Shown: one piece after another, positions 1-40,347 of the stretch
Numbering within the stretch: the first letter of the stretch is position 1
How the letters are laid out: each line of letters begins with the position of its first letter
DNA from: Anaerolineae bacterium
Lineage (GTDB): Bacteria > Chloroflexota > Anaerolineae > B4-G1 > SLSP01
NCBI GenBank assembly: GCA_016926915.1
Contig: JAFGNR010000228.1
Coordinates: 1 to 40,347 of the forward strand
DNA length: 40,347 nt
Direction of reading: 5' to 3'
Notes under the pieces: model-generated
Seen by the model: only the letters and a program-made list of their open reading frames with translations
What the model was told of the DNA's origin: nothing
Database searches by the model: none
Position numbers and translations under genes: made by a program

Positions 1-600
1 CGCGAGCGGTCGGTGCTGGACATCGGCGCGGCGTTCTGGTTGGGCTTCGGTAAGTCGTCTGGCGGACCGGTGGAGTTGCAGGTGCTGAGCGAAGAGGTCG
101 CGCTCGCGGATCGTTGGATCGGCTACGCGGAGCCAGGCACGTTGGTGCGGACCAATCCGGCCGGCAAGCCGACGTTGTTCGGCGACATCGCGGGGACGTT
201 GGAAGGACGGATTGCGGCCATTCTGCTGCTGCTGAAGCAGGGGCGGCGCGAGGAGCTCATGTTGGAGGTGCAGAACGCGGTCAAGGCTGCGACGCGGAGT
301 TATGCGCGGGGTGGCCAGTACGCGGGGCATGTCTGGCGCGCGATCTGGCAGGGCGCGGCGCAGCGGTTGGGGCCGATCGGACGGCAAACCAGGCCGGTGC
401 GTTGGGTGCTCGATCCGGTGGCGGAGCATTGCCGGCAATGTCAGGAGTTTGGAGCCGATCCTCCAGGGCGAACGTATCCATCGTGGGATGCGCTGCTGTC
501 GTTCACGGGTGGCATTCTGCCGGGCTTCGGGACCGACTGCAACGGTAACTGTCGGTGTCACGTCGAGGTCGAGAACGGCGATGTGTGGGGGTGGCTATGA
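1..600 (+). CDS. Phage minor head/morphogenesis protein (MuF/SPP1 gp7-like), 5' truncated by the window
   Basis: Frame open from base 1; C-terminal W...HCxxC...P...CNGNCRC motif typical of MuF-like proteins; upstream of the protease and capsid genes. Confidence 0.7.
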   Translation, partial: RERSVLDIGAAFWLGFGKSSGGPVELQVLSEEVALADRWIGYAEPGTLVRTNPAGKPTLFGDIAGTLEGRIAAILLLLKQGRREELMLEVQNAVKAATRSYARGGQYAGHVWRAIWQGAAQRLGPIGRQTRPVRWVLDPVAEHCRQCQEFGADPPGRTYPSWDALLSFTGGILPGFGTDCNGNCRCHVEVENGDVWGWL

Positions 601-803
601 GTGATATGAGTGAGCGGAAGACGTTTCTGCTGCAGGTGCCTCGCGATGCCAGTGCATTCCTGAATCGTGTTCTCGCACTGCCGGCCGGGATTCACACGAT
701 CACGTTGGTGAAATCTGACAGCGGTGCGGCGGGGTTGGTCGGCTGGACTGTGGTCGAGGGGCGGCTGGAGATGGCGCGGCCTCGGGAACAGGAAAGCGGT
801 TGA
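597..803 (+). CDS. Small hypothetical phage protein
   Basis: ATGA overlap with the upstream stop; 68 aa. Confidence 0.55.
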   Translation: MSDMSERKTFLLQVPRDASAFLNRVLALPAGIHTITLVKSDSGAAGLVGWTVVEGRLEMARPREQESG

Positions 804-832
804 CTGTGGTCATTTCTGACGTCTATACAGGC

Positions 833-851
833 AGAACGTTTGTGCTAAACT
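833..851 (+). promoter_or_regulatory. Possible LexA box (GAAC-N4-GTTC type, one mismatch) overlapping an extended -10 element
   Basis: AGAAC-GTTT-GTGCT at 833-846 overlapping TG-c-TAAACT at 843-851. Confidence 0.35.
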
Positions 852-861
852 GATGGTGTAG

Positions 862-1012
862 CTCCTGCCGCGGGCCTGGCGTAGGCTTTCACGAGTTTGC
901 GCCAGGCAACCGGGCGGGAGAGGCCCAGGAACGATATATTTTTGTCCGCTTGCGGACATTCTTTTGGGAGACACGGGCCGGTGCTGCGAGGTTGCAGTGC
1001 CGGGCCCGTGTC
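862..1012 (+). ncRNA. Candidate structured RNA/leader with three hairpins
   Basis: Hairpins at 862-920, 943-958 (G-CUUG-C tetraloop) and 970-1012; G-U pairs work on the + strand. Confidence 0.4.
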
Positions 1013-1047
1013 GTGTTTTAGAAGTTTTTCAAACATAGGGAGTTATC

Positions 1048-1440
1048 ATGCCAGGTCGCAAGCGGTTGGCGGTGGGTGATGGTGAGTATGCTGATGCGGT
1101 CGCTATCGCAGGGGCAGAGTTATCTACGGTGAATGGGGAAATCGCCAACGGGGCGAAAGTGAGCGGGGCAATCGATTGCGGTGTTGGGCAGGTCCCGGGC
1201 AGGATCGACATCCCGGCGCTAAATGGCGACTACACGCTCACGTTCGACGTTTCTACGGACGGCTTGACGTGGAAGAGCCTGGTTGATGAAAACGGCGAGA
1301 TCTCATTCTCCGACTTGGACGAAGATCAGTCGCTGGTGCTCAAGCCTTCCACCTGGGCCACAGTGCGCTATTTCCGCATCAAGGTTCCGACCGACCAGAC
1401 CGCGAGCCGCACTTTCGTGATCACGACCAGGGCCGTGTGA
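1048..1440 (+). CDS. Hypothetical virion/decoration-like beta-sandwich protein
   Basis: GGGAG RBS; beta-rich with VSTDGLTW...RYFRIK motif. Confidence 0.6.
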   Translation: MPGRKRLAVGDGEYADAVAIAGAELSTVNGEIANGAKVSGAIDCGVGQVPGRIDIPALNGDYTLTFDVSTDGLTWKSLVDENGEISFSDLDEDQSLVLKPSTWATVRYFRIKVPTDQTASRTFVITTRAV

Positions 1441-1441
1441 C

Positions 1442-2089
1442 ATGGGGCTATCTCCAGCGCTCATTTTTGACGAGCCTGCGGCCGCGACTCCCTGGTGGCT
1501 CGCTGATGGTGAGACGCCTTTGATTGCGTATCAACCTAAAGGAGCGGCAAGCAAGGCGGCGTCTCTGATTAACTTGGCGAATCCTGGCACCTATAACGGT
1601 GTTGAGATTGGCTCATTGGTGTGGGATGCCGCAAGCGGATGGACCGGAACCGCGGCGGATTCTGATTCAGTGGTCGATACCGGACTGGTTTGGACCGCTA
1701 ACTATATGATGTTTATCCAGTTTTCGAACTGGACAAGCACCGGGAATCTGGTTGGAGTACAAGGGGGTACAAGCCAGTATGTTTTTCTGGCCTCTTACTC
1801 TGGGCCAACGTTTTACTACTGCAATGGCGGCACAAGTTTTAAGACGGGGACAGTAGCATCGGCGGGTAACTACGCAATGGGCGGCGGAAATGCGTACTAT
1901 AACGGTGTTCCTGATGCGTCTGGATTAGGTGGAACGATGCCCCTGCTCTCTCTCTCTATTTTGGGGAAAAAGATGGCTGGTGTATACGATGACTGTGCTA
2001 CTGCAAGCGTGCAGGCGTTTGCAGTATATTCAGGAGTTTTGTCTGGCGCAACGATTGCGTCAATCGCGACCCGGATGGCAGCGTTATGA
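1442..2089 (+). CDS. Hypothetical Gly/Ser/Thr-rich protein, possibly concanavalin A/LamG-like lectin fold
   Basis: Operonic spacing; YYNG and AFAVYSGVLS...IA C-terminal pattern resembles LamG-like domains. Confidence 0.5.
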   Translation: MGLSPALIFDEPAAATPWWLADGETPLIAYQPKGAASKAASLINLANPGTYNGVEIGSLVWDAASGWTGTAADSDSVVDTGLVWTANYMMFIQFSNWTSTGNLVGVQGGTSQYVFLASYSGPTFYYCNGGTSFKTGTVASAGNYAMGGGNAYYNGVPDASGLGGTMPLLSLSILGKKMAGVYDDCATASVQAFAVYSGVLSGATIASIATRMAAL

Positions 2090-2880
2090 GACGACTTGTT
2101 GTCGTGCTTGTCATACTCTTGATTCTTTCGGCCTGCCGGGCGAGAGAGGTTGAGAGTCTCTATTTGCCCCTTGTAACTTCGGTGCGAATCGAGAAGGCGG
2201 GTATTGGCAGCGATGTGGCGTTACAGCAATGTGGCGATACAGCATATTTCCATGCTGTTTGGTGGTACAACTGGTCGCCACACGCGTTAACCTCAGCACA
2301 TGAGGAGTGTGGGGAGTTTATCCCCATGCTGTTTAGTGTGGGTGATAAATACCATGTACCAGATGACGCTGACAAGCTGTTGGTTTTGAACGAATGTGAC
2401 TGGTGGCAACAGTGCAACATGACGCCGCAAGCAGCAGCGGAGTTCATGCACTGGATCGTTGAGCGCTATCCGCAGTATGACTTGATCGGACCGGCAGCCA
2501 CTGATCGTGAGAGCGGTTGGGAATGGATACAAGAGTTCGGGCGGATATATCGGCGGATGTGCGGAGAGTGGCCTCCCGTTGAGGCTGTGGCGGTGCATTG
2601 CTATTTAGGGACGGCTGAGGCATGCATCCAGCATACGGAGCGTTACATTGATCTGGCTAGGGACTGGGGTGCGGACGGCGTCTGGGTTACGGAATGGCAG
2701 ATGCCGAGCATTGCAGAAGCGCAGGAGGTCCGTAGCTGGCTGGACAATGAACCAGAGGTATTGCGTTGGGCATACTTTGCTGCTAGAAGTTCCTGGGGTG
2801 ACACGTCCAAGCATCTGATTTCACCGCAGGGTTATGAGACCACGTTCGGGACCTGGTTCTCCGAGAGCGGGTTGCCATGA
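2086..2880 (+). CDS. Glycoside hydrolase catalytic-core (GH128-like, clan GH-A) lipoprotein
   Basis: Lipobox LSAC after a hydrophobic signal; WWYNW, EFIPM, LNE (acid/base), AVHCY, VWVTEW (nucleophile) and RWAYF motifs. Confidence 0.8.
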   Translation: MRRLVVVLVILLILSACRAREVESLYLPLVTSVRIEKAGIGSDVALQQCGDTAYFHAVWWYNWSPHALTSAHEECGEFIPMLFSVGDKYHVPDDADKLLVLNECDWWQQCNMTPQAAAEFMHWIVERYPQYDLIGPAATDRESGWEWIQEFGRIYRRMCGEWPPVEAVAVHCYLGTAEACIQHTERYIDLARDWGADGVWVTEWQMPSIAEAQEVRSWLDNEPEVLRWAYFAARSSWGDTSKHLISPQGYETTFGTWFSESGLP

Positions 2881-4280
2881 AAGAGGGGTCCGGGATGCCA
2901 GACTTTATAGACCACAGAGACGACGCGTTCCACGTGACTTTGTTTGGTGATGCTGCAGTTGCGAGGCGAGCACTGTTCGGTGAGCCGGTGCTGATCATGC
3001 CATTAGGCACGTTTCATCGTGGAGGTGAAACGCGGACAGTGGATGAGGCTGTGGTGGCTGAGTTTGTTGACAACTTTGTACATCGTCGTGAGCGTGGCAT
3101 TCGTCGAGACAGGCTGGCTGTTGATATCAACCACGAGGGCGGCGCAGTTGGATGGTACACGGATGTGCTGCAGATGCCTGAGGGCCTGGGGGCCCGGTTC
3201 TCCTGGACGCGGCGAGGGCGCGAAGCTTTGGAAGCTGGTGAGTATGCATATTTCTCGCCGACAGTCTATTGGGCGGTGTGTGACCGGGTCACCGGAGAGA
3301 TCGTCCAGAATCAGTTGGCCGGCGGCGCGTTGACCAATTATCCCTTCTTTGGAGAGGATACGGCGCTTTATGCACAGACCAGACAGGTTTGGTACGCGGC
3401 AACGAGTGAAGACGAGTATCCAGTGAGTGCGTACTTGCTGGTTGAAAATTACAACGATCCAAGAACTTGGAATTTGCGGGTGTTGTCGTGGGAGGGGGGC
3501 GCATTGCGACCAGACCACGATTTGTTGGAAGTGGCTCGCGGGGCGCTGGCACGCTACGCGGGGCAGTTTTCGGAGTCGCAGCTGGCATATGCGCAGCAGC
3601 GGCTAGAGCAACTCTTTTCCCAAGTCAAAGAGGGAGGTCATATGAATAGGAACGGGGAAGGACAAGAAGGCGGCGATCTGCTGCGCGGGGTACGCGAGTT
3701 TTTCTCGCAGTTGGGACGAGCTGCAGGCAGTGAGACGCCGGCGACCGGGCCGGGTGTTGATCCGGAAGCCTTCAGCAATCTGCAGGCCGCCGTTACCATG
3801 ATGCAGGAGCAGATGGGAGTGCAGGCCAACGAGATCCAGATGCTGACGGGCGAACGGGACACCTACCGGTCGCAGGTCGAGACGCTGCAAGCGCAGCTGG
3901 GCGATGTGCAAAACGCCCGGTCTGCGGAGCGTTTCGCGGTGATGGCCGAGGGGTTTGCGCATCTTCCAGTGCAGTTGAGCAATTTGGCATCTCAGCTGCA
4001 GTGGTTGTATGAGCAGGACACTTCGGATGGCGGCCAGCACGTGCAGTTCTTCATGGACTTGCTGCGGAGTGCTGATACGCAGTTCGCCGAGGCTTTCGCG
4101 CAGCGGGGCCATCCTCGCGGACAAGCCGCCAGTGTGATGGCGCAGGTTGAGTCTCTGGTTGCGAAGTACCAGCAGGAGCATCCGAACAGCACTCACGATG
4201 ACGCTTTGAGCGTGGTCTTCCGCGCGAATCCGGCGCTCTACCAGCAGTACACGCAGGACATTGTGGGGGGTGAGCGATGA
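2877..4280 (+). CDS. Mu gpI-like prohead protease fused to scaffold (alternative start 2895)
   Basis: MPLGTF, VDINHE, AVGW, WTxxGxEALxxGEYxYFSP, GALTNxPF motifs; coiled-coil C-terminus. Confidence 0.85.
   Translation: MKEGSGMPDFIDHRDDAFHVTLFGDAAVARRALFGEPVLIMPLGTFHRGGETRTVDEAVVAEFVDNFVHRRERGIRRDRLAVDINHEGGAVGWYTDVLQMPEGLGARFSWTRRGREALEAGEYAYFSPTVYWAVCDRVTGEIVQNQLAGGALTNYPFFGEDTALYAQTRQVWYAATSEDEYPVSAYLLVENYNDPRTWNLRVLSWEGGALRPDHDLLEVARGALARYAGQFSESQLAYAQQRLEQLFSQVKEGGHMNRNGEGQEGGDLLRGVREFFSQLGRAAGSETPATGPGVDPEAFSNLQAAVTMMQEQMGVQANEIQMLTGERDTYRSQVETLQAQLGDVQNARSAERFAVMAEGFAHLPVQLSNLASQLQWLYEQDTSDGGQHVQFFMDLLRSADTQFAEAFAQRGHPRGQAASVMAQVESLVAKYQQEHPNSTHDDALSVVFRANPALYQQYTQDIVGGER
3642..4280 (+). 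CDS. Nested in-frame scaffold protein (Mu gpZ-like) from an internal start
   Basis: Strong GGGAGGT Shine-Dalgarno at 3632-3638 shortly before an in-frame ATG at 3642; Gln/Glu-rich helical product. Confidence 0.6.
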   Translation: MNRNGEGQEGGDLLRGVREFFSQLGRAAGSETPATGPGVDPEAFSNLQAAVTMMQEQMGVQANEIQMLTGERDTYRSQVETLQAQLGDVQNARSAERFAVMAEGFAHLPVQLSNLASQLQWLYEQDTSDGGQHVQFFMDLLRSADTQFAEAFAQRGHPRGQAASVMAQVESLVAKYQQEHPNSTHDDALSVVFRANPALYQQYTQDIVGGER

Positions 4281-4675
4281 CTGCGGTACCACACGGTGCG
4301 GAAATTCGGTTGGGGGTTGAGTCCGGAGAGGACCTGACCGGCGAACAGTTCAAGTTCGTGAAGAAGAATTCATCTGGCAAGCTGGTCAAGATCGCGGCGG
4401 CGACGGACAAGCCGTTCGGCGTCCTCCAGGATAACGACGTGGTATCCGGGCGCATCGGCGAGGTGGTTATTCTGGGGCCGACGTATCTGTCGGCAAACGG
4501 CCAGATCTCGGAAGACGATCTGGTCGGTCCATCGGCTGACGGCCAGGCTGACCCCAAGGTGCCCGGCACGGATACGACGGAATACGTCGCAGGACGCGCG
4601 CTGGAGGCGGCCACGGCTGCCAGCCAGCAAATCATCGCGGTTGTCAACTGCATTACGCCCCATCGGGCAGCTTAG
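4277..4675 (+). CDS. Capsid cement/decoration protein (DUF2190-like)
   Basis: Between scaffold and capsid; FVK...GVLQ...G.ALEAA pattern. Confidence 0.75.
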   Translation: MTAVPHGAEIRLGVESGEDLTGEQFKFVKKNSSGKLVKIAAATDKPFGVLQDNDVVSGRIGEVVILGPTYLSANGQISEDDLVGPSADGQADPKVPGTDTTEYVAGRALEAATAASQQIIAVVNCITPHRAA

Positions 4676-4687
4676 AGGAGGTGAACC

Positions 4688-5680
4688 ATGCCTACTGATC
4701 AGCCTGGTTCTGGTGACGTTCATGTTGACGCTTTGCTGACCAATATGTCGGTCAAGTACAAGAACCTGATTTACATCGCGCGTTCGCTGGCACCCATGGT
4801 GCTGGTGAAAAAGCGTTCGGACATCGTTCCTAAATACGACAAGTCGAACTGGGCACGCGATGAGGCCAAGGAGACCAGCGAGCGCGAGCCGCCGCCTGTC
4901 ATCGGCTACAGCGTCGACACGACGGACAACTACTACTGTCGTGAATACTCTGTGGGTCATTTCGTGGGTGATGCTCGCAAGGCCAACACAGACGCGCCAT
5001 TTGACGCTGACCGTGATGGGATGGAGTTCGTGGTCGATAAGCTCGAAATGAGAAACGAGCGCATGTTTGTGAGTAAGTTCTGGAAAACCGGCGTGTGGGG
5101 TTCTGACGAAATCGGGGGTACCAACTTTACCAAGTGGAGCGTCTATGGCTCCTCCAATCCCGTCATAGATTTACGCGCCGCGATGCGCACTGTGCGACGC
5201 GGTTTGCTAGGCCGAAACGCCAACGTATTGACGCTAGGTGATCTTACCTTCGATATCATCGCTGACCATCCACAACTACTGGAGCGCATTAAATACTCCG
5301 GCAGTAATGACAAACCGGCAATGGTCACCAAGGCTATGATTGCTGCGCTCCTGGGTTTGGAGCGTGTCGAGGTGGGTGTTTCCGTCTACACGGCCAGTGC
5401 ACGGGGTACGGCTGAGGGCGATGTAGTTTATACGCCCAACTGGGATGATGACGCCTTACTCATGTATGTGCCACCGCGACCAGGTCTCGGCGTTCCTGCT
5501 GCGGCCTACACCTTTGTGTGGCAGACGGCTTTTGGCGGCCCGCGTTTCATTAAGCGACGGCGTGACCCCCTCAGCGATAAGGGCGAGTTGATTGAGGGTT
5601 TCGAATACTTCGACCAGCATGTAATCGCTGCTTCTGCCGGGGTCTTCTTCTCTGACGCGGTCGACGCGATTGAAGCTTAG
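4688..5680 (+). CDS. Major capsid protein
   Basis: GAGGAGGT RBS; 330 aa; HVDALLTNMSV.Y.N N-terminus and PVIDL motif typical of lambda-E/Mu-T-like capsids; position. Confidence 0.85.
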   Translation: MPTDQPGSGDVHVDALLTNMSVKYKNLIYIARSLAPMVLVKKRSDIVPKYDKSNWARDEAKETSEREPPPVIGYSVDTTDNYYCREYSVGHFVGDARKANTDAPFDADRDGMEFVVDKLEMRNERMFVSKFWKTGVWGSDEIGGTNFTKWSVYGSSNPVIDLRAAMRTVRRGLLGRNANVLTLGDLTFDIIADHPQLLERIKYSGSNDKPAMVTKAMIAALLGLERVEVGVSVYTASARGTAEGDVVYTPNWDDDALLMYVPPRPGLGVPAAAYTFVWQTAFGGPRFIKRRRDPLSDKGELIEGFEYFDQHVIAASAGVFFSDAVDAIEA

Positions 5681-5688
5681 GAGGTACC

Positions 5689-6012
5689 ATGCCTAATCAG
5701 TACGTAGTGGCATCGCGATCCTTTCAATACGCGCCGGATATGCGCGTCTCGCGGGGACAGGTCTTCAATCTCAAAGGCCTGATAAACGATCCGCTCTTGC
5801 TCAAGTACGGGCATGTGCGGCAGTACGAAGGCACGGCGGAAAGCGTGAAAAAGTTGCCGACGTGCTTGGTGTGTGGCGCGGTTTTCGAGTATGAGTACCT
5901 GCGGGACCGGCATGCTGAGGTTCACGAGATGTCGGCTGCGGAGCGCAAAGAGGCTCAGCGTCAGCGGGCCCATCGAAGCTATGAGCGACGTGTGCTCCAG
6001 GTAGGAGACTGA
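5689..6012 (+). CDS. Hypothetical protein with a C2H2 zinc finger
   Basis: AGGAGGT RBS; CLVCGAVFEYEYLRDRHAEVH (C-x2-C-x12-H-x3-H). Confidence 0.65.
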   Translation: MPNQYVVASRSFQYAPDMRVSRGQVFNLKGLINDPLLLKYGHVRQYEGTAESVKKLPTCLVCGAVFEYEYLRDRHAEVHEMSAAERKEAQRQRAHRSYERRVLQVGD

Positions 6013-6016
6013 CCGA

Positions 6017-6580
6017 ATGGCGTTGACGAATCTGCAGCGCGTGCGTTTGGCCATCGCGGACCGGTTGCGGTTGGTGCTTAACGAGCACTTGGGCACCGGC
6101 GATGGGACCACGCTTCATTTCCAGATGGGTCTGTTTCCGGTTTTGGATGAGACGGACGCGCTGCAGGTCGATGGCGTCGCGCAGGTGCGTGACACGGATT
6201 ACACCATCGAGAACGACGTGGGGCTGGTGACGTTTGCGGCGGCTCCGGCCGATGGCGCGGCGGTGCGGGCGACGTATCGCTGGGCTTCGTTCTCTGATGA
6301 CGAGTTGAACGATCTGCTCAGCGAATACGGCACGGTGAACGCTGCGGCGGCAGCAGCCTTGCGTTGGCTGCTGGCGGATACGGAGCGGTTCATCAAATAC
6401 ACGTTTGGGCAAGAGTCGGTCGACCGGACGGCGGCTCGCAAACAGATCGCGGGGCTGTTGGCCCTTTTGGAGCGGCGGGCTTCGAAGGCGGTGGGCCTGG
6501 TCAAGGCGACGAACGATGACCGGGAAGCGCTCATGTACCCGTTCATCGAGCAGCCGGAGGATTTGGACGATGACGTATAA
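6017..6580 (+). CDS. Putative head-tail adaptor with an inserted GDG...TF..AP..G module
   Basis: Position after capsid; VRLAIAD N-terminus and FSDDEL motif. Confidence 0.65.
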   Translation: MALTNLQRVRLAIADRLRLVLNEHLGTGDGTTLHFQMGLFPVLDETDALQVDGVAQVRDTDYTIENDVGLVTFAAAPADGAAVRATYRWASFSDDELNDLLSEYGTVNAAAAAALRWLLADTERFIKYTFGQESVDRTAARKQIAGLLALLERRASKAVGLVKATNDDREALMYPFIEQPEDLDDDV

Positions 6581-6899
6581 CGGCCGGCTGGATCAGCGAG
6601 TGTTGCGGTGTGGCACCGATTCCGTTGTCGGGGAGCGATTCGCCTTGATCGAGGTCTGGCGGGGTGAGTCGCTGGTGACGCGGTTTCGCGGTCGCCATGC
6701 CGGAGTGAGCCGGTCAGCGTCGTTTCGAGAGTCGGTGCAGGGTCTGGCGGGGGAGGTGCACGAGGTGTTCGTGGCACCGCGGGGCGCCGACGTACGCACA
6801 GAAGACGAGCTGTGGTTAGGCGAGCGTCGCTATCGAGTGGTGCTTGTCGATCCGCAGCCAGGCGGTGCCCTGCAGGTTCTGGTTCAGAATCTCCAGTGA
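6570..6899 (+). CDS. Putative head-closure protein
   Basis: Position; ADVRTEDEL...RRYRV pattern; start chosen at ATG 6570. Confidence 0.6.
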   Translation: MTYNGRLDQRVLRCGTDSVVGERFALIEVWRGESLVTRFRGRHAGVSRSASFRESVQGLAGEVHEVFVAPRGADVRTEDELWLGERRYRVVLVDPQPGGALQVLVQNLQ

Positions 6900-6932
6900 T
6901 GGAGTTACATACTTAAGTAAGAGGGAGGTTTC

Positions 6933-7385
6933 ATGAAGGGTTTCAAGGTTCTATTGGTGTTGATGGTCATCGCCGTGTTGATCGGCGGCATGTTGCTGGC
7001 TCAGCGGCCGGAGCCGACCGAGGCCAGCACAGTGGTGGGGTATACGTCGACCACGTTGGCTGGTGGGACAACGGCCTACACAACCACGGCTTACTCGACG
7101 GCCTATCTCTCTGGGGCTTACGGTCTGGCGCAGGTGCACGGGCTGTCGGCGACGTCGTTGACGACGACCACGGTCACCTATACCCCACAGTTCTCCAATC
7201 AACCGACCACGAGTTGCAGTTCGATCAGTAATTGGTTCGATGCGTCGACTGCTATCACGGCCACCAGCACGGCCAACACCGGAGCCGAGTACTCGGTTGT
7301 AGGGCGATGTTTTCGCGTGAAGATGACGGTGTCCTCGGGTACGTACACACCAACGGTCTACGTGCGCTTCCTCAATCGTGACTAG
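6933..7385 (+). CDS. Secreted or membrane-anchored Thr/Ser-rich protein
   Basis: GGGAGGT RBS; MKGFK plus hydrophobic signal peptide; beta-rich body ending GRCFRVKMTV. Confidence 0.7.
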   Translation: MKGFKVLLVLMVIAVLIGGMLLAQRPEPTEASTVVGYTSTTLAGGTTAYTTTAYSTAYLSGAYGLAQVHGLSATSLTTTTVTYTPQFSNQPTTSCSSISNWFDASTAITATSTANTGAEYSVVGRCFRVKMTVSSGTYTPTVYVRFLNRD

Positions 7386-7394
7386 GAAGGCGTT

Positions 7395-7877
7395 GTGGCG
7401 GAGCACGCTGACCTGTCATCCTTTGCCCTGGCTACGCTGCGGGCGGCAGCGGGGGTCACGGCGTTGGTGGTCGACGGTGCGAGCGGCGTCGTCGAATCCG
7501 GAGATCTCGATGCGCAAACCCTCGAAGCGGCGCAGTTAACGCGTCGCGGCTTGGCTGTGGCCAAGCGAGGCAAGGCGCTGGCGGTGCTCGTCCAGGACCT
7601 GGGTGAGCAGCCGCAGGGAGAGACACGGCAGGCCGCGTGTTCTGTATTCGTCTACGATCGGGGTGCGGGGTACGCCAACATCCGCACGGTACGAGAGGCG
7701 GTGATCACAGCATTGTTACATGAGCCGGTGCGGTTGGTGCGCGGCGCCGGTATTGTCGCGTTGTCCTATTCTGGCAGATCGGGACATCTGCGCTTCGATG
7801 ACTTTGATCTGGATTACGAGCAAATCGATTTCGGGGGGCCGCTGGTCTTTGCGGCCAACCAGGACACTTACAGTTAA
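7395..7877 (+). CDS. Putative tail terminator/completion protein
   Basis: Position just before the tail tube; size. Confidence 0.55.
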   Translation: MAEHADLSSFALATLRAAAGVTALVVDGASGVVESGDLDAQTLEAAQLTRRGLAVAKRGKALAVLVQDLGEQPQGETRQAACSVFVYDRGAGYANIRTVREAVITALLHEPVRLVRGAGIVALSYSGRSGHLRFDDFDLDYEQIDFGGPLVFAANQDTYS

Positions 7878-7889
7878 AGGAGAGTTCCT

Positions 7890-8714
7890 ATGACTCAGAT
7901 TGCATCTGGAGCGGGGTTTCGACGTGTGCAAATCCTGCTGTTGGAAAGCGACAAGACGTTGTCTCCACCGAGTTCTGGAGGAGCCACGGCTACGGAAGGC
8001 TATCACCTGAGCGGCGCGAAGGCGCTGACGCTCAACATCCCGGAGCCGGAGAAGATCAACCATTCCGGCGACGACCGGGTTTTCGCTGCGGACGTGTTGC
8101 CGCCGCGCGAGGCGGTCACGGCCGAGATCCGCACGGGCAAGACGAATCTCACGTTGGATGCTGTCCTGTCTGGCGTGTCGGTGGCCACCATCGGCGAGAT
8201 GAAGTTGATGGGGCGCGGCACCGACCAGCAGGGCGAGGAGCCGCAGGTCTGCATTCTGGCTTATCGCCAGGCGCTGGATACCGATCCTGATTCGGCCACC
8301 TTTGGGGCCCGGCGTTGGGTGTTCGCGCTGATTCCTTCGGCGCGCATCGTGCCAAAAGGTGGGACGATGGAAGAGGGCGGCGCGGATGAGAACGCTTACG
8401 CGGTTTCTCCGACCGTGGTCACGGCCTATCCCTGGGGGCATGCTTTCACTACGGCTGACGAGGGGTGCACCGAGGCGCAGATCATGTGGGGCATCTCGGA
8501 CAATATCCCCTCTATCGCGGTTTGGGAGGGTGATGGTACCACAACCGAGTTCACCATGCCTTCGAACGCGGCCAGCACTGACAAAATGTCGGTGTTCGAC
8601 CCCTCCACTGGCGCAGAGCCTTCCGGGCTTACCAAGGCCGTGGGCGCGTTGACCTTCTCCTCGGCCCCGGCCGATGGCGCGGTCATCATCTGCTTCTATG
8701 AGAAGGCGGCTTAA
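7890..8714 (+). CDS. Major tail tube protein with C-terminal accessory module
   Basis: AAGGAG RBS; position before the chaperone pair; beta-rich acidic protein. Confidence 0.75.
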   Translation: MTQIASGAGFRRVQILLLESDKTLSPPSSGGATATEGYHLSGAKALTLNIPEPEKINHSGDDRVFAADVLPPREAVTAEIRTGKTNLTLDAVLSGVSVATIGEMKLMGRGTDQQGEEPQVCILAYRQALDTDPDSATFGARRWVFALIPSARIVPKGGTMEEGGADENAYAVSPTVVTAYPWGHAFTTADEGCTEAQIMWGISDNIPSIAVWEGDGTTTEFTMPSNAASTDKMSVFDPSTGAEPSGLTKAVGALTFSSAPADGAVIICFYEKAA

Positions 8715-9148
8715 TGGGGACGCGCGTCGTCGAGTACCAGGACAGCAAGTTAAAGGTGCGGCTTGTAGTGCAAGAGGCCAATGCCTTGATTGGCATGCGG
8801 CGGGCGCTGCTGCGGGGGGGAGCGGAAGGCTACCTGAAAATCCAGGAGGCCCAGATTGAGGGCGAGCGACCTAAGAGTGTCAAACTCGCGGCATTGCGAC
8901 TGGTGGCGCGTATGCAGTATCCTGATCTGCTGGCAGCGACAGTCGAGGCCGAGGGGGTGGACCCAGAGATGGAGATCGAGTCGTTCCTCGATCTTCCTGA
9001 TCGGCTGGTCATTGCCTGGGAGAATGCGGTCTACGAGTTGAATCCGCACTGGCTAGGGCTCGAGCCTGGCGAGGCCCAAGGGAACGAGGATGAGGCGGCT
9101 CAAAAAAAAGGCGGCAGGAAAGGCGGCGCGACGTCCGGAGTTGGTTGA
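8714..9148 (+). CDS. Tail assembly chaperone (G-like)
   Basis: Follows the tail tube; slippery A8 run near its 3' end. Confidence 0.75.
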   Translation: MGTRVVEYQDSKLKVRLVVQEANALIGMRRALLRGGAEGYLKIQEAQIEGERPKSVKLAALRLVARMQYPDLLAATVEAEGVDPEMEIESFLDLPDRLVIAWENAVYELNPHWLGLEPGEAQGNEDEAAQKKGGRKGGATSGVG

Positions 9149-9387
9149 TCGAACACAATCGGATGCTGAAGGAGTACCGCGAGGCTGATTCGCTGGAGGA
9201 TGACGACAAGTGGTTTCTCTGCCGGCCTGAGGAGTCGTTCGGTCTGTGGAAGTTGTGCGAGTCCTTTGAGTGGCGCTTTTTGCCGTTTCCGGGGTCGCTG
9301 GTGGAGCAACCAGAATGGTTTCTCAAGGACATGGCGACATTGAACTGGCTCAACCGCATAGTGCGTCGGGATTTGGGCATGAAGTAG
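9101..9387 (+). CDS. -1 frameshift extension of the tail chaperone (GT-like)
   Basis: CAA AAA AAA GG at 9101-9111; the -1 frame stays open (RRQERRRDVRSWLIEH...) to stop 9387; LPFPGSLVEQPEWF motif. Confidence 0.75.
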
Positions 9388-9418
9388 GCAGGCGCGGGGC
9401 GTGAGTCTCGCGCCTGTT
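9387..9418 (+). terminator. Hairpin after the chaperone, weak terminator or processing site
   Basis: GGCAGGCGCGGG / CTCGCGCCTGTT stem with a poor U-tail. Confidence 0.35.
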
Positions 9419-9425
9419 GTGTGTG

Positions 9426-9439
9426 ATTTCCCGGGAAAT
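9426..9439. promoter_or_regulatory. NBS-like palindrome copy 1 (ATTTCCCGGGAAAT)
   Basis: Perfect 14-bp palindrome, intergenic, just upstream of the RBS of the next gene. Confidence 0.7.
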
Positions 9440-9454
9440 GTCGCGGGAGGTGGG

Positions 9455-10009
9455 ATGAAGATCAAGATTGGATTGGTGAGGCAAGAGCGCTGGCGGGCTT
9501 GGTGGCGGGAGTTGGAGAACATCGGGCTGCTCAGTAATCGCGAGGCGGAGATTGTTGCTGACACGGCGCGGAGGGGCATCGCGGCAAACTTTGAGAGGGA
9601 GGCGGCGCCCAGCGGCCTCCCTTGGGTTCCACTGCGACCTATGACGCAGGCGGAGCGCGCCCGGGGCATCGATGAACGCGGGATTCCCTTCCGCGTGGGG
9701 CGTCAGCATCCAATCTTGAAACGTACCGGAGATCTCAAGGAGTCGTTCACCAATCCTCGGCATCCCCGGAATGTGACTGTCTTTGTTCGCGCGATAGGCA
9801 CGACGTTGTTGGTGCTGTCGGCGAAGGATGATCCACGGACACCAGATCGCATTCGTCGGCTGCATGCCGGCGGGATGACGGATGCGTTCCGCTACGTTCC
9901 ACCTAGACCGTTCATTGGTCTATCGGAACAAGCCACGGCGCAGGTGGAGTCGCAGGCGCGGCAGGTCGTGTATCAGCGAGCTGCGCGGCTTAATCGTAGA
10001 ACAGCATGA
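9455..10009 (+). CDS. Phage virion morphogenesis protein (Mu gpG/tail S-like)
   Basis: GGAGGT RBS; F..E..P.G.PW.PL...T, ILKRTGDL..S, H.GG and PPRPFIG motifs. Confidence 0.8.
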   Translation: MKIKIGLVRQERWRAWWRELENIGLLSNREAEIVADTARRGIAANFEREAAPSGLPWVPLRPMTQAERARGIDERGIPFRVGRQHPILKRTGDLKESFTNPRHPRNVTVFVRAIGTTLLVLSAKDDPRTPDRIRRLHAGGMTDAFRYVPPRPFIGLSEQATAQVESQARQVVYQRAARLNRRTA

Positions 10010-10127
10010 TGATGGCGCAGGCGACCATCACGATGGTCAACCCGGCCAGGAACGCGATGGTGGTGATGCGTTCGGCGACTTTGAGGCGTTTGAGGAAGCG
10101 GTCGAGTTTGCTGTCATCTTCCGACAT
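9990..10127 (-). CDS. 45-aa single-pass membrane protein (moron; not in the ORF track)
   Basis: MSEDDSKLDRFLKRLKVAERITTIAFLAGLTIVMVACAIIMLFYD*; AGGAGGT RBS; own promoter. Confidence 0.75.
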   Translation of the reverse strand: MSEDDSKLDRFLKRLKVAERITTIAFLAGLTIVMVACAIIMLFYD

Positions 10128-10162
10128 GGTGTACCTCCTGGCGGTTTAGAGAATACGGGGAA

Positions 10163-10191
10163 ATCGTAGCATGACTGATTTCAAATTGCAA
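10163..10191 (-). promoter_or_regulatory. Sigma70-type promoter of the antisense moron
   Basis: TTGCAA-17 bp-TACGAT with extended TG; overlaps the tape-measure start codon. Confidence 0.6.
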
Positions 10192-13100
10192 ATTTCCATC
10201 GATGGGCGGCAAGCCCAGGTCGAGGCCGGCCGGCTGCGGCAGGTATTGGAGCAAGAGCTGTCGCAGATCGAGGTGTCGGCTACTGGTCTGGATCAGGTCA
10301 GCAAGAAAATGGCGACGCTGCAGAGGACGGCGCGCGGCGTGGGCAAGGCATTGACTGATGGCATGGAGTCGCAATGGGCTAGGATTGACGCCAAGTTGGC
10401 CCAGATTCAGTCGCGCATGACGGGTCTGGTGCGGGCGGGGCGTTCTTCGGTAGATGTATCGGGGGTGGACAGGGCGGTATCGGCTTCGAGTAAGAAGGTG
10501 GTCGATCTCACCAGGAGCGTTGCGGACTTAAATATCGAACTGACGTCTGTTCAGGAGAGGATGTCGGAGCTGGGTAAGATTCCCGTTACTCCACTAGGCG
10601 GCGGGAAGGTGCGATCTTTGTCAGATCTGTTCCGGGGTTTTCAATCTCCTGGAACCAAGGCGTCTATAACACGGAAACTGAAAGCCGTTGAGGAGGAGCT
10701 GCAGAAGGCAACGGTGCGCATTGGCGACGAGGAGGTGAACCTTGTTGAGGCAATCAGCCAACGGCAGCAAGAGGTCATAGCAGAAGCCGAGCAAGCGATA
10801 TCTAGATTAGTACCACAGCTCGACGCCATTAACCAGGCAGTGGAGGAGAAGTTAGCGTTAAAACCTCCCGGTTCGGCCTCCGGCGTTGGTTGGTCGGATG
10901 TGCGCCAGCAGTGGGAGGCGGAATTTGACGCATTACTGCGCGAGCGGGAGGAGATCGCACAGGAGCTGGGCGAGGCACGGTCTCTAAAACTAACCGGCGG
11001 CGCGGATGAGCTGCGGCAAGAGCTTGAACGCCGGCGGCGCGAGTTGGAAGAGCCATTACGTGAAGACATGACGTTCTGGAGCGAGTGGTCTTCGAAGAAC
11101 GTCTCAGCGGTAGCGCAGGCATTACGGGCTTCCGGACAAAGTCAGGCCGCGGCGGGCCTGGAACAACTGGAGAGCCTTCTGGAGCAACAACGGCGACTCA
11201 AGCGACAATTGATAAAAGATGAGGGGGCGCTGGAGGCCGGCAGCCAGATGGAGTTACCCGGAGATGCCAAGGGTACGCTCGTGGACATGGTGGCGGCTGA
11301 GCGAGCACTGGGTGAAGCCACGAAACCAACCACCGAGGCGCTGTCAGCGCAGGCCACGGTGCTCTTACGCGTAGTTCGTCGACTAGACGAAGCCCGGCTG
11401 GCGGCTGAGGGCCTGAGCAAGGCCGAGCGGGAAGCCGTCAACAAACTTGAGGCGGCGGCCGGCGAGGAGATCCGCAGCCAGGCGAAGTCTAACGTTCCAT
11501 TGGAGGATACCGGCGCACTGTCAAGGAGCGTCTTGCAGCGCTTGGCTCAGGAAGTCCAGGCGACGACCACGGCCATGCAGGAGGCGCTCGACAAGCCAAT
11601 TACAGCCGGGGCAGAGATGCAGGCGCAGGGCTTGCTGCGGGTCTGGGAGTGGATCGCCGACAAGCTGGTCGGGCATTCGGTCATACCGGAAATGGTACAA
11701 GACATTAATCTCTGGCTGGCAAAGATCAACTACACACCAGAGCAAGATCCCTTTGCCGAGATAGCGCTGGATGCAGAGGACGCGGCTACGCGAGTTGTTG
11801 CGGCTTTTAAGGGGCTGGCTCAGGGAATGGGAAGTGCGCAGGTTGCGGAGCGCATTCGTGATTTACAAGAGGAGATCTCGCATCTCAACGCACAAGCTAT
11901 GAGCATGTTCGTCAAGGTGGGGGGGAAGGCCGACGCTCGTTACATGGCTTTGTACAATGAGGCGGTGGCTGAGGCTCGTCGCATGCGCGAAAACAACGAG
12001 GATGACGAGGCGATGTTCGCCATGGGCTATCTCCCTAGAGGATTCGGCGTGGGGAGCGGAGGGGAGTCTCGTTTCCACAAACCGGGCAAGAGTAAAACAC
12101 GTGAGGGCGTTTACCTCAGCGAAACAGATGACCGTTGGTACAAGGCGGTCTCTACAGAGATCGCCGAGAAGTCGCGTTTGTTTGCCGAGGAGCAGCAACA
12201 GCTTGACCGCTTGAGTGAAGAGATCGTCTCTAAACGTACCCAGATGGCGGTGTTAATCAACGGTCGTATGGAGGAGTTGGCTGGCCAGTTGGAAAACGCC
12301 ACCGACGAGACGACAGCGCAACGCCTCTACGACGAGATGCAGCTTCTTGAAAACGAATACAAGGAAATACCCACACGTCTCCGGGAGTTCGAAGAGCAGG
12401 TAGCCGGAGATGTCCAGAAAGCGCGTGAGCAAGCGACCGCTGCTGCGCGAGCTTATGAGCGCTCTCCAGAAGGCAAGGCAGCTGTATACGACCACAAGGC
12501 TGCTTCTCAGGAACGTATCGAGGCAGCCAAGGCTGAACGGGCAATGGTCACCCAGGAAGCCAGGGCGGCAGCACAGGCGCGGATCGAGGAAGAAAAACGC
12601 CTTACAGCGGAATCAGTAGCAGCCTCAAAGCGACGTTTAGCTCAAGACGAGGCTGAACAACGTCGCTTGACCAGCGACACTGAAGCCGGTAATCGGGCCA
12701 AGCAGGCCCAGAAAGTCGAGGCCGCCAAGCGGGTCACGTTGAAAGCAAGGGCGCAGCGGCAAGCGGAGATTGAGGAAGAGAAGCGGGCTACGCTCGATGC
12801 AGTTGCGGCGGCCAAGGAGCGAGAGCAGGTTGCTAAGCAGGAGACGGAGACGGTAAAGCAGCGGGCCATCTTGCTGCGGGCTGAGGCAGCAGAGGTGAAA
12901 CGTGTGGCTCAGCTGACCGGCACGGCGCAGCAGCTGGCGGCAGAGTTGGGTCTCAACTGGGATGATGTCCAGGACGAGATGGAGCAATCGGGCGACACCA
13001 TTGATACTGTGGTGGGTCGCCTGCGCCGGGCTTATGAGGAGCAGCGGCGCATCAGGCGCGAGGCCAACGATTCGGAGGGTAGTTACCGGGGCGTCTATGG

Positions 13101-16100
13101 TTGGGTGCGTAAATTCGCTAACGAGTTGAACGAGGCGCGCCAGAAAACTCAAGGTCTGACGCAGTTCGCCAACGATCTGGACCAGATCGGGCGCGCCGGG
13201 CAGTTCCAGGTGACGGCCATGCTCGGCTCGCTCACGTTGGCGGCGCGTGATTACGTAGACTACGCTCAGGAAGTCGCCAACGCCAGCCGGGCCTTGCTGC
13301 TAGATCCGGAGCTGACCCGCGAGTTGGAGAACCAGGTCGCGCTATCGTCAGCCGATTTTGCACTTCTGGACCCCAGCGAGACGGCGCAAGGCGTGACCGT
13401 CTGGGCGCAGGCCACCGGGCAGTTGATCGAGGATACCGACGATCTGCAAGCTATGCTGAAGCAAACGCTGCCAGTGCAGCAACTGGCGGCGTTATCCAGC
13501 GAGAATATCGGGCAAGTTACCGAGGGTGTGGCTGCGGCGCAGGGGCAGTTTAATCTGCGTATGGAGGACACGAATCGGATTGTGGCGGTCTTCGCGCAGG
13601 TGGCGGACAACACGATCGCGTCGGTCAGCAGTGTTTCTGATGCGTTTACCTACGTGGGACCTCAGGCCCAGAACATGGGTGAGGAGATCGAGGATGCGGC
13701 TGCGGTGCTCACGTCGCTGGCCAACGCCGGCATCGAAGGTTCGATGGCGGGTACATCATACCGCATGATGTTGGTGCAGATGTCGCGCCAGACGAAGGTG
13801 GCCCAGTCTGCTCTGCAAGAGCTCTTCGGGACGGTGGAGAATCCGTTCTTTGACGATGACGGCCGGTTTATCGGGATGGCCGAGGCTATCGATAAGCTGG
13901 CGGCGGCTACCGAGAACATGACGGAAGAAGAGCGGTCGCTGGCGCTTTCGCAGATTTTCGACTCGCGGGCGTTGACATCGGTGAATGCGTTGCTCGATGA
14001 GCAGGTTGAGGGGCGGAAGCGGGGTATCAATGTGCTCCGGGCCCAAGCGAAGCTAGCGCGGGGCATTGTGGACGAGGAGACGCAAGCCTACGGCGAGATG
14101 AAGCAGGACCTTCAGGGGGTCACGGTGGCGCAGCTGGGCGCGGTGGATCTGTGGGAGGAGAAGCTTGCTAACTGGGAGGAGAGTGACGTGCATCGCGTGC
14201 GGCAAGCCGAGATGCGCTGGAAGGCATTCTGGTTGGCGTTGGGAGCGAATACGCTGGATGCGGTCATGCCGGCGCTGGATGCCGGTTCGCGGATTCTGGA
14301 GAAGTTCACCCGGTGGATGCAAGACGATCCGGTAGCGGGGCGGCTGACAGGTACGGCTGTGGTGGCGTTGTTAACAGCTGGCGGTATTGCAACTGTGGTG
14401 CGGGCGGTGGGGCTGACGGTGCGCGGGATTGCGGCGTTACAGGCTTTATCGAAAGCCTGGCAGGCGACGATGGCGGCGCAGCAGACGGCGGGGACGACGT
14501 TTAATGCGACGGTGACGGCGGCCGGTGAGCAGTTTGCGGCGTTGGTGACGCAGGCGGCGCAGACGGCAGCGGCGACGGAGCAGGCCGGCGCGGAAGTGGA
14601 GACGGCTACCGAGGTGGCGGGGGGCGAGGTGGAAACGGCGACCGAAGTCGCCGGGGGGAAAGCGGAGACGGCTATCGAGATTGCGGGGGCGCAGGTGGAA
14701 ACGGCCACGGAGGTGGCGGGTAGCGGCGTCGGCGCGGCGGCGGCCGGTGGGGCTACCGCCGCGGGCGGTGCGGCTGCGGCGGCCAGTGGGGGGACGTTGG
14801 GCCCGTTGGCGTTGGCGCTGAGCGGTTTCCTGGCCGGGGGCCTGGGGCATGAGGCGCTATCGCGGACCCGGTTTGGCAAGGCGCTGGGGATGCAGGAGGG
14901 GACGGCCGGCAAGGCGTTGTCTATCCTGGCCTACGGGGCCGGGATGATCTTCAACCGCGAGGACGAGTGGGCAGAGGCGGTGGCGCGGTTCACGGGAGTG
15001 ATCGACGATGGCGCAGACGAGGTCGACGATTCACTGGGTTCTCTGGCGGACTCGTGGCGTGGTTACAATACGCTCGCCGCGATGGGGCTATCGGGCGGCG
15101 GGGCGTCTTATGGTATCTACCCTACTCCGGATTCCGGCGCCTGGTTGACGGACAAACAATCGTCGGCGGTGGAGGCTTATGAGGACTATCTCAAACAGCA
15201 TGCGCAGGCGGTTAAGGATTACAACAAGCAAATCGCGCAGCTGGGTGAGGATTTGGAATCTGAGCTGTCTGAGTTGCGGACTAACTACGAGGCGCAGCGC
15301 AGTGAGTTGACCGGCGACTATCACCAGGCGATGGCCAAGGCTGAGGAGGCGTATCACCGGGAGCGGCAACAGGCGCTAGAGGATCACCAGAAGGAAATGC
15401 GACGCATGGAAGAGGACCACTACATGACGTTGTGGGACTTGTCCATTGATCGGGATGCAGCGGGTCTCTACAAAGAGAAGCAGCGCTATGCAACGGAAAC
15501 CCGCCGGGCGGCGGAGGATTTCAACGACGACCAAGCACGGCGAGCTGAGGAGTTCCAACGGGAACAGGCGGCTCGGCAGGAAGAGTACACGCAGCGACTA
15601 GCAGAATTGCAGGAGGAGTACGCGCGTGAGCGGGCGGAGACGTTGCAGGCATACGCCCAGCGGAAGGCTGATCTGGCAGAGCAGCATCGCGAGGAATTGG
15701 TCGAGATGCGGCAGGCGGCTTACGAGAAGATACGCGATATCCAGGGGTATAACGCGCTGGAGCGGGCTACCATGAACCGGCATCAGCAGGCGCTGCTGCG
15801 GGATATGGGTCTTTGGCTCCAGAACAACCATCGCTTGTGGCAAAACTACGTGAAGAATCTCCCTACTCCACAGTATTCGCGGACGATTCGAGGACGCGCG
15901 CGGGCGGCCGGCGGGTACGCGGGTTTTGGCGTTTATACACTCGGCGAGGCGGGGCGGGAGTTCGTGCTCAATGCTAACACCACACAGCGACTGGAACAGC
16001 AGGTTGGTGGACCACTCACGCAGGGGAACGTGGGACGCGGAGGCGGGATTACGATCCAGGCATCGTTCACGGGGATGGGCTCGCCGGACCGGGCATGGTT

Positions 16101-16158
16101 CGAGACGCGGTTGCAGGACTTCGGGCGTGAGTTGGCCAAGATGATCGAGGTTTCGTGA
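10171..16158 (+). CDS. Tail tape measure protein (TP901-type core)
   Basis: 1995 aa, helical and Ala/Glu-rich; core motif AFTYVGPQA...LANAGIEGSMAGT...FFDDDGRFIGM; C-terminal RAAGG...LGEAGREFVL. Confidence 0.93.
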   Translation: MTDFKLQISIDGRQAQVEAGRLRQVLEQELSQIEVSATGLDQVSKKMATLQRTARGVGKALTDGMESQWARIDAKLAQIQSRMTGLVRAGRSSVDVSGVDRAVSASSKKVVDLTRSVADLNIELTSVQERMSELGKIPVTPLGGGKVRSLSDLFRGFQSPGTKASITRKLKAVEEELQKATVRIGDEEVNLVEAISQRQQEVIAEAEQAISRLVPQLDAINQAVEEKLALKPPGSASGVGWSDVRQQWEAEFDALLREREEIAQELGEARSLKLTGGADELRQELERRRRELEEPLREDMTFWSEWSSKNVSAVAQALRASGQSQAAAGLEQLESLLEQQRRLKRQLIKDEGALEAGSQMELPGDAKGTLVDMVAAERALGEATKPTTEALSAQATVLLRVVRRLDEARLAAEGLSKAEREAVNKLEAAAGEEIRSQAKSNVPLEDTGALSRSVLQRLAQEVQATTTAMQEALDKPITAGAEMQAQGLLRVWEWIADKLVGHSVIPEMVQDINLWLAKINYTPEQDPFAEIALDAEDAATRVVAAFKGLAQGMGSAQVAERIRDLQEEISHLNAQAMSMFVKVGGKADARYMALYNEAVAEARRMRENNEDDEAMFAMGYLPRGFGVGSGGESRFHKPGKSKTREGVYLSETDDRWYKAVSTEIAEKSRLFAEEQQQLDRLSEEIVSKRTQMAVLINGRMEELAGQLENATDETTAQRLYDEMQLLENEYKEIPTRLREFEEQVAGDVQKAREQATAAARAYERSPEGKAAVYDHKAASQERIEAAKAERAMVTQEARAAAQARIEEEKRLTAESVAASKRRLAQDEAEQRRLTSDTEAGNRAKQAQKVEAAKRVTLKARAQRQAEIEEEKRATLDAVAAAKEREQVAKQETETVKQRAILLRAEAAEVKRVAQLTGTAQQLAAELGLNWDDVQDEMEQSGDTIDTVVGRLRRAYEEQRRIRREANDSEGSYRGVYGWVRKFANELNEARQKTQGLTQFANDLDQIGRAGQFQVTAMLGSLTLAARDYVDYAQEVANASRALLLDPELTRELENQVALSSADFALLDPSETAQGVTVWAQATGQLIEDTDDLQAMLKQTLPVQQLAALSSENIGQVTEGVAAAQGQFNLRMEDTNRIVAVFAQVADNTIASVSSVSDAFTYVGPQAQNMGEEIEDAAAVLTSLANAGIEGSMAGTSYRMMLVQMSRQTKVAQSALQELFGTVENPFFDDDGRFIGMAEAIDKLAAATENMTEEERSLALSQIFDSRALTSVNALLDEQVEGRKRGINVLRAQAKLARGIVDEETQAYGEMKQDLQGVTVAQLGAVDLWEEKLANWEESDVHRVRQAEMRWKAFWLALGANTLDAVMPALDAGSRILEKFTRWMQDDPVAGRLTGTAVVALLTAGGIATVVRAVGLTVRGIAALQALSKAWQATMAAQQTAGTTFNATVTAAGEQFAALVTQAAQTAAATEQAGAEVETATEVAGGEVETATEVAGGKAETAIEIAGAQVETATEVAGSGVGAAAAGGATAAGGAAAAASGGTLGPLALALSGFLAGGLGHEALSRTRFGKALGMQEGTAGKALSILAYGAGMIFNREDEWAEAVARFTGVIDDGADEVDDSLGSLADSWRGYNTLAAMGLSGGGASYGIYPTPDSGAWLTDKQSSAVEAYEDYLKQHAQAVKDYNKQIAQLGEDLESELSELRTNYEAQRSELTGDYHQAMAKAEEAYHRERQQALEDHQKEMRRMEEDHYMTLWDLSIDRDAAGLYKEKQRYATETRRAAEDFNDDQARRAEEFQREQAARQEEYTQRLAELQEEYARERAETLQAYAQRKADLAEQHREELVEMRQAAYEKIRDIQGYNALERATMNRHQQALLRDMGLWLQNNHRLWQNYVKNLPTPQYSRTIRGRARAAGGYAGFGVYTLGEAGREFVLNANTTQRLEQQVGGPLTQGNVGRGGGITIQASFTGMGSPDRAWFETRLQDFGRELAKMIEVS
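14578..14721 (+). repeat. Degenerate 33-bp (11-aa) tandem repeat within the tape measure
   Basis: EQAGAEVETAT/EVAGGEVETAT/EVAGGKAETAI/EIAGAQVETAT/EVAG. Confidence 0.8.
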
Positions 16159-16535
16159 TGGGCAACTATCGCATTGGGAGTGCATATCCCCTGGACAGTA
16201 GCGATCTGTGCGTGACGCGGTTCGGCGTTGATCCGCGCAGCACGTACAGCCCAGGAGCTGAAAGTAAGCATACGCTAGACGGTACGCTGGCGTATGTGGG
16301 CTATCCACGTTCGACGTGGCAATTTGCGTCGTTGACCATCGCGCAGTGGTCAGCGCTGAAGACACTCGCCAGCGGCTATTCGGGTACGGTCTACGTCGAA
16401 ACGCGCGACGATGATGATACTTGGAACTCCTGGCTGGCGATCTTGCGCTTGCCAGATCCGGCGTCGTTGAACCGGTGGGGCGGGAAGTATCTCGACGTCT
16501 CACTGGAGCTGATCTTGATTGAGGAACAGACGTGA
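16158..16535 (+). CDS. Putative distal tail protein
   Basis: Directly after the tape measure (TGATG overlap); about 125 aa. Confidence 0.6.
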   Translation: MGNYRIGSAYPLDSSDLCVTRFGVDPRSTYSPGAESKHTLDGTLAYVGYPRSTWQFASLTIAQWSALKTLASGYSGTVYVETRDDDDTWNSWLAILRLPDPASLNRWGGKYLDVSLELILIEEQT

Positions 16536-19402
16536 ATCTGGACCGGCAGCGGCTCCGTATGCTGACGCCAGGCTCCAGCCTGACGTCAGCTAGTTGGTCA
16601 GGCACTGTGGTCAGTTATGATATTGACGATTTCGAGCTGACGGTGACTACGGTCAGTGGTTCCTTCCCCACGGATATTGCCAACCTGGTACTGGTACACG
16701 AGGATGGGGATATGGTCCGGGTGCGGTCGCGTTCTGGTTCGGTGCTCTATCTGAGTGAAAATCCGCTCAGTTTTGCCGCCGGTGAAACAGTCACGTTGTA
16801 CAATCTGCGGCTTCCGTGGCCCCGATATCAGCGCATCGTGGACGGCGTCGTCTACAAGGATTTCGAAATCCCATTTCCCGGCACCTGGCAAGCGGAGTTG
16901 CCTCCCACTGCGATTCTACAGGCGCGGGTAGGTAGTAACGACTATGCGGAAGCGGTCTATTGCACGACCGGACAGACGATTACCCTAGATGCGTCCGGTT
17001 CCTATGCCAATTTGGATACCGGTACTCCATTGTCTTATAACTGGACTCCCGGCGCCGGGGGCACGATAACCGGAAGCGGGTCAACTGTAACCTGTGCCTA
17101 CACGACCACGGGGTTCCGATACCTGAAGCTGGTCGTGACCGATGCTCACGGATCCGGCGCGGTGCGGTATCTGCCTATTTGGGTGGTGACGCCAGGGTAC
17201 AGCGTGGCCCAGGAAGGAACTGTGACGCGAGTTACTGCTAGTTGGGACACGCGGCAGGGCTGGACGGTAGATCTAGACGTGCAAGGCGTGCTGTGGCTGC
17301 TCCAGTGGAGCCCAGTGGCGTTGGTAGATGCTGATACTTATGAGGTGCTGTTTTTCGGCTTCTACGGGGCACAGAATCGCATCCAGACGTTCCAGGAGAC
17401 CACCACAAGCGTGAGGATGCAAAGCGCCCTGGCTTTTTCGCGACAGCTGCACGCGTACCCGTTCCTGGTCACCGGTCTCACCGGCGCGGAGACGCCCGAC
17501 AACTGGGCGGAGGTGTACGATCTGACATTGGCCCGGGCGGCGTGGTTCCTACTGTACTGGCACTCGGTGTTGCCCGAAGTGGTGAACTGCGATTTGAGCG
17601 ACGCGCCGGAACGCCAGATCGCCGGTCAAGAGTTCAGTCTGGGCAGCCTGCCGCAACAATTGGAGGCCGTGTTGCAATCGGCGTTCTGGCAAGCGCGGGG
17701 ATGGCGCGCCGGTGGTTTTGTAGTCACCACCGATCCGTTGTTTCTGGATAGCGGGGATTGGGCGGCATTGAGCGGTGTGGACTTGAGCGATGCAGCCGAC
17801 CTGCGGGAGCAAATCGGCTGCGAGTTCGCGCAGCCAACTGTGAACCAGGTGCGGTGCGGCGGTGTGTACCGCACCGTGGGGGGTACGTTTGAACCGGCCT
17901 TGGTGCAGGCGCCGCGGGCGCCTGCCGCGTGGGGTAGCCCCGCCGAGGTGAACGGCCTGGCTCCCGCAACGGAGTTCGAGTTACAGGCCTGGGCAGGCAG
18001 GTATGTCGGTGTGGAGAATACTGCTGACAAATACACTGCCGAGCCGGGCATTGAGGTCAATCCGGCGGCGTTTTGGGTGGCAGATCTTCCGGGTGGCGTT
18101 CGGTGCGCAGTTGAGCGTGTTACATTGGAGTTCGCCACCGGCACGCTGGCCTGGCGGCAGCGCATCGAGGGGCGCACCTATGGCCGCACGGCCGGTGCGG
18201 TGACCGTGCCGCAACCCCCAGACATAGTCTATCCTGATCCAGAACTGCCACCGGTGGACCCACCAGACTGGCCAGTGTTGCCAGAACCGGAACCGGTCTC
18301 TTGGCCGGTTCATCTATGGGTAGCTACAGAGGAGGGGGGCGTCTACGAGACCCAGGACTTTACGCCGCCAGAGGAAACAGCGCAACCCACCTGGACGGCA
18401 ATCAACACTGGGTTGGATGCACTACGCTGTGTGTCGTTGCGCACCAGCGTAACCGGAACCGCAAGTGGCTACGGTTACTTGCTGGTGCAAGGCATCGGTG
18501 GAGATGACGCCGTAAGGCGCGTCTACAAGCGCGGCTTCTGGGGCGACTCGTGGTCCTCGATTCTCACGCATACCGAGGCCGAGACGCTTACCGGATCGAC
18601 GTTGATCGAGCTCTATGATCTCGACGTCGATCCGACGACAGGTTATGTGTACGTGCTCACCGGTTCTGCCACGGGTAACATCACCTGGTATGTGCTACAG
18701 TATGACGGTTCATCGTGGTCTGTCTACGGCAGCGGCGTGGTCTCAGATCGCGTGCCTTACCGTTTCTTTGTGAGAGGCACGACGATTATGGCTGCTAGTG
18801 GCGGCAAGATCGGCTCTGGAGCCTGGGGCGGGCGCGTGGCACTTTCTAAGAACTGCGGTGTTACATGGAAGCTCCACTCTGTGAACATCTACTATACCAT
18901 CGCGGAGATTGCCCGTGTGAGTAACGCGCAACCGGATGTTGCGTACTATGATCGTTTTGACGACATCCGTAAAGTCTATGATGGCGGAGGCAGCGGCCTG
19001 GCAGCTGTGACTGTTGCTCCAGACGATGATCTGGGCGACAATTACGGCTGTCATTGGATCTCGAATACCTATCCCCACTGGCAGCGCGTGATTCGGGATG
19101 ACGAGTTGTTGGAAACACTCGACGACTGGTCGAGTGTGGACGTTGTAGAGACGTTCACGAGGGAGTATCAGCAATTAATCGTGTTACACGAGGCTGAACC
19201 AGCCCGCGAGGACTGGATGATATTGGGCAACGATGCCCCGAGCGCCGGAAGTCCCCACACCGTTTTTGCCTTGGATCAAACTAATGATCCGGGTACGGTG
19301 ATCGGCAAGTCGGGCACTGCGCCAGGTACTAGCCCTTATGCCAATTCGATCCCGTACACGGCTGGGGGGATCATTTTCGAGGGTATCAGGATTATCGTAT
19401 GA
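16532..19402 (+). CDS. Tail tip/hub protein with PKD domain, Pro-rich linker and beta-propeller-like C-terminus
   Basis: ITLDASGS...LSYNW...Y...G...LKLVVTD.HG (PKD); PPDIVYPDPELPP linker; Asp-box-like SKNCGVTW. Confidence 0.7.
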   Translation: MNLDRQRLRMLTPGSSLTSASWSGTVVSYDIDDFELTVTTVSGSFPTDIANLVLVHEDGDMVRVRSRSGSVLYLSENPLSFAAGETVTLYNLRLPWPRYQRIVDGVVYKDFEIPFPGTWQAELPPTAILQARVGSNDYAEAVYCTTGQTITLDASGSYANLDTGTPLSYNWTPGAGGTITGSGSTVTCAYTTTGFRYLKLVVTDAHGSGAVRYLPIWVVTPGYSVAQEGTVTRVTASWDTRQGWTVDLDVQGVLWLLQWSPVALVDADTYEVLFFGFYGAQNRIQTFQETTTSVRMQSALAFSRQLHAYPFLVTGLTGAETPDNWAEVYDLTLARAAWFLLYWHSVLPEVVNCDLSDAPERQIAGQEFSLGSLPQQLEAVLQSAFWQARGWRAGGFVVTTDPLFLDSGDWAALSGVDLSDAADLREQIGCEFAQPTVNQVRCGGVYRTVGGTFEPALVQAPRAPAAWGSPAEVNGLAPATEFELQAWAGRYVGVENTADKYTAEPGIEVNPAAFWVADLPGGVRCAVERVTLEFATGTLAWRQRIEGRTYGRTAGAVTVPQPPDIVYPDPELPPVDPPDWPVLPEPEPVSWPVHLWVATEEGGVYETQDFTPPEETAQPTWTAINTGLDALRCVSLRTSVTGTASGYGYLLVQGIGGDDAVRRVYKRGFWGDSWSSILTHTEAETLTGSTLIELYDLDVDPTTGYVYVLTGSATGNITWYVLQYDGSSWSVYGSGVVSDRVPYRFFVRGTTIMAASGGKIGSGAWGGRVALSKNCGVTWKLHSVNIYYTIAEIARVSNAQPDVAYYDRFDDIRKVYDGGGSGLAAVTVAPDDDLGDNYGCHWISNTYPHWQRVIRDDELLETLDDWSSVDVVETFTREYQQLIVLHEAEPAREDWMILGNDAPSAGSPHTVFALDQTNDPGTVIGKSGTAPGTSPYANSIPYTAGGIIFEGIRIIV

Positions 19403-21099
19403 GAGACCTGGAACGCGCGTTTCGCAGTATCCGCAAGAAGGGCAGCTTCCTGAGGGGGCTGCTCGGTGACTTCGAGGGAAACATCGAGGTTAACGGACGG
19501 CCAGGCTATTACTATGTCCGGGTGGAGAAGCCCGGCGGATACGAAGTCGGTATCTTCCCCGGGCGTGTGCGGCCGCTGTACAACTTGCCGGTGCGGATCG
19601 AAACGCACCCCATCACCCGTGTGCAGTACATCGCCGGTCTGGATGACGAAACCGTAGCCTACGGCGGCGGCGATCCGGGCGCCATTACCACCGTTGAGCG
19701 GCATCAGCAGTCCCATGGTTGGGGCGGCGACGACCAGTTGATGTGGTTACACACGTTGCAGATTTTCCCGGTGCGGTGCCAGCCGCACGAGACTGATCCG
19801 GATAGCGTAGTCATACAGGGAGGGGTGTATCTCTCGGAGGCACAGCTATCGTGGATGCGTGAACCGGCAACCGTCGATCTGTCCGTGTATCGTATCACCG
19901 GCGTGCGGTTCGTGCTCCTGGAACTGGAATCTGACAACAACGTCGTGGTCACTCCCGCCACGGCGGAGATCGTGGAGGAGATCAGTTTACCCACCGGTGG
20001 GCGCTTTTTGGTGGCGGCGGTATGCCTCCGTAACAATGACGCTATCGCCATGCACGACATTGTAGACCTCAGGTTTCTTAATTCAGGCGTCGTGAATGGC
20101 GGCATTGAAATCGGCGAGGATATGATCATCGTCGGCGATCTCGATAGCGGACGCTGGGTCAAGGTGGGGTATCTGGGAGACGCACTTCTAGGAATGGACG
20201 GGCGGTTCACCGGGACCTTGAATGCCGACGACACAGATTTCGCTGGTGTGATGGTACAGAGAACCGCCAGCGACGAGTCGCGAGCTATGATTCTCTGGGG
20301 AGACAATGACGAATCCGAGACTGGCCTCACCGACTATCTGTGGTTTGTTTTTTTCTGGCATGGGGATGATGATGTGTCTCCCCAGGAAGATCCCGAGGCG
20401 CGGTATTTGGCCAGGGTAAGTCCGAATGGCACCTGGACGTTCTACGGGCAAAACTCAGGTGGTGTGCCCCACCTGATTAAGAATGAAGGCGGCGACGCCG
20501 GAGCCATGGCTGAGAACGATGCGCTTGAGCACGGTGCCTGGTGGCTAGACACCGATGGCGATCTGCATTTCTACAACTACGAGACGGGCAAGGATGTCAT
20601 CTTGGGCAGCGTGGATGGTGTCATTACCATCCGTGACGGCGATCTGGTTATGGAAGCCGGGGCCGAGGTGGATGGCGTGGATGTCAGCGCGCACGCGGCG
20701 GATGACAGCGCGCATCATGAACGCTACACTGATGCTGAGGCGCAGGCGGTAGCAGATGCGCAGATCGCCGCGCACACGACGTTAGCCAATCCGCATGGCA
20801 CCGAGATGGACGATCTGGACGACGTGGACGCCGGCGCGCCCAGCGATGGAGATGTCCTGACCTGGGACGATGCTGCCGGGTGCTGGGCTCCGGAAGCGCC
20901 CGGCAGCGGGGGTAGCATCACAGTACAAGAGGCGGATGGTTCGCCGGCAGTCTCGTCGGTGACGACGATCAAGGTAGGCAATGGTGATCTCGCCGACGAA
21001 GGCAGCGGCGTGGTACGCATTAAGACAGCGTCAGATGCTGGCGGCAGCGGAAGCGAGAACGTCGGCAGCACGCTGTATCTGTTTCACAACTATTTCTAG
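19399..21099 (+). CDS. Tail fibre/baseplate protein
   Basis: Fibre-type motifs VDGVDVSAH, AH....NPH and DLDDVD...PSDGDVLTWD....W.P. Confidence 0.7.
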   Translation: MRDLERAFRSIRKKGSFLRGLLGDFEGNIEVNGRPGYYYVRVEKPGGYEVGIFPGRVRPLYNLPVRIETHPITRVQYIAGLDDETVAYGGGDPGAITTVERHQQSHGWGGDDQLMWLHTLQIFPVRCQPHETDPDSVVIQGGVYLSEAQLSWMREPATVDLSVYRITGVRFVLLELESDNNVVVTPATAEIVEEISLPTGGRFLVAAVCLRNNDAIAMHDIVDLRFLNSGVVNGGIEIGEDMIIVGDLDSGRWVKVGYLGDALLGMDGRFTGTLNADDTDFAGVMVQRTASDESRAMILWGDNDESETGLTDYLWFVFFWHGDDDVSPQEDPEARYLARVSPNGTWTFYGQNSGGVPHLIKNEGGDAGAMAENDALEHGAWWLDTDGDLHFYNYETGKDVILGSVDGVITIRDGDLVMEAGAEVDGVDVSAHAADDSAHHERYTDAEAQAVADAQIAAHTTLANPHGTEMDDLDDVDAGAPSDGDVLTWDDAAGCWAPEAPGSGGSITVQEADGSPAVSSVTTIKVGNGDLADEGSGVVRIKTASDAGGSGSENVGSTLYLFHNYF

Positions 21100-21107
21100 G
21101 AGGTACT

Positions 21108-21503
21108 ATGGGAACCAGTCCGCAATTCGTCACGACGCCCAATGTGGGCGCGCAGACCATCGAGAATAGCGACGGCACGACGGTGCTGGATGTGTTGACT
21201 GCCGGTTCCAGTGGGACGCGGATTGGACAGTTGTTCGCGGTGCATAACGATTCTACAGCGGCAGTGCTGGTGCTGTTGTGGCTGCACGACGGCTCTGAGA
21301 GCCATCTAGTGGGCCAGATCTCGATGCCGGCGGCGACGTCTTCGGATGTGCATGTGACCGGCGACTTCCTACAGTCATCTACATGGGCCGGTGTGGACGG
21401 CGGGCTGATCATCCCCAGTGGTTGGAAGTTACAGGCCGGTTTGAATACTACGCTCACGAGTGGCAAGAAATGCTCTGTGATTGCTGCCGGAGGTGACTTC
21501 TAG
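21108..21503 (+). CDS. Small tail-associated protein
   Basis: AGGAGGT RBS; LTAGSSGTRI...LIIPSGWKL...GGDF pattern seen in phage tail modules. Confidence 0.6.
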   Translation: MGTSPQFVTTPNVGAQTIENSDGTTVLDVLTAGSSGTRIGQLFAVHNDSTAAVLVLLWLHDGSESHLVGQISMPAATSSDVHVTGDFLQSSTWAGVDGGLIIPSGWKLQAGLNTTLTSGKKCSVIAAGGDF

Positions 21504-22012
21504 TGTCGTTTGGTTTGTTTGGGTTTCCACGACGCGACTTTGAGATCGTGCGTTTGCCGACGCCCCCCACGGAGGGGACGGCGTTGACTGACGGGTCTTC
21601 GTCGGGGACTGCGTATAGTCTCTGGAAGACGGAGATCGAGCTGTTGCAGACCGGGGTGCTGGCCGGGGTGCATGTGGCGTTCTTTCGCGCCAATACCTTC
21701 ACGCTATACCTGCTGGATGCGTCTGACGTGGAGATGGCTCGTTCGGGGCCGCTCACCACGACCTCGACCAGCGTTCATAGCCGGTATTTTCAGTTTGTGG
21801 GGCGGCCTATGCTTCTAACTGGCGAGCGGTACCGGCTGGAGATGCAGATAGCGACGACCACAGAGCGGATGCGTTACACGACCACCAAGTTTGTGGGGGA
21901 CGTGTACAAAGAGACGCAATCGTGGTTAGGTGGCGGTTCGAATAATGCGCATATGGTGCTGCAGTTGGCGTTCGCGCGTGACAATCGCCGCGTGTGGTAT
22001 CAATACTACTAA
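21503..22012 (+). CDS. Hypothetical tail-associated protein
   Basis: Overlaps the upstream stop; beta-rich. Confidence 0.55.
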   Translation: MSFGLFGFPRRDFEIVRLPTPPTEGTALTDGSSSGTAYSLWKTEIELLQTGVLAGVHVAFFRANTFTLYLLDASDVEMARSGPLTTTSTSVHSRYFQFVGRPMLLTGERYRLEMQIATTTERMRYTTTKFVGDVYKETQSWLGGGSNNAHMVLQLAFARDNRRVWYQYY

Positions 22013-22031
22013 TACTAATCGGAGGATGACG

Positions 22032-23810
22032 ATGTTACAAAATGGGAGCTTTGAAGCGGGCTGGGTTGATATGCCGGCTGGGAATACCTTGAACCAGGCC
22101 CCTAAATATTGGAGATTGAGTTGGGTGAACCCCGGAGAATCCTTGTATGATGCACCTAACGATCTGGCCCAGGCTTACCCCGAGTGCGTGCACAAGCCGG
22201 CGCACCTGCTACCGCCAGAGGAGCGGCCAAACGGGGCGACACCGTTGATTCTGGACGGCACGCATACGTACAAGATTTTCTCTAGTGTGGCGTATGGCGC
22301 GCAGTTGTCGCAGGAGGTCGGGAATCTGGCGCCGGGGGATGACTACCGGCTAAAGGTGCCGGTCAACTGCCACCGGCAGCGGCCGGGTGACGATCCCTAC
22401 GCCGCGGAGATTGGTGTTTGGATTAACGGCCAGGGACGGTGGCTCAATCTGGACGAGTTGCCTGATCGTCAGTGGGTTTATCCTGTCGTGGTTGGCAAGA
22501 TCGATGAGGCGGGTCAGGTCGAGGTGGTCATAAGGGCGAAGAGCAAGTCGGGCGGGTTCGACTTCTTCATCGATTTCCTGCAGGACGAGTTATTGCCGGC
22601 GCCCGATCCGGTGGACTATGTGGTGACGGTCCATCTGCTGCCCCAAGACGCGACGGGGGAGGAGATGCTCCAGGTGGCGCAGGAGGCATTCGCCAAGCGC
22701 AACACGTTGCTGTATAGCGCGGACGACGCGGCGCGGCTGGTGGCCCCGGGTCTGCCGGGATCGGCGGTGCACGTCTGGTGGCCGGAGCGTTGGACCAGCG
22801 GCGACATTGTGGCGTGGTTGCAAGGGAAGGGCGTTGACAAGGTGGTCTGGCGACCGGAGGCTCCTCCAGAGCCGCCACCGACTCTATCAGCGAAGGAGTT
22901 TGTCGGTTTGCACGTGCAGCGTGCGTGCGGCTCCGGCGGCGATCTGGAGCGAGCCTTGCTGGACTATCATCGAGAGCGGCCACCGCAGGCGGTGAAGGTG
23001 CTGAACGACACGGGCTATGCGGAGCTACTAGCGGCTGAGGGCTTCGAAGGCAACACGGTCTACCGGCACGTGTTGTCTGTCGCGTGGCAGCAGAATCTCT
23101 TGAGCATGCCCAAGCGGCAGGCGGTGGAGTGGTTCTATGCACAGCAAGCTGCCAATCTAGAGCGCTTCCCGTTTGATTTCGTCGGAGGGCTGAACGAGAT
23201 CAGCGGCGCCGGTGAACTGGAAGCGTTTGTGGCGTTTGAAGTAGAGTGGATTCGTTACCTGGCAGACCGGGGGATAAAGGCCACGGTCGGGGCCTGGTCG
23301 GTGGGAAATCCAGATCTGGCGCTAATTCCTCACGTGGCGGTGCTGGCGGCGGCGGCTGAGGCATACGGCGCTGTGATGGACTATCACTGGTATGTGCCCC
23401 AATCGCCGTGGTGCCCGTTTGACCAGGTAGCGCCAGGGACTACTAAAACGTGGTATGAGATCTTCTGGCCCGACTACCACGGGCGCTGGGCCCGTATGGA
23501 TGAGATTCTGGTGCAGGAGTATGGTATTCGTGTTGATTGGTGCTTTGGCGAGTATGGCGCCGTCGCCATTGACCAGATGTCGCGGCATATGGACCCTGGG
23601 GCGGGCTGGCGGCATCAGGACTGTCTGAATGCGGATGTGGAGCGGCTGATCGCGCTGATGCAGCGGGATGTAGCGCAGTTGCAGACGACGCGAGCGTTCC
23701 AGGAGGGGCGTGTAAAGTGGGCAAACTTCTTCACGATCAATGTGGACGACGACTGGCCATTCTTCCAGTTACATCCGGTGGATTTACAGCGACTTAGGCA
23801 AACGCTATAG
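22032..23810 (+). CDS. Multidomain glycoside-hydrolase-like protein, putative lysin
   Basis: GGAGG RBS; LQNGSFE carbohydrate-binding-like N-terminus; central LLPQDA...SADDA...W domain; TIM-barrel-like C-terminus with GLNE and FGEYG; last gene of the late operon. Confidence 0.55.
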   Translation: MLQNGSFEAGWVDMPAGNTLNQAPKYWRLSWVNPGESLYDAPNDLAQAYPECVHKPAHLLPPEERPNGATPLILDGTHTYKIFSSVAYGAQLSQEVGNLAPGDDYRLKVPVNCHRQRPGDDPYAAEIGVWINGQGRWLNLDELPDRQWVYPVVVGKIDEAGQVEVVIRAKSKSGGFDFFIDFLQDELLPAPDPVDYVVTVHLLPQDATGEEMLQVAQEAFAKRNTLLYSADDAARLVAPGLPGSAVHVWWPERWTSGDIVAWLQGKGVDKVVWRPEAPPEPPPTLSAKEFVGLHVQRACGSGGDLERALLDYHRERPPQAVKVLNDTGYAELLAAEGFEGNTVYRHVLSVAWQQNLLSMPKRQAVEWFYAQQAANLERFPFDFVGGLNEISGAGELEAFVAFEVEWIRYLADRGIKATVGAWSVGNPDLALIPHVAVLAAAAEAYGAVMDYHWYVPQSPWCPFDQVAPGTTKTWYEIFWPDYHGRWARMDEILVQEYGIRVDWCFGEYGAVAIDQMSRHMDPGAGWRHQDCLNADVERLIALMQRDVAQLQTTRAFQEGRVKWANFFTINVDDDWPFFQLHPVDLQRLRQTL

Positions 23811-23825
23811 CTAGGTTTGAATGTG

Positions 23826-23861
23826 AGCAGCCCCTTCTCATCTCACGAAGGGGCTGTTTTT
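23826..23861 (+). terminator. Intrinsic terminator of the late operon
   Basis: AGCAGCCCCTTC / GAAGGGGCTGTT stem followed by a T run. Confidence 0.8.
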
Positions 23862-23876
23862 ATTTCCCGGGGAATA
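23861..23876. promoter_or_regulatory. NBS-like palindrome copy 2 (TATTTCCCGGGGAATA, one mismatch)
   Basis: 15/16 match to TATTTCCCGGGAAATA, between the convergent operons. Confidence 0.6.
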
Positions 23877-23890
23877 TGTCGAGAGTGTCT

Positions 23891-24232
23891 TTAAGTCTGC
23901 TTCATCTCAGGATGTTTTAGATCATATACGGTGATCTTTCCGGCTCGCTTTGCCTTTTGGTATATACGACACTCGTCGGCGAGTGGACAGCGGACATCAC
24001 CTGCGTAGACAGCCTGGCACTTGGCACTTGTATACTCCGAAACAAGGTCTAGCGAAGCGTTTTCTCCGAACTTTTCCTGCGCCTCGTCTATATAGTGCCC
24101 GAGCAGCGACAGGCAAAATAGCTCACGCCTCGATCGTCTAGGTCGTGACGCCCCCGCTGTTCTGATCTCGAGATCGCGATCGTTATTATTAGGCTTCTTT
24201 TCTTCATTCTTTTCAAAAAGTGACAATTGCAT
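23891..24232 (-). CDS. Hypothetical protein with a Cys cluster
   Basis: AAGGAG RBS before MQLSLF; C...C.L...C.IY. Confidence 0.65.
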   Translation of the reverse strand: MQLSLFEKNEEKKPNNNDRDLEIRTAGASRPRRSRRELFCLSLLGHYIDEAQEKFGENASLDLVSEYTSAKCQAVYAGDVRCPLADECRIYQKAKRAGKITVYDLKHPEMKQT

Positions 24233-24245
24233 GTAGGTGAACTCC

Positions 24246-25013
24246 TTAGGCGTGATCCACAATCGGCAGGCTGCGGGCTGATCCGGAATCTAGATCAAGG
24301 TAGGTGGCATAGATATCAAGGTCTTGGGTGACCACCAGACGATACAGATACTGAGCTGCCCAAGCAGCCATAGCCTGGTTGATCATTAGACTTTGGGCAT
24401 CTTGCTGCACCAGATCGGCGCAAGATAAGCCGTTCTCATCTGGGTCTATTATGTCCAGAAGCTCCGGGTGGAGTACGGAGGGCATTGGCAAGTGCGAGCA
24501 AAAACCCAATGGCGAGATAACGGGACACGACGTATTACTATTCCCCAGCAGTACTTGCCCGGACTGCAAGTTATTACCGCAGTCCAACCACCACGCACCC
24601 AGATTGCCGGCAGCGCTGAGAATTGATTGGCGGGCGGGTGCATTGTCCACAGCTCCCACGATGATGGTAGCATTGTCAGGACTCGTATACATGTGCAACT
24701 GCGCACACGGTTGTGCCAGATACTTGATAGACAAGCCGAATGCCAGTGAGTAACGCACCGCAAGTGTGGTGGCTTTGGGCTGACCCACCTCCGCTGGTGC
24801 GAAGTTTTGCCGTCCAATGTTTTTTTCCTCAACCGTGTCTGGGTCTACGAAGGTGAGCTGTATTTTGCGGATAGCGCGCGCGTGGTAGACCAAGCGCGCC
24901 AAATGCAGAGCCAAAAACGAGCCTGTTCCGCCACAACCAACGAGTACAATGCGGTAGATCCCGGGATCCCCCAAGAGTACTGGGTAACGTTTCCCTATTT
25001 GTATCTCCATCAT
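24246..25013 (-). CDS. ThiF/E1-like adenylating enzyme (PRTRC-type)
   Basis: GCGGTGS, DPDTVEEKNIGRQNF, GAVDN, WLDCGN and SCAD (putative catalytic Cys). Confidence 0.93.
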   Translation of the reverse strand: MMEIQIGKRYPVLLGDPGIYRIVLVGCGGTGSFLALHLARLVYHARAIRKIQLTFVDPDTVEEKNIGRQNFAPAEVGQPKATTLAVRYSLAFGLSIKYLAQPCAQLHMYTSPDNATIIVGAVDNAPARQSILSAAGNLGAWWLDCGNNLQSGQVLLGNSNTSCPVISPLGFCSHLPMPSVLHPELLDIIDPDENGLSCADLVQQDAQSLMINQAMAAWAAQYLYRLVVTQDLDIYATYLDLDSGSARSLPIVDHA

Positions 25014-25597
25014 CGCCTCCGATTCAAAAACGGCCCAGTGTCGGTGAATAACACTGCCGCAGGGATGCGCCAGAAGTCACCATAAACTCCCACACGTATT
25101 GCGATCTCCGGGATCGAGTTCAGGCACCCGACAACGCCATAGAACCGACACCCTTGCTCATCACGAGTGTCGGTTTGTGAAAAGAAGGCCCGCATTGTAC
25201 CGTGGCTGTGCACCTCGGCGATGACGCTCGCCGGTTCCAGATCGCTGGTGTAGCAACTGGTCGACGGTCCGTTTACCTGGGAGGGTCGGTAAACGTGCAT
25301 CTTGTCACCGTATGGTGCAATCTGGTAAACAGCTTCATGATTGGGGTTCGCCATAGCATCACTGTAAAGCGTGCTGAGTAGCCAGCCAGGGAGGCGCCCA
25401 TAGTGCAACTCCACCCTAGGAGCCAGATTTGCTAACCCGGCAATGCGTGTCCAGGCAACCGGCACCAAAGCCTTCATGTAACGCGTCTCCGCGTACTTGA
25501 AGATCCCGTTGCCAGCCATGATGTAAGCATACTTTCCTGGCGGTAGCGAGATATCACCGCCGTTATAACACATATATTCAACCGGCGAAGGAATCAT
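25010..25597 (-). CDS. JAB/Mov34 metalloprotease (PRTRC protein A-like)
   Basis: YIMAGNGIF N-terminus; E...HSHGTMRAFFSQTDTRDE; IRVGVYG. Confidence 0.92.
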   Translation of the reverse strand: MIPSPVEYMCYNGGDISLPPGKYAYIMAGNGIFKYAETRYMKALVPVAWTRIAGLANLAPRVELHYGRLPGWLLSTLYSDAMANPNHEAVYQIAPYGDKMHVYRPSQVNGPSTSCYTSDLEPASVIAEVHSHGTMRAFFSQTDTRDEQGCRFYGVVGCLNSIPEIAIRVGVYGDFWRIPAAVLFTDTGPFLNRRR

Positions 25598-25598
25598 C

Positions 25599-26315
25599 TC
25601 ATCTAATCCTCTCTATGAAATCTTCAATACACGGACGCATGGGCACCAGCGTGTCTGCTGGATATGCTGCCGAGTCCAGGGAAATCTCTGACCAGTAGTC
25701 AATAATTTCCCTGGACTCGCCCCGCACCTTGCCCTCGCTTAGATCACGATTGAAGTCCGAGTCGAAAAACATCTCTACGGCTTCCATGATGGTTTCCGGC
25801 GCGCACACCGGAAACGCCAGTGTGCCGCTGCATATCTTGCCGTTATTGCCAACGTTGGGCACCGGTGCCCGATACAACACCTCTTTGGCTTGGGGGTACT
25901 TCTCTACGGCGACGACGTAGTACTCAACTCCCGCACCCGCGAAAATCAGTGGTGGCAGAGGTACCGAGACCTTAAGCCGCCGGTTAGGCATTAACACTGA
26001 CAGCTCGCGGCGCTGTGGTGGTAGATAAACGGCCATGACTACGCCACCCTCGTTGTGGCCATAGTATATTGTTCCCGGCGGCAGCAGCCCCGATCTCCAT
26101 GGGACATTGGCTAGAGCGGCAGCCAGCGCACTCGGATGCACCTCGTAGGTGTGTGTGGGGACGCCCATCGTACTATAACGTGTGAGGATCACAGATTCAG
26201 TGAAGATATCTAGTGTTATGGCCCTATATTGTCGGATTGGGGACTCAAGCCCTTCAGTACCGGCAATCTGCGGTAACATCACACCTTGATGAGCAAGGCA
26301 AAGCGCGTTTTTCAT
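25599..26315 (-). CDS. Prokaryotic E2 family D protein (PRTRC protein B-like)
   Basis: GLLPPG, VPLPPLIF, LYRAPVPNVGNNGKICSG (Cys retained), FFDSDFN. Confidence 0.88.
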   Translation of the reverse strand: MKNALCLAHQGVMLPQIAGTEGLESPIRQYRAITLDIFTESVILTRYSTMGVPTHTYEVHPSALAAALANVPWRSGLLPPGTIYYGHNEGGVVMAVYLPPQRRELSVLMPNRRLKVSVPLPPLIFAGAGVEYYVVAVEKYPQAKEVLYRAPVPNVGNNGKICSGTLAFPVCAPETIMEAVEMFFDSDFNRDLSEGKVRGESREIIDYWSEISLDSAAYPADTLVPMRPCIEDFIERIR

Positions 26316-27133
26316 TGGGCATTCCTTTCCATGTTCTCTATAAAGACGAGGATTTCATCTATGGACCCCTCCTTTAAGTACCAGTCCTGGAGTTTTTCCA
26401 GTTTTTCGACGCGGGGCTTAGCGGCCTGCCACGCGTCCCGCAGGAAAAGCAGATCCGGTACTTGCCAATAAAAGTCTTGAACTTCAAATAAGCCCCTCTC
26501 CCAGAGAGGAGGTGTCGTGAGAAACGGATTGGGGTCGATCTCGGTCAGCGACAGGAAAACCGTCGCCAGACCGTTGAGGGGTTCCGGTAAGTCATCCAGG
26601 GTTTCAAGAGCACGCAATGGATCCTCTGCCCATACCATATCTGGGCAGCGGTGACCGTGATACTCCCACCATTCTACCGCGATATTGGCTACAGCGGGGT
26701 CAAGTTCGCGATGCTGTGTCGCCAATACGAGTAATGGCATAGCGTAGTCTGGGATCTCGATCAGTTCCTCTAGAGAAATCCCCCATCCCACAAAAGGAAT
26801 AGGGGCCGTGAATATCTCTACTAGCGTCATTTGTTGTCCCGCCCAATACATTTCCTCTAAATAACTCATATCTAGAGGAAACAGATCGGATGCAACACAA
26901 CCGATGATCTCAGTGATCGCGTCGATTGGATCCTTGGTAAGATGCAGATCGGTATTTGGGAACAGTGTCTGTGATATCACGCCGAAGGATCCAATGAGAT
27001 GAAACCATGAAAGCAGCTCCTGGATGCTGCGATATGTTGGTATTTGGCGGGCCGCTAAGCCACGCGCAACATCCATGGTGGTTAGAACCCGGGTATTGCG
27101 TTCTGCGTGGGTGTTGGATGTAGTTGCTGGCAT
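26312..27133 (-). CDS. Uncharacterised acidic protein in the position of PRTRC protein F
   Basis: GGAG RBS before ATG 27133 (alternative 27076); between Ubl and E2. Confidence 0.65.
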   Translation of the reverse strand: MPATTSNTHAERNTRVLTTMDVARGLAARQIPTYRSIQELLSWFHLIGSFGVISQTLFPNTDLHLTKDPIDAITEIIGCVASDLFPLDMSYLEEMYWAGQQMTLVEIFTAPIPFVGWGISLEELIEIPDYAMPLLVLATQHRELDPAVANIAVEWWEYHGHRCPDMVWAEDPLRALETLDDLPEPLNGLATVFLSLTEIDPNPFLTTPPLWERGLFEVQDFYWQVPDLLFLRDAWQAAKPRVEKLEKLQDWYLKEGSIDEILVFIENMERNAQ

Positions 27134-27522
27134 TTCTCCACCAGTCTTTCTGTGTTTATCACTAACAAGTCTAAGTGCTGAAGCGCTTCTGCTATTTCCT
27201 GTTGGCGATTGACAATTTCTTCTGCAGAGGCGTTTTCCAGTTCCAGCAGGAGCGAAATCCCCGGTACCTCTAGAGGAGGGATATTTTGCAAGCAGACGAT
27301 TAGTGCTGCGCAGAGTGTTGGGCGTATCGACTGACAATAGCCTTTACGTCCTGCTCGCTTTACGAACGACACCTGGGTGATGCCATCATCACCAACGGTT
27401 TCTTCAATACGTGCCTCGGCGACCTCTGGGAAGTACGCTGCCAACTGGCGGCGTACTTCCTCTGGCGTGAACTGGTCTTCACTGTCTAAAAACTCGTAGT
27501 CCCCGTACTTATACCTCTTCAT
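27082..27522 (-). CDS. Prokaryotic ubiquitin-like protein (PRTRC protein C-like) with a C-terminal extension
   Basis: RYKY...F.D....TPEEVR..LA.YFPEVA.A...F.KRAGRKG followed by 85 further residues. Confidence 0.85.
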   Translation of the reverse strand: MKRYKYGDYEFLDSEDQFTPEEVRRQLAAYFPEVAEARIEETVGDDGITQVSFVKRAGRKGYCQSIRPTLCAALIVCLQNIPPLEVPGISLLLELENASAEEIVNRQQEIAEALQHLDLLVINTERLVEKCQQLHPTPTQNAIPGF

Positions 27523-28981
27523 TTTTCCTGCCTCCTTTTAACCCCAGATAGCTGTGCAGTAGGTCTGAGATAATACTCTGAACGTGTTCCAAATCACTAA
27601 AAAAACGCATGTCGGAGGGACCTTGTCCATCGCGTCCGATGGATGCGATGACATGCCAGTCTGGGTCTTGGCCACCGTTGGGCTCTTTGATGCGGACCAC
27701 CAACACGATATCTGGATCCGGAGTTGTCGAGACGACCGTTGTGATCGGCGCCGGGATGACAAGTGGCGAGTTTGTGGCTGCCGGCTCCGGGATGACGGGT
27801 GGCGAGTTTGTGACTGCCGGCTCCGGGATGGCAGGTGGCGAGTTTGTGACTGCCGGCTCCGGGATGGCAGGCATAATGGTTGTGGTCACGGTATGCGGCG
27901 ATTCAGGTTCCGAGTTCTCAATGCTGTCTAGAGATACGCCGGCACGCCGCCAGCATTCGGGGCAGGCATACCAAGGGGTCACGTACCGCGTCTGGTCGCG
28001 GCGCCAGATGCCAGGTACCACGCTAGGCCGTCTCTTGCAGTAGTTACACCTGTCCCAAGTGCTAGGTTCGGACTGCCCCCAGTCTTGCGGGTTAAACCCC
28101 ACTGCTAGGCGCTCGGGTCCGTCACGTTCAATTAGCCACTGCGCTTTTTTGGCGTTCTGGCAGGCAGGCTTTACGCAACGAGACTGCTTGAGCACAATCA
28201 CGTTGTGCTTACAGCCAAGGCACGCGGGCAGATCGTTCTCCGGGACCCAGTCAAGTGGGAAAGGTACGTCTTTTAGTGCGCGAGTGTACACATTCACATA
28301 CTGCTTGACGGCATCGGCGAGGTCGCGTGTCGAGCGCACCTCGCCGACATCATAAACTAGATCAAGCATGCTCTCTAATGAGGCGATGCCCACTAGAGAC
28401 GCAAGCGTGCGCCCATGCTTGGCCGTGATCGTACCATTTGCAACTAGATCCTGAATCTTCTGGGGAAGCGTGAGGAGCCGCAAAAGATTGGAGATAGTTC
28501 CCTGGGTGACGCCCCACTCGCGGGCAATTTCCTTTTGTCCTAAATCCAGATTTTTCAGTGCAATTTCGATCATGTGTGCTTTCTCGATGTCATTGACCTC
28601 TTGGCGGTCTTCATTTTCCCGCCAGGCGATCGCTGCCATCTGGAAAGCCGTGAGTTCCTGGATGTCAACCGGCATGCAAGCATATTCCGGCTGACTCTGC
28701 GCCAGATTGTGAAAAGCTCGTAGCCTGCGATGACCGAAGGCGAGCTGGACGTGTATGTTAGGTCGCTGCAAGGCATCAGCTACGCCGATGATTGTGGCGT
28801 TGAACGGCTGAGAGCCGTTTACCAGACGTCCAATGGGCACCTGAAGCAGACCCAGCGTTTCCTCGCGGGCGGGACGCAGCTCCACAATGCTCTGCATGAG
28901 GTCGTCTACCTGGTAGTCGGCAGCCGCACGGCCCTGATACGGATTGTCTTTTATCTTTTCTAGCGGAACTTTGTAGATCAT
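27509..28981 (-). CDS. parB: ParB/Noc-family CTPase with HTH, two Cys clusters and a Pro-rich linker
   Basis: NPYQGR, GLLQ.P, AFGHRRLRA (GxRR), EN..R...N.IEKA, HTH QKEIAREWGVTQGTISNLLRLL. Confidence 0.9.
   Translation of the reverse strand: MIYKVPLEKIKDNPYQGRAAADYQVDDLMQSIVELRPAREETLGLLQVPIGRLVNGSQPFNATIIGVADALQRPNIHVQLAFGHRRLRAFHNLAQSQPEYACMPVDIQELTAFQMAAIAWRENEDRQEVNDIEKAHMIEIALKNLDLGQKEIAREWGVTQGTISNLLRLLTLPQKIQDLVANGTITAKHGRTLASLVGIASLESMLDLVYDVGEVRSTRDLADAVKQYVNVYTRALKDVPFPLDWVPENDLPACLGCKHNVIVLKQSRCVKPACQNAKKAQWLIERDGPERLAVGFNPQDWGQSEPSTWDRCNYCKRRPSVVPGIWRRDQTRYVTPWYACPECWRRAGVSLDSIENSEPESPHTVTTTIMPAIPEPAVTNSPPAIPEPAVTNSPPVIPEPAATNSPLVIPAPITTVVSTTPDPDIVLVVRIKEPNGGQDPDWHVIASIGRDGQGPSDMRFFSDLEHVQSIISDLLHSYLGLKGGRKNEEV
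27751..27882 (-). repeat. 36-bp tandem repeat (about 3.5 copies) encoding PAIPEPAVTNSP
   Basis: Unit GGTGGCGAGTTTGTGACTGCCGGCTCCGGGATGGCA on the + strand; no spacers. Confidence 0.85.
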
Positions 28982-29004
28982 GGCTCTCCTTTGTTATCCC
29001 TCTC

Positions 29005-29039
29005 GCCTGCAGGCCGGTGCCCGATGCCGGCCTGCAGGC
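29005..29039. repeat. Perfect 13-bp inverted repeat upstream of parB
   Basis: GCCTGCAGGCCGG-N9-CCGGCCTGCAGGC. Confidence 0.75.
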
Positions 29040-29082
29040 CACACGAGGAGGTTTTTCGCGTCACGTTCCTCGTAGGAGCGTG

Positions 29083-29670
29083 CTAATGCTGCCGTGTTTT
29101 CTGGCCACCCGGAAGCGCGATCCTACCATCAGTGAAATGTGGCACCTGGTATTGCCAAATGTGGTCGGGTAGAGCTTCTTCATGGAGTGTAAATCTGCGC
29201 TCGCCAATCTCGTGTTGGTCTACATCAATGCGGCGCGGGATCCTCGGGCCATTCCCCGGTGAGGTTCGTACCGCGTTGTAAATCAACGCTGGTAGATCTG
29301 AAAGAGCACACGAGAAACCTGAGTTGAGTTTTCCAGCCATCGAGATATGGAGATGCGCCACACGACGCACTATCATCAGATCTAGGTTTACCAGGCGGCG
29401 CATCACCCAGGTGACGCAGCCGCTCTGGCCGATAAAGCGGTCAACCACGTAGGGGCCTTTTTCAAACCGTGCCTTAACGGCCTGTCGGTTGGACTCAGCT
29501 AGGAGATCGGGGACGTTGGTGAGTAGAGACATGAGCAGTGGAGCGGCAAGCGGGTTACCCTGGACACGGAATATCTTCAGATGATCCCGGGTGACCCGTA
29601 GGCCAACGCGACCATAATAGTTTCCCGATGGCACTGCATATGACCAGGTGAAATGTTTCAAGATGTCCAT
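29083..29670 (-). CDS. Hypothetical protein
   Basis: GGGAGAG RBS; 195 aa, co-oriented with the early operon. Confidence 0.65.
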   Translation of the reverse strand: MDILKHFTWSYAVPSGNYYGRVGLRVTRDHLKIFRVQGNPLAAPLLMSLLTNVPDLLAESNRQAVKARFEKGPYVVDRFIGQSGCVTWVMRRLVNLDLMIVRRVAHLHISMAGKLNSGFSCALSDLPALIYNAVRTSPGNGPRIPRRIDVDQHEIGERRFTLHEEALPDHIWQYQVPHFTDGRIALPGGQKTRQH

Positions 29671-29743
29671 GTCTTCTCTCCATTCTTGTTTGACGGTATT
29701 TCCGGATGTATGAGATGCGGCAGGCGCCTAAAGATGGCTTCCA

Positions 29744-30124
29744 TCATCGGCTCACTTTCCTGATGCTGGCCGAAGGTTTCCCTTCTTTGCGGAAAACGAG
29801 AATTTCTGGATGATTAAGCGCATACCCTGTTAGAGCCTTGTCGTTCCACGATACGCGTGGTTTGGTGTAAATGATTGTGAACATCTGACCGCGCAGACTC
29901 TGCGTGGTGGCGACTACAGATTGCTTCAATTCCTGCTCCAACTCCTGACGCTTTTCATCCAGAGCAGCTATCGCGTCCTCATACTCGGATTCCGCTGCGG
30001 ACAAGGCGTCGGCTACGGGTCTGAGAATCTCGTTGCGCCGGGCGCGGTACTCTAGGTTGAGCAAATCGATTTGGCTTACGAGTTCTTCATATACGGCCAT
30101 AAGTATCTGAGGGTCAATCATCAT
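29744..30124 (-). CDS. Gam/Gp157-like coiled-coil protein
   Basis: GGAGGT RBS; coiled coil followed by RVSWNDKALTGYALNHPEILVFRKEGKPSASIR. Confidence 0.55.
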   Translation of the reverse strand: MMIDPQILMAVYEELVSQIDLLNLEYRARRNEILRPVADALSAAESEYEDAIAALDEKRQELEQELKQSVVATTQSLRGQMFTIIYTKPRVSWNDKALTGYALNHPEILVFRKEGKPSASIRKVSR

Positions 30125-30130
30125 ACCTCC

Positions 30131-31105
30131 CTATAGTCTGAGACTCATCATTAGGGCCGAGAGAGCTGCGTTCCAGTCTCCGTCAGATTTTGCCGTCTCG
30201 ACCACTGCCATCACATCGAATGTGTGGGCAATCTTGCCCTGCGCCTTGAGTTCGTGGTATCTCTTCCAGAAATCTGTAGAAGAGATCGCAGCAGAGGAAC
30301 GCGGGGCGTCCTCGCGGGGAAAGTAGTCGTCTAGAGGTGACGGCGTCAGGGTATTAAAAATGCGACGCGCTTCGCGCTCGGCCAGCGATTCGGCAATCCA
30401 CGCGTTACCGTCATCCTGGTATGGCTTCAGCCATCGTAGCAACGCGTGAATCTGCCCAGCGGTCATAGACGTTAGCGATCTGTGACCGGTCAGATATTCC
30501 TGGACCGCGTGCCGGCGCTCGGCGGCATCGGCTTCACCGGCGAAGGCTTGATCCAGAACCATGGCGATCCGAGACAGGCTTTGTGGGTTGATGCTTTTCG
30601 ACCCTTTATAATCTTCGGCATATTTCATGATTTTCTGCCGCACTGTACTGGGATCATACGGTCGGGTCACGGGCGCTTGCTGAGCCTGGGTAGGTGGCGG
30701 CGGCGCTTGCTGAGTCTGAGTGGTTGACGGCGGCGCGGGCGGAGTCTTTCCAAGACGCTGCAGCAGTTTCTCTGGTAGCGGTTCTACCGGCTCATCCTCT
30801 CCGAACGTGATGAGGCGGAGATATTTCACTTCACCGTCATCACCGCGACCGCTAGAACGGCTGTACCAAATGTCGTTTCCAAATTTGGGATGCGAGCGAC
30901 GCTTCCACTCACACCCCAACGCCACCACGATCGTGGGGCCGTACGCATCACTTGCCACCACCTGGGCGCCGATCTTTCCCCAATCAAATGTGGCGTACTC
31001 ATCGATGTTCCGTCTCAGACTCGGACCCGCCTCTCGGTCGCCTTGAAGTACATGCAGTATTCCCTCAAGCGCCATTACGGCGCGTTCCAGCAGTTGATCG
31101 TTCAT
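30131..31105 (-). CDS. DdrB-like single-stranded DNA binding/annealing protein with extra C-terminal domains
   Basis: FDWGKIGA...WKRRS...IWYSR...GEVKYLRLITF resembles Deinococcus DdrB FDWSLIGA...YRRR...IKYSR...GDIEYVSLAIF (recalled from memory). Confidence 0.7.
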   Translation of the reverse strand: MNDQLLERAVMALEGILHVLQGDREAGPSLRRNIDEYATFDWGKIGAQVVASDAYGPTIVVALGCEWKRRSHPKFGNDIWYSRSSGRGDDGEVKYLRLITFGEDEPVEPLPEKLLQRLGKTPPAPPSTTQTQQAPPPPTQAQQAPVTRPYDPSTVRQKIMKYAEDYKGSKSINPQSLSRIAMVLDQAFAGEADAAERRHAVQEYLTGHRSLTSMTAGQIHALLRWLKPYQDDGNAWIAESLAEREARRIFNTLTPSPLDDYFPREDAPRSSAAISSTDFWKRYHELKAQGKIAHTFDVMAVVETAKSDGDWNAALSALMMSLRL

Positions 31106-31347
31106 ATTCTTCTCCTGATTACTCGACGCCGATTGTGCCGGCGCACCGGTCTACGACGCTTCTGGACCTTGATAATCTCCATAAGAGCGTTGATCGTCGC
31201 CCTTAGTTCTGCGATTTGCTGTGTGCTATGTGTGCTAGTCATACTGCTCTTGAGATCTGGTGTGTTTTTTTGGGGGGAGTGGATGTCGGCGCAGAGTAAC
31301 GCCAGATTCTTCTCAAGGAGCCAGTCGACGACGTCGTTTTCGTCCAT
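31102..31347 (-). CDS. Small hypothetical protein with an Arg-rich tail
   Basis: TGATG coupling to the upstream gene. Confidence 0.55.
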   Translation of the reverse strand: MDENDVVDWLLEKNLALLCADIHSPQKNTPDLKSSMTSTHSTQQIAELRATINALMEIIKVQKRRRPVRRHNRRRVIRRRI

Positions 31348-31787
31348 CAGGGCACCAGCGCCAGGTTGGCGTTCTCTATGTCCTGATATTCCCATCCGTC
31401 CAAGGCCCATGGAGGTAAGATCCTCTGTGTGTACCAAAGGTTCTTCGCCTCTTCTCGCATTTCCTTGATCTTGCGTGGGCTTCTCACGGGGATCGGTTGG
31501 CCAATCCAGGAACGCACAAGATTTTTCCAGACGCGCACTGTCCAGCCGCGATCAACCAGCCATTTTTTGATATTTTCGATGTTCAGATCCTCCTTTACTT
31601 GATCTACAACACAGCGCTGTTCGTAGGTGGAGAGAAACTCTTCGGTGTACATCCGCATCCGCCATTTATTCGTCCACGGGTTCAACACAAAGTCAATCCG
31701 GGCAATTGAATATCCGTTTCTCTCCAGGGGCTTTCCCTGGGGTTTCGGATACTCCGGATTGACCACCTGAGCTGGTTGTAAAGGCAT
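31347..31787 (-). CDS. Hypothetical protein
   Basis: AAGGAG RBS; operonic. Confidence 0.65.
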   Translation of the reverse strand: MPLQPAQVVNPEYPKPQGKPLERNGYSIARIDFVLNPWTNKWRMRMYTEEFLSTYEQRCVVDQVKEDLNIENIKKWLVDRGWTVRVWKNLVRSWIGQPIPVRSPRKIKEMREEAKNLWYTQRILPPWALDGWEYQDIENANLALVP

Positions 31788-31790
31788 CGT

Positions 31791-32054
31791 TCACTCCTTC
31801 AAAGTCTTGACTACGCGGCACATGACATTTTTGCCGCACATCCATAGGTAATAGTCGTAAACTTCATCTGTGACCGAGTCCAGGTTTTCTAGTGTCACTT
31901 GGTCCAGGGAGACGTCCTCGACCAAGCGGTAAAACGTGGGACCATCAGCGCCGTCGACCCGCACCACTGGATAGGGTGAGCGACGGCGGGTCTGCTGTGT
32001 TCTTATCAGGAAATGCTTCGATATCAAAGTTTTGACGTCCTCAGCGGTCCACAT
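31791..32054 (-). CDS. Hypothetical protein
   Basis: GGGGAGG RBS; TAATG coupling. Confidence 0.6.
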   Translation of the reverse strand: MWTAEDVKTLISKHFLIRTQQTRRRSPYPVVRVDGADGPTFYRLVEDVSLDQVTLENLDSVTDEVYDYYLWMCGKNVMCRVVKTLKE

Positions 32055-32263
32055 TAGAAAACCTCCCCGGTTTGGATCTCTGGCGCAACGACAGTTTGGA
32101 AGCAGAAAGTTTCTCTGATGGGCCAATCACCGGTATGGTCTTCGATGATTGAGATTTGGGGCGGACCCAACGGCGACCAACCCTCGGCGAGAGCATCGTT
32201 GACCTGGTCCACAAGTTCGCCAACCGAAGAAGCCGTTAGAATTTTATAACGCAGTCTGTTCAT
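32054..32263 (-). CDS. DUF1737-like protein; first gene of the early operon
   Basis: AAAGGAG RBS; YKIL......L..QVN.AL.EGW.PLG.P motif. Confidence 0.75.
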   Translation of the reverse strand: MNRLRYKILTASSVGELVDQVNDALAEGWSPLGPPQISIIEDHTGDWPIRETFCFQTVVAPEIQTGEVF

Positions 32264-32276
32264 GGAATCTCCTTTC

Positions 32277-32290
32277 ATTTCCCGGGAAAT
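32277..32290. promoter_or_regulatory. NBS-like palindrome copy 3 (ATTTCCCGGGAAAT)
   Basis: Perfect 14-bp palindrome next to the RBS of the first early gene. Confidence 0.7.
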
Positions 32291-32297
32291 TGATACT

Positions 32298-32329
32298 AAA
32301 AATCCCCCGCCGGTATTGACGGGGGATTT
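32298..32329 (-). terminator. Leader terminator/attenuator of the early operon
   Basis: On the - strand CCCCCGTC-AATACC-GGCGGGGG-ATTTTT; the G-U pair works only on this strand. Confidence 0.6.
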
Positions 32330-32344
32330 GCTTTCTGTTATGAT
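32316..32344 (+). promoter_or_regulatory. Sigma70 promoter for a short antisense RNA
   Basis: TTGACG-17 bp-TATGAT with extended TG. Confidence 0.7.
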
Positions 32345-32350
32345 GAAGGC

Positions 32351-32423
32351 ATCCCTGGGCCGCCTGTTCCGGCTTGGGGTAGGCCTCACTCTACGTTTGC
32401 GGCGTGAGTGGGGCCGTTTTTTT
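32351..32423 (+). ncRNA. Candidate ~73-nt sRNA antisense to the early leader
   Basis: Consensus promoter, a 5' hairpin, then terminator GGCCTCACTC/GAGTGGGGCC plus T7; no ORF. Confidence 0.6.
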
Positions 32424-32432
32424 CTGTTAGTC

Positions 32433-32487
32433 ATTGACGCTTGTAAAGTACAATCTAATCTTATCACAGTTATTTACACTTGTCAAT
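32433..32487. promoter_or_regulatory. Overlapping opposed promoters with inverted operator-like repeats
   Basis: Leftward TTGACA(32481-86)-17-TAAGAT(32458-63); rightward TTGACG(32434-39)-16-TAATCT; ATTGACnnnTGTAAA in inverted orientation. Confidence 0.65.
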
Positions 32488-32575
32488 AGCTAAATTGGGC
32501 ACTCGTAACTTGTCATATTGTTAGTTGGCGATATGTAGATTGCGGCGTATCTACAACTACACAGGAGAGTGCATC

Positions 32576-33583
32576 ATGAAACCCCTACATCTACGTCTGT
32601 CGCAAGCTATCACGGGCTTCTTGCTGGAAAAGGAAGCCGCTGGCAAGAGCCCTCACACACTGAGAAACTACCGGGGCACTTTTGCTAAGGTAGAGGCGTT
32701 TCTGGTGGCACGTGGGTATGGTGACCCGCTGCTGCAGGAAATCAGCCGCGAGATCTGGGTGGAGTTTCTGGCTTGGCTGCAAGAGCAGCCCTTGGGAGGC
32801 GCAGCTGCGCGTTCTGGGCGACTCAGCGCCAAAACGGTGTGTAACGTGCACACCGATTTGAGCGCTCTGTATACTTGGGCCACCCGGCTCGGATATACTG
32901 AGGAGCATCATCTCAAGAGCATCGAGCGTCCGGAATATGATCGTCCAGCCATCGAAACCTTCACGCGTGAGGAGGTGACCGCTTTACTACGGGCCTGCGA
33001 CTACGTTCAGCAGGCGGTGGGGAGTGGCGATGGGCGGCATACAGTACGCCGGCGGCGTCCCACGGCAATCCGCGATCGGGCTATCATCAAATTGTTACTA
33101 AGCTCTGGGATTCGAGCCTCGGAGCTTTGTTCTGCGCGACTCACTGACCTCGATCTCAAACGGCGACAATTGCGCGTCGCCGGGAAAGGAAAGGGACGTG
33201 ATTCCAAGGTACGCCTAGTCTTCTTTGGAACGCGTACCCAGCGTGCCCTATGGCGTTATCTAACAGAATTTTCAGAGGAACGCCCTGAGACCGCACGGGT
33301 GTTTGTAGTCGATTTTGAGAATCCCCGACCCATGAACCGCGGCGTATTGCGGAAGATGTTGTTGCGAACTGGACAACGCGCTGGCCTCAGCGGTGTGCAT
33401 CCCCATCGCTTTCGACACACGTTTGCAGTAAACTATTTGAGGAACGGAGGGGATGTACTCACGTTGCAGGCAATTCTGGGACATACCGATTTGCGCATGG
33501 TTAAACACTATGCGCATGTCGCCGCACAAGACTGTGAAGCAGTTCACCAGCGTGCCGATCCGGTGGATACTTGGGGGCTGTAG
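32576..33583 (+). CDS. int: Tyrosine recombinase/integrase
   Basis: AGGAG RBS; SAM-like N-terminus (SPHTLRNY); GIRASEL, GKG..K, HPHRFRHTFA, LGH and catalytic Y (KHYAH). Confidence 0.95.
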   Translation: MKPLHLRLSQAITGFLLEKEAAGKSPHTLRNYRGTFAKVEAFLVARGYGDPLLQEISREIWVEFLAWLQEQPLGGAAARSGRLSAKTVCNVHTDLSALYTWATRLGYTEEHHLKSIERPEYDRPAIETFTREEVTALLRACDYVQQAVGSGDGRHTVRRRRPTAIRDRAIIKLLLSSGIRASELCSARLTDLDLKRRQLRVAGKGKGRDSKVRLVFFGTRTQRALWRYLTEFSEERPETARVFVVDFENPRPMNRGVLRKMLLRTGQRAGLSGVHPHRFRHTFAVNYLRNGGDVLTLQAILGHTDLRMVKHYAHVAAQDCEAVHQRADPVDTWGL

Positions 33584-33586
33584 TCT

Positions 33587-33645
33587 GCACGGATGCTATC
33601 TGAAGGGGGCCGCACGGATGCTAAAAAAGGCGCTACCGTGCGGCC
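33587..33645. repeat. att-arm repeats GCACGGATGCTA x2 plus an inverted partial copy
   Basis: 33587-33598 and 33612-33623; GGCCGCACGG (33608-17) / CCGTGCGGCC (33636-45). Confidence 0.7.
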
Positions 33646-33664
33646 TTTAGATTGTGGAGTGGTA

Positions 33665-33716
33665 CGCACGGTTCACATCCGTGAGGTCCAGAGTTCGAGT
33701 CTCTGCTCGCCCACTA
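33665..33716 (+). pseudogene. attR: 3' half of tRNA-Val(CAC)
   Basis: Anticodon arm CACGG-TTCACAT-CCGTG, T arm CAGAG-TTCGAGT-CTCTG, acceptor 3' strand CTCGCCC-A; no matching 5' acceptor strand or D arm. Confidence 0.88.
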
Positions 33717-33738
33717 GGCCCCATCACTGGGGCTTTTT
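33716..33738 (+). terminator. Intrinsic terminator downstream of the tRNA fragment
   Basis: AGGCCCCA-TCAC-TGGGGCTT followed by TTT. Confidence 0.7.
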
Positions 33739-33789
33739 GTTTGCCAACTTGTCAACCACAAACCGGGCTATGTTCACGGAGTAGGGAAC

Positions 33790-34467
33790 ATGGCACGAAG
33801 ACGGCACAAACTATCACGCGACCTCGATCAACTGAGCAAGAAGTTGCAAGCGTGGACCAGACGAGAGGCGGCTTATCGCGATAGCTATCGCCGGGCTCTT
33901 GTCGTGGGTAGAACGCAGCAGTGGATGAGGCTTTCACCGACAGAGTTCGAACTCTACATCGGCGCGCTGTTTCAGAAGTTTGGTTGCGATGTGCTCCATA
34001 CCGGAAAAACCGCCGATGGCGGTGTTGATCTCATTGTAGAGAAGAACGGGCGCCGGGGACTGGTGCAGTGTAAGCGTTATACCAATCCAGTTGGCGCCTC
34101 AGCCATCCGAGACTTTCGGGGGGCAATGGTGCGTGAAAGGGTTGACCTGGGCTTTTTCGTAACCACCAGTCGCTTCACTGCCAATGCACGTCGTGAAGCT
34201 GAAGATTTCTCCCCTACGATCGTTTTGTACGATGCTGCCAAGTTGGCGCAGTTGTCAGATGAGCTGGAAGGAGACGCAATCGGGAATGCCACCTACCCAA
34301 AACCCATCAAGCGCAAACAGACGCCGGGGTACGCATTGGCGGACATCTTCAGCGGTTTCATGGGGAAGGCGTTGGCGATTGGGATTCTGCTTCTAGGCGC
34401 CATCACGTGCTGTTTGGGACTACCTTTCATTTTGGCTCTTGTCGGAAATCTGGGGAACGCCCGCTAG
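33790..34467 (+). CDS. Mrr-like restriction endonuclease domain protein with C-terminal membrane segment
   Basis: EFE...LF...G, DGGVD, VQCKRY, VTTSRFT; hydrophobic C-terminus. Confidence 0.85.
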   Translation: MARRRHKLSRDLDQLSKKLQAWTRREAAYRDSYRRALVVGRTQQWMRLSPTEFELYIGALFQKFGCDVLHTGKTADGGVDLIVEKNGRRGLVQCKRYTNPVGASAIRDFRGAMVRERVDLGFFVTTSRFTANARREAEDFSPTIVLYDAAKLAQLSDELEGDAIGNATYPKPIKRKQTPGYALADIFSGFMGKALAIGILLLGAITCCLGLPFILALVGNLGNAR

Positions 34468-34488
34468 TCCACACGGGTTGAGAGGGTA

Positions 34489-34514
34489 AAGGCACAGGCA
34501 ACAGCCTGTGCCTT
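34489..34514. terminator. Palindromic hairpin between convergent genes (REP-like or bidirectional terminator)
   Basis: AAGGCACAGGC-AACA-GCCTGTGCCTT. Confidence 0.55.
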
Positions 34515-34542
34515 GATGACTTCGGGAAGGAACTGGCTAGGC

Positions 34543-35520
34543 TCAGTTGGCTTCCAGCCACGCCATGGTGGTGTTCAGCATCGTCTTGGCGAACTTGTAC
34601 ACGAAATCGGTGTCGTAGTCGCGATAGAAGCATTCCGTGACCATCACCAGGGCGAGGTGCAGTGTGTAGAGCTGCGATCTCTGTTCCTCTTCGAAGGTGA
34701 AGGTGGTTTTGCCATAACCGCGCATGCTGTGGGTGACGCCCTCGCCAAAGAACGGCCTGAATTGCGCTTCCATCAATGGGTCGGCCCACAGGGCTCTTTC
34801 GAAATCGAGGAGACCTGTGATCTTGCCGTCTTTGACAAAGAAGTTGGGATCCCATGCATCCCAATGCACGAGACGAGGCGTGGTCGCCGCCTCTAGCGCG
34901 GGCGCATGCTTCAGGATGGCGGCGCGGAATTCTTCATCGCTGAAGCCATAGTCAACGTCTTTCCTGCGACCATCTTCCAGCACAGAATCCATGATCTTCA
35001 TGAACGCCGCTCTCCAGGTTTCGCTGCGCAGATCGCTATTGCCCGGATAGCCGAAATAGTCGCCGGTAAACCCGTTGATCTCCCGAATGATTTCGCCAAT
35101 CCGGAATTCGATTTCCGCCTGCATCTCCGGGGGCAGGGAGGCTTTGACGTGGTCGAGATTGTCCCCGGCCAGTTTCTCCATAAAGAAATAGCCGGCGTCG
35201 CACAGATCCCGGGTCGGGTCGTAGAAGTAGATTTCGGGAACCGGAATGGCCGGGTTTGTGCGGGCCAGGCGCATGGCGGTAACTTCGGTTTCCATGAGGT
35301 TCTTTTCGTAGGTCATCACCTCGGCGTCTTGCGGCGGCGCGATCTTGAGGATGACCTCCCGGCCACCGGCCAGCCGGACGGTATAGGCAGCGTTGAACCA
35401 CCCCTCTTTGAGCTCACGGATAGCCTCTTCACCAGCGGCAAGCCCTATGCCATTGAAAGCGCGGGCTGCCAGCTGCTCAATCTGCTCTCGTGTCTTTCTG
35501 TTTTTGGTTTTGCTTTCCAT
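34543..35520 (-). CDS. Aminoglycoside phosphotransferase-family kinase
   Basis: EGWFN, ILKIAP, PVPEI, LVHWDAWDPN and LLDFER motifs. Confidence 0.88.
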   Translation of the reverse strand: MESKTKNRKTREQIEQLAARAFNGIGLAAGEEAIRELKEGWFNAAYTVRLAGGREVILKIAPPQDAEVMTYEKNLMETEVTAMRLARTNPAIPVPEIYFYDPTRDLCDAGYFFMEKLAGDNLDHVKASLPPEMQAEIEFRIGEIIREINGFTGDYFGYPGNSDLRSETWRAAFMKIMDSVLEDGRRKDVDYGFSDEEFRAAILKHAPALEAATTPRLVHWDAWDPNFFVKDGKITGLLDFERALWADPLMEAQFRPFFGEGVTHSMRGYGKTTFTFEEEQRSQLYTLHLALVMVTECFYRDYDTDFVYKFAKTMLNTTMAWLEAN

Positions 35521-35540
35521 GTTCCACTCCACGAAGGGAA

Positions 35541-35582
35541 AGGTGGGACGCCCCTGATTAGGCGTGAATGGGCGTCCCACCT
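35541..35582. repeat. Intergenic 13-bp inverted repeat (REP-like)
   Basis: AGGTGGGACGCCC-N16-GGGCGTCCCACCT. Confidence 0.6.
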
Positions 35583-35601
35583 GCACGATCAAGGCGCATG
35601 C

Positions 35602-37839
35602 TTAGCCCACAACCTCGAACTCCGCGTGGAGCGTGGCCAGCGCGTCGGCGCCCACCCAGACATCGAAGGCTGCCGCCTCTTGAATCCACCCGTTGGCCTG
35701 GGTGCTCCAATACTTCAGTTCGTCCGGGCCAAGGTGGAAGACGACGGTCTTGGTCTCGCCGGGTTGGAGCGTGACGCGCTCGAAGCCCTTCAGCTCGCGC
35801 ATGGGGCGCGAATCGCTTCCCCACCGCTGGTGGATGTACAGCTGGACCACCTCATCTCCGGCGACTTGCCCGGTGTTGGTCACGCTGGCGGTCACGGTCA
35901 CCGTATCGCCCACCTGCACCTGCTGCGCCGAGAGGTTCAGATCGGCGATCGCGAAGGTGGTGTAGCTCAGGCCAAAGCCAAAGGGATATAGTGGGGTCGT
36001 TGGGCTATCCCAGTAGCGCGAGCGATACATGGGGCTGGTCTCGGGCGCGTGGGTCAGCGTCCGCGCGTAGTAGAGCGGCGCGTGGCTGCCGCTGCGCGGG
36101 AAGCACACCGGCAGTTTGCCGCCCGGATTTACATCGCCAAAGAGGATGTCTGCCACGGCATGCCCGCCTTCCGTTCCCGGCTCCCACGCCTCGAGGATGG
36201 CGGGCACGTGCGCCGCCGCCCAATTGATGCTCAGCGGGCGCCCGTTCAGCAGTACCAGCGCCACGGGCTTGCCCAGGGCGCTCACGGCCTTTAGCAGCGC
36301 TTCTTGCTGCCCCGGCAGATCCAGCGAACCGCGTGACGCAAATTCTCCGGCCATGTTGGCGTTTTCGCCGAGCACCATGATCACCAAGTCGGCGCCTCGC
36401 GCCGTTTCCACCGCGGTCCGGAAAGCTTCCTCGGCGGCTTCTGGCGTCTGGACCGGCTTCTTCGTCCCGGCGTGCATCTCATCGAAGGGGGAAGGAATAT
36501 CCCGGCGGATCTCCGGTCCCGGCGCGTAGGCGATCTTTGCTCCCGGCAGTTTGGCGCGGATGCCCTGCAGGACGGTCACCGCGGCCGGCTCGTGGCCGAA
36601 GACCATCCACGACCCCTCGGTGGCTTCCATCGAATCGGCCAGCGGGCCGATCACGGCCACGTTCTCCAAATCCTTCGAGAGCGGCAGGATCCCGCCTTCG
36701 TTGCGCAGCAGCACCATCGAGCGCTGAGCCGCGCGCCGCGCAGCTTCCCGGTGTTCCGGCAGGGCGACCACCTTTTCCAGCCGCGTTTCATCCGTGTAGG
36801 GATGCTCGAATAACCCCATGCGCACCTTGAGGGTCAGGATGGGGCGCACCATCTCGTCGAGCTGGTCCATCGAGAGCGTTCCGTCTTGCACTAAATCGAC
36901 CAGGTTCTCCAGGTAGGCGCCTGAGGCCATGTCCATGTTCAGACCGGCCTCCAGGGCGCGCCGGGCGGCGTCGCGCTTGTCGCGGGCGTAGCCCTGGATG
37001 ACCAGATTCCCGACTGCAAGCGCATCGCTGACCACGAACCCTTCGAAGCCCCATTCCTCTCGCAACACATCCCGCAGCAGCCAGCGGTTGCCGGTGGCCG
37101 GGACGTTGTTCAGATCCATGTAGGCGCTCATGAAGGTGCTCACGCCGGCTTCCACGGCGGCCTGGAAGGGGGGGAAGTAGACGTTGCGCAGGTGGGCTTC
37201 GGGCAGGTAGACCGGGTCGTAATCGCGCCCGCCGTCTGCCGCCCCGTACCCGGCGAAGTGCTTGGCGCAGGCCGCCACCCGCTCCGGGTCCGCCAGGTCC
37301 GTTCCCTGGAACCCGCGCACCTGTGCGGCTGCCATTGCCGCCCCCAGATAGGGGTCTTCGCCGGCGCCTTCTACAACGCGTCCCCAGCGGGCATCCCGCG
37401 CAATATCCACCATCGGGCCAAAGGTCCAGTGTATCCCGGCGGCGCGAGCTTCTTTGGCGGCCACAGCCTGGGCCTCTTCCGCCACCGCCGGATCCCACGA
37501 GGCCGCCATCGCCAGCGGCGCCGGGAAGATCGTCCGGTAGCCGTGGATCACATCCAGCGCGAAGAGCAGTGGAATCCCCAAGGGGCTTTCTTCCACGGCG
37601 ATCTTCTGCAGTTCGTTGAACCGCCGGGTGTCATTCAGCCACAGCACCGATCCCGCCCCGCCTTTGCGGATGAGTTCTTCGGCCTTGGGTCCCGGCATAA
37701 AGTCCGCCCCGCTGATCTGCGCCAGCTGCCCCACCTTTTCTGCGAGGCTCATGCGCGCCAAGAGCGCCGCGACGCGCCCGGCGACGCCGGTTTCCGGTGG
37801 AACGGCTGCGCCTATCCCTGTCTTGTCCATCGTGTTCAT
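35602..37839 (-). CDS. bglX: GH3 beta-glucosidase (BglX-like, no signal peptide)
   Basis: DVIHG, RDARWGR..EGAGEDP, KHFAGYG, VVSD nucleophile, PFGFGLSYT and fibronectin-like C-terminus. Confidence 0.93.
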   Translation of the reverse strand: MNTMDKTGIGAAVPPETGVAGRVAALLARMSLAEKVGQLAQISGADFMPGPKAEELIRKGGAGSVLWLNDTRRFNELQKIAVEESPLGIPLLFALDVIHGYRTIFPAPLAMAASWDPAVAEEAQAVAAKEARAAGIHWTFGPMVDIARDARWGRVVEGAGEDPYLGAAMAAAQVRGFQGTDLADPERVAACAKHFAGYGAADGGRDYDPVYLPEAHLRNVYFPPFQAAVEAGVSTFMSAYMDLNNVPATGNRWLLRDVLREEWGFEGFVVSDALAVGNLVIQGYARDKRDAARRALEAGLNMDMASGAYLENLVDLVQDGTLSMDQLDEMVRPILTLKVRMGLFEHPYTDETRLEKVVALPEHREAARRAAQRSMVLLRNEGGILPLSKDLENVAVIGPLADSMEATEGSWMVFGHEPAAVTVLQGIRAKLPGAKIAYAPGPEIRRDIPSPFDEMHAGTKKPVQTPEAAEEAFRTAVETARGADLVIMVLGENANMAGEFASRGSLDLPGQQEALLKAVSALGKPVALVLLNGRPLSINWAAAHVPAILEAWEPGTEGGHAVADILFGDVNPGGKLPVCFPRSGSHAPLYYARTLTHAPETSPMYRSRYWDSPTTPLYPFGFGLSYTTFAIADLNLSAQQVQVGDTVTVTASVTNTGQVAGDEVVQLYIHQRWGSDSRPMRELKGFERVTLQPGETKTVVFHLGPDELKYWSTQANGWIQEAAAFDVWVGADALATLHAEFEVVG

Positions 37840-38008
37840 GAGAGCTCCTTTCTCGAATTGAGTATGACCCCTGATTCACTACAAAGCCACAGAGGAAATA
37901 TAAAGAAAACGCTTTGGGAAGCTTGCCCCATCTCTGTGTATCTCCCTATCACTTCTTCACGTTCCCCGCGTACAGTCTCTGCGCGCCCTGCGGCGCACGC
38001 CTCCTTGT

Positions 38009-38022
38009 TGCAATCGATTGCA
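38009..38022. promoter_or_regulatory. LacI-family operator upstream of bglX
   Basis: Perfect palindrome TGCAATCGATTGCA with central CG. Confidence 0.8.
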
Positions 38023-38054
38023 TTCCAACCTACAAAAAAACGGCAGGCCCGGGT

Positions 38055-39068
38055 TCAGGTTGATTTTCGAATCACCAGCGTCACCGGAAATGTGACATTG
38101 GTGACCACGCCGGTTTGAATATACTGGATCAGATTTTGGGCCAGCAGTCTGCCGGCCAGAGAAAGGTCCTGTCGTATTGTGGTGAGGGGCAGATTGTTGT
38201 AGATGGCGATGGGTAAATCGTCATAGCCGACGGCGGCCACGTCCTCCGGCACACGCTTGCCGTGCTGTTGGAGGACGGTGAGCGCGCCGACTGCCATCAG
38301 ATCGCTATTGACGAAGACCGCATCCAGATCTGGCGCTTGCGCCAACAGACGCTCCATGGCGTCAACTCCCGAAGCGTAAGAATAATCGCCGTAGGCCAGC
38401 AGCCGGGGGGCCACGCTGCGTCCGGCAGCCTGTAAAGCCTGCTCATAGCCCTTGAAACGGTGCTGCACCGTCAAACAGGCGTCTGGCCCTCCCAGGAAGG
38501 CAATGCGTTGCCGCCCTCGCTGGATCAAGTGTTGGGTCGCCAGTCTGCCTCCCGCGATGTTGTCCCCGGTTACCGAACAGTAGGTGAGGTCCGGCGCCGG
38601 GACGCCCCAGGCGATGAAGGGCGCGCCTATCTCGACCAGGGCTTCGAGGTGCGATTGCGTGTGGGGTGTGGTCAGCAGGATGAAGCCGTCTACGCGCCCG
38701 CTATCCAGATAGGCGTGCGCCCATGCTGCGTCGTTGGGATTGGCGTGCACCACGAGAAGATCGTAGCCCAGGGCATGCAGCCCCCGCCCGATGCCGCTCA
38801 ACATCTCCAGCCCGAACAGGTCTTCCTCGGAGGAAAACTGCGGGGAATAGACCGGGGCGACAAAGGCCACGGTATGGCTCTGGCCCAGGCGGAGATTGCG
38901 GGCCGGAACGTTGATGCGGAAATGGTGTTCCCGGGCGATGGCCTGAATGCGCGCTTTGGTCTCCTGGCTGATGAGCGCGCTGTCATTCAAGGCGCGCGAG
39001 ACCGTCGATGTGGAGACGTTGGCCAACCGGGCGATATCCTCAAGGGTCTGAACGATCTTCTTGTTCAT
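38055..39068 (-). CDS. LacI-family transcriptional regulator
   Basis: TLEDIARLANVSTSTVSRALN HTH; VPEDVAAVGYDD; LTTIRQ. Confidence 0.95.
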   Translation of the reverse strand: MNKKIVQTLEDIARLANVSTSTVSRALNDSALISQETKARIQAIAREHHFRINVPARNLRLGQSHTVAFVAPVYSPQFSSEEDLFGLEMLSGIGRGLHALGYDLLVVHANPNDAAWAHAYLDSGRVDGFILLTTPHTQSHLEALVEIGAPFIAWGVPAPDLTYCSVTGDNIAGGRLATQHLIQRGRQRIAFLGGPDACLTVQHRFKGYEQALQAAGRSVAPRLLAYGDYSYASGVDAMERLLAQAPDLDAVFVNSDLMAVGALTVLQQHGKRVPEDVAAVGYDDLPIAIYNNLPLTTIRQDLSLAGRLLAQNLIQYIQTGVVTNVTFPVTLVIRKST

Positions 39069-39085
39069 TCGGCTTCCTGCAGCAT

Positions 39086-39126
39086 TGCAATCGATTGCAT
39101 TGTAACATGGAAGCGAGCTCTGTCAA
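39086..39126 (-). promoter_or_regulatory. lacI promoter with an overlapping autoregulatory operator
   Basis: TTGACA(39121-26)-16-TACAAT(39099-104) with extended TG; TGCAATCGATTGCA at 39086-39099. Confidence 0.8.
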
Positions 39127-39340
39127 GAGACCCGTGCAGGAGAACCGCCAAGACGCCAAGTGCGTCAAGGATATGCACTCTTGTTGTTTTGACGGGATCG
39201 CCAGATCCCCGTCTTTGACGTCGTGCAGACTTTCCGGGCTGTGAAACGCATGCGTGGCGGTTTTCCCCAAACCGTCACGCACGCCAGCCCAGGTTGCTTT
39301 TCATCTGGCTGTTGAGCGGTCCGCACCGCCGGCGCCTGCT

Positions 39341-39610
39341 TCACATCCGGGCAGGCCGTCCCAGACGGTAGAGGCCCCGCCCCATTAGCCCGGACCAGGT
39401 CGCGCCGCCAAAGGCGCCCAGGAGCGAAAAATCGCGCCGGCGCCGGGAATCCAGAAGCAATATCCGAACACCGCGAGGCTAAGTCCCACGTAGGCGGTCG
39501 CCTTGCTGAAATCCTGGCTTCGTACCATGAATGACTCTCAGCCGGCAGCCATCAGCTGCCAGCGGTTAGCCCTGCGCATGGCGGCGCTGTCGATCCCTGA
39601 GATCAGGCTT
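39341..39610 (-). pseudogene. Degenerate remnant of a membrane protein gene (DUF4386-like C-terminus)
   Basis: Fragments QLMAAG*, MVRSQDFSKATAYVGL...IF, then a frameshift to SLLGAFGGATWSGLMGRGLYRLG. Confidence 0.4.
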
Positions 39611-39613
39611 TTG

Positions 39614-40309
39614 TTAGCGAGGTTCCTTGACTCCCTTGATAAGCAGCCATAGGGGGAAGGCCAATTCAACCATCGAGAGGAAGCCGATTGTGGTGAATAG
39701 TGCTGCGTATTGGGGGAAGAGCAGGTTCCCAAAGCTCTGGATCAGGTAGCAGAACGCCGCCACGATCAACAGGAGGCCCGGGATTTTGGAGATATAGCCC
39801 GATTTGTAGACCAGGTAGCCCAGGAAGGCGAGGTGCAGGCCGAAGAATAAGCCCCAAATCAGCGCGACCGAGTCATGAAGGTTCAAGAACAGGAGCGCGA
39901 GCGCGTGCAGCTGGCCGGTTTCGAATACGGTCAGGTAATCGGCGCCGCTCAGAAGCTGTAGCGGGATGAAACGGTTGAGCAGATTGACGCTCTGCACGAC
40001 GGTCATCGCCAGCCTGGAAAACGCCGCCGCCAGGGAAAGGGTTTTGTCGACCGGCTTGAGCAGGGCGTAGAGTGCGGCGATCAGCGCAATTTCGATTAAG
40101 AAGACCAGGGCGTCGCTCGCCATGCTGAGGCGAAACAGCGTGTCTGACGCCGCGATGTTGGCGGCGGTTGCGGCGGCATCTCCCGGCACGATCAGGGTGG
40201 AGGGAACGTAGATCATGCTAAAGGGGGCCAAGACCGTCATCGCCAGGGTGAGAAGCGCGACAATTTTGGCCGTTGTGTTGAGAGAACGCGGGTTTGCTCC
40301 GGTCGTCAT
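39614..40309 (-). CDS. DUF4386-family multi-pass membrane protein
   Basis: AAGGAG RBS; VPGDAAATAANI, LYALLKPV, FFGLHL..LGYLVYKSGY and ELAF.LWLLIKG. Confidence 0.85.
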   Translation of the reverse strand: MTTGANPRSLNTTAKIVALLTLAMTVLAPFSMIYVPSTLIVPGDAAATAANIAASDTLFRLSMASDALVFLIEIALIAALYALLKPVDKTLSLAAAFSRLAMTVVQSVNLLNRFIPLQLLSGADYLTVFETGQLHALALLFLNLHDSVALIWGLFFGLHLAFLGYLVYKSGYISKIPGLLLIVAAFCYLIQSFGNLLFPQYAALFTTIGFLSMVELAFPLWLLIKGVKEPR

Positions 40310-40347
40310 TCTTTTTCTCCTTGATTTGATCACGCGAAGGTTCAGGC

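What the first reader, a model, noticed from the sequence alone, without database searches (positions are those of the whole stretch)
9426..32290. Phage ParB with Noc-type specificity residues and three Noc-box (NBS) palindromes across the prophage
Seen: ATTTCCCGGGAAAT occurs perfectly at 9426 and 32277, and with one mismatch at 23862. All three are intergenic and spread along the genome, and I saw none in the host flank. Known: this is the Bacillus subtilis Noc-binding-site consensus. ParB versus Noc specificity maps to four HTH-region positions (RTAG versus QKKR), of which the first and last are the switching residues. Seen: by my manual alignment the phage ParB (27509-28981) reads Q/L/T/K there (GVT-Q-GTISN-L-LRLL-T-LP...ITA-K-H), so it is Noc-like at both switch positions. 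It keeps the GxRR CTP motif but has no Noc membrane helix. Inference: a phage-encoded CTP-dependent sliding clamp that loads on its own genome at NBS-like sites, outside Firmicutes. It could mark phage DNA as self, silence genes, or deliver the co-encoded ubiquitin-like machinery to that DNA.
Basis: partly seen in the sequence, partly recalled or inferred. Interest (0 to 1): 0.88.

Follow-up and report, generated by a model that had tools for sequence, protein, structure and literature searches.

The report
Prophage ParB with own Noc-like sites
An integrated phage of a Chloroflexota bacterium carries a stand-alone ParB DNA-clamp gene next to a ubiquitin-like enzyme set, and three copies of a palindrome on its genome look like that ParB's own landing sites.

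Summary
ATTTCCCGGGAAAT lies at 9426 and 32277, and with one mismatch at 23862. None of 100 shuffles reached three matches. The rest of the 4.3 Mb genome holds only one further one-mismatch copy.

The ParB (27509-28981, minus strand) reads Q/L/T/K at the four Noc/ParB specificity positions. It keeps the NPxQxR, GxRR and ENxxR motifs. It lacks a ParA-binding peptide, a Noc membrane helix and a ParA gene.

The new evidence is comparative. In 154 loci encoding relatives, Q-type ParBs go with ATTTC-N4-GAAAT sites (41 sites, against 1 GTTTC site). Non-Q ParBs go with GTTTC-N4-GAAAC sites (103, against 1). So the palindromes are most likely this ParB's own loading sites.

It is not a Noc orthologue: the likeness is probably convergent, and both permissive lysines are missing.

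ParB heads a conserved ParB, Ub-like, E2, JAB, ThiF operon that resembles PRTRC. Two window sites bracket the early leftward operon that holds this cassette.

The closest working analogues are KorB and BisD. What the bound ParB does (transcription control, DNA marking or tethering the Ub-like enzymes) is untested.

Verdict: a new variant of a known kind.

The parts
9426..9439 (.). Site 1: perfect ATTTCCCGGGAAAT. It lies 5 nt upstream of the GGGAGG Shine-Dalgarno sequence of gene 9455-10009 (tail completion/Neck1-like) and follows hairpin 9390-9415.
23862..23875 (.). Site 2: ATTTCCCGGGGAAT (1 mismatch). It directly follows the hairpin plus T-run 23827-23861, between the convergent ends of the late operon and the ParB/Ub-like operon.
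32277..32290 (.). Site 3: perfect ATTTCCCGGGAAAT at the head of the leftward early operon. It lies between a leader hairpin (32300-32329, minus strand) and the Shine-Dalgarno sequence and ATG of the DUF1737 gene.
27509..28981 (-). Orphan ParB, 490 aa. Layout: N-terminal NTP-binding domain (NPYQGR, GHRR, ENEDR); HTH with Q160/L166/T171/K188; two Cys4 zinc-ribbon-like motifs; Pro-rich linker; C-terminal alpha/beta domain predicted to dimerise.
27082..27522 (-). Ubiquitin-like protein (Prok_Ub / PRTRC_C-like). The Ub-like domain ends in ...AGRKG at residue 61 and is followed by an 85-residue extension.
26312..27076 (-). Conserved cassette gene with no family match (about 254 aa if it starts at the ATG at 27076).
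25599..26315 (-). E2-like protein (Prok-E2_D; best NCBIfam hit PRTRC_B).
25010..25597 (-). JAB-type peptidase (Prok-JAB; best NCBIfam hit PRTRC_A).
24246..25013 (-). E1-like ThiF-family protein. TIGR03736 PRTRC_ThiF scores 162.5 bits, above the 144.75 cut-off.
32054..32263 (-). DUF1737 gene, the first gene of the leftward operon that contains parB.
32458..32486 (-). Promoter-like site (TTGACA-17-TAAGAT, with a TG extension). It would drive the leftward operon through a leader holding the hairpin and site 3.
32525..33583 (+). Tyrosine integrase. The prophage is integrated, and host genes follow from about 34.5 kb.

Best explanation
The prophage encodes a stand-alone (ParA-less) ParB-family protein. 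The three ATTTCCCGGGAAAT palindromes are its own parS-like loading sites.

Proposed mechanism, with shown and inferred steps marked:
- A ParB dimer, held together by a family-specific C-terminal domain, recognises the palindrome through its helix-turn-helix. Gln160 reads the outer A:T pair, as Gln173 does in Noc. Lys188 sits at the position that reads the inner C:G pair. (Inferred from covariation and from the published Noc code.)
- The conserved box I/II/III motifs then let it bind a nucleotide, probably CTP, close as a clamp and leave the site along the DNA. (Inferred from motifs and fold.)
- Two sites sit a few bases upstream of ribosome-binding sites, and two sites bracket the 8.4 kb early operon that contains parB and the Ub-like/E2/JAB/ThiF cassette. 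(Shown.)
- The most likely output is therefore control or insulation of phage transcription units, in the manner of KorB on RK2 and BisD on ICEclc. (Inferred.)
- The identity of the 14-mer with the Bacillus Noc site is convergence within the ParB recognition code, not descent from Noc. It keeps the phage sites distinct from the host's canonical parS. (Inferred.)

I put about 0.8 on the ParB-site pairing and about 0.4 on transcription control as the main output.
For: Site statistics:
- 3 sites in the window against 0.15 expected; 0 of 100 shuffles reach 3.
- Only 1 further match at up to 1 mismatch in 4.3 Mb, at about chance level by my own arithmetic.

The host cannot explain the sites:
- The host's only other ParB-family gene (contig C110) is canonical: LGRGL peptide, GERR, HTH R/T/Q/G.
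- The genome holds one canonical GTTTCACGTGAAAC.

The protein:
- TIGR00180 scores 75.6, above the 58.45 cut-off; HTH_ParB scores 63.7.
- Box I/II/III residues are invariant in 27 subfamily members.
- AlphaFold model has pLDDT 86.8.
- Foldseek best hits are ParB-CDP 6sdk (E 1.5e-12), Noc and KorB 8qa9. The DNA-binding domain matches Noc-NBS 6y93 at TM 0.83.

Covariation:
- An unbiased palindrome scan of 98 relatives' loci plus the window found repeated parS-like palindromes in 37. In 11 loci base 1 is A, and all 11 have Q at position 173. In 26 loci base 1 is G or T, and none has Q.
- Site counts, set 1: Q-type loci (547 kb) hold 38 ATTTC-N4-GAAAT against 5 GTTTC-N4-GAAAC. Four of those 5 are in L045, whose HTH cannot be aligned. 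Non-Q loci (1,083 kb) hold 0 against 78.
- Per locus, set 1: of 27 alignable Q loci, 20 have A-type sites only, 1 has G-type only and 6 have none. Of 68 non-Q loci, 0 have A-type, 30 have G-type only and 38 have none.
- Replication in 55 non-duplicate metagenome loci: Q-type 3 against 0; non-Q 1 against 25.
- All 54 CC half-sites go with R, T or K at position 201. None of the 108 half-sites in G201 loci is CC.
- This matches the published code: Q173 reads A1, R201 reads C6, and T/S are tolerated at 201 (PMC7383237, passages).

C-terminal dimer:
- Complex prediction on residues 236-490, two copies, scored 0.54 against a best of 3 controls of 0.00.
- That mark was reached by 20 of 30 proteins solved as pairs of one chain and by 1 of 23 solved as single chains.
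- The runs agree in at least 63% of contacts and the partner's pLDDT is at least 57. My own alignment was used, so the calibration counts hold only roughly.

Placement:
- In relatives L090, L091 and L094 a site lies 20-30 nt upstream of the parB ATG.
- In L090 and L095 a site directly follows ThiF.
- 34 of 104 sites have an SD, a start codon and an ORF within 45 nt, against 904 of 5,200 random positions.

No ParA: no PF13614 match on this contig; the 8 matches lie on other contigs.
Against: - No binding, nucleotide or spreading assay exists.
- Phylogenetic independence is thin. On the best tree Q changes 4 times, each time together with A1. Only 1 contrast is forced by well-supported branches, so the sign test is not significant.
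- The window's ParB lacks K/R at positions 179 and 184. Jalal et al. found QTAG and QTAR non-functional in Caulobacter ParB.
- K at 201 is not among the residues that paper lists for NBS binders.
- Many G1-type loci have D, E, G or P at 173, where canonical ParB needs R. The Noc/ParB code therefore transfers only in part.
- L008 and L247 carry exact QKKR but show no ATTTC sites. L008 holds one canonical parS.
- 6 of 27 Q loci in set 1, and 6 of 7 in set 2, show no site in the DNA held.
- Reverse scan: of 10 viral stretches with at least 2 NBS-like sites, 7 show no ParB gene. Those records are only 5-54% complete.
- The window has no site next to parB itself.
- The hairpins beside the sites are not exceptional: 23, 146 and 107 of 1,000 random positions fold as strongly.
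- Nucleotide specificity cannot be read from sequence (PMC12704722).
Confidence: 0.6

Rival explanations
1. ParB and its sites are the DNA-targeting arm of the co-encoded ubiquitin-like conjugation cassette. Clamps loaded on phage DNA recruit the Ub-like/E2/JAB/E1 enzymes, or are modified by them. Modification then happens on or near phage DNA.
For: - The ParB, Ub-like, unknown, E2, JAB, ThiF order is conserved in the closest relatives (L089-L095, L098, L101/L102).
- ThiF is found by tblastn in 15 of 98 loci.
- Sites bracket the cassette or its operon in the window, L090 and L095.
- This ParB subfamily has a private zinc-ribbon and C-terminal region.
- NCBIfam defines a 'ParB-related, ThiF-related cassette'.
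Against: - No protein-protein test between ParB and the cassette proteins was run.
- 83 of 98 ParB loci show no ThiF within the fetched DNA yet still carry sites, so the sites do not need the cassette.
- Gene linkage alone is weak evidence.
Confidence: 0.15
2. The sites are centromeres. ParB positions or segregates an extrachromosomal (replicating or plasmid-like) form of the phage, using a host motor or a ParA encoded on the missing left end of the prophage.
For: - Dispersed centromere sites are known for the linear plasmid-prophage N15 (recalled from memory, not checked here).
- The window lacks the left end of the prophage, so a ParA could lie outside it.
Against: - An integrase is present and the contig runs into host genes.
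- There is no ParA-type ATPase on the contig.
- The ParB has no N-terminal ParA-binding peptide, unlike the host ParB.
- None of the relatives' cassettes showed a ParA, but I did not search them for one.
Confidence: 0.1
3. Another phage or host protein binds the palindromes (a repressor, or a terminator- or promoter-associated factor). The link with ParB residue 173 is lineage hitch-hiking.
For: - Only 1 to 4 independent contrasts support the covariation.
- 7 multi-site viral fragments lack a ParB gene.
- Two window sites sit where an operator would sit.
Against: - The direction of the covariation is the one predicted from the solved Noc and ParB complexes.
- The sites keep the parS architecture (TTTC-N4-GAAA) across many core variants, always in ParB-encoding loci.
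- Counts are far above my own rough estimate of chance (about 0.1-0.6 expected against 38 and 78 observed).
- The host has no Q-type ParB.
Confidence: 0.08
4. The three copies are chance or compositional.
For: None beyond the small number of copies.
Against: 0 of 100 shuffles reach 3. The same motif class recurs in relatives.
Confidence: 0.01

Closest known systems
Noc and its NBS sites (Bacillus subtilis; Jalal et al. 2020, PMC7383237; Noc structures 6y93, 7ol9)
   Same: - The 14-bp core ATTTCCCGGGAAAT is identical.
- Gln sits at the position that reads base 1, and a basic residue at the position that reads base 6.
- Both are ParA-independent ParB paralogue-type proteins with several dispersed sites.
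- The DNA-binding domain superposes on Noc-NBS (TM 0.83).
   Different: - It is not an orthologue (82 bits against a cut-off of 315).
- It has no membrane-targeting helix and no K179/K184.
- It has K, not R, at position 201.
- It has a different C-terminal half (zinc ribbons plus a new dimer domain).
- It is encoded by a phage in Chloroflexota, with 3 sites on a phage rather than about 70 on a chromosome (that number is recalled).
- It has no known link to cell division.
KorB and its OB operators on plasmid RK2 (structures 8qa8, 8qa9)
   Same: A ParB-family clamp encoded by a mobile element, with several operator-like palindromes spread over the element, many near promoters. Foldseek match E 1.3e-7.
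   Different: KorB works with KorA and the IncC ParA (recalled). The site sequence differs. Here there is no ParA and no known co-repressor, and the element is an integrated phage.
BisD and its bisS sites on ICEclc (Antar et al. 2025, PMC12409273; abstract and section 20 read)
   Same: An orphan ParB-like CTP clamp of an integrated mobile element. It loads at its own palindromic sites, slides over tens of kb and controls element promoters. It has an extra domain that ParB lacks.
   Different: BisD has two 23-bp bisS sites unrelated in sequence, activates together with BisC, and belongs to an ICE of Pseudomonas. That paper does not mention a ubiquitin-like cassette (0 hits for PRTRC, ThiF or ubiquitin).
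PRTRC (ParB-related, ThiF-related cassette; NCBIfam TIGR03734-TIGR03738)
   Same: Same gene content, ParB + Ub-like (C) + E2 (B) + JAB (A) + ThiF. Each gene's best NCBIfam hit is the PRTRC model, except ParB's, which ranks third. ThiF passes its cut-off.
   Different: ParB, A, B and C score far below the equivalog cut-offs, and no D, E or F proteins were detected. The element is a phage rather than a plasmid or ICE. The 45 papers found were seen only as a search listing, and none carries PRTRC in its title.

Membership tests
ParB/Spo0J family | Profile score above the curated cut-off (TIGR00180; Pfam HTH_ParB) | tested here: met
   TIGR00180 scores 75.6 against 58.45; PF17762 scores 63.7 against 22.6.
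ParB/Spo0J family | Nucleotide-binding boxes I, II and III (NPxQxR, GxRR, ENxxR) | tested here: met
   NPYQGR, GHRR and ENEDR align to the Spo0J motifs. Q16, G83, H84, R86, E122, N123 and R126 are invariant in 27 relatives; R18 and R85 are nearly invariant.
ParB/Spo0J family | ParB N-terminal domain plus HTH fold | tested here: met
   Model pLDDT 86.8. Foldseek 6sdk E 1.5e-12, 7nfu TMt 0.60, 6t1f TMt 0.65.
ParB/Spo0J family | Canonical C-terminal dimerisation domain (PF23552) | tested here: not met
   No Pfam hit. Residues 421-479 form a different domain that is predicted to dimerise: score 0.54 against a best control of 0.00. That mark was reached by 20 of 30 solved homodimers and 1 of 23 solved monomers.
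ParB/Spo0J family | ParA partner and N-terminal ParA-binding peptide | tested here: not met
   No PF13614 match on contig C135. The N-terminus starts at box I, whereas the host ParB has LGRGL. The left end of the prophage is not in the window.
ParB/Spo0J family | CTP binding and hydrolysis; clamp closure at the cognate site | not testable with these tools
   Motifs only. PMC12704722 warns that the nucleotide cannot be predicted from sequence.
Noc (nucleoid occlusion protein) | TIGR04285 score above its cut-off | tested here: not met
   82.3 bits against a cut-off of 315. In the PDB search Spo0J scores higher than Noc (69.5 against 54.2).
Noc (nucleoid occlusion protein) | Specificity residues Q173, K179, K184, R201 | tested here: not met
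   The residues are Q, L, T, K: 1 of 4 identical and 1 conservative (code from PMC7383237).
Noc (nucleoid occlusion protein) | N-terminal amphipathic membrane-targeting helix | tested here: not met
   Only 4 residues precede box I.
Noc (nucleoid occlusion protein) | Binds the NBS palindrome | tested here: inconclusive
   The 14-bp NBS core is present 3 times, and the site type covaries with residue 173 across relatives. Binding itself was not measured.
PRTRC cassette | PRTRC ThiF-family E1 (TIGR03736) | tested here: met
   162.5 bits against 144.75.
PRTRC cassette | PRTRC ParB, A, B and C at equivalog level | tested here: not met
   ParB 33.7 against 278.6; A 53.4 against 101.8; B 73.2 against 131.45; C 33.2 against 45.95.
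PRTRC cassette | PRTRC proteins D, E and F | tested here: not met
   No NCBIfam hit for the other operon ORFs tested, including the conserved 254/341-aa gene. Only 10 ORFs were scanned with NCBIfam.
KorB/BisD-type regulatory ParB clamps (works-like, not membership) | Several own sites spread over the element, near promoters or operon boundaries | tested here: inconclusive
   3 dispersed sites. Two lie 3-5 nt from a Shine-Dalgarno sequence. A promoter-like site lies 170 nt upstream of site 3. 34 of 104 sites are near gene starts against 17% of random positions. No transcription data.

The most novel reading that the evidence does not exclude
The ParB clamp and its sites are a DNA address label for a phage-borne ubiquitin-like conjugation machine. 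ParB loaded on phage DNA recruits, or is itself modified by, the Ub-like/E2/JAB/E1 enzymes. Protein tagging would then be templated by a specific DNA sequence, a bacterial-virus counterpart of chromatin ubiquitylation.

A second bold reading is also not excluded. No CI-like repressor was recognised among the ORFs scanned with Pfam, so ParB spreading from the three sites could be the prophage's silencing system.
Probability: 0.15. Interest if true: 0.9.

Novelty: new variant of a known kind. Interest (0 to 1): 0.62.

Why it matters
Three points would matter if this holds.

1. The ParB/Noc recognition code was worked out by mutagenesis in one scaffold. It also appears to operate in nature in a large, diverse set of phage ParBs. 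These offer a ready-made series of orthogonal ParB/site pairs differing at base 1 and at the central four bases. Such pairs are useful for DNA labelling tools, and for testing how DNA-binding specificity evolves.

2. It adds an integrated temperate phage to the short list of mobile elements (RK2 KorB, ICEclc BisD, pINV VirB) that use a ParA-less ParB clamp on their own DNA.

3. It gives a concrete, testable handle on the uncharacterised ParB-plus-ubiquitin-like 'PRTRC' cassettes. The cognate DNA sites are now predicted, so ChIP, EMSA and reporter tests can be designed directly.

Tried and rejected
- Close relatives. Megablast of 23800-33600 against phage records found nothing. Single-protein locus scans of viral and genome contigs found no relative. 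The nearest proteins in 1.8 billion representatives are 36% identical. Site positions therefore could not be footprinted in near-identical phages.

- Reverse test. Of 118 stretches, 8 hold a ParB-family ORF. Of 10 stretches with at least 2 sites at up to 1 mismatch, 3 hold ParB. The other 7 and their records hold none, but those records are 5-54% complete. I count this as inconclusive, not as support.

- Phylogenetic independence. There are 4 co-changes on the best tree but only 1 on well-supported branches, so the sign test is not significant. The HTH columns were not removed from that tree (1 to 4 columns of 346).

- Terminator-adjacency idea. Compact GC-rich hairpins precede all three sites. 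The consensus scan over 22000-35000 did not list the two beside sites 2 and 3, whose loops exceed its 8-nt limit; site 1 lay outside the scanned range. Their folding energies are matched by 23, 146 and 107 of 1,000 random positions. I kept it as an observation only.

- No site lies upstream of parB in the window, unlike in L090, L091 and L094.

- No tRNA and no Rfam family in the window.

- Noc orthology is rejected. A host Noc-like binder is rejected.

- Rows dropped before counts:
  - L045 was dropped from the 37-locus table and the tree because its HTH cannot be aligned.
  - 12 loci with truncated or unalignable HTH were labelled 'unalignable'. I chose them by eye from the printed segments.
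  - 22 of 77 metagenome loci were dropped as duplicates of earlier loci or of each other.

- Literature. Searches found no paper in the held library linking a phage ParB to NBS-like sites or to a ubiquitin-like cassette. Iyer et al. 2006 (PMC1779556) has 0 mentions of ParB. PMC12704722 has 0 mentions of ubiquitin, ThiF or PRTRC.

- Supplements are closed. The deep-mutational-scan table of PMC7383237 would give the fitness of the exact QLTK variant, and I could not see it.

Full report
**Observation**

The 14-mer ATTTCCCGGGAAAT occurs perfectly at 9426-9439 and 32277-32290, and as ATTTCCCGGGGAAT at 23862-23875. No other match exists at up to two mismatches. Dinucleotide-preserving shuffles expect 0.15 matches, and none of 100 reaches three.

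The window is a whole contig (C135) of a 4.30 Mb, 460-contig assembly. In that assembly the only other match at up to one mismatch is on C100, inside an ORF. With only the ten arm bases fixed (ATTTC-N4-GAAAT), the genome holds five matches, two of them in the window.

All three sites lie between genes:
- Site 1 sits between the stop at 9387 and a GGGAGG-ATG start at 9455.
- Site 2 sits between the convergent ends of the late operon (23810) and the leftward operon (23891).
- Site 3 sits 3-4 nt upstream of the Shine-Dalgarno sequence of a DUF1737 gene (ATG at 32263, minus strand).

**What the element is**

The window holds a siphovirus-type prophage. It has a head protease, a scaffold protein, an HK97-type major head protein and a 1,995-aa tape measure. 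A tyrosine integrase lies at 32525-33583 and an Mrr-type endonuclease at 33790-34467.

Host genes follow from about 34.5 kb: an APH-family kinase, a GH3 beta-glucosidase, a LacI-family regulator and DUF4386. The GH3 protein is 81-88% identical to database proteins; the named ones among them (81-85%) come from MAGs called Anaerolineae, Anaerolineales or Ardenticatenaceae. The ParB's relatives in species genomes are almost all in Chloroflexota MAGs. The host is therefore most likely Chloroflexota, not Firmicutes.

**The ParB**

The ORF 27509-28981 (minus strand, 490 aa) passes the ParB-family domain model (TIGR00180, 75.6 bits against 58.45) and Pfam HTH_ParB. Its highest NCBIfam score is to Noc, but at 82 bits against a cut-off of 315. 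In the PDB sequence search Spo0J scores above Noc. It is therefore not a Noc orthologue.

HMMER alignments to solved Spo0J and Noc chains put Q160, L166, T171 and K188 at the positions that Jalal et al. number 173, 179, 184 and 201. The conserved contact residues N178 and R204 (N165 and R191 here) are in register (PMC7383237, passages read).

According to that paper:
- Q173 reads adenine 1 and R201 reads cytosine 6.
- A lysine at 179 or 184 is needed as a permissive residue.
- QTAG and QTAR were non-functional in the Caulobacter scaffold.

The window's protein has Q, has a conservative K at 201, and has no permissive lysine.

Boxes I-III (NPYQGR, GHRR, ENEDR) are present and invariant or nearly so among 27 subfamily members. 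So are two Cys4 motifs.

The AlphaFold model (pLDDT 86.8) shows this layout:
- a ParB N-domain and HTH (residues 1-232);
- a zinc-ribbon region (250-350);
- a disordered Pro-rich linker;
- a small alpha/beta domain (425-480).

Foldseek's best matches are ParB-CDP, Noc and KorB. The DNA-binding domain superposes on the Noc-NBS structure at TM 0.83.

The canonical C-terminal dimerisation domain is absent. Two copies of residues 236-490 are predicted to pair through residues 421-479. The score is 0.54 against a best of 3 controls of 0.00. That mark was reached by 20 of 30 proteins solved as homodimers and by 1 of 23 solved as monomers. The runs agree in at least 63% of contacts and the partner's pLDDT is at least 57. 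My own alignment was used, so the calibration counts hold only roughly. This supports, but does not show, a dimeric clamp architecture.

The protein begins four residues before box I. It therefore has neither the LGRGL ParA-binding peptide of the host ParB nor room for a Noc-type membrane helix. No ParA-type ATPase is on the contig.

**Host background**

The genome has one other ParB-family gene, on C110. It is canonical: GERR, with HTH residues R/T/Q/G. The genome has one canonical GTTTCACGTGAAAC. The phage sites differ from the host parS at exactly the two positions that separate NBS from parS. The phage ParB is the only Q-type ParB present.

**Comparative test, the main new evidence**

No close relative exists. 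The best match is 36% identical. Profile-based scans nevertheless fetched 98 loci from viral and species-genome collections.

An unbiased scan looked for 14-mers that are palindromic with at most one mismatched pair, clustered at up to one mismatch, and present at least twice. It found repeated parS-like palindromes in 37 loci with an alignable HTH. In most loci 0-1 of 20 shuffles gave any cluster.

The cores differ from locus to locus: CCCGGG, CCYRGG, CCGCGG, CGCGCG, CGATCG, CTGCAG, CTATAG and others. The arms keep the parS form.
- In 11 loci the base outside TTTC is A, and all 11 have Q at position 173.
- In 26 loci it is G (25) or T (1), and none has Q.

Counting every arm match gives these totals for set 1:

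| ParB type | Loci | DNA | ATTTC-N4-GAAAT | GTTTC-N4-GAAAC |
|---|---|---|---|---|
| Q-type | 30 | 547 kb | 38 | 5 |
| Non-Q | 69 | 1,083 kb | 0 | 78 |

Of the 5 GTTTC sites in Q-type loci, four are in L045, whose HTH is unalignable, and one is a canonical parS in L008. My own composition-based estimate of chance is below one match in each class.

Per locus in set 1:
- Of 27 alignable Q loci, 20 have A-type sites only, 1 has G-type only and 6 have none.
- Of 68 non-Q loci, 30 have G-type sites only, 38 have none and none has A-type.

I then treated the metagenome collection as a replication set. It gave 77 loci, of which 22 duplicates were dropped, leaving 55 loci and 421 kb. Q-type loci there hold 3 A-type and 0 G-type sites, all in L258. 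Non-Q loci hold 1 and 25.

The inner positions also follow residue 201. All 54 CC half-sites occur with R, T or K, and none of the 108 half-sites in G201 loci is CC. In the window's own subfamily, 22 of 27 members have Q at 173 and all 27 have R (23) or K (4) at 201.

**Limits of that test**

- Relatedness inflates the counts. On the best tree Q changes four times, each time with A1. Only one contrast rests on well-supported branches, so the sign test is not significant.
- Many G1-type loci have D, E, G or P at 173, which canonical ParB does not tolerate. The code therefore transfers only partly.
- L008 and L247 carry exact QKKR without ATTTC sites.
Five ParB ORFs found next to perfect sites had an HTH I could read, and all five are Q-type. 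Seven multi-site fragments, 5-54% complete, show no ParB.

**Context and likely output**

ParB is followed by these genes:
- a Ub-like gene, whose domain ends in ...AGRKG and is followed by an 85-aa extension;
- a conserved gene with no family match;
- an E2-like gene (Prok-E2_D);
- a JAB peptidase;
- a ThiF-type E1 that passes the PRTRC_ThiF cut-off.

The same order recurs in the ten closest loci. ThiF is found in 15 of 98 loci. Because the other four proteins score far below the PRTRC equivalog cut-offs, I call the cassette PRTRC-like.

In the window, sites 2 and 3 bracket the whole 8.4 kb leftward operon, which runs from DUF1737 through a DdrB-like gene, ParB and the cassette. In L090, L091 and L094 a site lies 20-30 nt upstream of the parB start. 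In L090 and L095 a site directly follows ThiF.

Across all loci, 34 of 104 sites have a Shine-Dalgarno sequence, a start codon and an ORF within 45 nt, against 17% of random positions. A promoter-like element at 32486-32458 (minus strand) would transcribe a leader that contains a hairpin and then site 3. These placements fit a regulatory or insulating role at the boundaries of transcription units. No expression data were examined.

**Comparison with what is known**

| Comparator | Relation |
|---|---|
| Noc-NBS | The site is identical in sequence, but the protein fails Noc membership. |
| KorB (RK2) | Closest working analogue: a ParA-independent clamp that loads at its own dispersed sites and controls the element's promoters. 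|
| BisD (ICEclc; PMC12409273, abstract and section 20 read) | Closest working analogue on an integrated element. |
| Orphan ParBs on prophages | Reported as common and uncharacterised (PMC12704722, passages). That paper does not mention ubiquitin-like cassettes. |

My searches found no paper in the held library on a phage ParB with NBS-like sites or on the function of PRTRC.

**Verdict**

- The pairing of this ParB with the palindromes is well supported by comparative evidence; I put it at about 0.8.
- The Noc likeness is a convergent use of the same recognition code.
- The clamp and CTP steps are inferred.
- The biological output is open. Transcription control is the most likely, tethering of the Ub-like enzymes is the most novel, and partition is unlikely.
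- This is a new variant of a known kind, of moderate to high interest.

Noticed in passing
window 32298-32486: The integrase/early-operon intergenic region holds two facing promoter-like sites: minus strand 32486-32458 and plus strand 32316-32344. The plus-strand one would make a transcript of about 75 nt ending at a hairpin plus T-run near 32420, antisense to the leader of the leftward operon. That leader itself carries a terminator-like hairpin (32300-32329) just before site 3. This looks like antisense-RNA or attenuation control. There is no Rfam match.
   Followed up: partly
window 27082-27522 (-): The Ub-like protein's beta-grasp domain ends in ...AGRKG at residue 61, but the ORF runs on for 85 more residues. 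In relatives the tblastn matches cover only about 59 residues. This may be a precursor that the JAB peptidase trims, or a fused extra domain.
   Followed up: partly
window 1168-1179, 38010-38021, 39087-39098: The palindrome GCAATCGATTGC occurs three times. One copy is 19 nt upstream of the host LacI-family gene. One lies between that gene and the GH3 beta-glucosidase, as LacI-type operators would. The third is inside the phage-side ORF 1048-1440, close to a glycosyl-hydrolase gene (2086-2880).
   Followed up: no
L100:1057-8703: This R-type ParB locus carries 6-9 copies of GAAACGGCCGTTTC and near variants. That is the parS arms in everted order (GAAAC...GTTTC instead of GTTTC...GAAAC).
   Followed up: no
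L008 and L247 (also L073, L227, L258): A ParB group with a one-residue insertion before the Q (QTQG/QSQG). L008 and L247 have exactly Noc's QKKR. L008 and L073 show ATGTCC..GGACAT-like sequences and L008 has one canonical parS, whereas L258 has three ATTTCC[AG]CGGAAAT. The cognate site of the QKKR members is unresolved.
   Followed up: partly
L119, L143, L144, L166, L199, L215, L217: Viral fragments with one perfect ATTTCCCGGGAAAT plus one or two copies differing by a single base, mostly at the two central positions, but no ParB-family gene in records that are 5-54% complete. I estimate about 0.2 such extra copies by chance. ParB may lie off the fragment, or another binder exists.
   Followed up: partly
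L019:5067-5270: Five copies of ACAAATATTTGT at exact 48-bp spacing (iteron-like) lie next to a ParB locus that also has two GTTTCCGCGGAAAC sites.
   Followed up: no
window 33790-34467 (+): An Mrr-type restriction endonuclease gene lies between the integrase and the prophage end. It is a likely defence moron.
   Followed up: no
window 28985-29045 (-): A 14-bp perfect stem (GGCCTGCAGGCCGG...CCGGCCTGCAGGC) lies directly upstream of the parB ribosome-binding site, where close relatives have a ParB site instead.
   Followed up: no

Follow-up and report, generated by a model that had tools for sequence, protein, structure and literature searches.

A diverged PRTRC-type ubiquitin-like cassette with a fused Ubl gene in the early operon of an Anaerolineae prophage

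Introduction

The location of a PRTRC gene set in a phage is already on record and is not new here. The RefSeq annotation of Ralstonia phage Dina (NC_055026) gives the set as PRTRC E-C-F-B-A-ThiF, a set with ParB is described from a B. gladioli prophage in a 2026 paper (PMC13366799), and a 2026 preprint (10.64898/2026.10.01.756045) describes a gut prophage whose PRTRC protein B is a recurrent hotspot of mutation, beside a DGR-diversified receptor-binding protein. Literature searches turned up no functional study of the system, which agrees with an initial annotation of the present DNA that credited PRTRC with no established function. Here I examine a stretch of 40,347 nucleotides (the window) in which that annotation had placed such a cassette within the early operon of a temperate phage.

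Results

Six genes lie on the minus strand at 24246-28981, in the order ParB, Ubl, X, E2, JAB and ThiF-type E1, exactly where the initial annotation had put six tightly coupled genes. They encode a ParB-family protein (27509-28981, 490 aa), the ubiquitin-like (Ubl) gene product (27082-27522, 146 aa), protein X (26312-27076, 254 aa), an E2-like protein of the Prok-E2_D family (25599-26315, 238 aa), a JAB/JAMM metallopeptidase with an extra N-terminal domain (25010-25597, 195 aa) and a ThiF-type E1 that is a single adenylation domain (24246-25013, 255 aa). By their coordinates, ParB and Ubl overlap by 14 nt, Ubl and X are 5 nt apart, X and E2 overlap by 4 nt, E2 and JAB are 1 nt apart, and JAB and E1 overlap by 4 nt. 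The mechanically called ORF of X reaches 27337 and overlaps Ubl; I took 27076 as its start because this fits the Ubl/X adjacency in relatives.

Five of the six proteins match Pfam or NCBIfam profiles, X being the exception. Only the E1 passes a PRTRC cut-off (TIGR03736, PRTRC_ThiF: 162.5 bits against 144.75; ThiF, PF00899: 57.4 bits), and the other four of the five matching PRTRC models score far under theirs. The E2 gives 82.7 bits with Prok-E2_D (PF14460) and 73.2 with PRTRC_B (cut-off 131.45), the JAB 27.8 with Prok-JAB (PF14464) and 53.4 with PRTRC_A (cut-off 101.8), and the Ubl 23.8 with Prok_Ub (cut-off 25) and 33.2 with PRTRC_C, also below cut-off. ParB matches HTH_ParB (63.7 bits) and TIGR00180 (75.6 bits) but reaches only 33.7 with PRTRC_parB (cut-off 278.6). 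PRTRC proteins E and F were not detected among the cassette and operon proteins with NCBIfam profiles. The profile search that the initial annotation had proposed thus bears out its PRTRC-type assignment through the E1 and the Prok-E2_D, Prok-JAB and ThiF matches, but not through Prok_Ub, the remaining PRTRC models, a protein E or an X recognizable as F. Because of the five family matches, the E1 score above an equivalog cut-off and a gene order as in Dina and the "6d" operon of Iyer et al., 2006, the cassette is, by sequence criteria, a diverged PRTRC member of the 6d type.

All six frames are open, and the catalytic residues are invariant over 10-23 relatives of 26-45% identity. In the E1, G26-x-G-G-x-G31 and S197-C198 are invariant in 12 sequences, and D57/D59, R68, K80, D123 and D144 likewise occupy invariant columns. 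The E2 has a candidate catalytic Cys162 with N154 upstream; N154...I-C162-x-G is invariant in 10 E2 sequences, and the N...C-x-G motif occurs in 23/23 of those aligned. The JAB motif (E88, H130-S-H132, S140, D143) is invariant in 10/10 sequences. The intact E1, E2 and JAB motifs reported earlier are thus confirmed, and the cassette is apparently catalytically intact. The downstream His of the E2, called absolutely conserved in the treatment of this family by Iyer et al., 2006 (PMC1779556), is missing from the window E2, where FNRD takes its place, as it does in 8 of the 23 aligned sequences.

Could these enzymes serve sulfur-carrier cofactor chemistry of the ThiS/MoaD-ThiF type rather than protein conjugation? 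The E1 weakly matches ThiF/MoeB models (E 2.2e-12 to 0.0025), and the Ubl fold ends in Gly, as Iyer et al., 2006 (PMC1779556) describe for ThiS and MoaD. All ThiF/MoeB equivalog scores, however, fall far under their cut-offs (47 against 159; 34.7 against 275), the set includes a JAB peptidase and an E2 whose Cys is conserved, and the neighbours scanned include no thiamine or molybdopterin genes, so that I regard this as scarcely credible.

The Ubl gene holds two parts. Profile matches, the AF2 model and relatives delimit a beta-grasp domain (residues 1-61; 27340..27522, minus strand) that ends in a conserved K60-G61, and model and relatives define a tail (residues 62-146; 27082..27339, minus strand) with a disordered linker, helices at 87-134 and an invariant C-terminal G145-F146. 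In the AF2 model residues 1-54 form a beta-beta-alpha-beta-beta block (pLDDT about 79-85), and the disordered residues 59-84 join it to the helices. A Foldseek search with this model gave nothing at E<=0.001 (best 0.56), so the beta-grasp call rests on the weak HMM matches and the topology. Gly61 is kept in all 11 sequences aligned, and the GF end in 8/8 clade sequences.

Furthermore, in two genomes of the host's class (L072 and L074) the beta-grasp gene stops directly after the conserved Gly and the tail is the next gene. The two beta-grasp genes end in VKRAGPKG-TGA, overlapping the next ATG, and in IKRAEPLG-TAG, with the next ATG 5 nt on; the separate tail gene of L072 encodes about 89 aa (full sequence), and that of L074 is likewise its own gene. 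Judged by these relatives, the Ubl gene fuses a beta-grasp protein to a second protein and, because the split genes stop after Gly, they point to maturation of the 146-aa product at Gly61. The fusion, and the separate beta-grasp and tail genes in two relatives, are new here.

Protein X has no Pfam or NCBIfam match. Its family comprises 54 representatives, X itself counted, at E<=1e-3 among 1.84 billion, and the 49 members tested have no NCBIfam or Pfam family in common, none being matched by more than 2 of the 49 (best E 0.0037). X is not detectably PRTRC protein F, which holds the corresponding position in Dina: similarity was undetectable both by BLASTP against F of Dina (E 3.9) and by hhalign against F of Dina and BgVeeders33 (probability 0.08%). 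The AF2 model of X is all-alpha and confident (pLDDT 91.8, pTM 0.87), and a structural search with it gave no match. This family, its undetectable similarity to F and its all-alpha model with no structural match are also new here. A predicted Ubl-X complex scored 0.39, against 0.10 for the best of three controls, with at least 60% of contacts agreeing between runs and a partner pLDDT of at least 80. Of 80 solved complexes 58 attain this mark, as do 2 of 110 mismatched pairs, but scores passing it at 0.60 or lower came from only 7 of those 80 and from both passing mismatches; the model is thus a weak hint that X is a Ubl partner.

ParB combines an N-terminal ParB domain carrying the G83-H-R-R86 box with an HTH and a small C-terminal domain, and matches Spo0J, Noc and ParB structures in the PDB (best E 2.3e-18). 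Alignment with the Leptolinea ParB reveals a Cys-rich insert of about 95 aa with 8 Cys (roughly residues 254-345), and Pro-rich 12-aa repeats correspond to DNA 27746-27871 (repeat family D1). A perfect 13-bp inverted repeat, GCCTGCAGGCCGG, with a 9-nt spacer (29005..29039) lies within the 101-nt gap that precedes parB, about 25 nt from the start codon. It is the sole pair of exact copies in the window, and its 10-mer occurs at chance level (3 matches with at most one mismatch, shuffle mean 3.02). This putative element may be a site for ParB, an operator or a hairpin in RNA. A search for promoter-like sites in the gap gave none.

With a ParB of intact GHRR box and HTH at the head of the operon, a unique inverted repeat just upstream of it and carriers that are mostly plasmids, ParB and the Ubl machinery might segregate or stabilize the element's DNA, and PMC13366799, with its 'partitioning cassette', presumes a part in segregation, while itself stating that the function has not been studied. 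The element has an integrase, however, and lies next to a tRNA fragment and host genes, and a prophage so placed needs no partition. No ParA-type protein matched among the 10 operon proteins scanned with Pfam and NCBIfam. No partition role is known for an E1/E2/JAB cascade. ParB stands directly upstream of the cassette in only two clade loci, the window and L006, and the stretches examined of L007, L011, L012, L070 and L071-L074 yielded no window-type ParB; a mechanistic link to ParB is therefore not general, and partition appears improbable.

The temperate phage context claimed earlier is borne out by a Mu-like head protease, a major head protein, a 1995-aa ORF of tape-measure size and a tyrosine integrase (32525..33583, plus strand; PF00589 120.5 bits, phrog_1 E 1.2e-46) divergent from the early operon. 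Beyond the integrase, the sequence at 33667..33713 (plus strand) reads as the 3' part of a tRNA, with an anticodon arm bearing CAC, a T arm and an acceptor end, and neither ARAGORN nor Rfam found a whole tRNA there. Two GCACGGATG repeats precede it, at 33587 and 33612, and the contigs of run X1 break at the fragment, with loose ends at 33713 and 33715. This fragment is likely the core of the attachment site. The first early gene (32467) is closely preceded by a sigma-70-like promoter match (32458..32486, minus strand; 10/12 matches with a TG extension), the best in 23600-33700, in a region where the total of such sites does not exceed that of shuffles. At the other end, 13 nt past the E1 stop, begins the last operon gene, which encodes a Cys-rich protein of 113 aa from the ATG at 24232 (23891..24232, minus strand). 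It has no Pfam or NCBIfam match and no counterpart at the same position in L006, and is possibly an accessory gene.

The cassette was also said to be co-oriented and contiguous with phage early recombination genes. Its orientation and contiguity hold, but the "recombination genes" come down to a single DdrB-like match (30131-31105; PF12747, 43.9 bits). The G+C content of the cassette (0.52-0.55) is that of the remaining early region (0.52-0.57) and differs from the 0.55-0.69 of the structural genes. Neither direct nor inverted repeats bounding the cassette, nor a step in composition at its edges, nor a recombinase of its own was found; the boundaries of a separate insert, which the initial annotation had named as evidence against its reading, did not appear. 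Because of this composition, the lack of bounding repeats and the phage-like or integrative settings of its relatives, the cassette seems to belong to the integrated tailed prophage itself, as an integral component of its early, integrase-proximal operon.

As claimed earlier, plasmids are the main carriers of the set, with E1 relatives in 521 of 72,556 plasmid records and in only 14 of 50,697 from phages. Within the host's class it is sporadic (7/301 genomes, including the window's own). L006 has the order integrase-ParB-Ubl-X-E2-JAB-E1-DnaA_N protein, L007 has a portal gene (DUF4055) downstream, and among 32 IMG/VR loci that hold an E1 relative 12 have E2-JAB-E1, nine of these 12 being near-identical. 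Of the synteny among phages that was to be surveyed, the order Ubl-helical protein-E2-JAB-E1 is found as in Dina, and within this clade window-type ParB adjoins it only in L006 besides the window. IMG/VR record G002, the complete relative nearest to the window by its capsid protein (67% identical), has nothing of the early region in common with it, which shows module exchange at the level of that whole region.

That this nearest structural relative is without the cassette, and that the same core sits on unrelated plasmids and phages, would also suit a mobile insert distinct from the phage, or a cassette in decay that is merely resident in the prophage, with no phage role. Reduced relatives do exist, with E2 directly before E1 and JAB undetected in 4/19 genome loci, and X-E2 apart from E1 on a Stanieria plasmid. 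Besides the missing boundaries, however, the six open frames, the invariant catalytic residues and the tight gene junctions, that with the downstream gene included, make this very improbable.

Discussion

Taken together, PRTRC/6d identity, intactness, a phage-integral position and maturation at Gly61 make up a reading that I consider probable. The mechanism proposed here is drawn in every step from motifs and comparisons. The 146-aa product would be a pro-protein that JAB cuts after Gly61, yielding a 61-residue Ubl with a C-terminal Gly and an 85-residue helical tail protein. The E1 would adenylate Gly61, form a thioester on Cys198 and hand the Ubl on to E2 Cys162, from which it would be moved onto target amines, with the clade-specific helical X, the tail protein or both as adaptor; JAB might also reverse the mark. 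ParB, as a CTP-clamp-type DNA binder, may position the system on the DNA of its own element or regulate it there, or may be a substrate. The ParB clamp, host defence proteins and a competing phage, proposed in the initial annotation, are conjectural targets.

The most likely role lies in conflict or establishment when the DNA of the element turns active inside a cell, as counter-defence or inter-element competition, because the core rides plasmids, integrative elements and phages, always beside replication or establishment genes, and because of its sporadic distribution and the protein B hotspot described for the gut prophage in the preprint. My preference for counter-defence or establishment is nevertheless tentative, and a housekeeping or virion function is less likely.

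A Bil-like prophage defence, in which a cassette expressed by the lysogen would mark an invading phage or plasmid on one of its structural or replication proteins and so protect host and prophage (superinfection exclusion), deserves mention. [quoted passage not shown] The strong hairpin-forming repeat between parB and the upstream genes would moreover make separate regulation possible. However, the PADLOC models give only weak matches to the E1 Rossmann domain (best CBASS E1-E2, E 2.3e-12; BilD, E 0.0043), and the 255-aa E1 differs from BilD, which is described as multi-domain. The genes are co-oriented and translationally coupled in the early operon beside the DdrB-like gene, with no promoter-like site found in the gap before parB, a position atypical for a moron. 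Defence thus seems rather unlikely, and I retain conflict or establishment as the preferred role.

The nearest described cassettes, those of Dina and of Burkholderia phage BgVeeders33 / B. gladioli prophage AB2 (as presented in PMC13366799), have the Ubl (C), a large middle protein, E2 (B), JAB (A) and ThiF E1 in identical order and orientation, within the early or replication part of the genome. The E1 is 30-34% identical to that of the window, and the Ubl likewise closes its beta-grasp with GxKG and continues in an extension, but in Dina and BgVeeders33 the extensions lack the GF end and the E2s have the His absent from the window E2. In Dina, protein E precedes the set and the stretch compared contains no ParB, whereas in the window ParB comes first and there is no E. 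With 6d as described by Iyer, Burroughs and Aravind (PMC1779556), the window shares a small Ubl whose beta-grasp ends in a conserved Gly, a JAB carrying an additional N-terminal domain, a stand-alone E1 lacking rhodanese, an E2 that has a conserved Cys but not the classical His, and a 'rapidly diverging' alpha-helical protein. It differs from that description in the downstream E2 His, in the fusion of the Ubl to a second protein and in ParB, which stands outside it.

Bil (6C), Bub (6E) and type II CBASS Cap2/Cap3 likewise combine a Ubl or Ubl-like C-terminus with E1, E2 and peptidase in mobile or defence loci, and like the window have no separate E3, target recognition by E2 being proposed in the papers describing them. 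Their E1s, however, are IAD-AAD-CYS proteins or E1-E2 fusions rather than one adenylation domain, the likeness seen by PADLOC is limited to the Rossmann region, no CD-NTase or DUF6527 partner was found among the proteins scanned, and the window cassette is ParB-linked and lies in a phage early operon. Finally, tail assembly protein I (TAPI) of Lambda and T1, with the JAB of TAPK, offers a phage Ubl followed by a linker and a C-terminal domain, and the account in Iyer et al., 2006 (PMC1779556) proposes that this JAB cuts at the last Gly of the Ubl. TAPI and TAPK belong to the tail assembly genes and have no E1 or E2, whereas the window carries a full activation cascade in an early operon.

The prophage and its right end

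The source genome is divided among 460 contigs and is 88.7% complete, and the window is one entire contig of 40,347 bases. Its plus strand carries the structural part of a prophage from position 1 to about 23810, including a Mu-like head protease (2877-4280), a major head protein (4688-5680; phrog_1005, E 1.9e-67) and a tape-measure-sized reading frame of 1995 aa (10171-16158). A single early operon follows on the minus strand (23891-32467), then a tyrosine integrase gene divergent from it (32525-33583) and, beyond 33790, genes of cellular type for an Mrr nuclease, a GH3 glycosidase and a LacI regulator. A partial tRNA gene separates the integrase from the cellular genes: its 3' part, with a CAC anticodon arm, the T arm and the acceptor end, occupies 33667-33713. 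It is preceded by two GCACGGATG repeats at 33587 and 33612 and followed by a terminator-like hairpin (33584-33740 region); neither ARAGORN nor Rfam reported a whole tRNA. An integrase, a tRNA 3' part and cellular genes together are what one usually sees where a prophage ends at a tRNA attachment site. As the contig begins within the virion genes, the prophage is truncated on the left, and because the 460-contig genome holds neither a second copy of the 47-nt tRNA core nor the left part of the phage, the other attachment site was not located.

Contigs from a DNA sequencing run (X1) cover 20000-33694 in long pieces at a word depth of about 200-240 and break near the attachment region, where 33667-33713 is covered by short pieces of high depth and, from loose ends at 33713 and 33715, contigs lead into other sequence. 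One loose end contains a third copy of the GCACGGATG repeat motif, a hint that the X1 sample includes an excised (attP) form. Among the contigs listed, none lies over the host side at 33884-35485, which carries no weight.

Three further features of the region deserve mention. The gene directly outside the prophage end (33790-34467) encodes an Mrr-type (type IV, methyl-directed) restriction endonuclease (Mrr_cat 106 bits; PADLOC mREase_IV). A near-identical 14-bp palindrome occurs just past the last early gene (ATTTCCCGGGGAAT, 23862-23875) and inside the first (ATTTCCCGGGAAAT, 32277-32290); the pair might serve as operators or terminators, or be due to chance. Upstream of the genes discussed below, 30131-31105 encodes a DdrB-like protein for single-strand binding or annealing (PF12747, 43.9 bits), whose middle part is Gln/Pro-rich and repetitive, with a 30-nt direct repeat at 30672-30731.

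An intact but diverged conjugation cassette

The initial annotation described a complete six-gene ubiquitin-like conjugation cassette with intact motifs in the early operon, and this is confirmed. Genes for ParB, a ubiquitin-like protein (Ubl) with a fused tail, a helical protein X, E2, a JAB peptidase and E1 occupy 24246-28981 on the minus strand, with junctions of -14, +5, -4, +1 and -4 nt, and their catalytic residues are invariant when the window proteins are aligned with relatives from 19 genome loci and two phages. In E1 these are G26-x-G-G-x-G31, D57-x-D-T-V, R68-Q, K80, D123, D144-x-G-N and S197-C198; in E2, N154 and I-C162-x-G, with Cys162 inside an N...(I/V/M)C-x-G motif in 23/23 sequences; and in JAB the JAMM residues E88, H130-S-H132 and F-S140-x-x-D143 (10/10 sequences). 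Judged by these alignments, all three enzymes look intact.

The same annotation called the set PRTRC-type and proposed searches with the PRTRC models, Prok-E2_D, Prok_Ub, Prok-JAB and ThiF; these gave matches for five of the six proteins and none for X. E1 passes the PRTRC ThiF model TIGR03736 (162.5 bits against a cut-off of 144.75; 232 of 245 model positions, with the same result by genome search) and scores 57.4 bits with ThiF. The PRTRC A, B and C models are the top or sole NCBIfam matches of JAB (53.4 against 101.8 bits), E2 (73.2 against 131.45) and Ubl (33.2 against 45.95), and since each falls below its cut-off these proteins are diverged relatives, not equivalogs. Their scores with the broader models are 27.8 bits for JAB (Prok-JAB), 82.7 for E2 (Prok-E2_D) and 23.8 for Ubl (Prok_Ub, cut-off 25). 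ParB reaches 33.7 bits with the PRTRC-type TIGR03734, far under 278.6, passes the generic TIGR00180 (75.6 against 58.45) and scores 63.7 bits with HTH_ParB. No match to PRTRC E or F was obtained in any of ten operon proteins at E ≤ 0.01. The gene order Ubl-X-E2-JAB-E1 agrees with PRTRC C-middle protein-B-A-ThiF as annotated in phage Dina.

Of a cassette inserted as a separate element with its own boundaries I see no sign. In G+C (0.52-0.55) the cassette matches the early region as a whole and departs from the virion genes, no repeats bounding the cassette were found, and the downstream gene begins 13 nt past the E1 stop. Phage relatives sought by capsid comprised four IMG/VR records, none with a PRTRC ThiF match (0/4) and one alone about 95% complete. 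That record (G002, 52.5 kb), the nearest complete phage by capsid (67% identity), has only structural genes in common with the window (13-21099) and no counterpart for 21108-33583 or for the genes at 1048-2880; it therefore provides no test of the cassette boundaries. The difference from G002 is the entire early module, not the cassette alone, a clear case of module mosaicism.

The Ubl carries a fused tail

In the AF2 model of the Ubl (overall pLDDT 69), the strands and helix of the beta-grasp lie within residues 1-54 (block pLDDT about 79-85), and what follows is a linker of mostly low confidence (59-84), helices (87-134) and then the tail. The beta-grasp terminates in K60-G61, a pair invariant in 7/7 aligned Ubls including those of the Ralstonia and Burkholderia phages Dina and BgVeeders33, and five Ubls of the clade all terminate in Gly-Phe. 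Loci from host-class genomes extend this picture. One (L071) has a fused Ubl-tail ending VPVGF. In a second (L072) the first gene ends VKRAGPKG-TGA, and this stop shares bases with the ATG of the next gene, which encodes 89 aa ending in PIGF; in a third (L074) the first gene ends IKRAEPLG-TAG and an ATG 5 nt on opens a gene ending PNGF. In total, the Gly61 equivalent is found in 11/11 sequences and the GF end in 8/8. These counts, with two independent natural splits falling exactly after the Gly, are good comparative evidence that the mature Ubl would end at Gly61 and that the tail would be a separate functional unit. A third C-terminal variant occurs at L073:4870-5211, where the conserved KG is followed by three TTKGR repeats and the end is ...EQPG.

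In fused forms a peptidase must free the Ubl, and the neighbouring JAB is the obvious candidate; Iyer et al., in the available text, proposed likewise for the lambda tail assembly protein I (PMC1779556). A word-based homologue search with the Ubl returned only the window's own protein among 32 candidates (1/32), and Foldseek with its model gave no match at E ≤ 0.001. The fused Ubl-tail architecture is a useful new detail.

Protein X belongs to a family of accessory proteins

X (26312-27076, 254 aa) occupies the position of protein F in the operon. Comparison with PRTRC F showed no similarity (BLASTP E 3.9; hhalign against the phage F proteins, probability 0.08%). A full HMMER scan of 1.84 billion representatives assembled a family of 54 proteins at E ≤ 1e-3, X itself included, mostly about 240-320 aa with a few shorter fragments and with 21-29% identity to X. 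Their genes are located between Ubl/tail and E2 in L007, L012, L071-L074 and the Stanieria plasmid. No Pfam or NCBIfam family is common to the relatives: none occurs in more than 2 of 49 members, and the 11 NCBIfam families matched by any of the 49 at E ≤ 1 include no PRTRC model.

The AF2 model of X is all-alpha, with 13 helices, pLDDT 91.8 and pTM 0.87 from 49 alignment rows. Foldseek found nothing in the PDB at E ≤ 0.001 (best 0.86), VIA-align against 48,161 chains reached at best a Z of 5.5 over 67 residues, merely a helical hairpin, and the best BFVD match had E 0.17; missing or weak structural matches do not prove a new fold. A complex prediction of Ubl-tail with X scored 0.39 against 0.10 for the best of three controls, with at least 60% of contacts agreeing between runs and partner pLDDT of at least 80; the mark used here is reached by 58/80 solved and 2/110 mismatched pairs, and at scores of 0.60 or lower by just 7/80 solved pairs and both passing mismatches. 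The prediction lends weak support to X as a Ubl partner. The family adds a useful detail as well, namely accessory proteins that are predicted with confidence to fold and for which no structural relative was detected.

ParB and the region upstream

The window ParB contains an insert of ~95 aa at about 27950-28220 with eight Cys in CxxC-type pairs, resembling a zinc ribbon and absent from the Leptolinea ParB. It is followed by Pro-rich 12-aa repeats, encoded by three 36-nt tandem repeats (27746-27871), and by a small C-terminal domain; the ParB C-terminus has no similarity to protein E of Dina. A 172-nt contig from an RNA library falls within parB (28252-28423, depth 2.7) and does not establish its transcription, because such libraries can contain DNA.

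A maintenance function centred on ParB is a live rival to the role that I favour below. About 25 nt before parB there is a perfect inverted repeat of 13 bp, and ParB is directly upstream of the cassette in the window and in L006; these two loci are the only ones with that arrangement, a window-type ParB was not found in the available stretches of the other clade loci, and the operon proteins scanned gave no ParA-type match.

Relatives occur on plasmids, integrative elements and phages

E1 relatives are present in 521 of 72,556 plasmid records as against 14 of 50,697 phage records, in keeping with the initial annotation's view that such sets are known mostly from plasmids and integrative elements. 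Its suggested survey of phages also found relatives: Dina carries a PRTRC set annotated in RefSeq, BgVeeders33 has the same layout, and among 32 IMG/VR loci with an E1 relative local HMMs detected E2-JAB-E1 in 12 (9 of them near-identical), E1 with a downstream E2 in 5, E1 and JAB in 1 and E1 alone in 14. The closest E1s, 39-45% identical, come from Anaerolineae-type genomes, an Acidobacteria MAG, a Nostoc MAG, and cyanobacterial and Chlorohelix plasmids. By tblastn, 19 genome loci comprise six with E2-JAB-E1, four with E2 directly before E1, four with JAB and E1, and five with E1 alone. Of 301 genomes sampled from the host class, 7 match at E ≤ 1e-20, the window's own counted, and the order is E2-JAB-E1 wherever E2 and JAB were detected. 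Two departures from the standard arrangement were seen: in four Anaerolineae-type contigs (L008, L010, L016 and L021) E2 immediately precedes E1 and JAB was not detected, and on the Stanieria conjugative plasmid (L070) a ParA gene and others part X-E2 from E1.

The contexts of these relatives are mobile. L006 runs from an integrase through ParB, Ubl, X, E2, JAB and E1 to a DnaA_N-domain protein; in L007 the upstream neighbour is a DUF3102 protein and the downstream one a DUF4055 portal; and after the L011 cassette comes an intein-bearing methylase/SNF2 helicase of 1909 aa. The last of these (L011:10996-16722, in an Anaerolinea genome) combines an Eco57I-type methylase with SNF2/helicase domains and resembles large proteins, anti-restriction or methylase, that plasmids and phages carry. 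A phage setting for the PRTRC cassette is not new and is already on record: a B. gladioli prophage carries ParB and ThiF along with PRTRC A, B, F, C and E, a set whose function, according to the same paper, nobody has studied (PMC13366799), and in the available part of a 2026 preprint PRTRC protein B of a gut prophage is described as a hotspot of recurrent mutation (10.64898/2026.10.01.756045). What the window adds is evidence that phages in Chloroflexota-type and other environmental lineages regularly carry the cassette in their early operons.

What might the cassette do?

The initial annotation held that the set has no established function, and I likewise found no functional study of PRTRC/6d in the literature searched. 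From motifs, gene order and the split genes, JAB would mature the Ubl at Gly61, E1 would adenylate it and form a thioester on Cys198, and the Ubl would then pass to Cys162 of E2 and on to targets. I favour a role in conflict or establishment during early phage gene expression, because the core travels on plasmids, integrative elements and phages beside replication and establishment genes, and because its distribution is sporadic and protein B is, from the available part of that report, a hotspot of variation in one prophage. A Bil-like defence acting in the lysogen is also a live rival: Bil (former 6C) and type II CBASS act in phage defence in the available text of PMC11601603 and PMC11601596.

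One elaboration of the conflict role, which I regard as improbable, is a DNA-anchored counter-defence. Here the Ubl would be produced either as a pro-protein or from two paired genes, along with a helical tail protein ending in the invariant Gly-Phe, X would be a Ubl-binding specificity factor, and ParB clamps loaded near the operon would hold the cascade on the DNA of an incoming or induced phage, with the result that proteins which attack or bind this DNA would be tagged. If this were true, the phage- and plasmid-borne 6d clade would work with parts not yet described. Whatever the role, the window offers three testable details that narrow the first biochemistry: the Gly61 maturation site supported by natural split genes, the GF-ended tail protein and the X family. 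Cultured phages with PRTRC sets exist, and thus the uncultured prophage of the window is not the best entry point.

Comparison with known systems

As named in RefSeq, the Dina order is E-C-F-B-A-ThiF, whereas the window has ParB in the place of E and X in that of F. In the available text of Iyer et al., a 6d operon contains a small Ubl whose terminal Gly is conserved, an E1 that stands alone, an E2 in which a Cys is conserved, a JAB that carries an additional N-terminal domain, and an alpha-helical protein that diverges rapidly (PMC1779556). The cassette has the Gly at the end of the Ubl beta-grasp, the E2 Cys and a fast-diverging helical extra protein. The N-terminal alpha+beta domain of 6d JAB bears a conserved Arg and Trp in the same source (PMC1779556); in the window's clade an N-terminal domain of about 110 aa is alignable, and an invariant Arg or Trp is not evident. 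The E2 does depart from the 6d description, where a His C-terminal to the Cys is 'absolutely conserved' (PMC1779556, available text), whereas the window has FNRD-L instead. This His (F-x-x-H) is found in 15/23 sequences and FN-x-D in 8/23 (the window, L006, L070, L038, L039, L040, L049 and L018); the alignment leaves out L032, L033 and L036 as duplicates of L071-L073 and takes 4 of the 12 IMG/VR E2s, since L041-L048 are near-identical to L040. A PDB sequence search with E2 gave no match at E ≤ 1.

Bil corresponds to type 6C and Bub to type 6E in the available descriptions, and the window cassette is therefore of a different type from both; for Bub, protein conjugation is shown in the available text. 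The E1 of Bil is multi-domain, with an inactive and an active adenylation domain and a Cys domain, whereas the window E1 has 255 aa and one ThiF domain, and the BilD model matches it at E 0.0043 over the Rossmann part only. In type II CBASS, Cap2/Cap3 includes an E1-E2 fusion, whereas the window has separate E1 and E2 genes with JAB between them; the match to the PADLOC CBASS E1-E2 models is confined to E1 residues 21-126, and the PADLOC models gave nothing for the cassette beyond these Rossmann-region matches of E1 to CBASS E1-E2 and BilD. The cassette is thus a real, intact and diverged PRTRC/6d set, integral to the early operon of a prophage, and it belongs among the known kinds of such systems without adding a new one.
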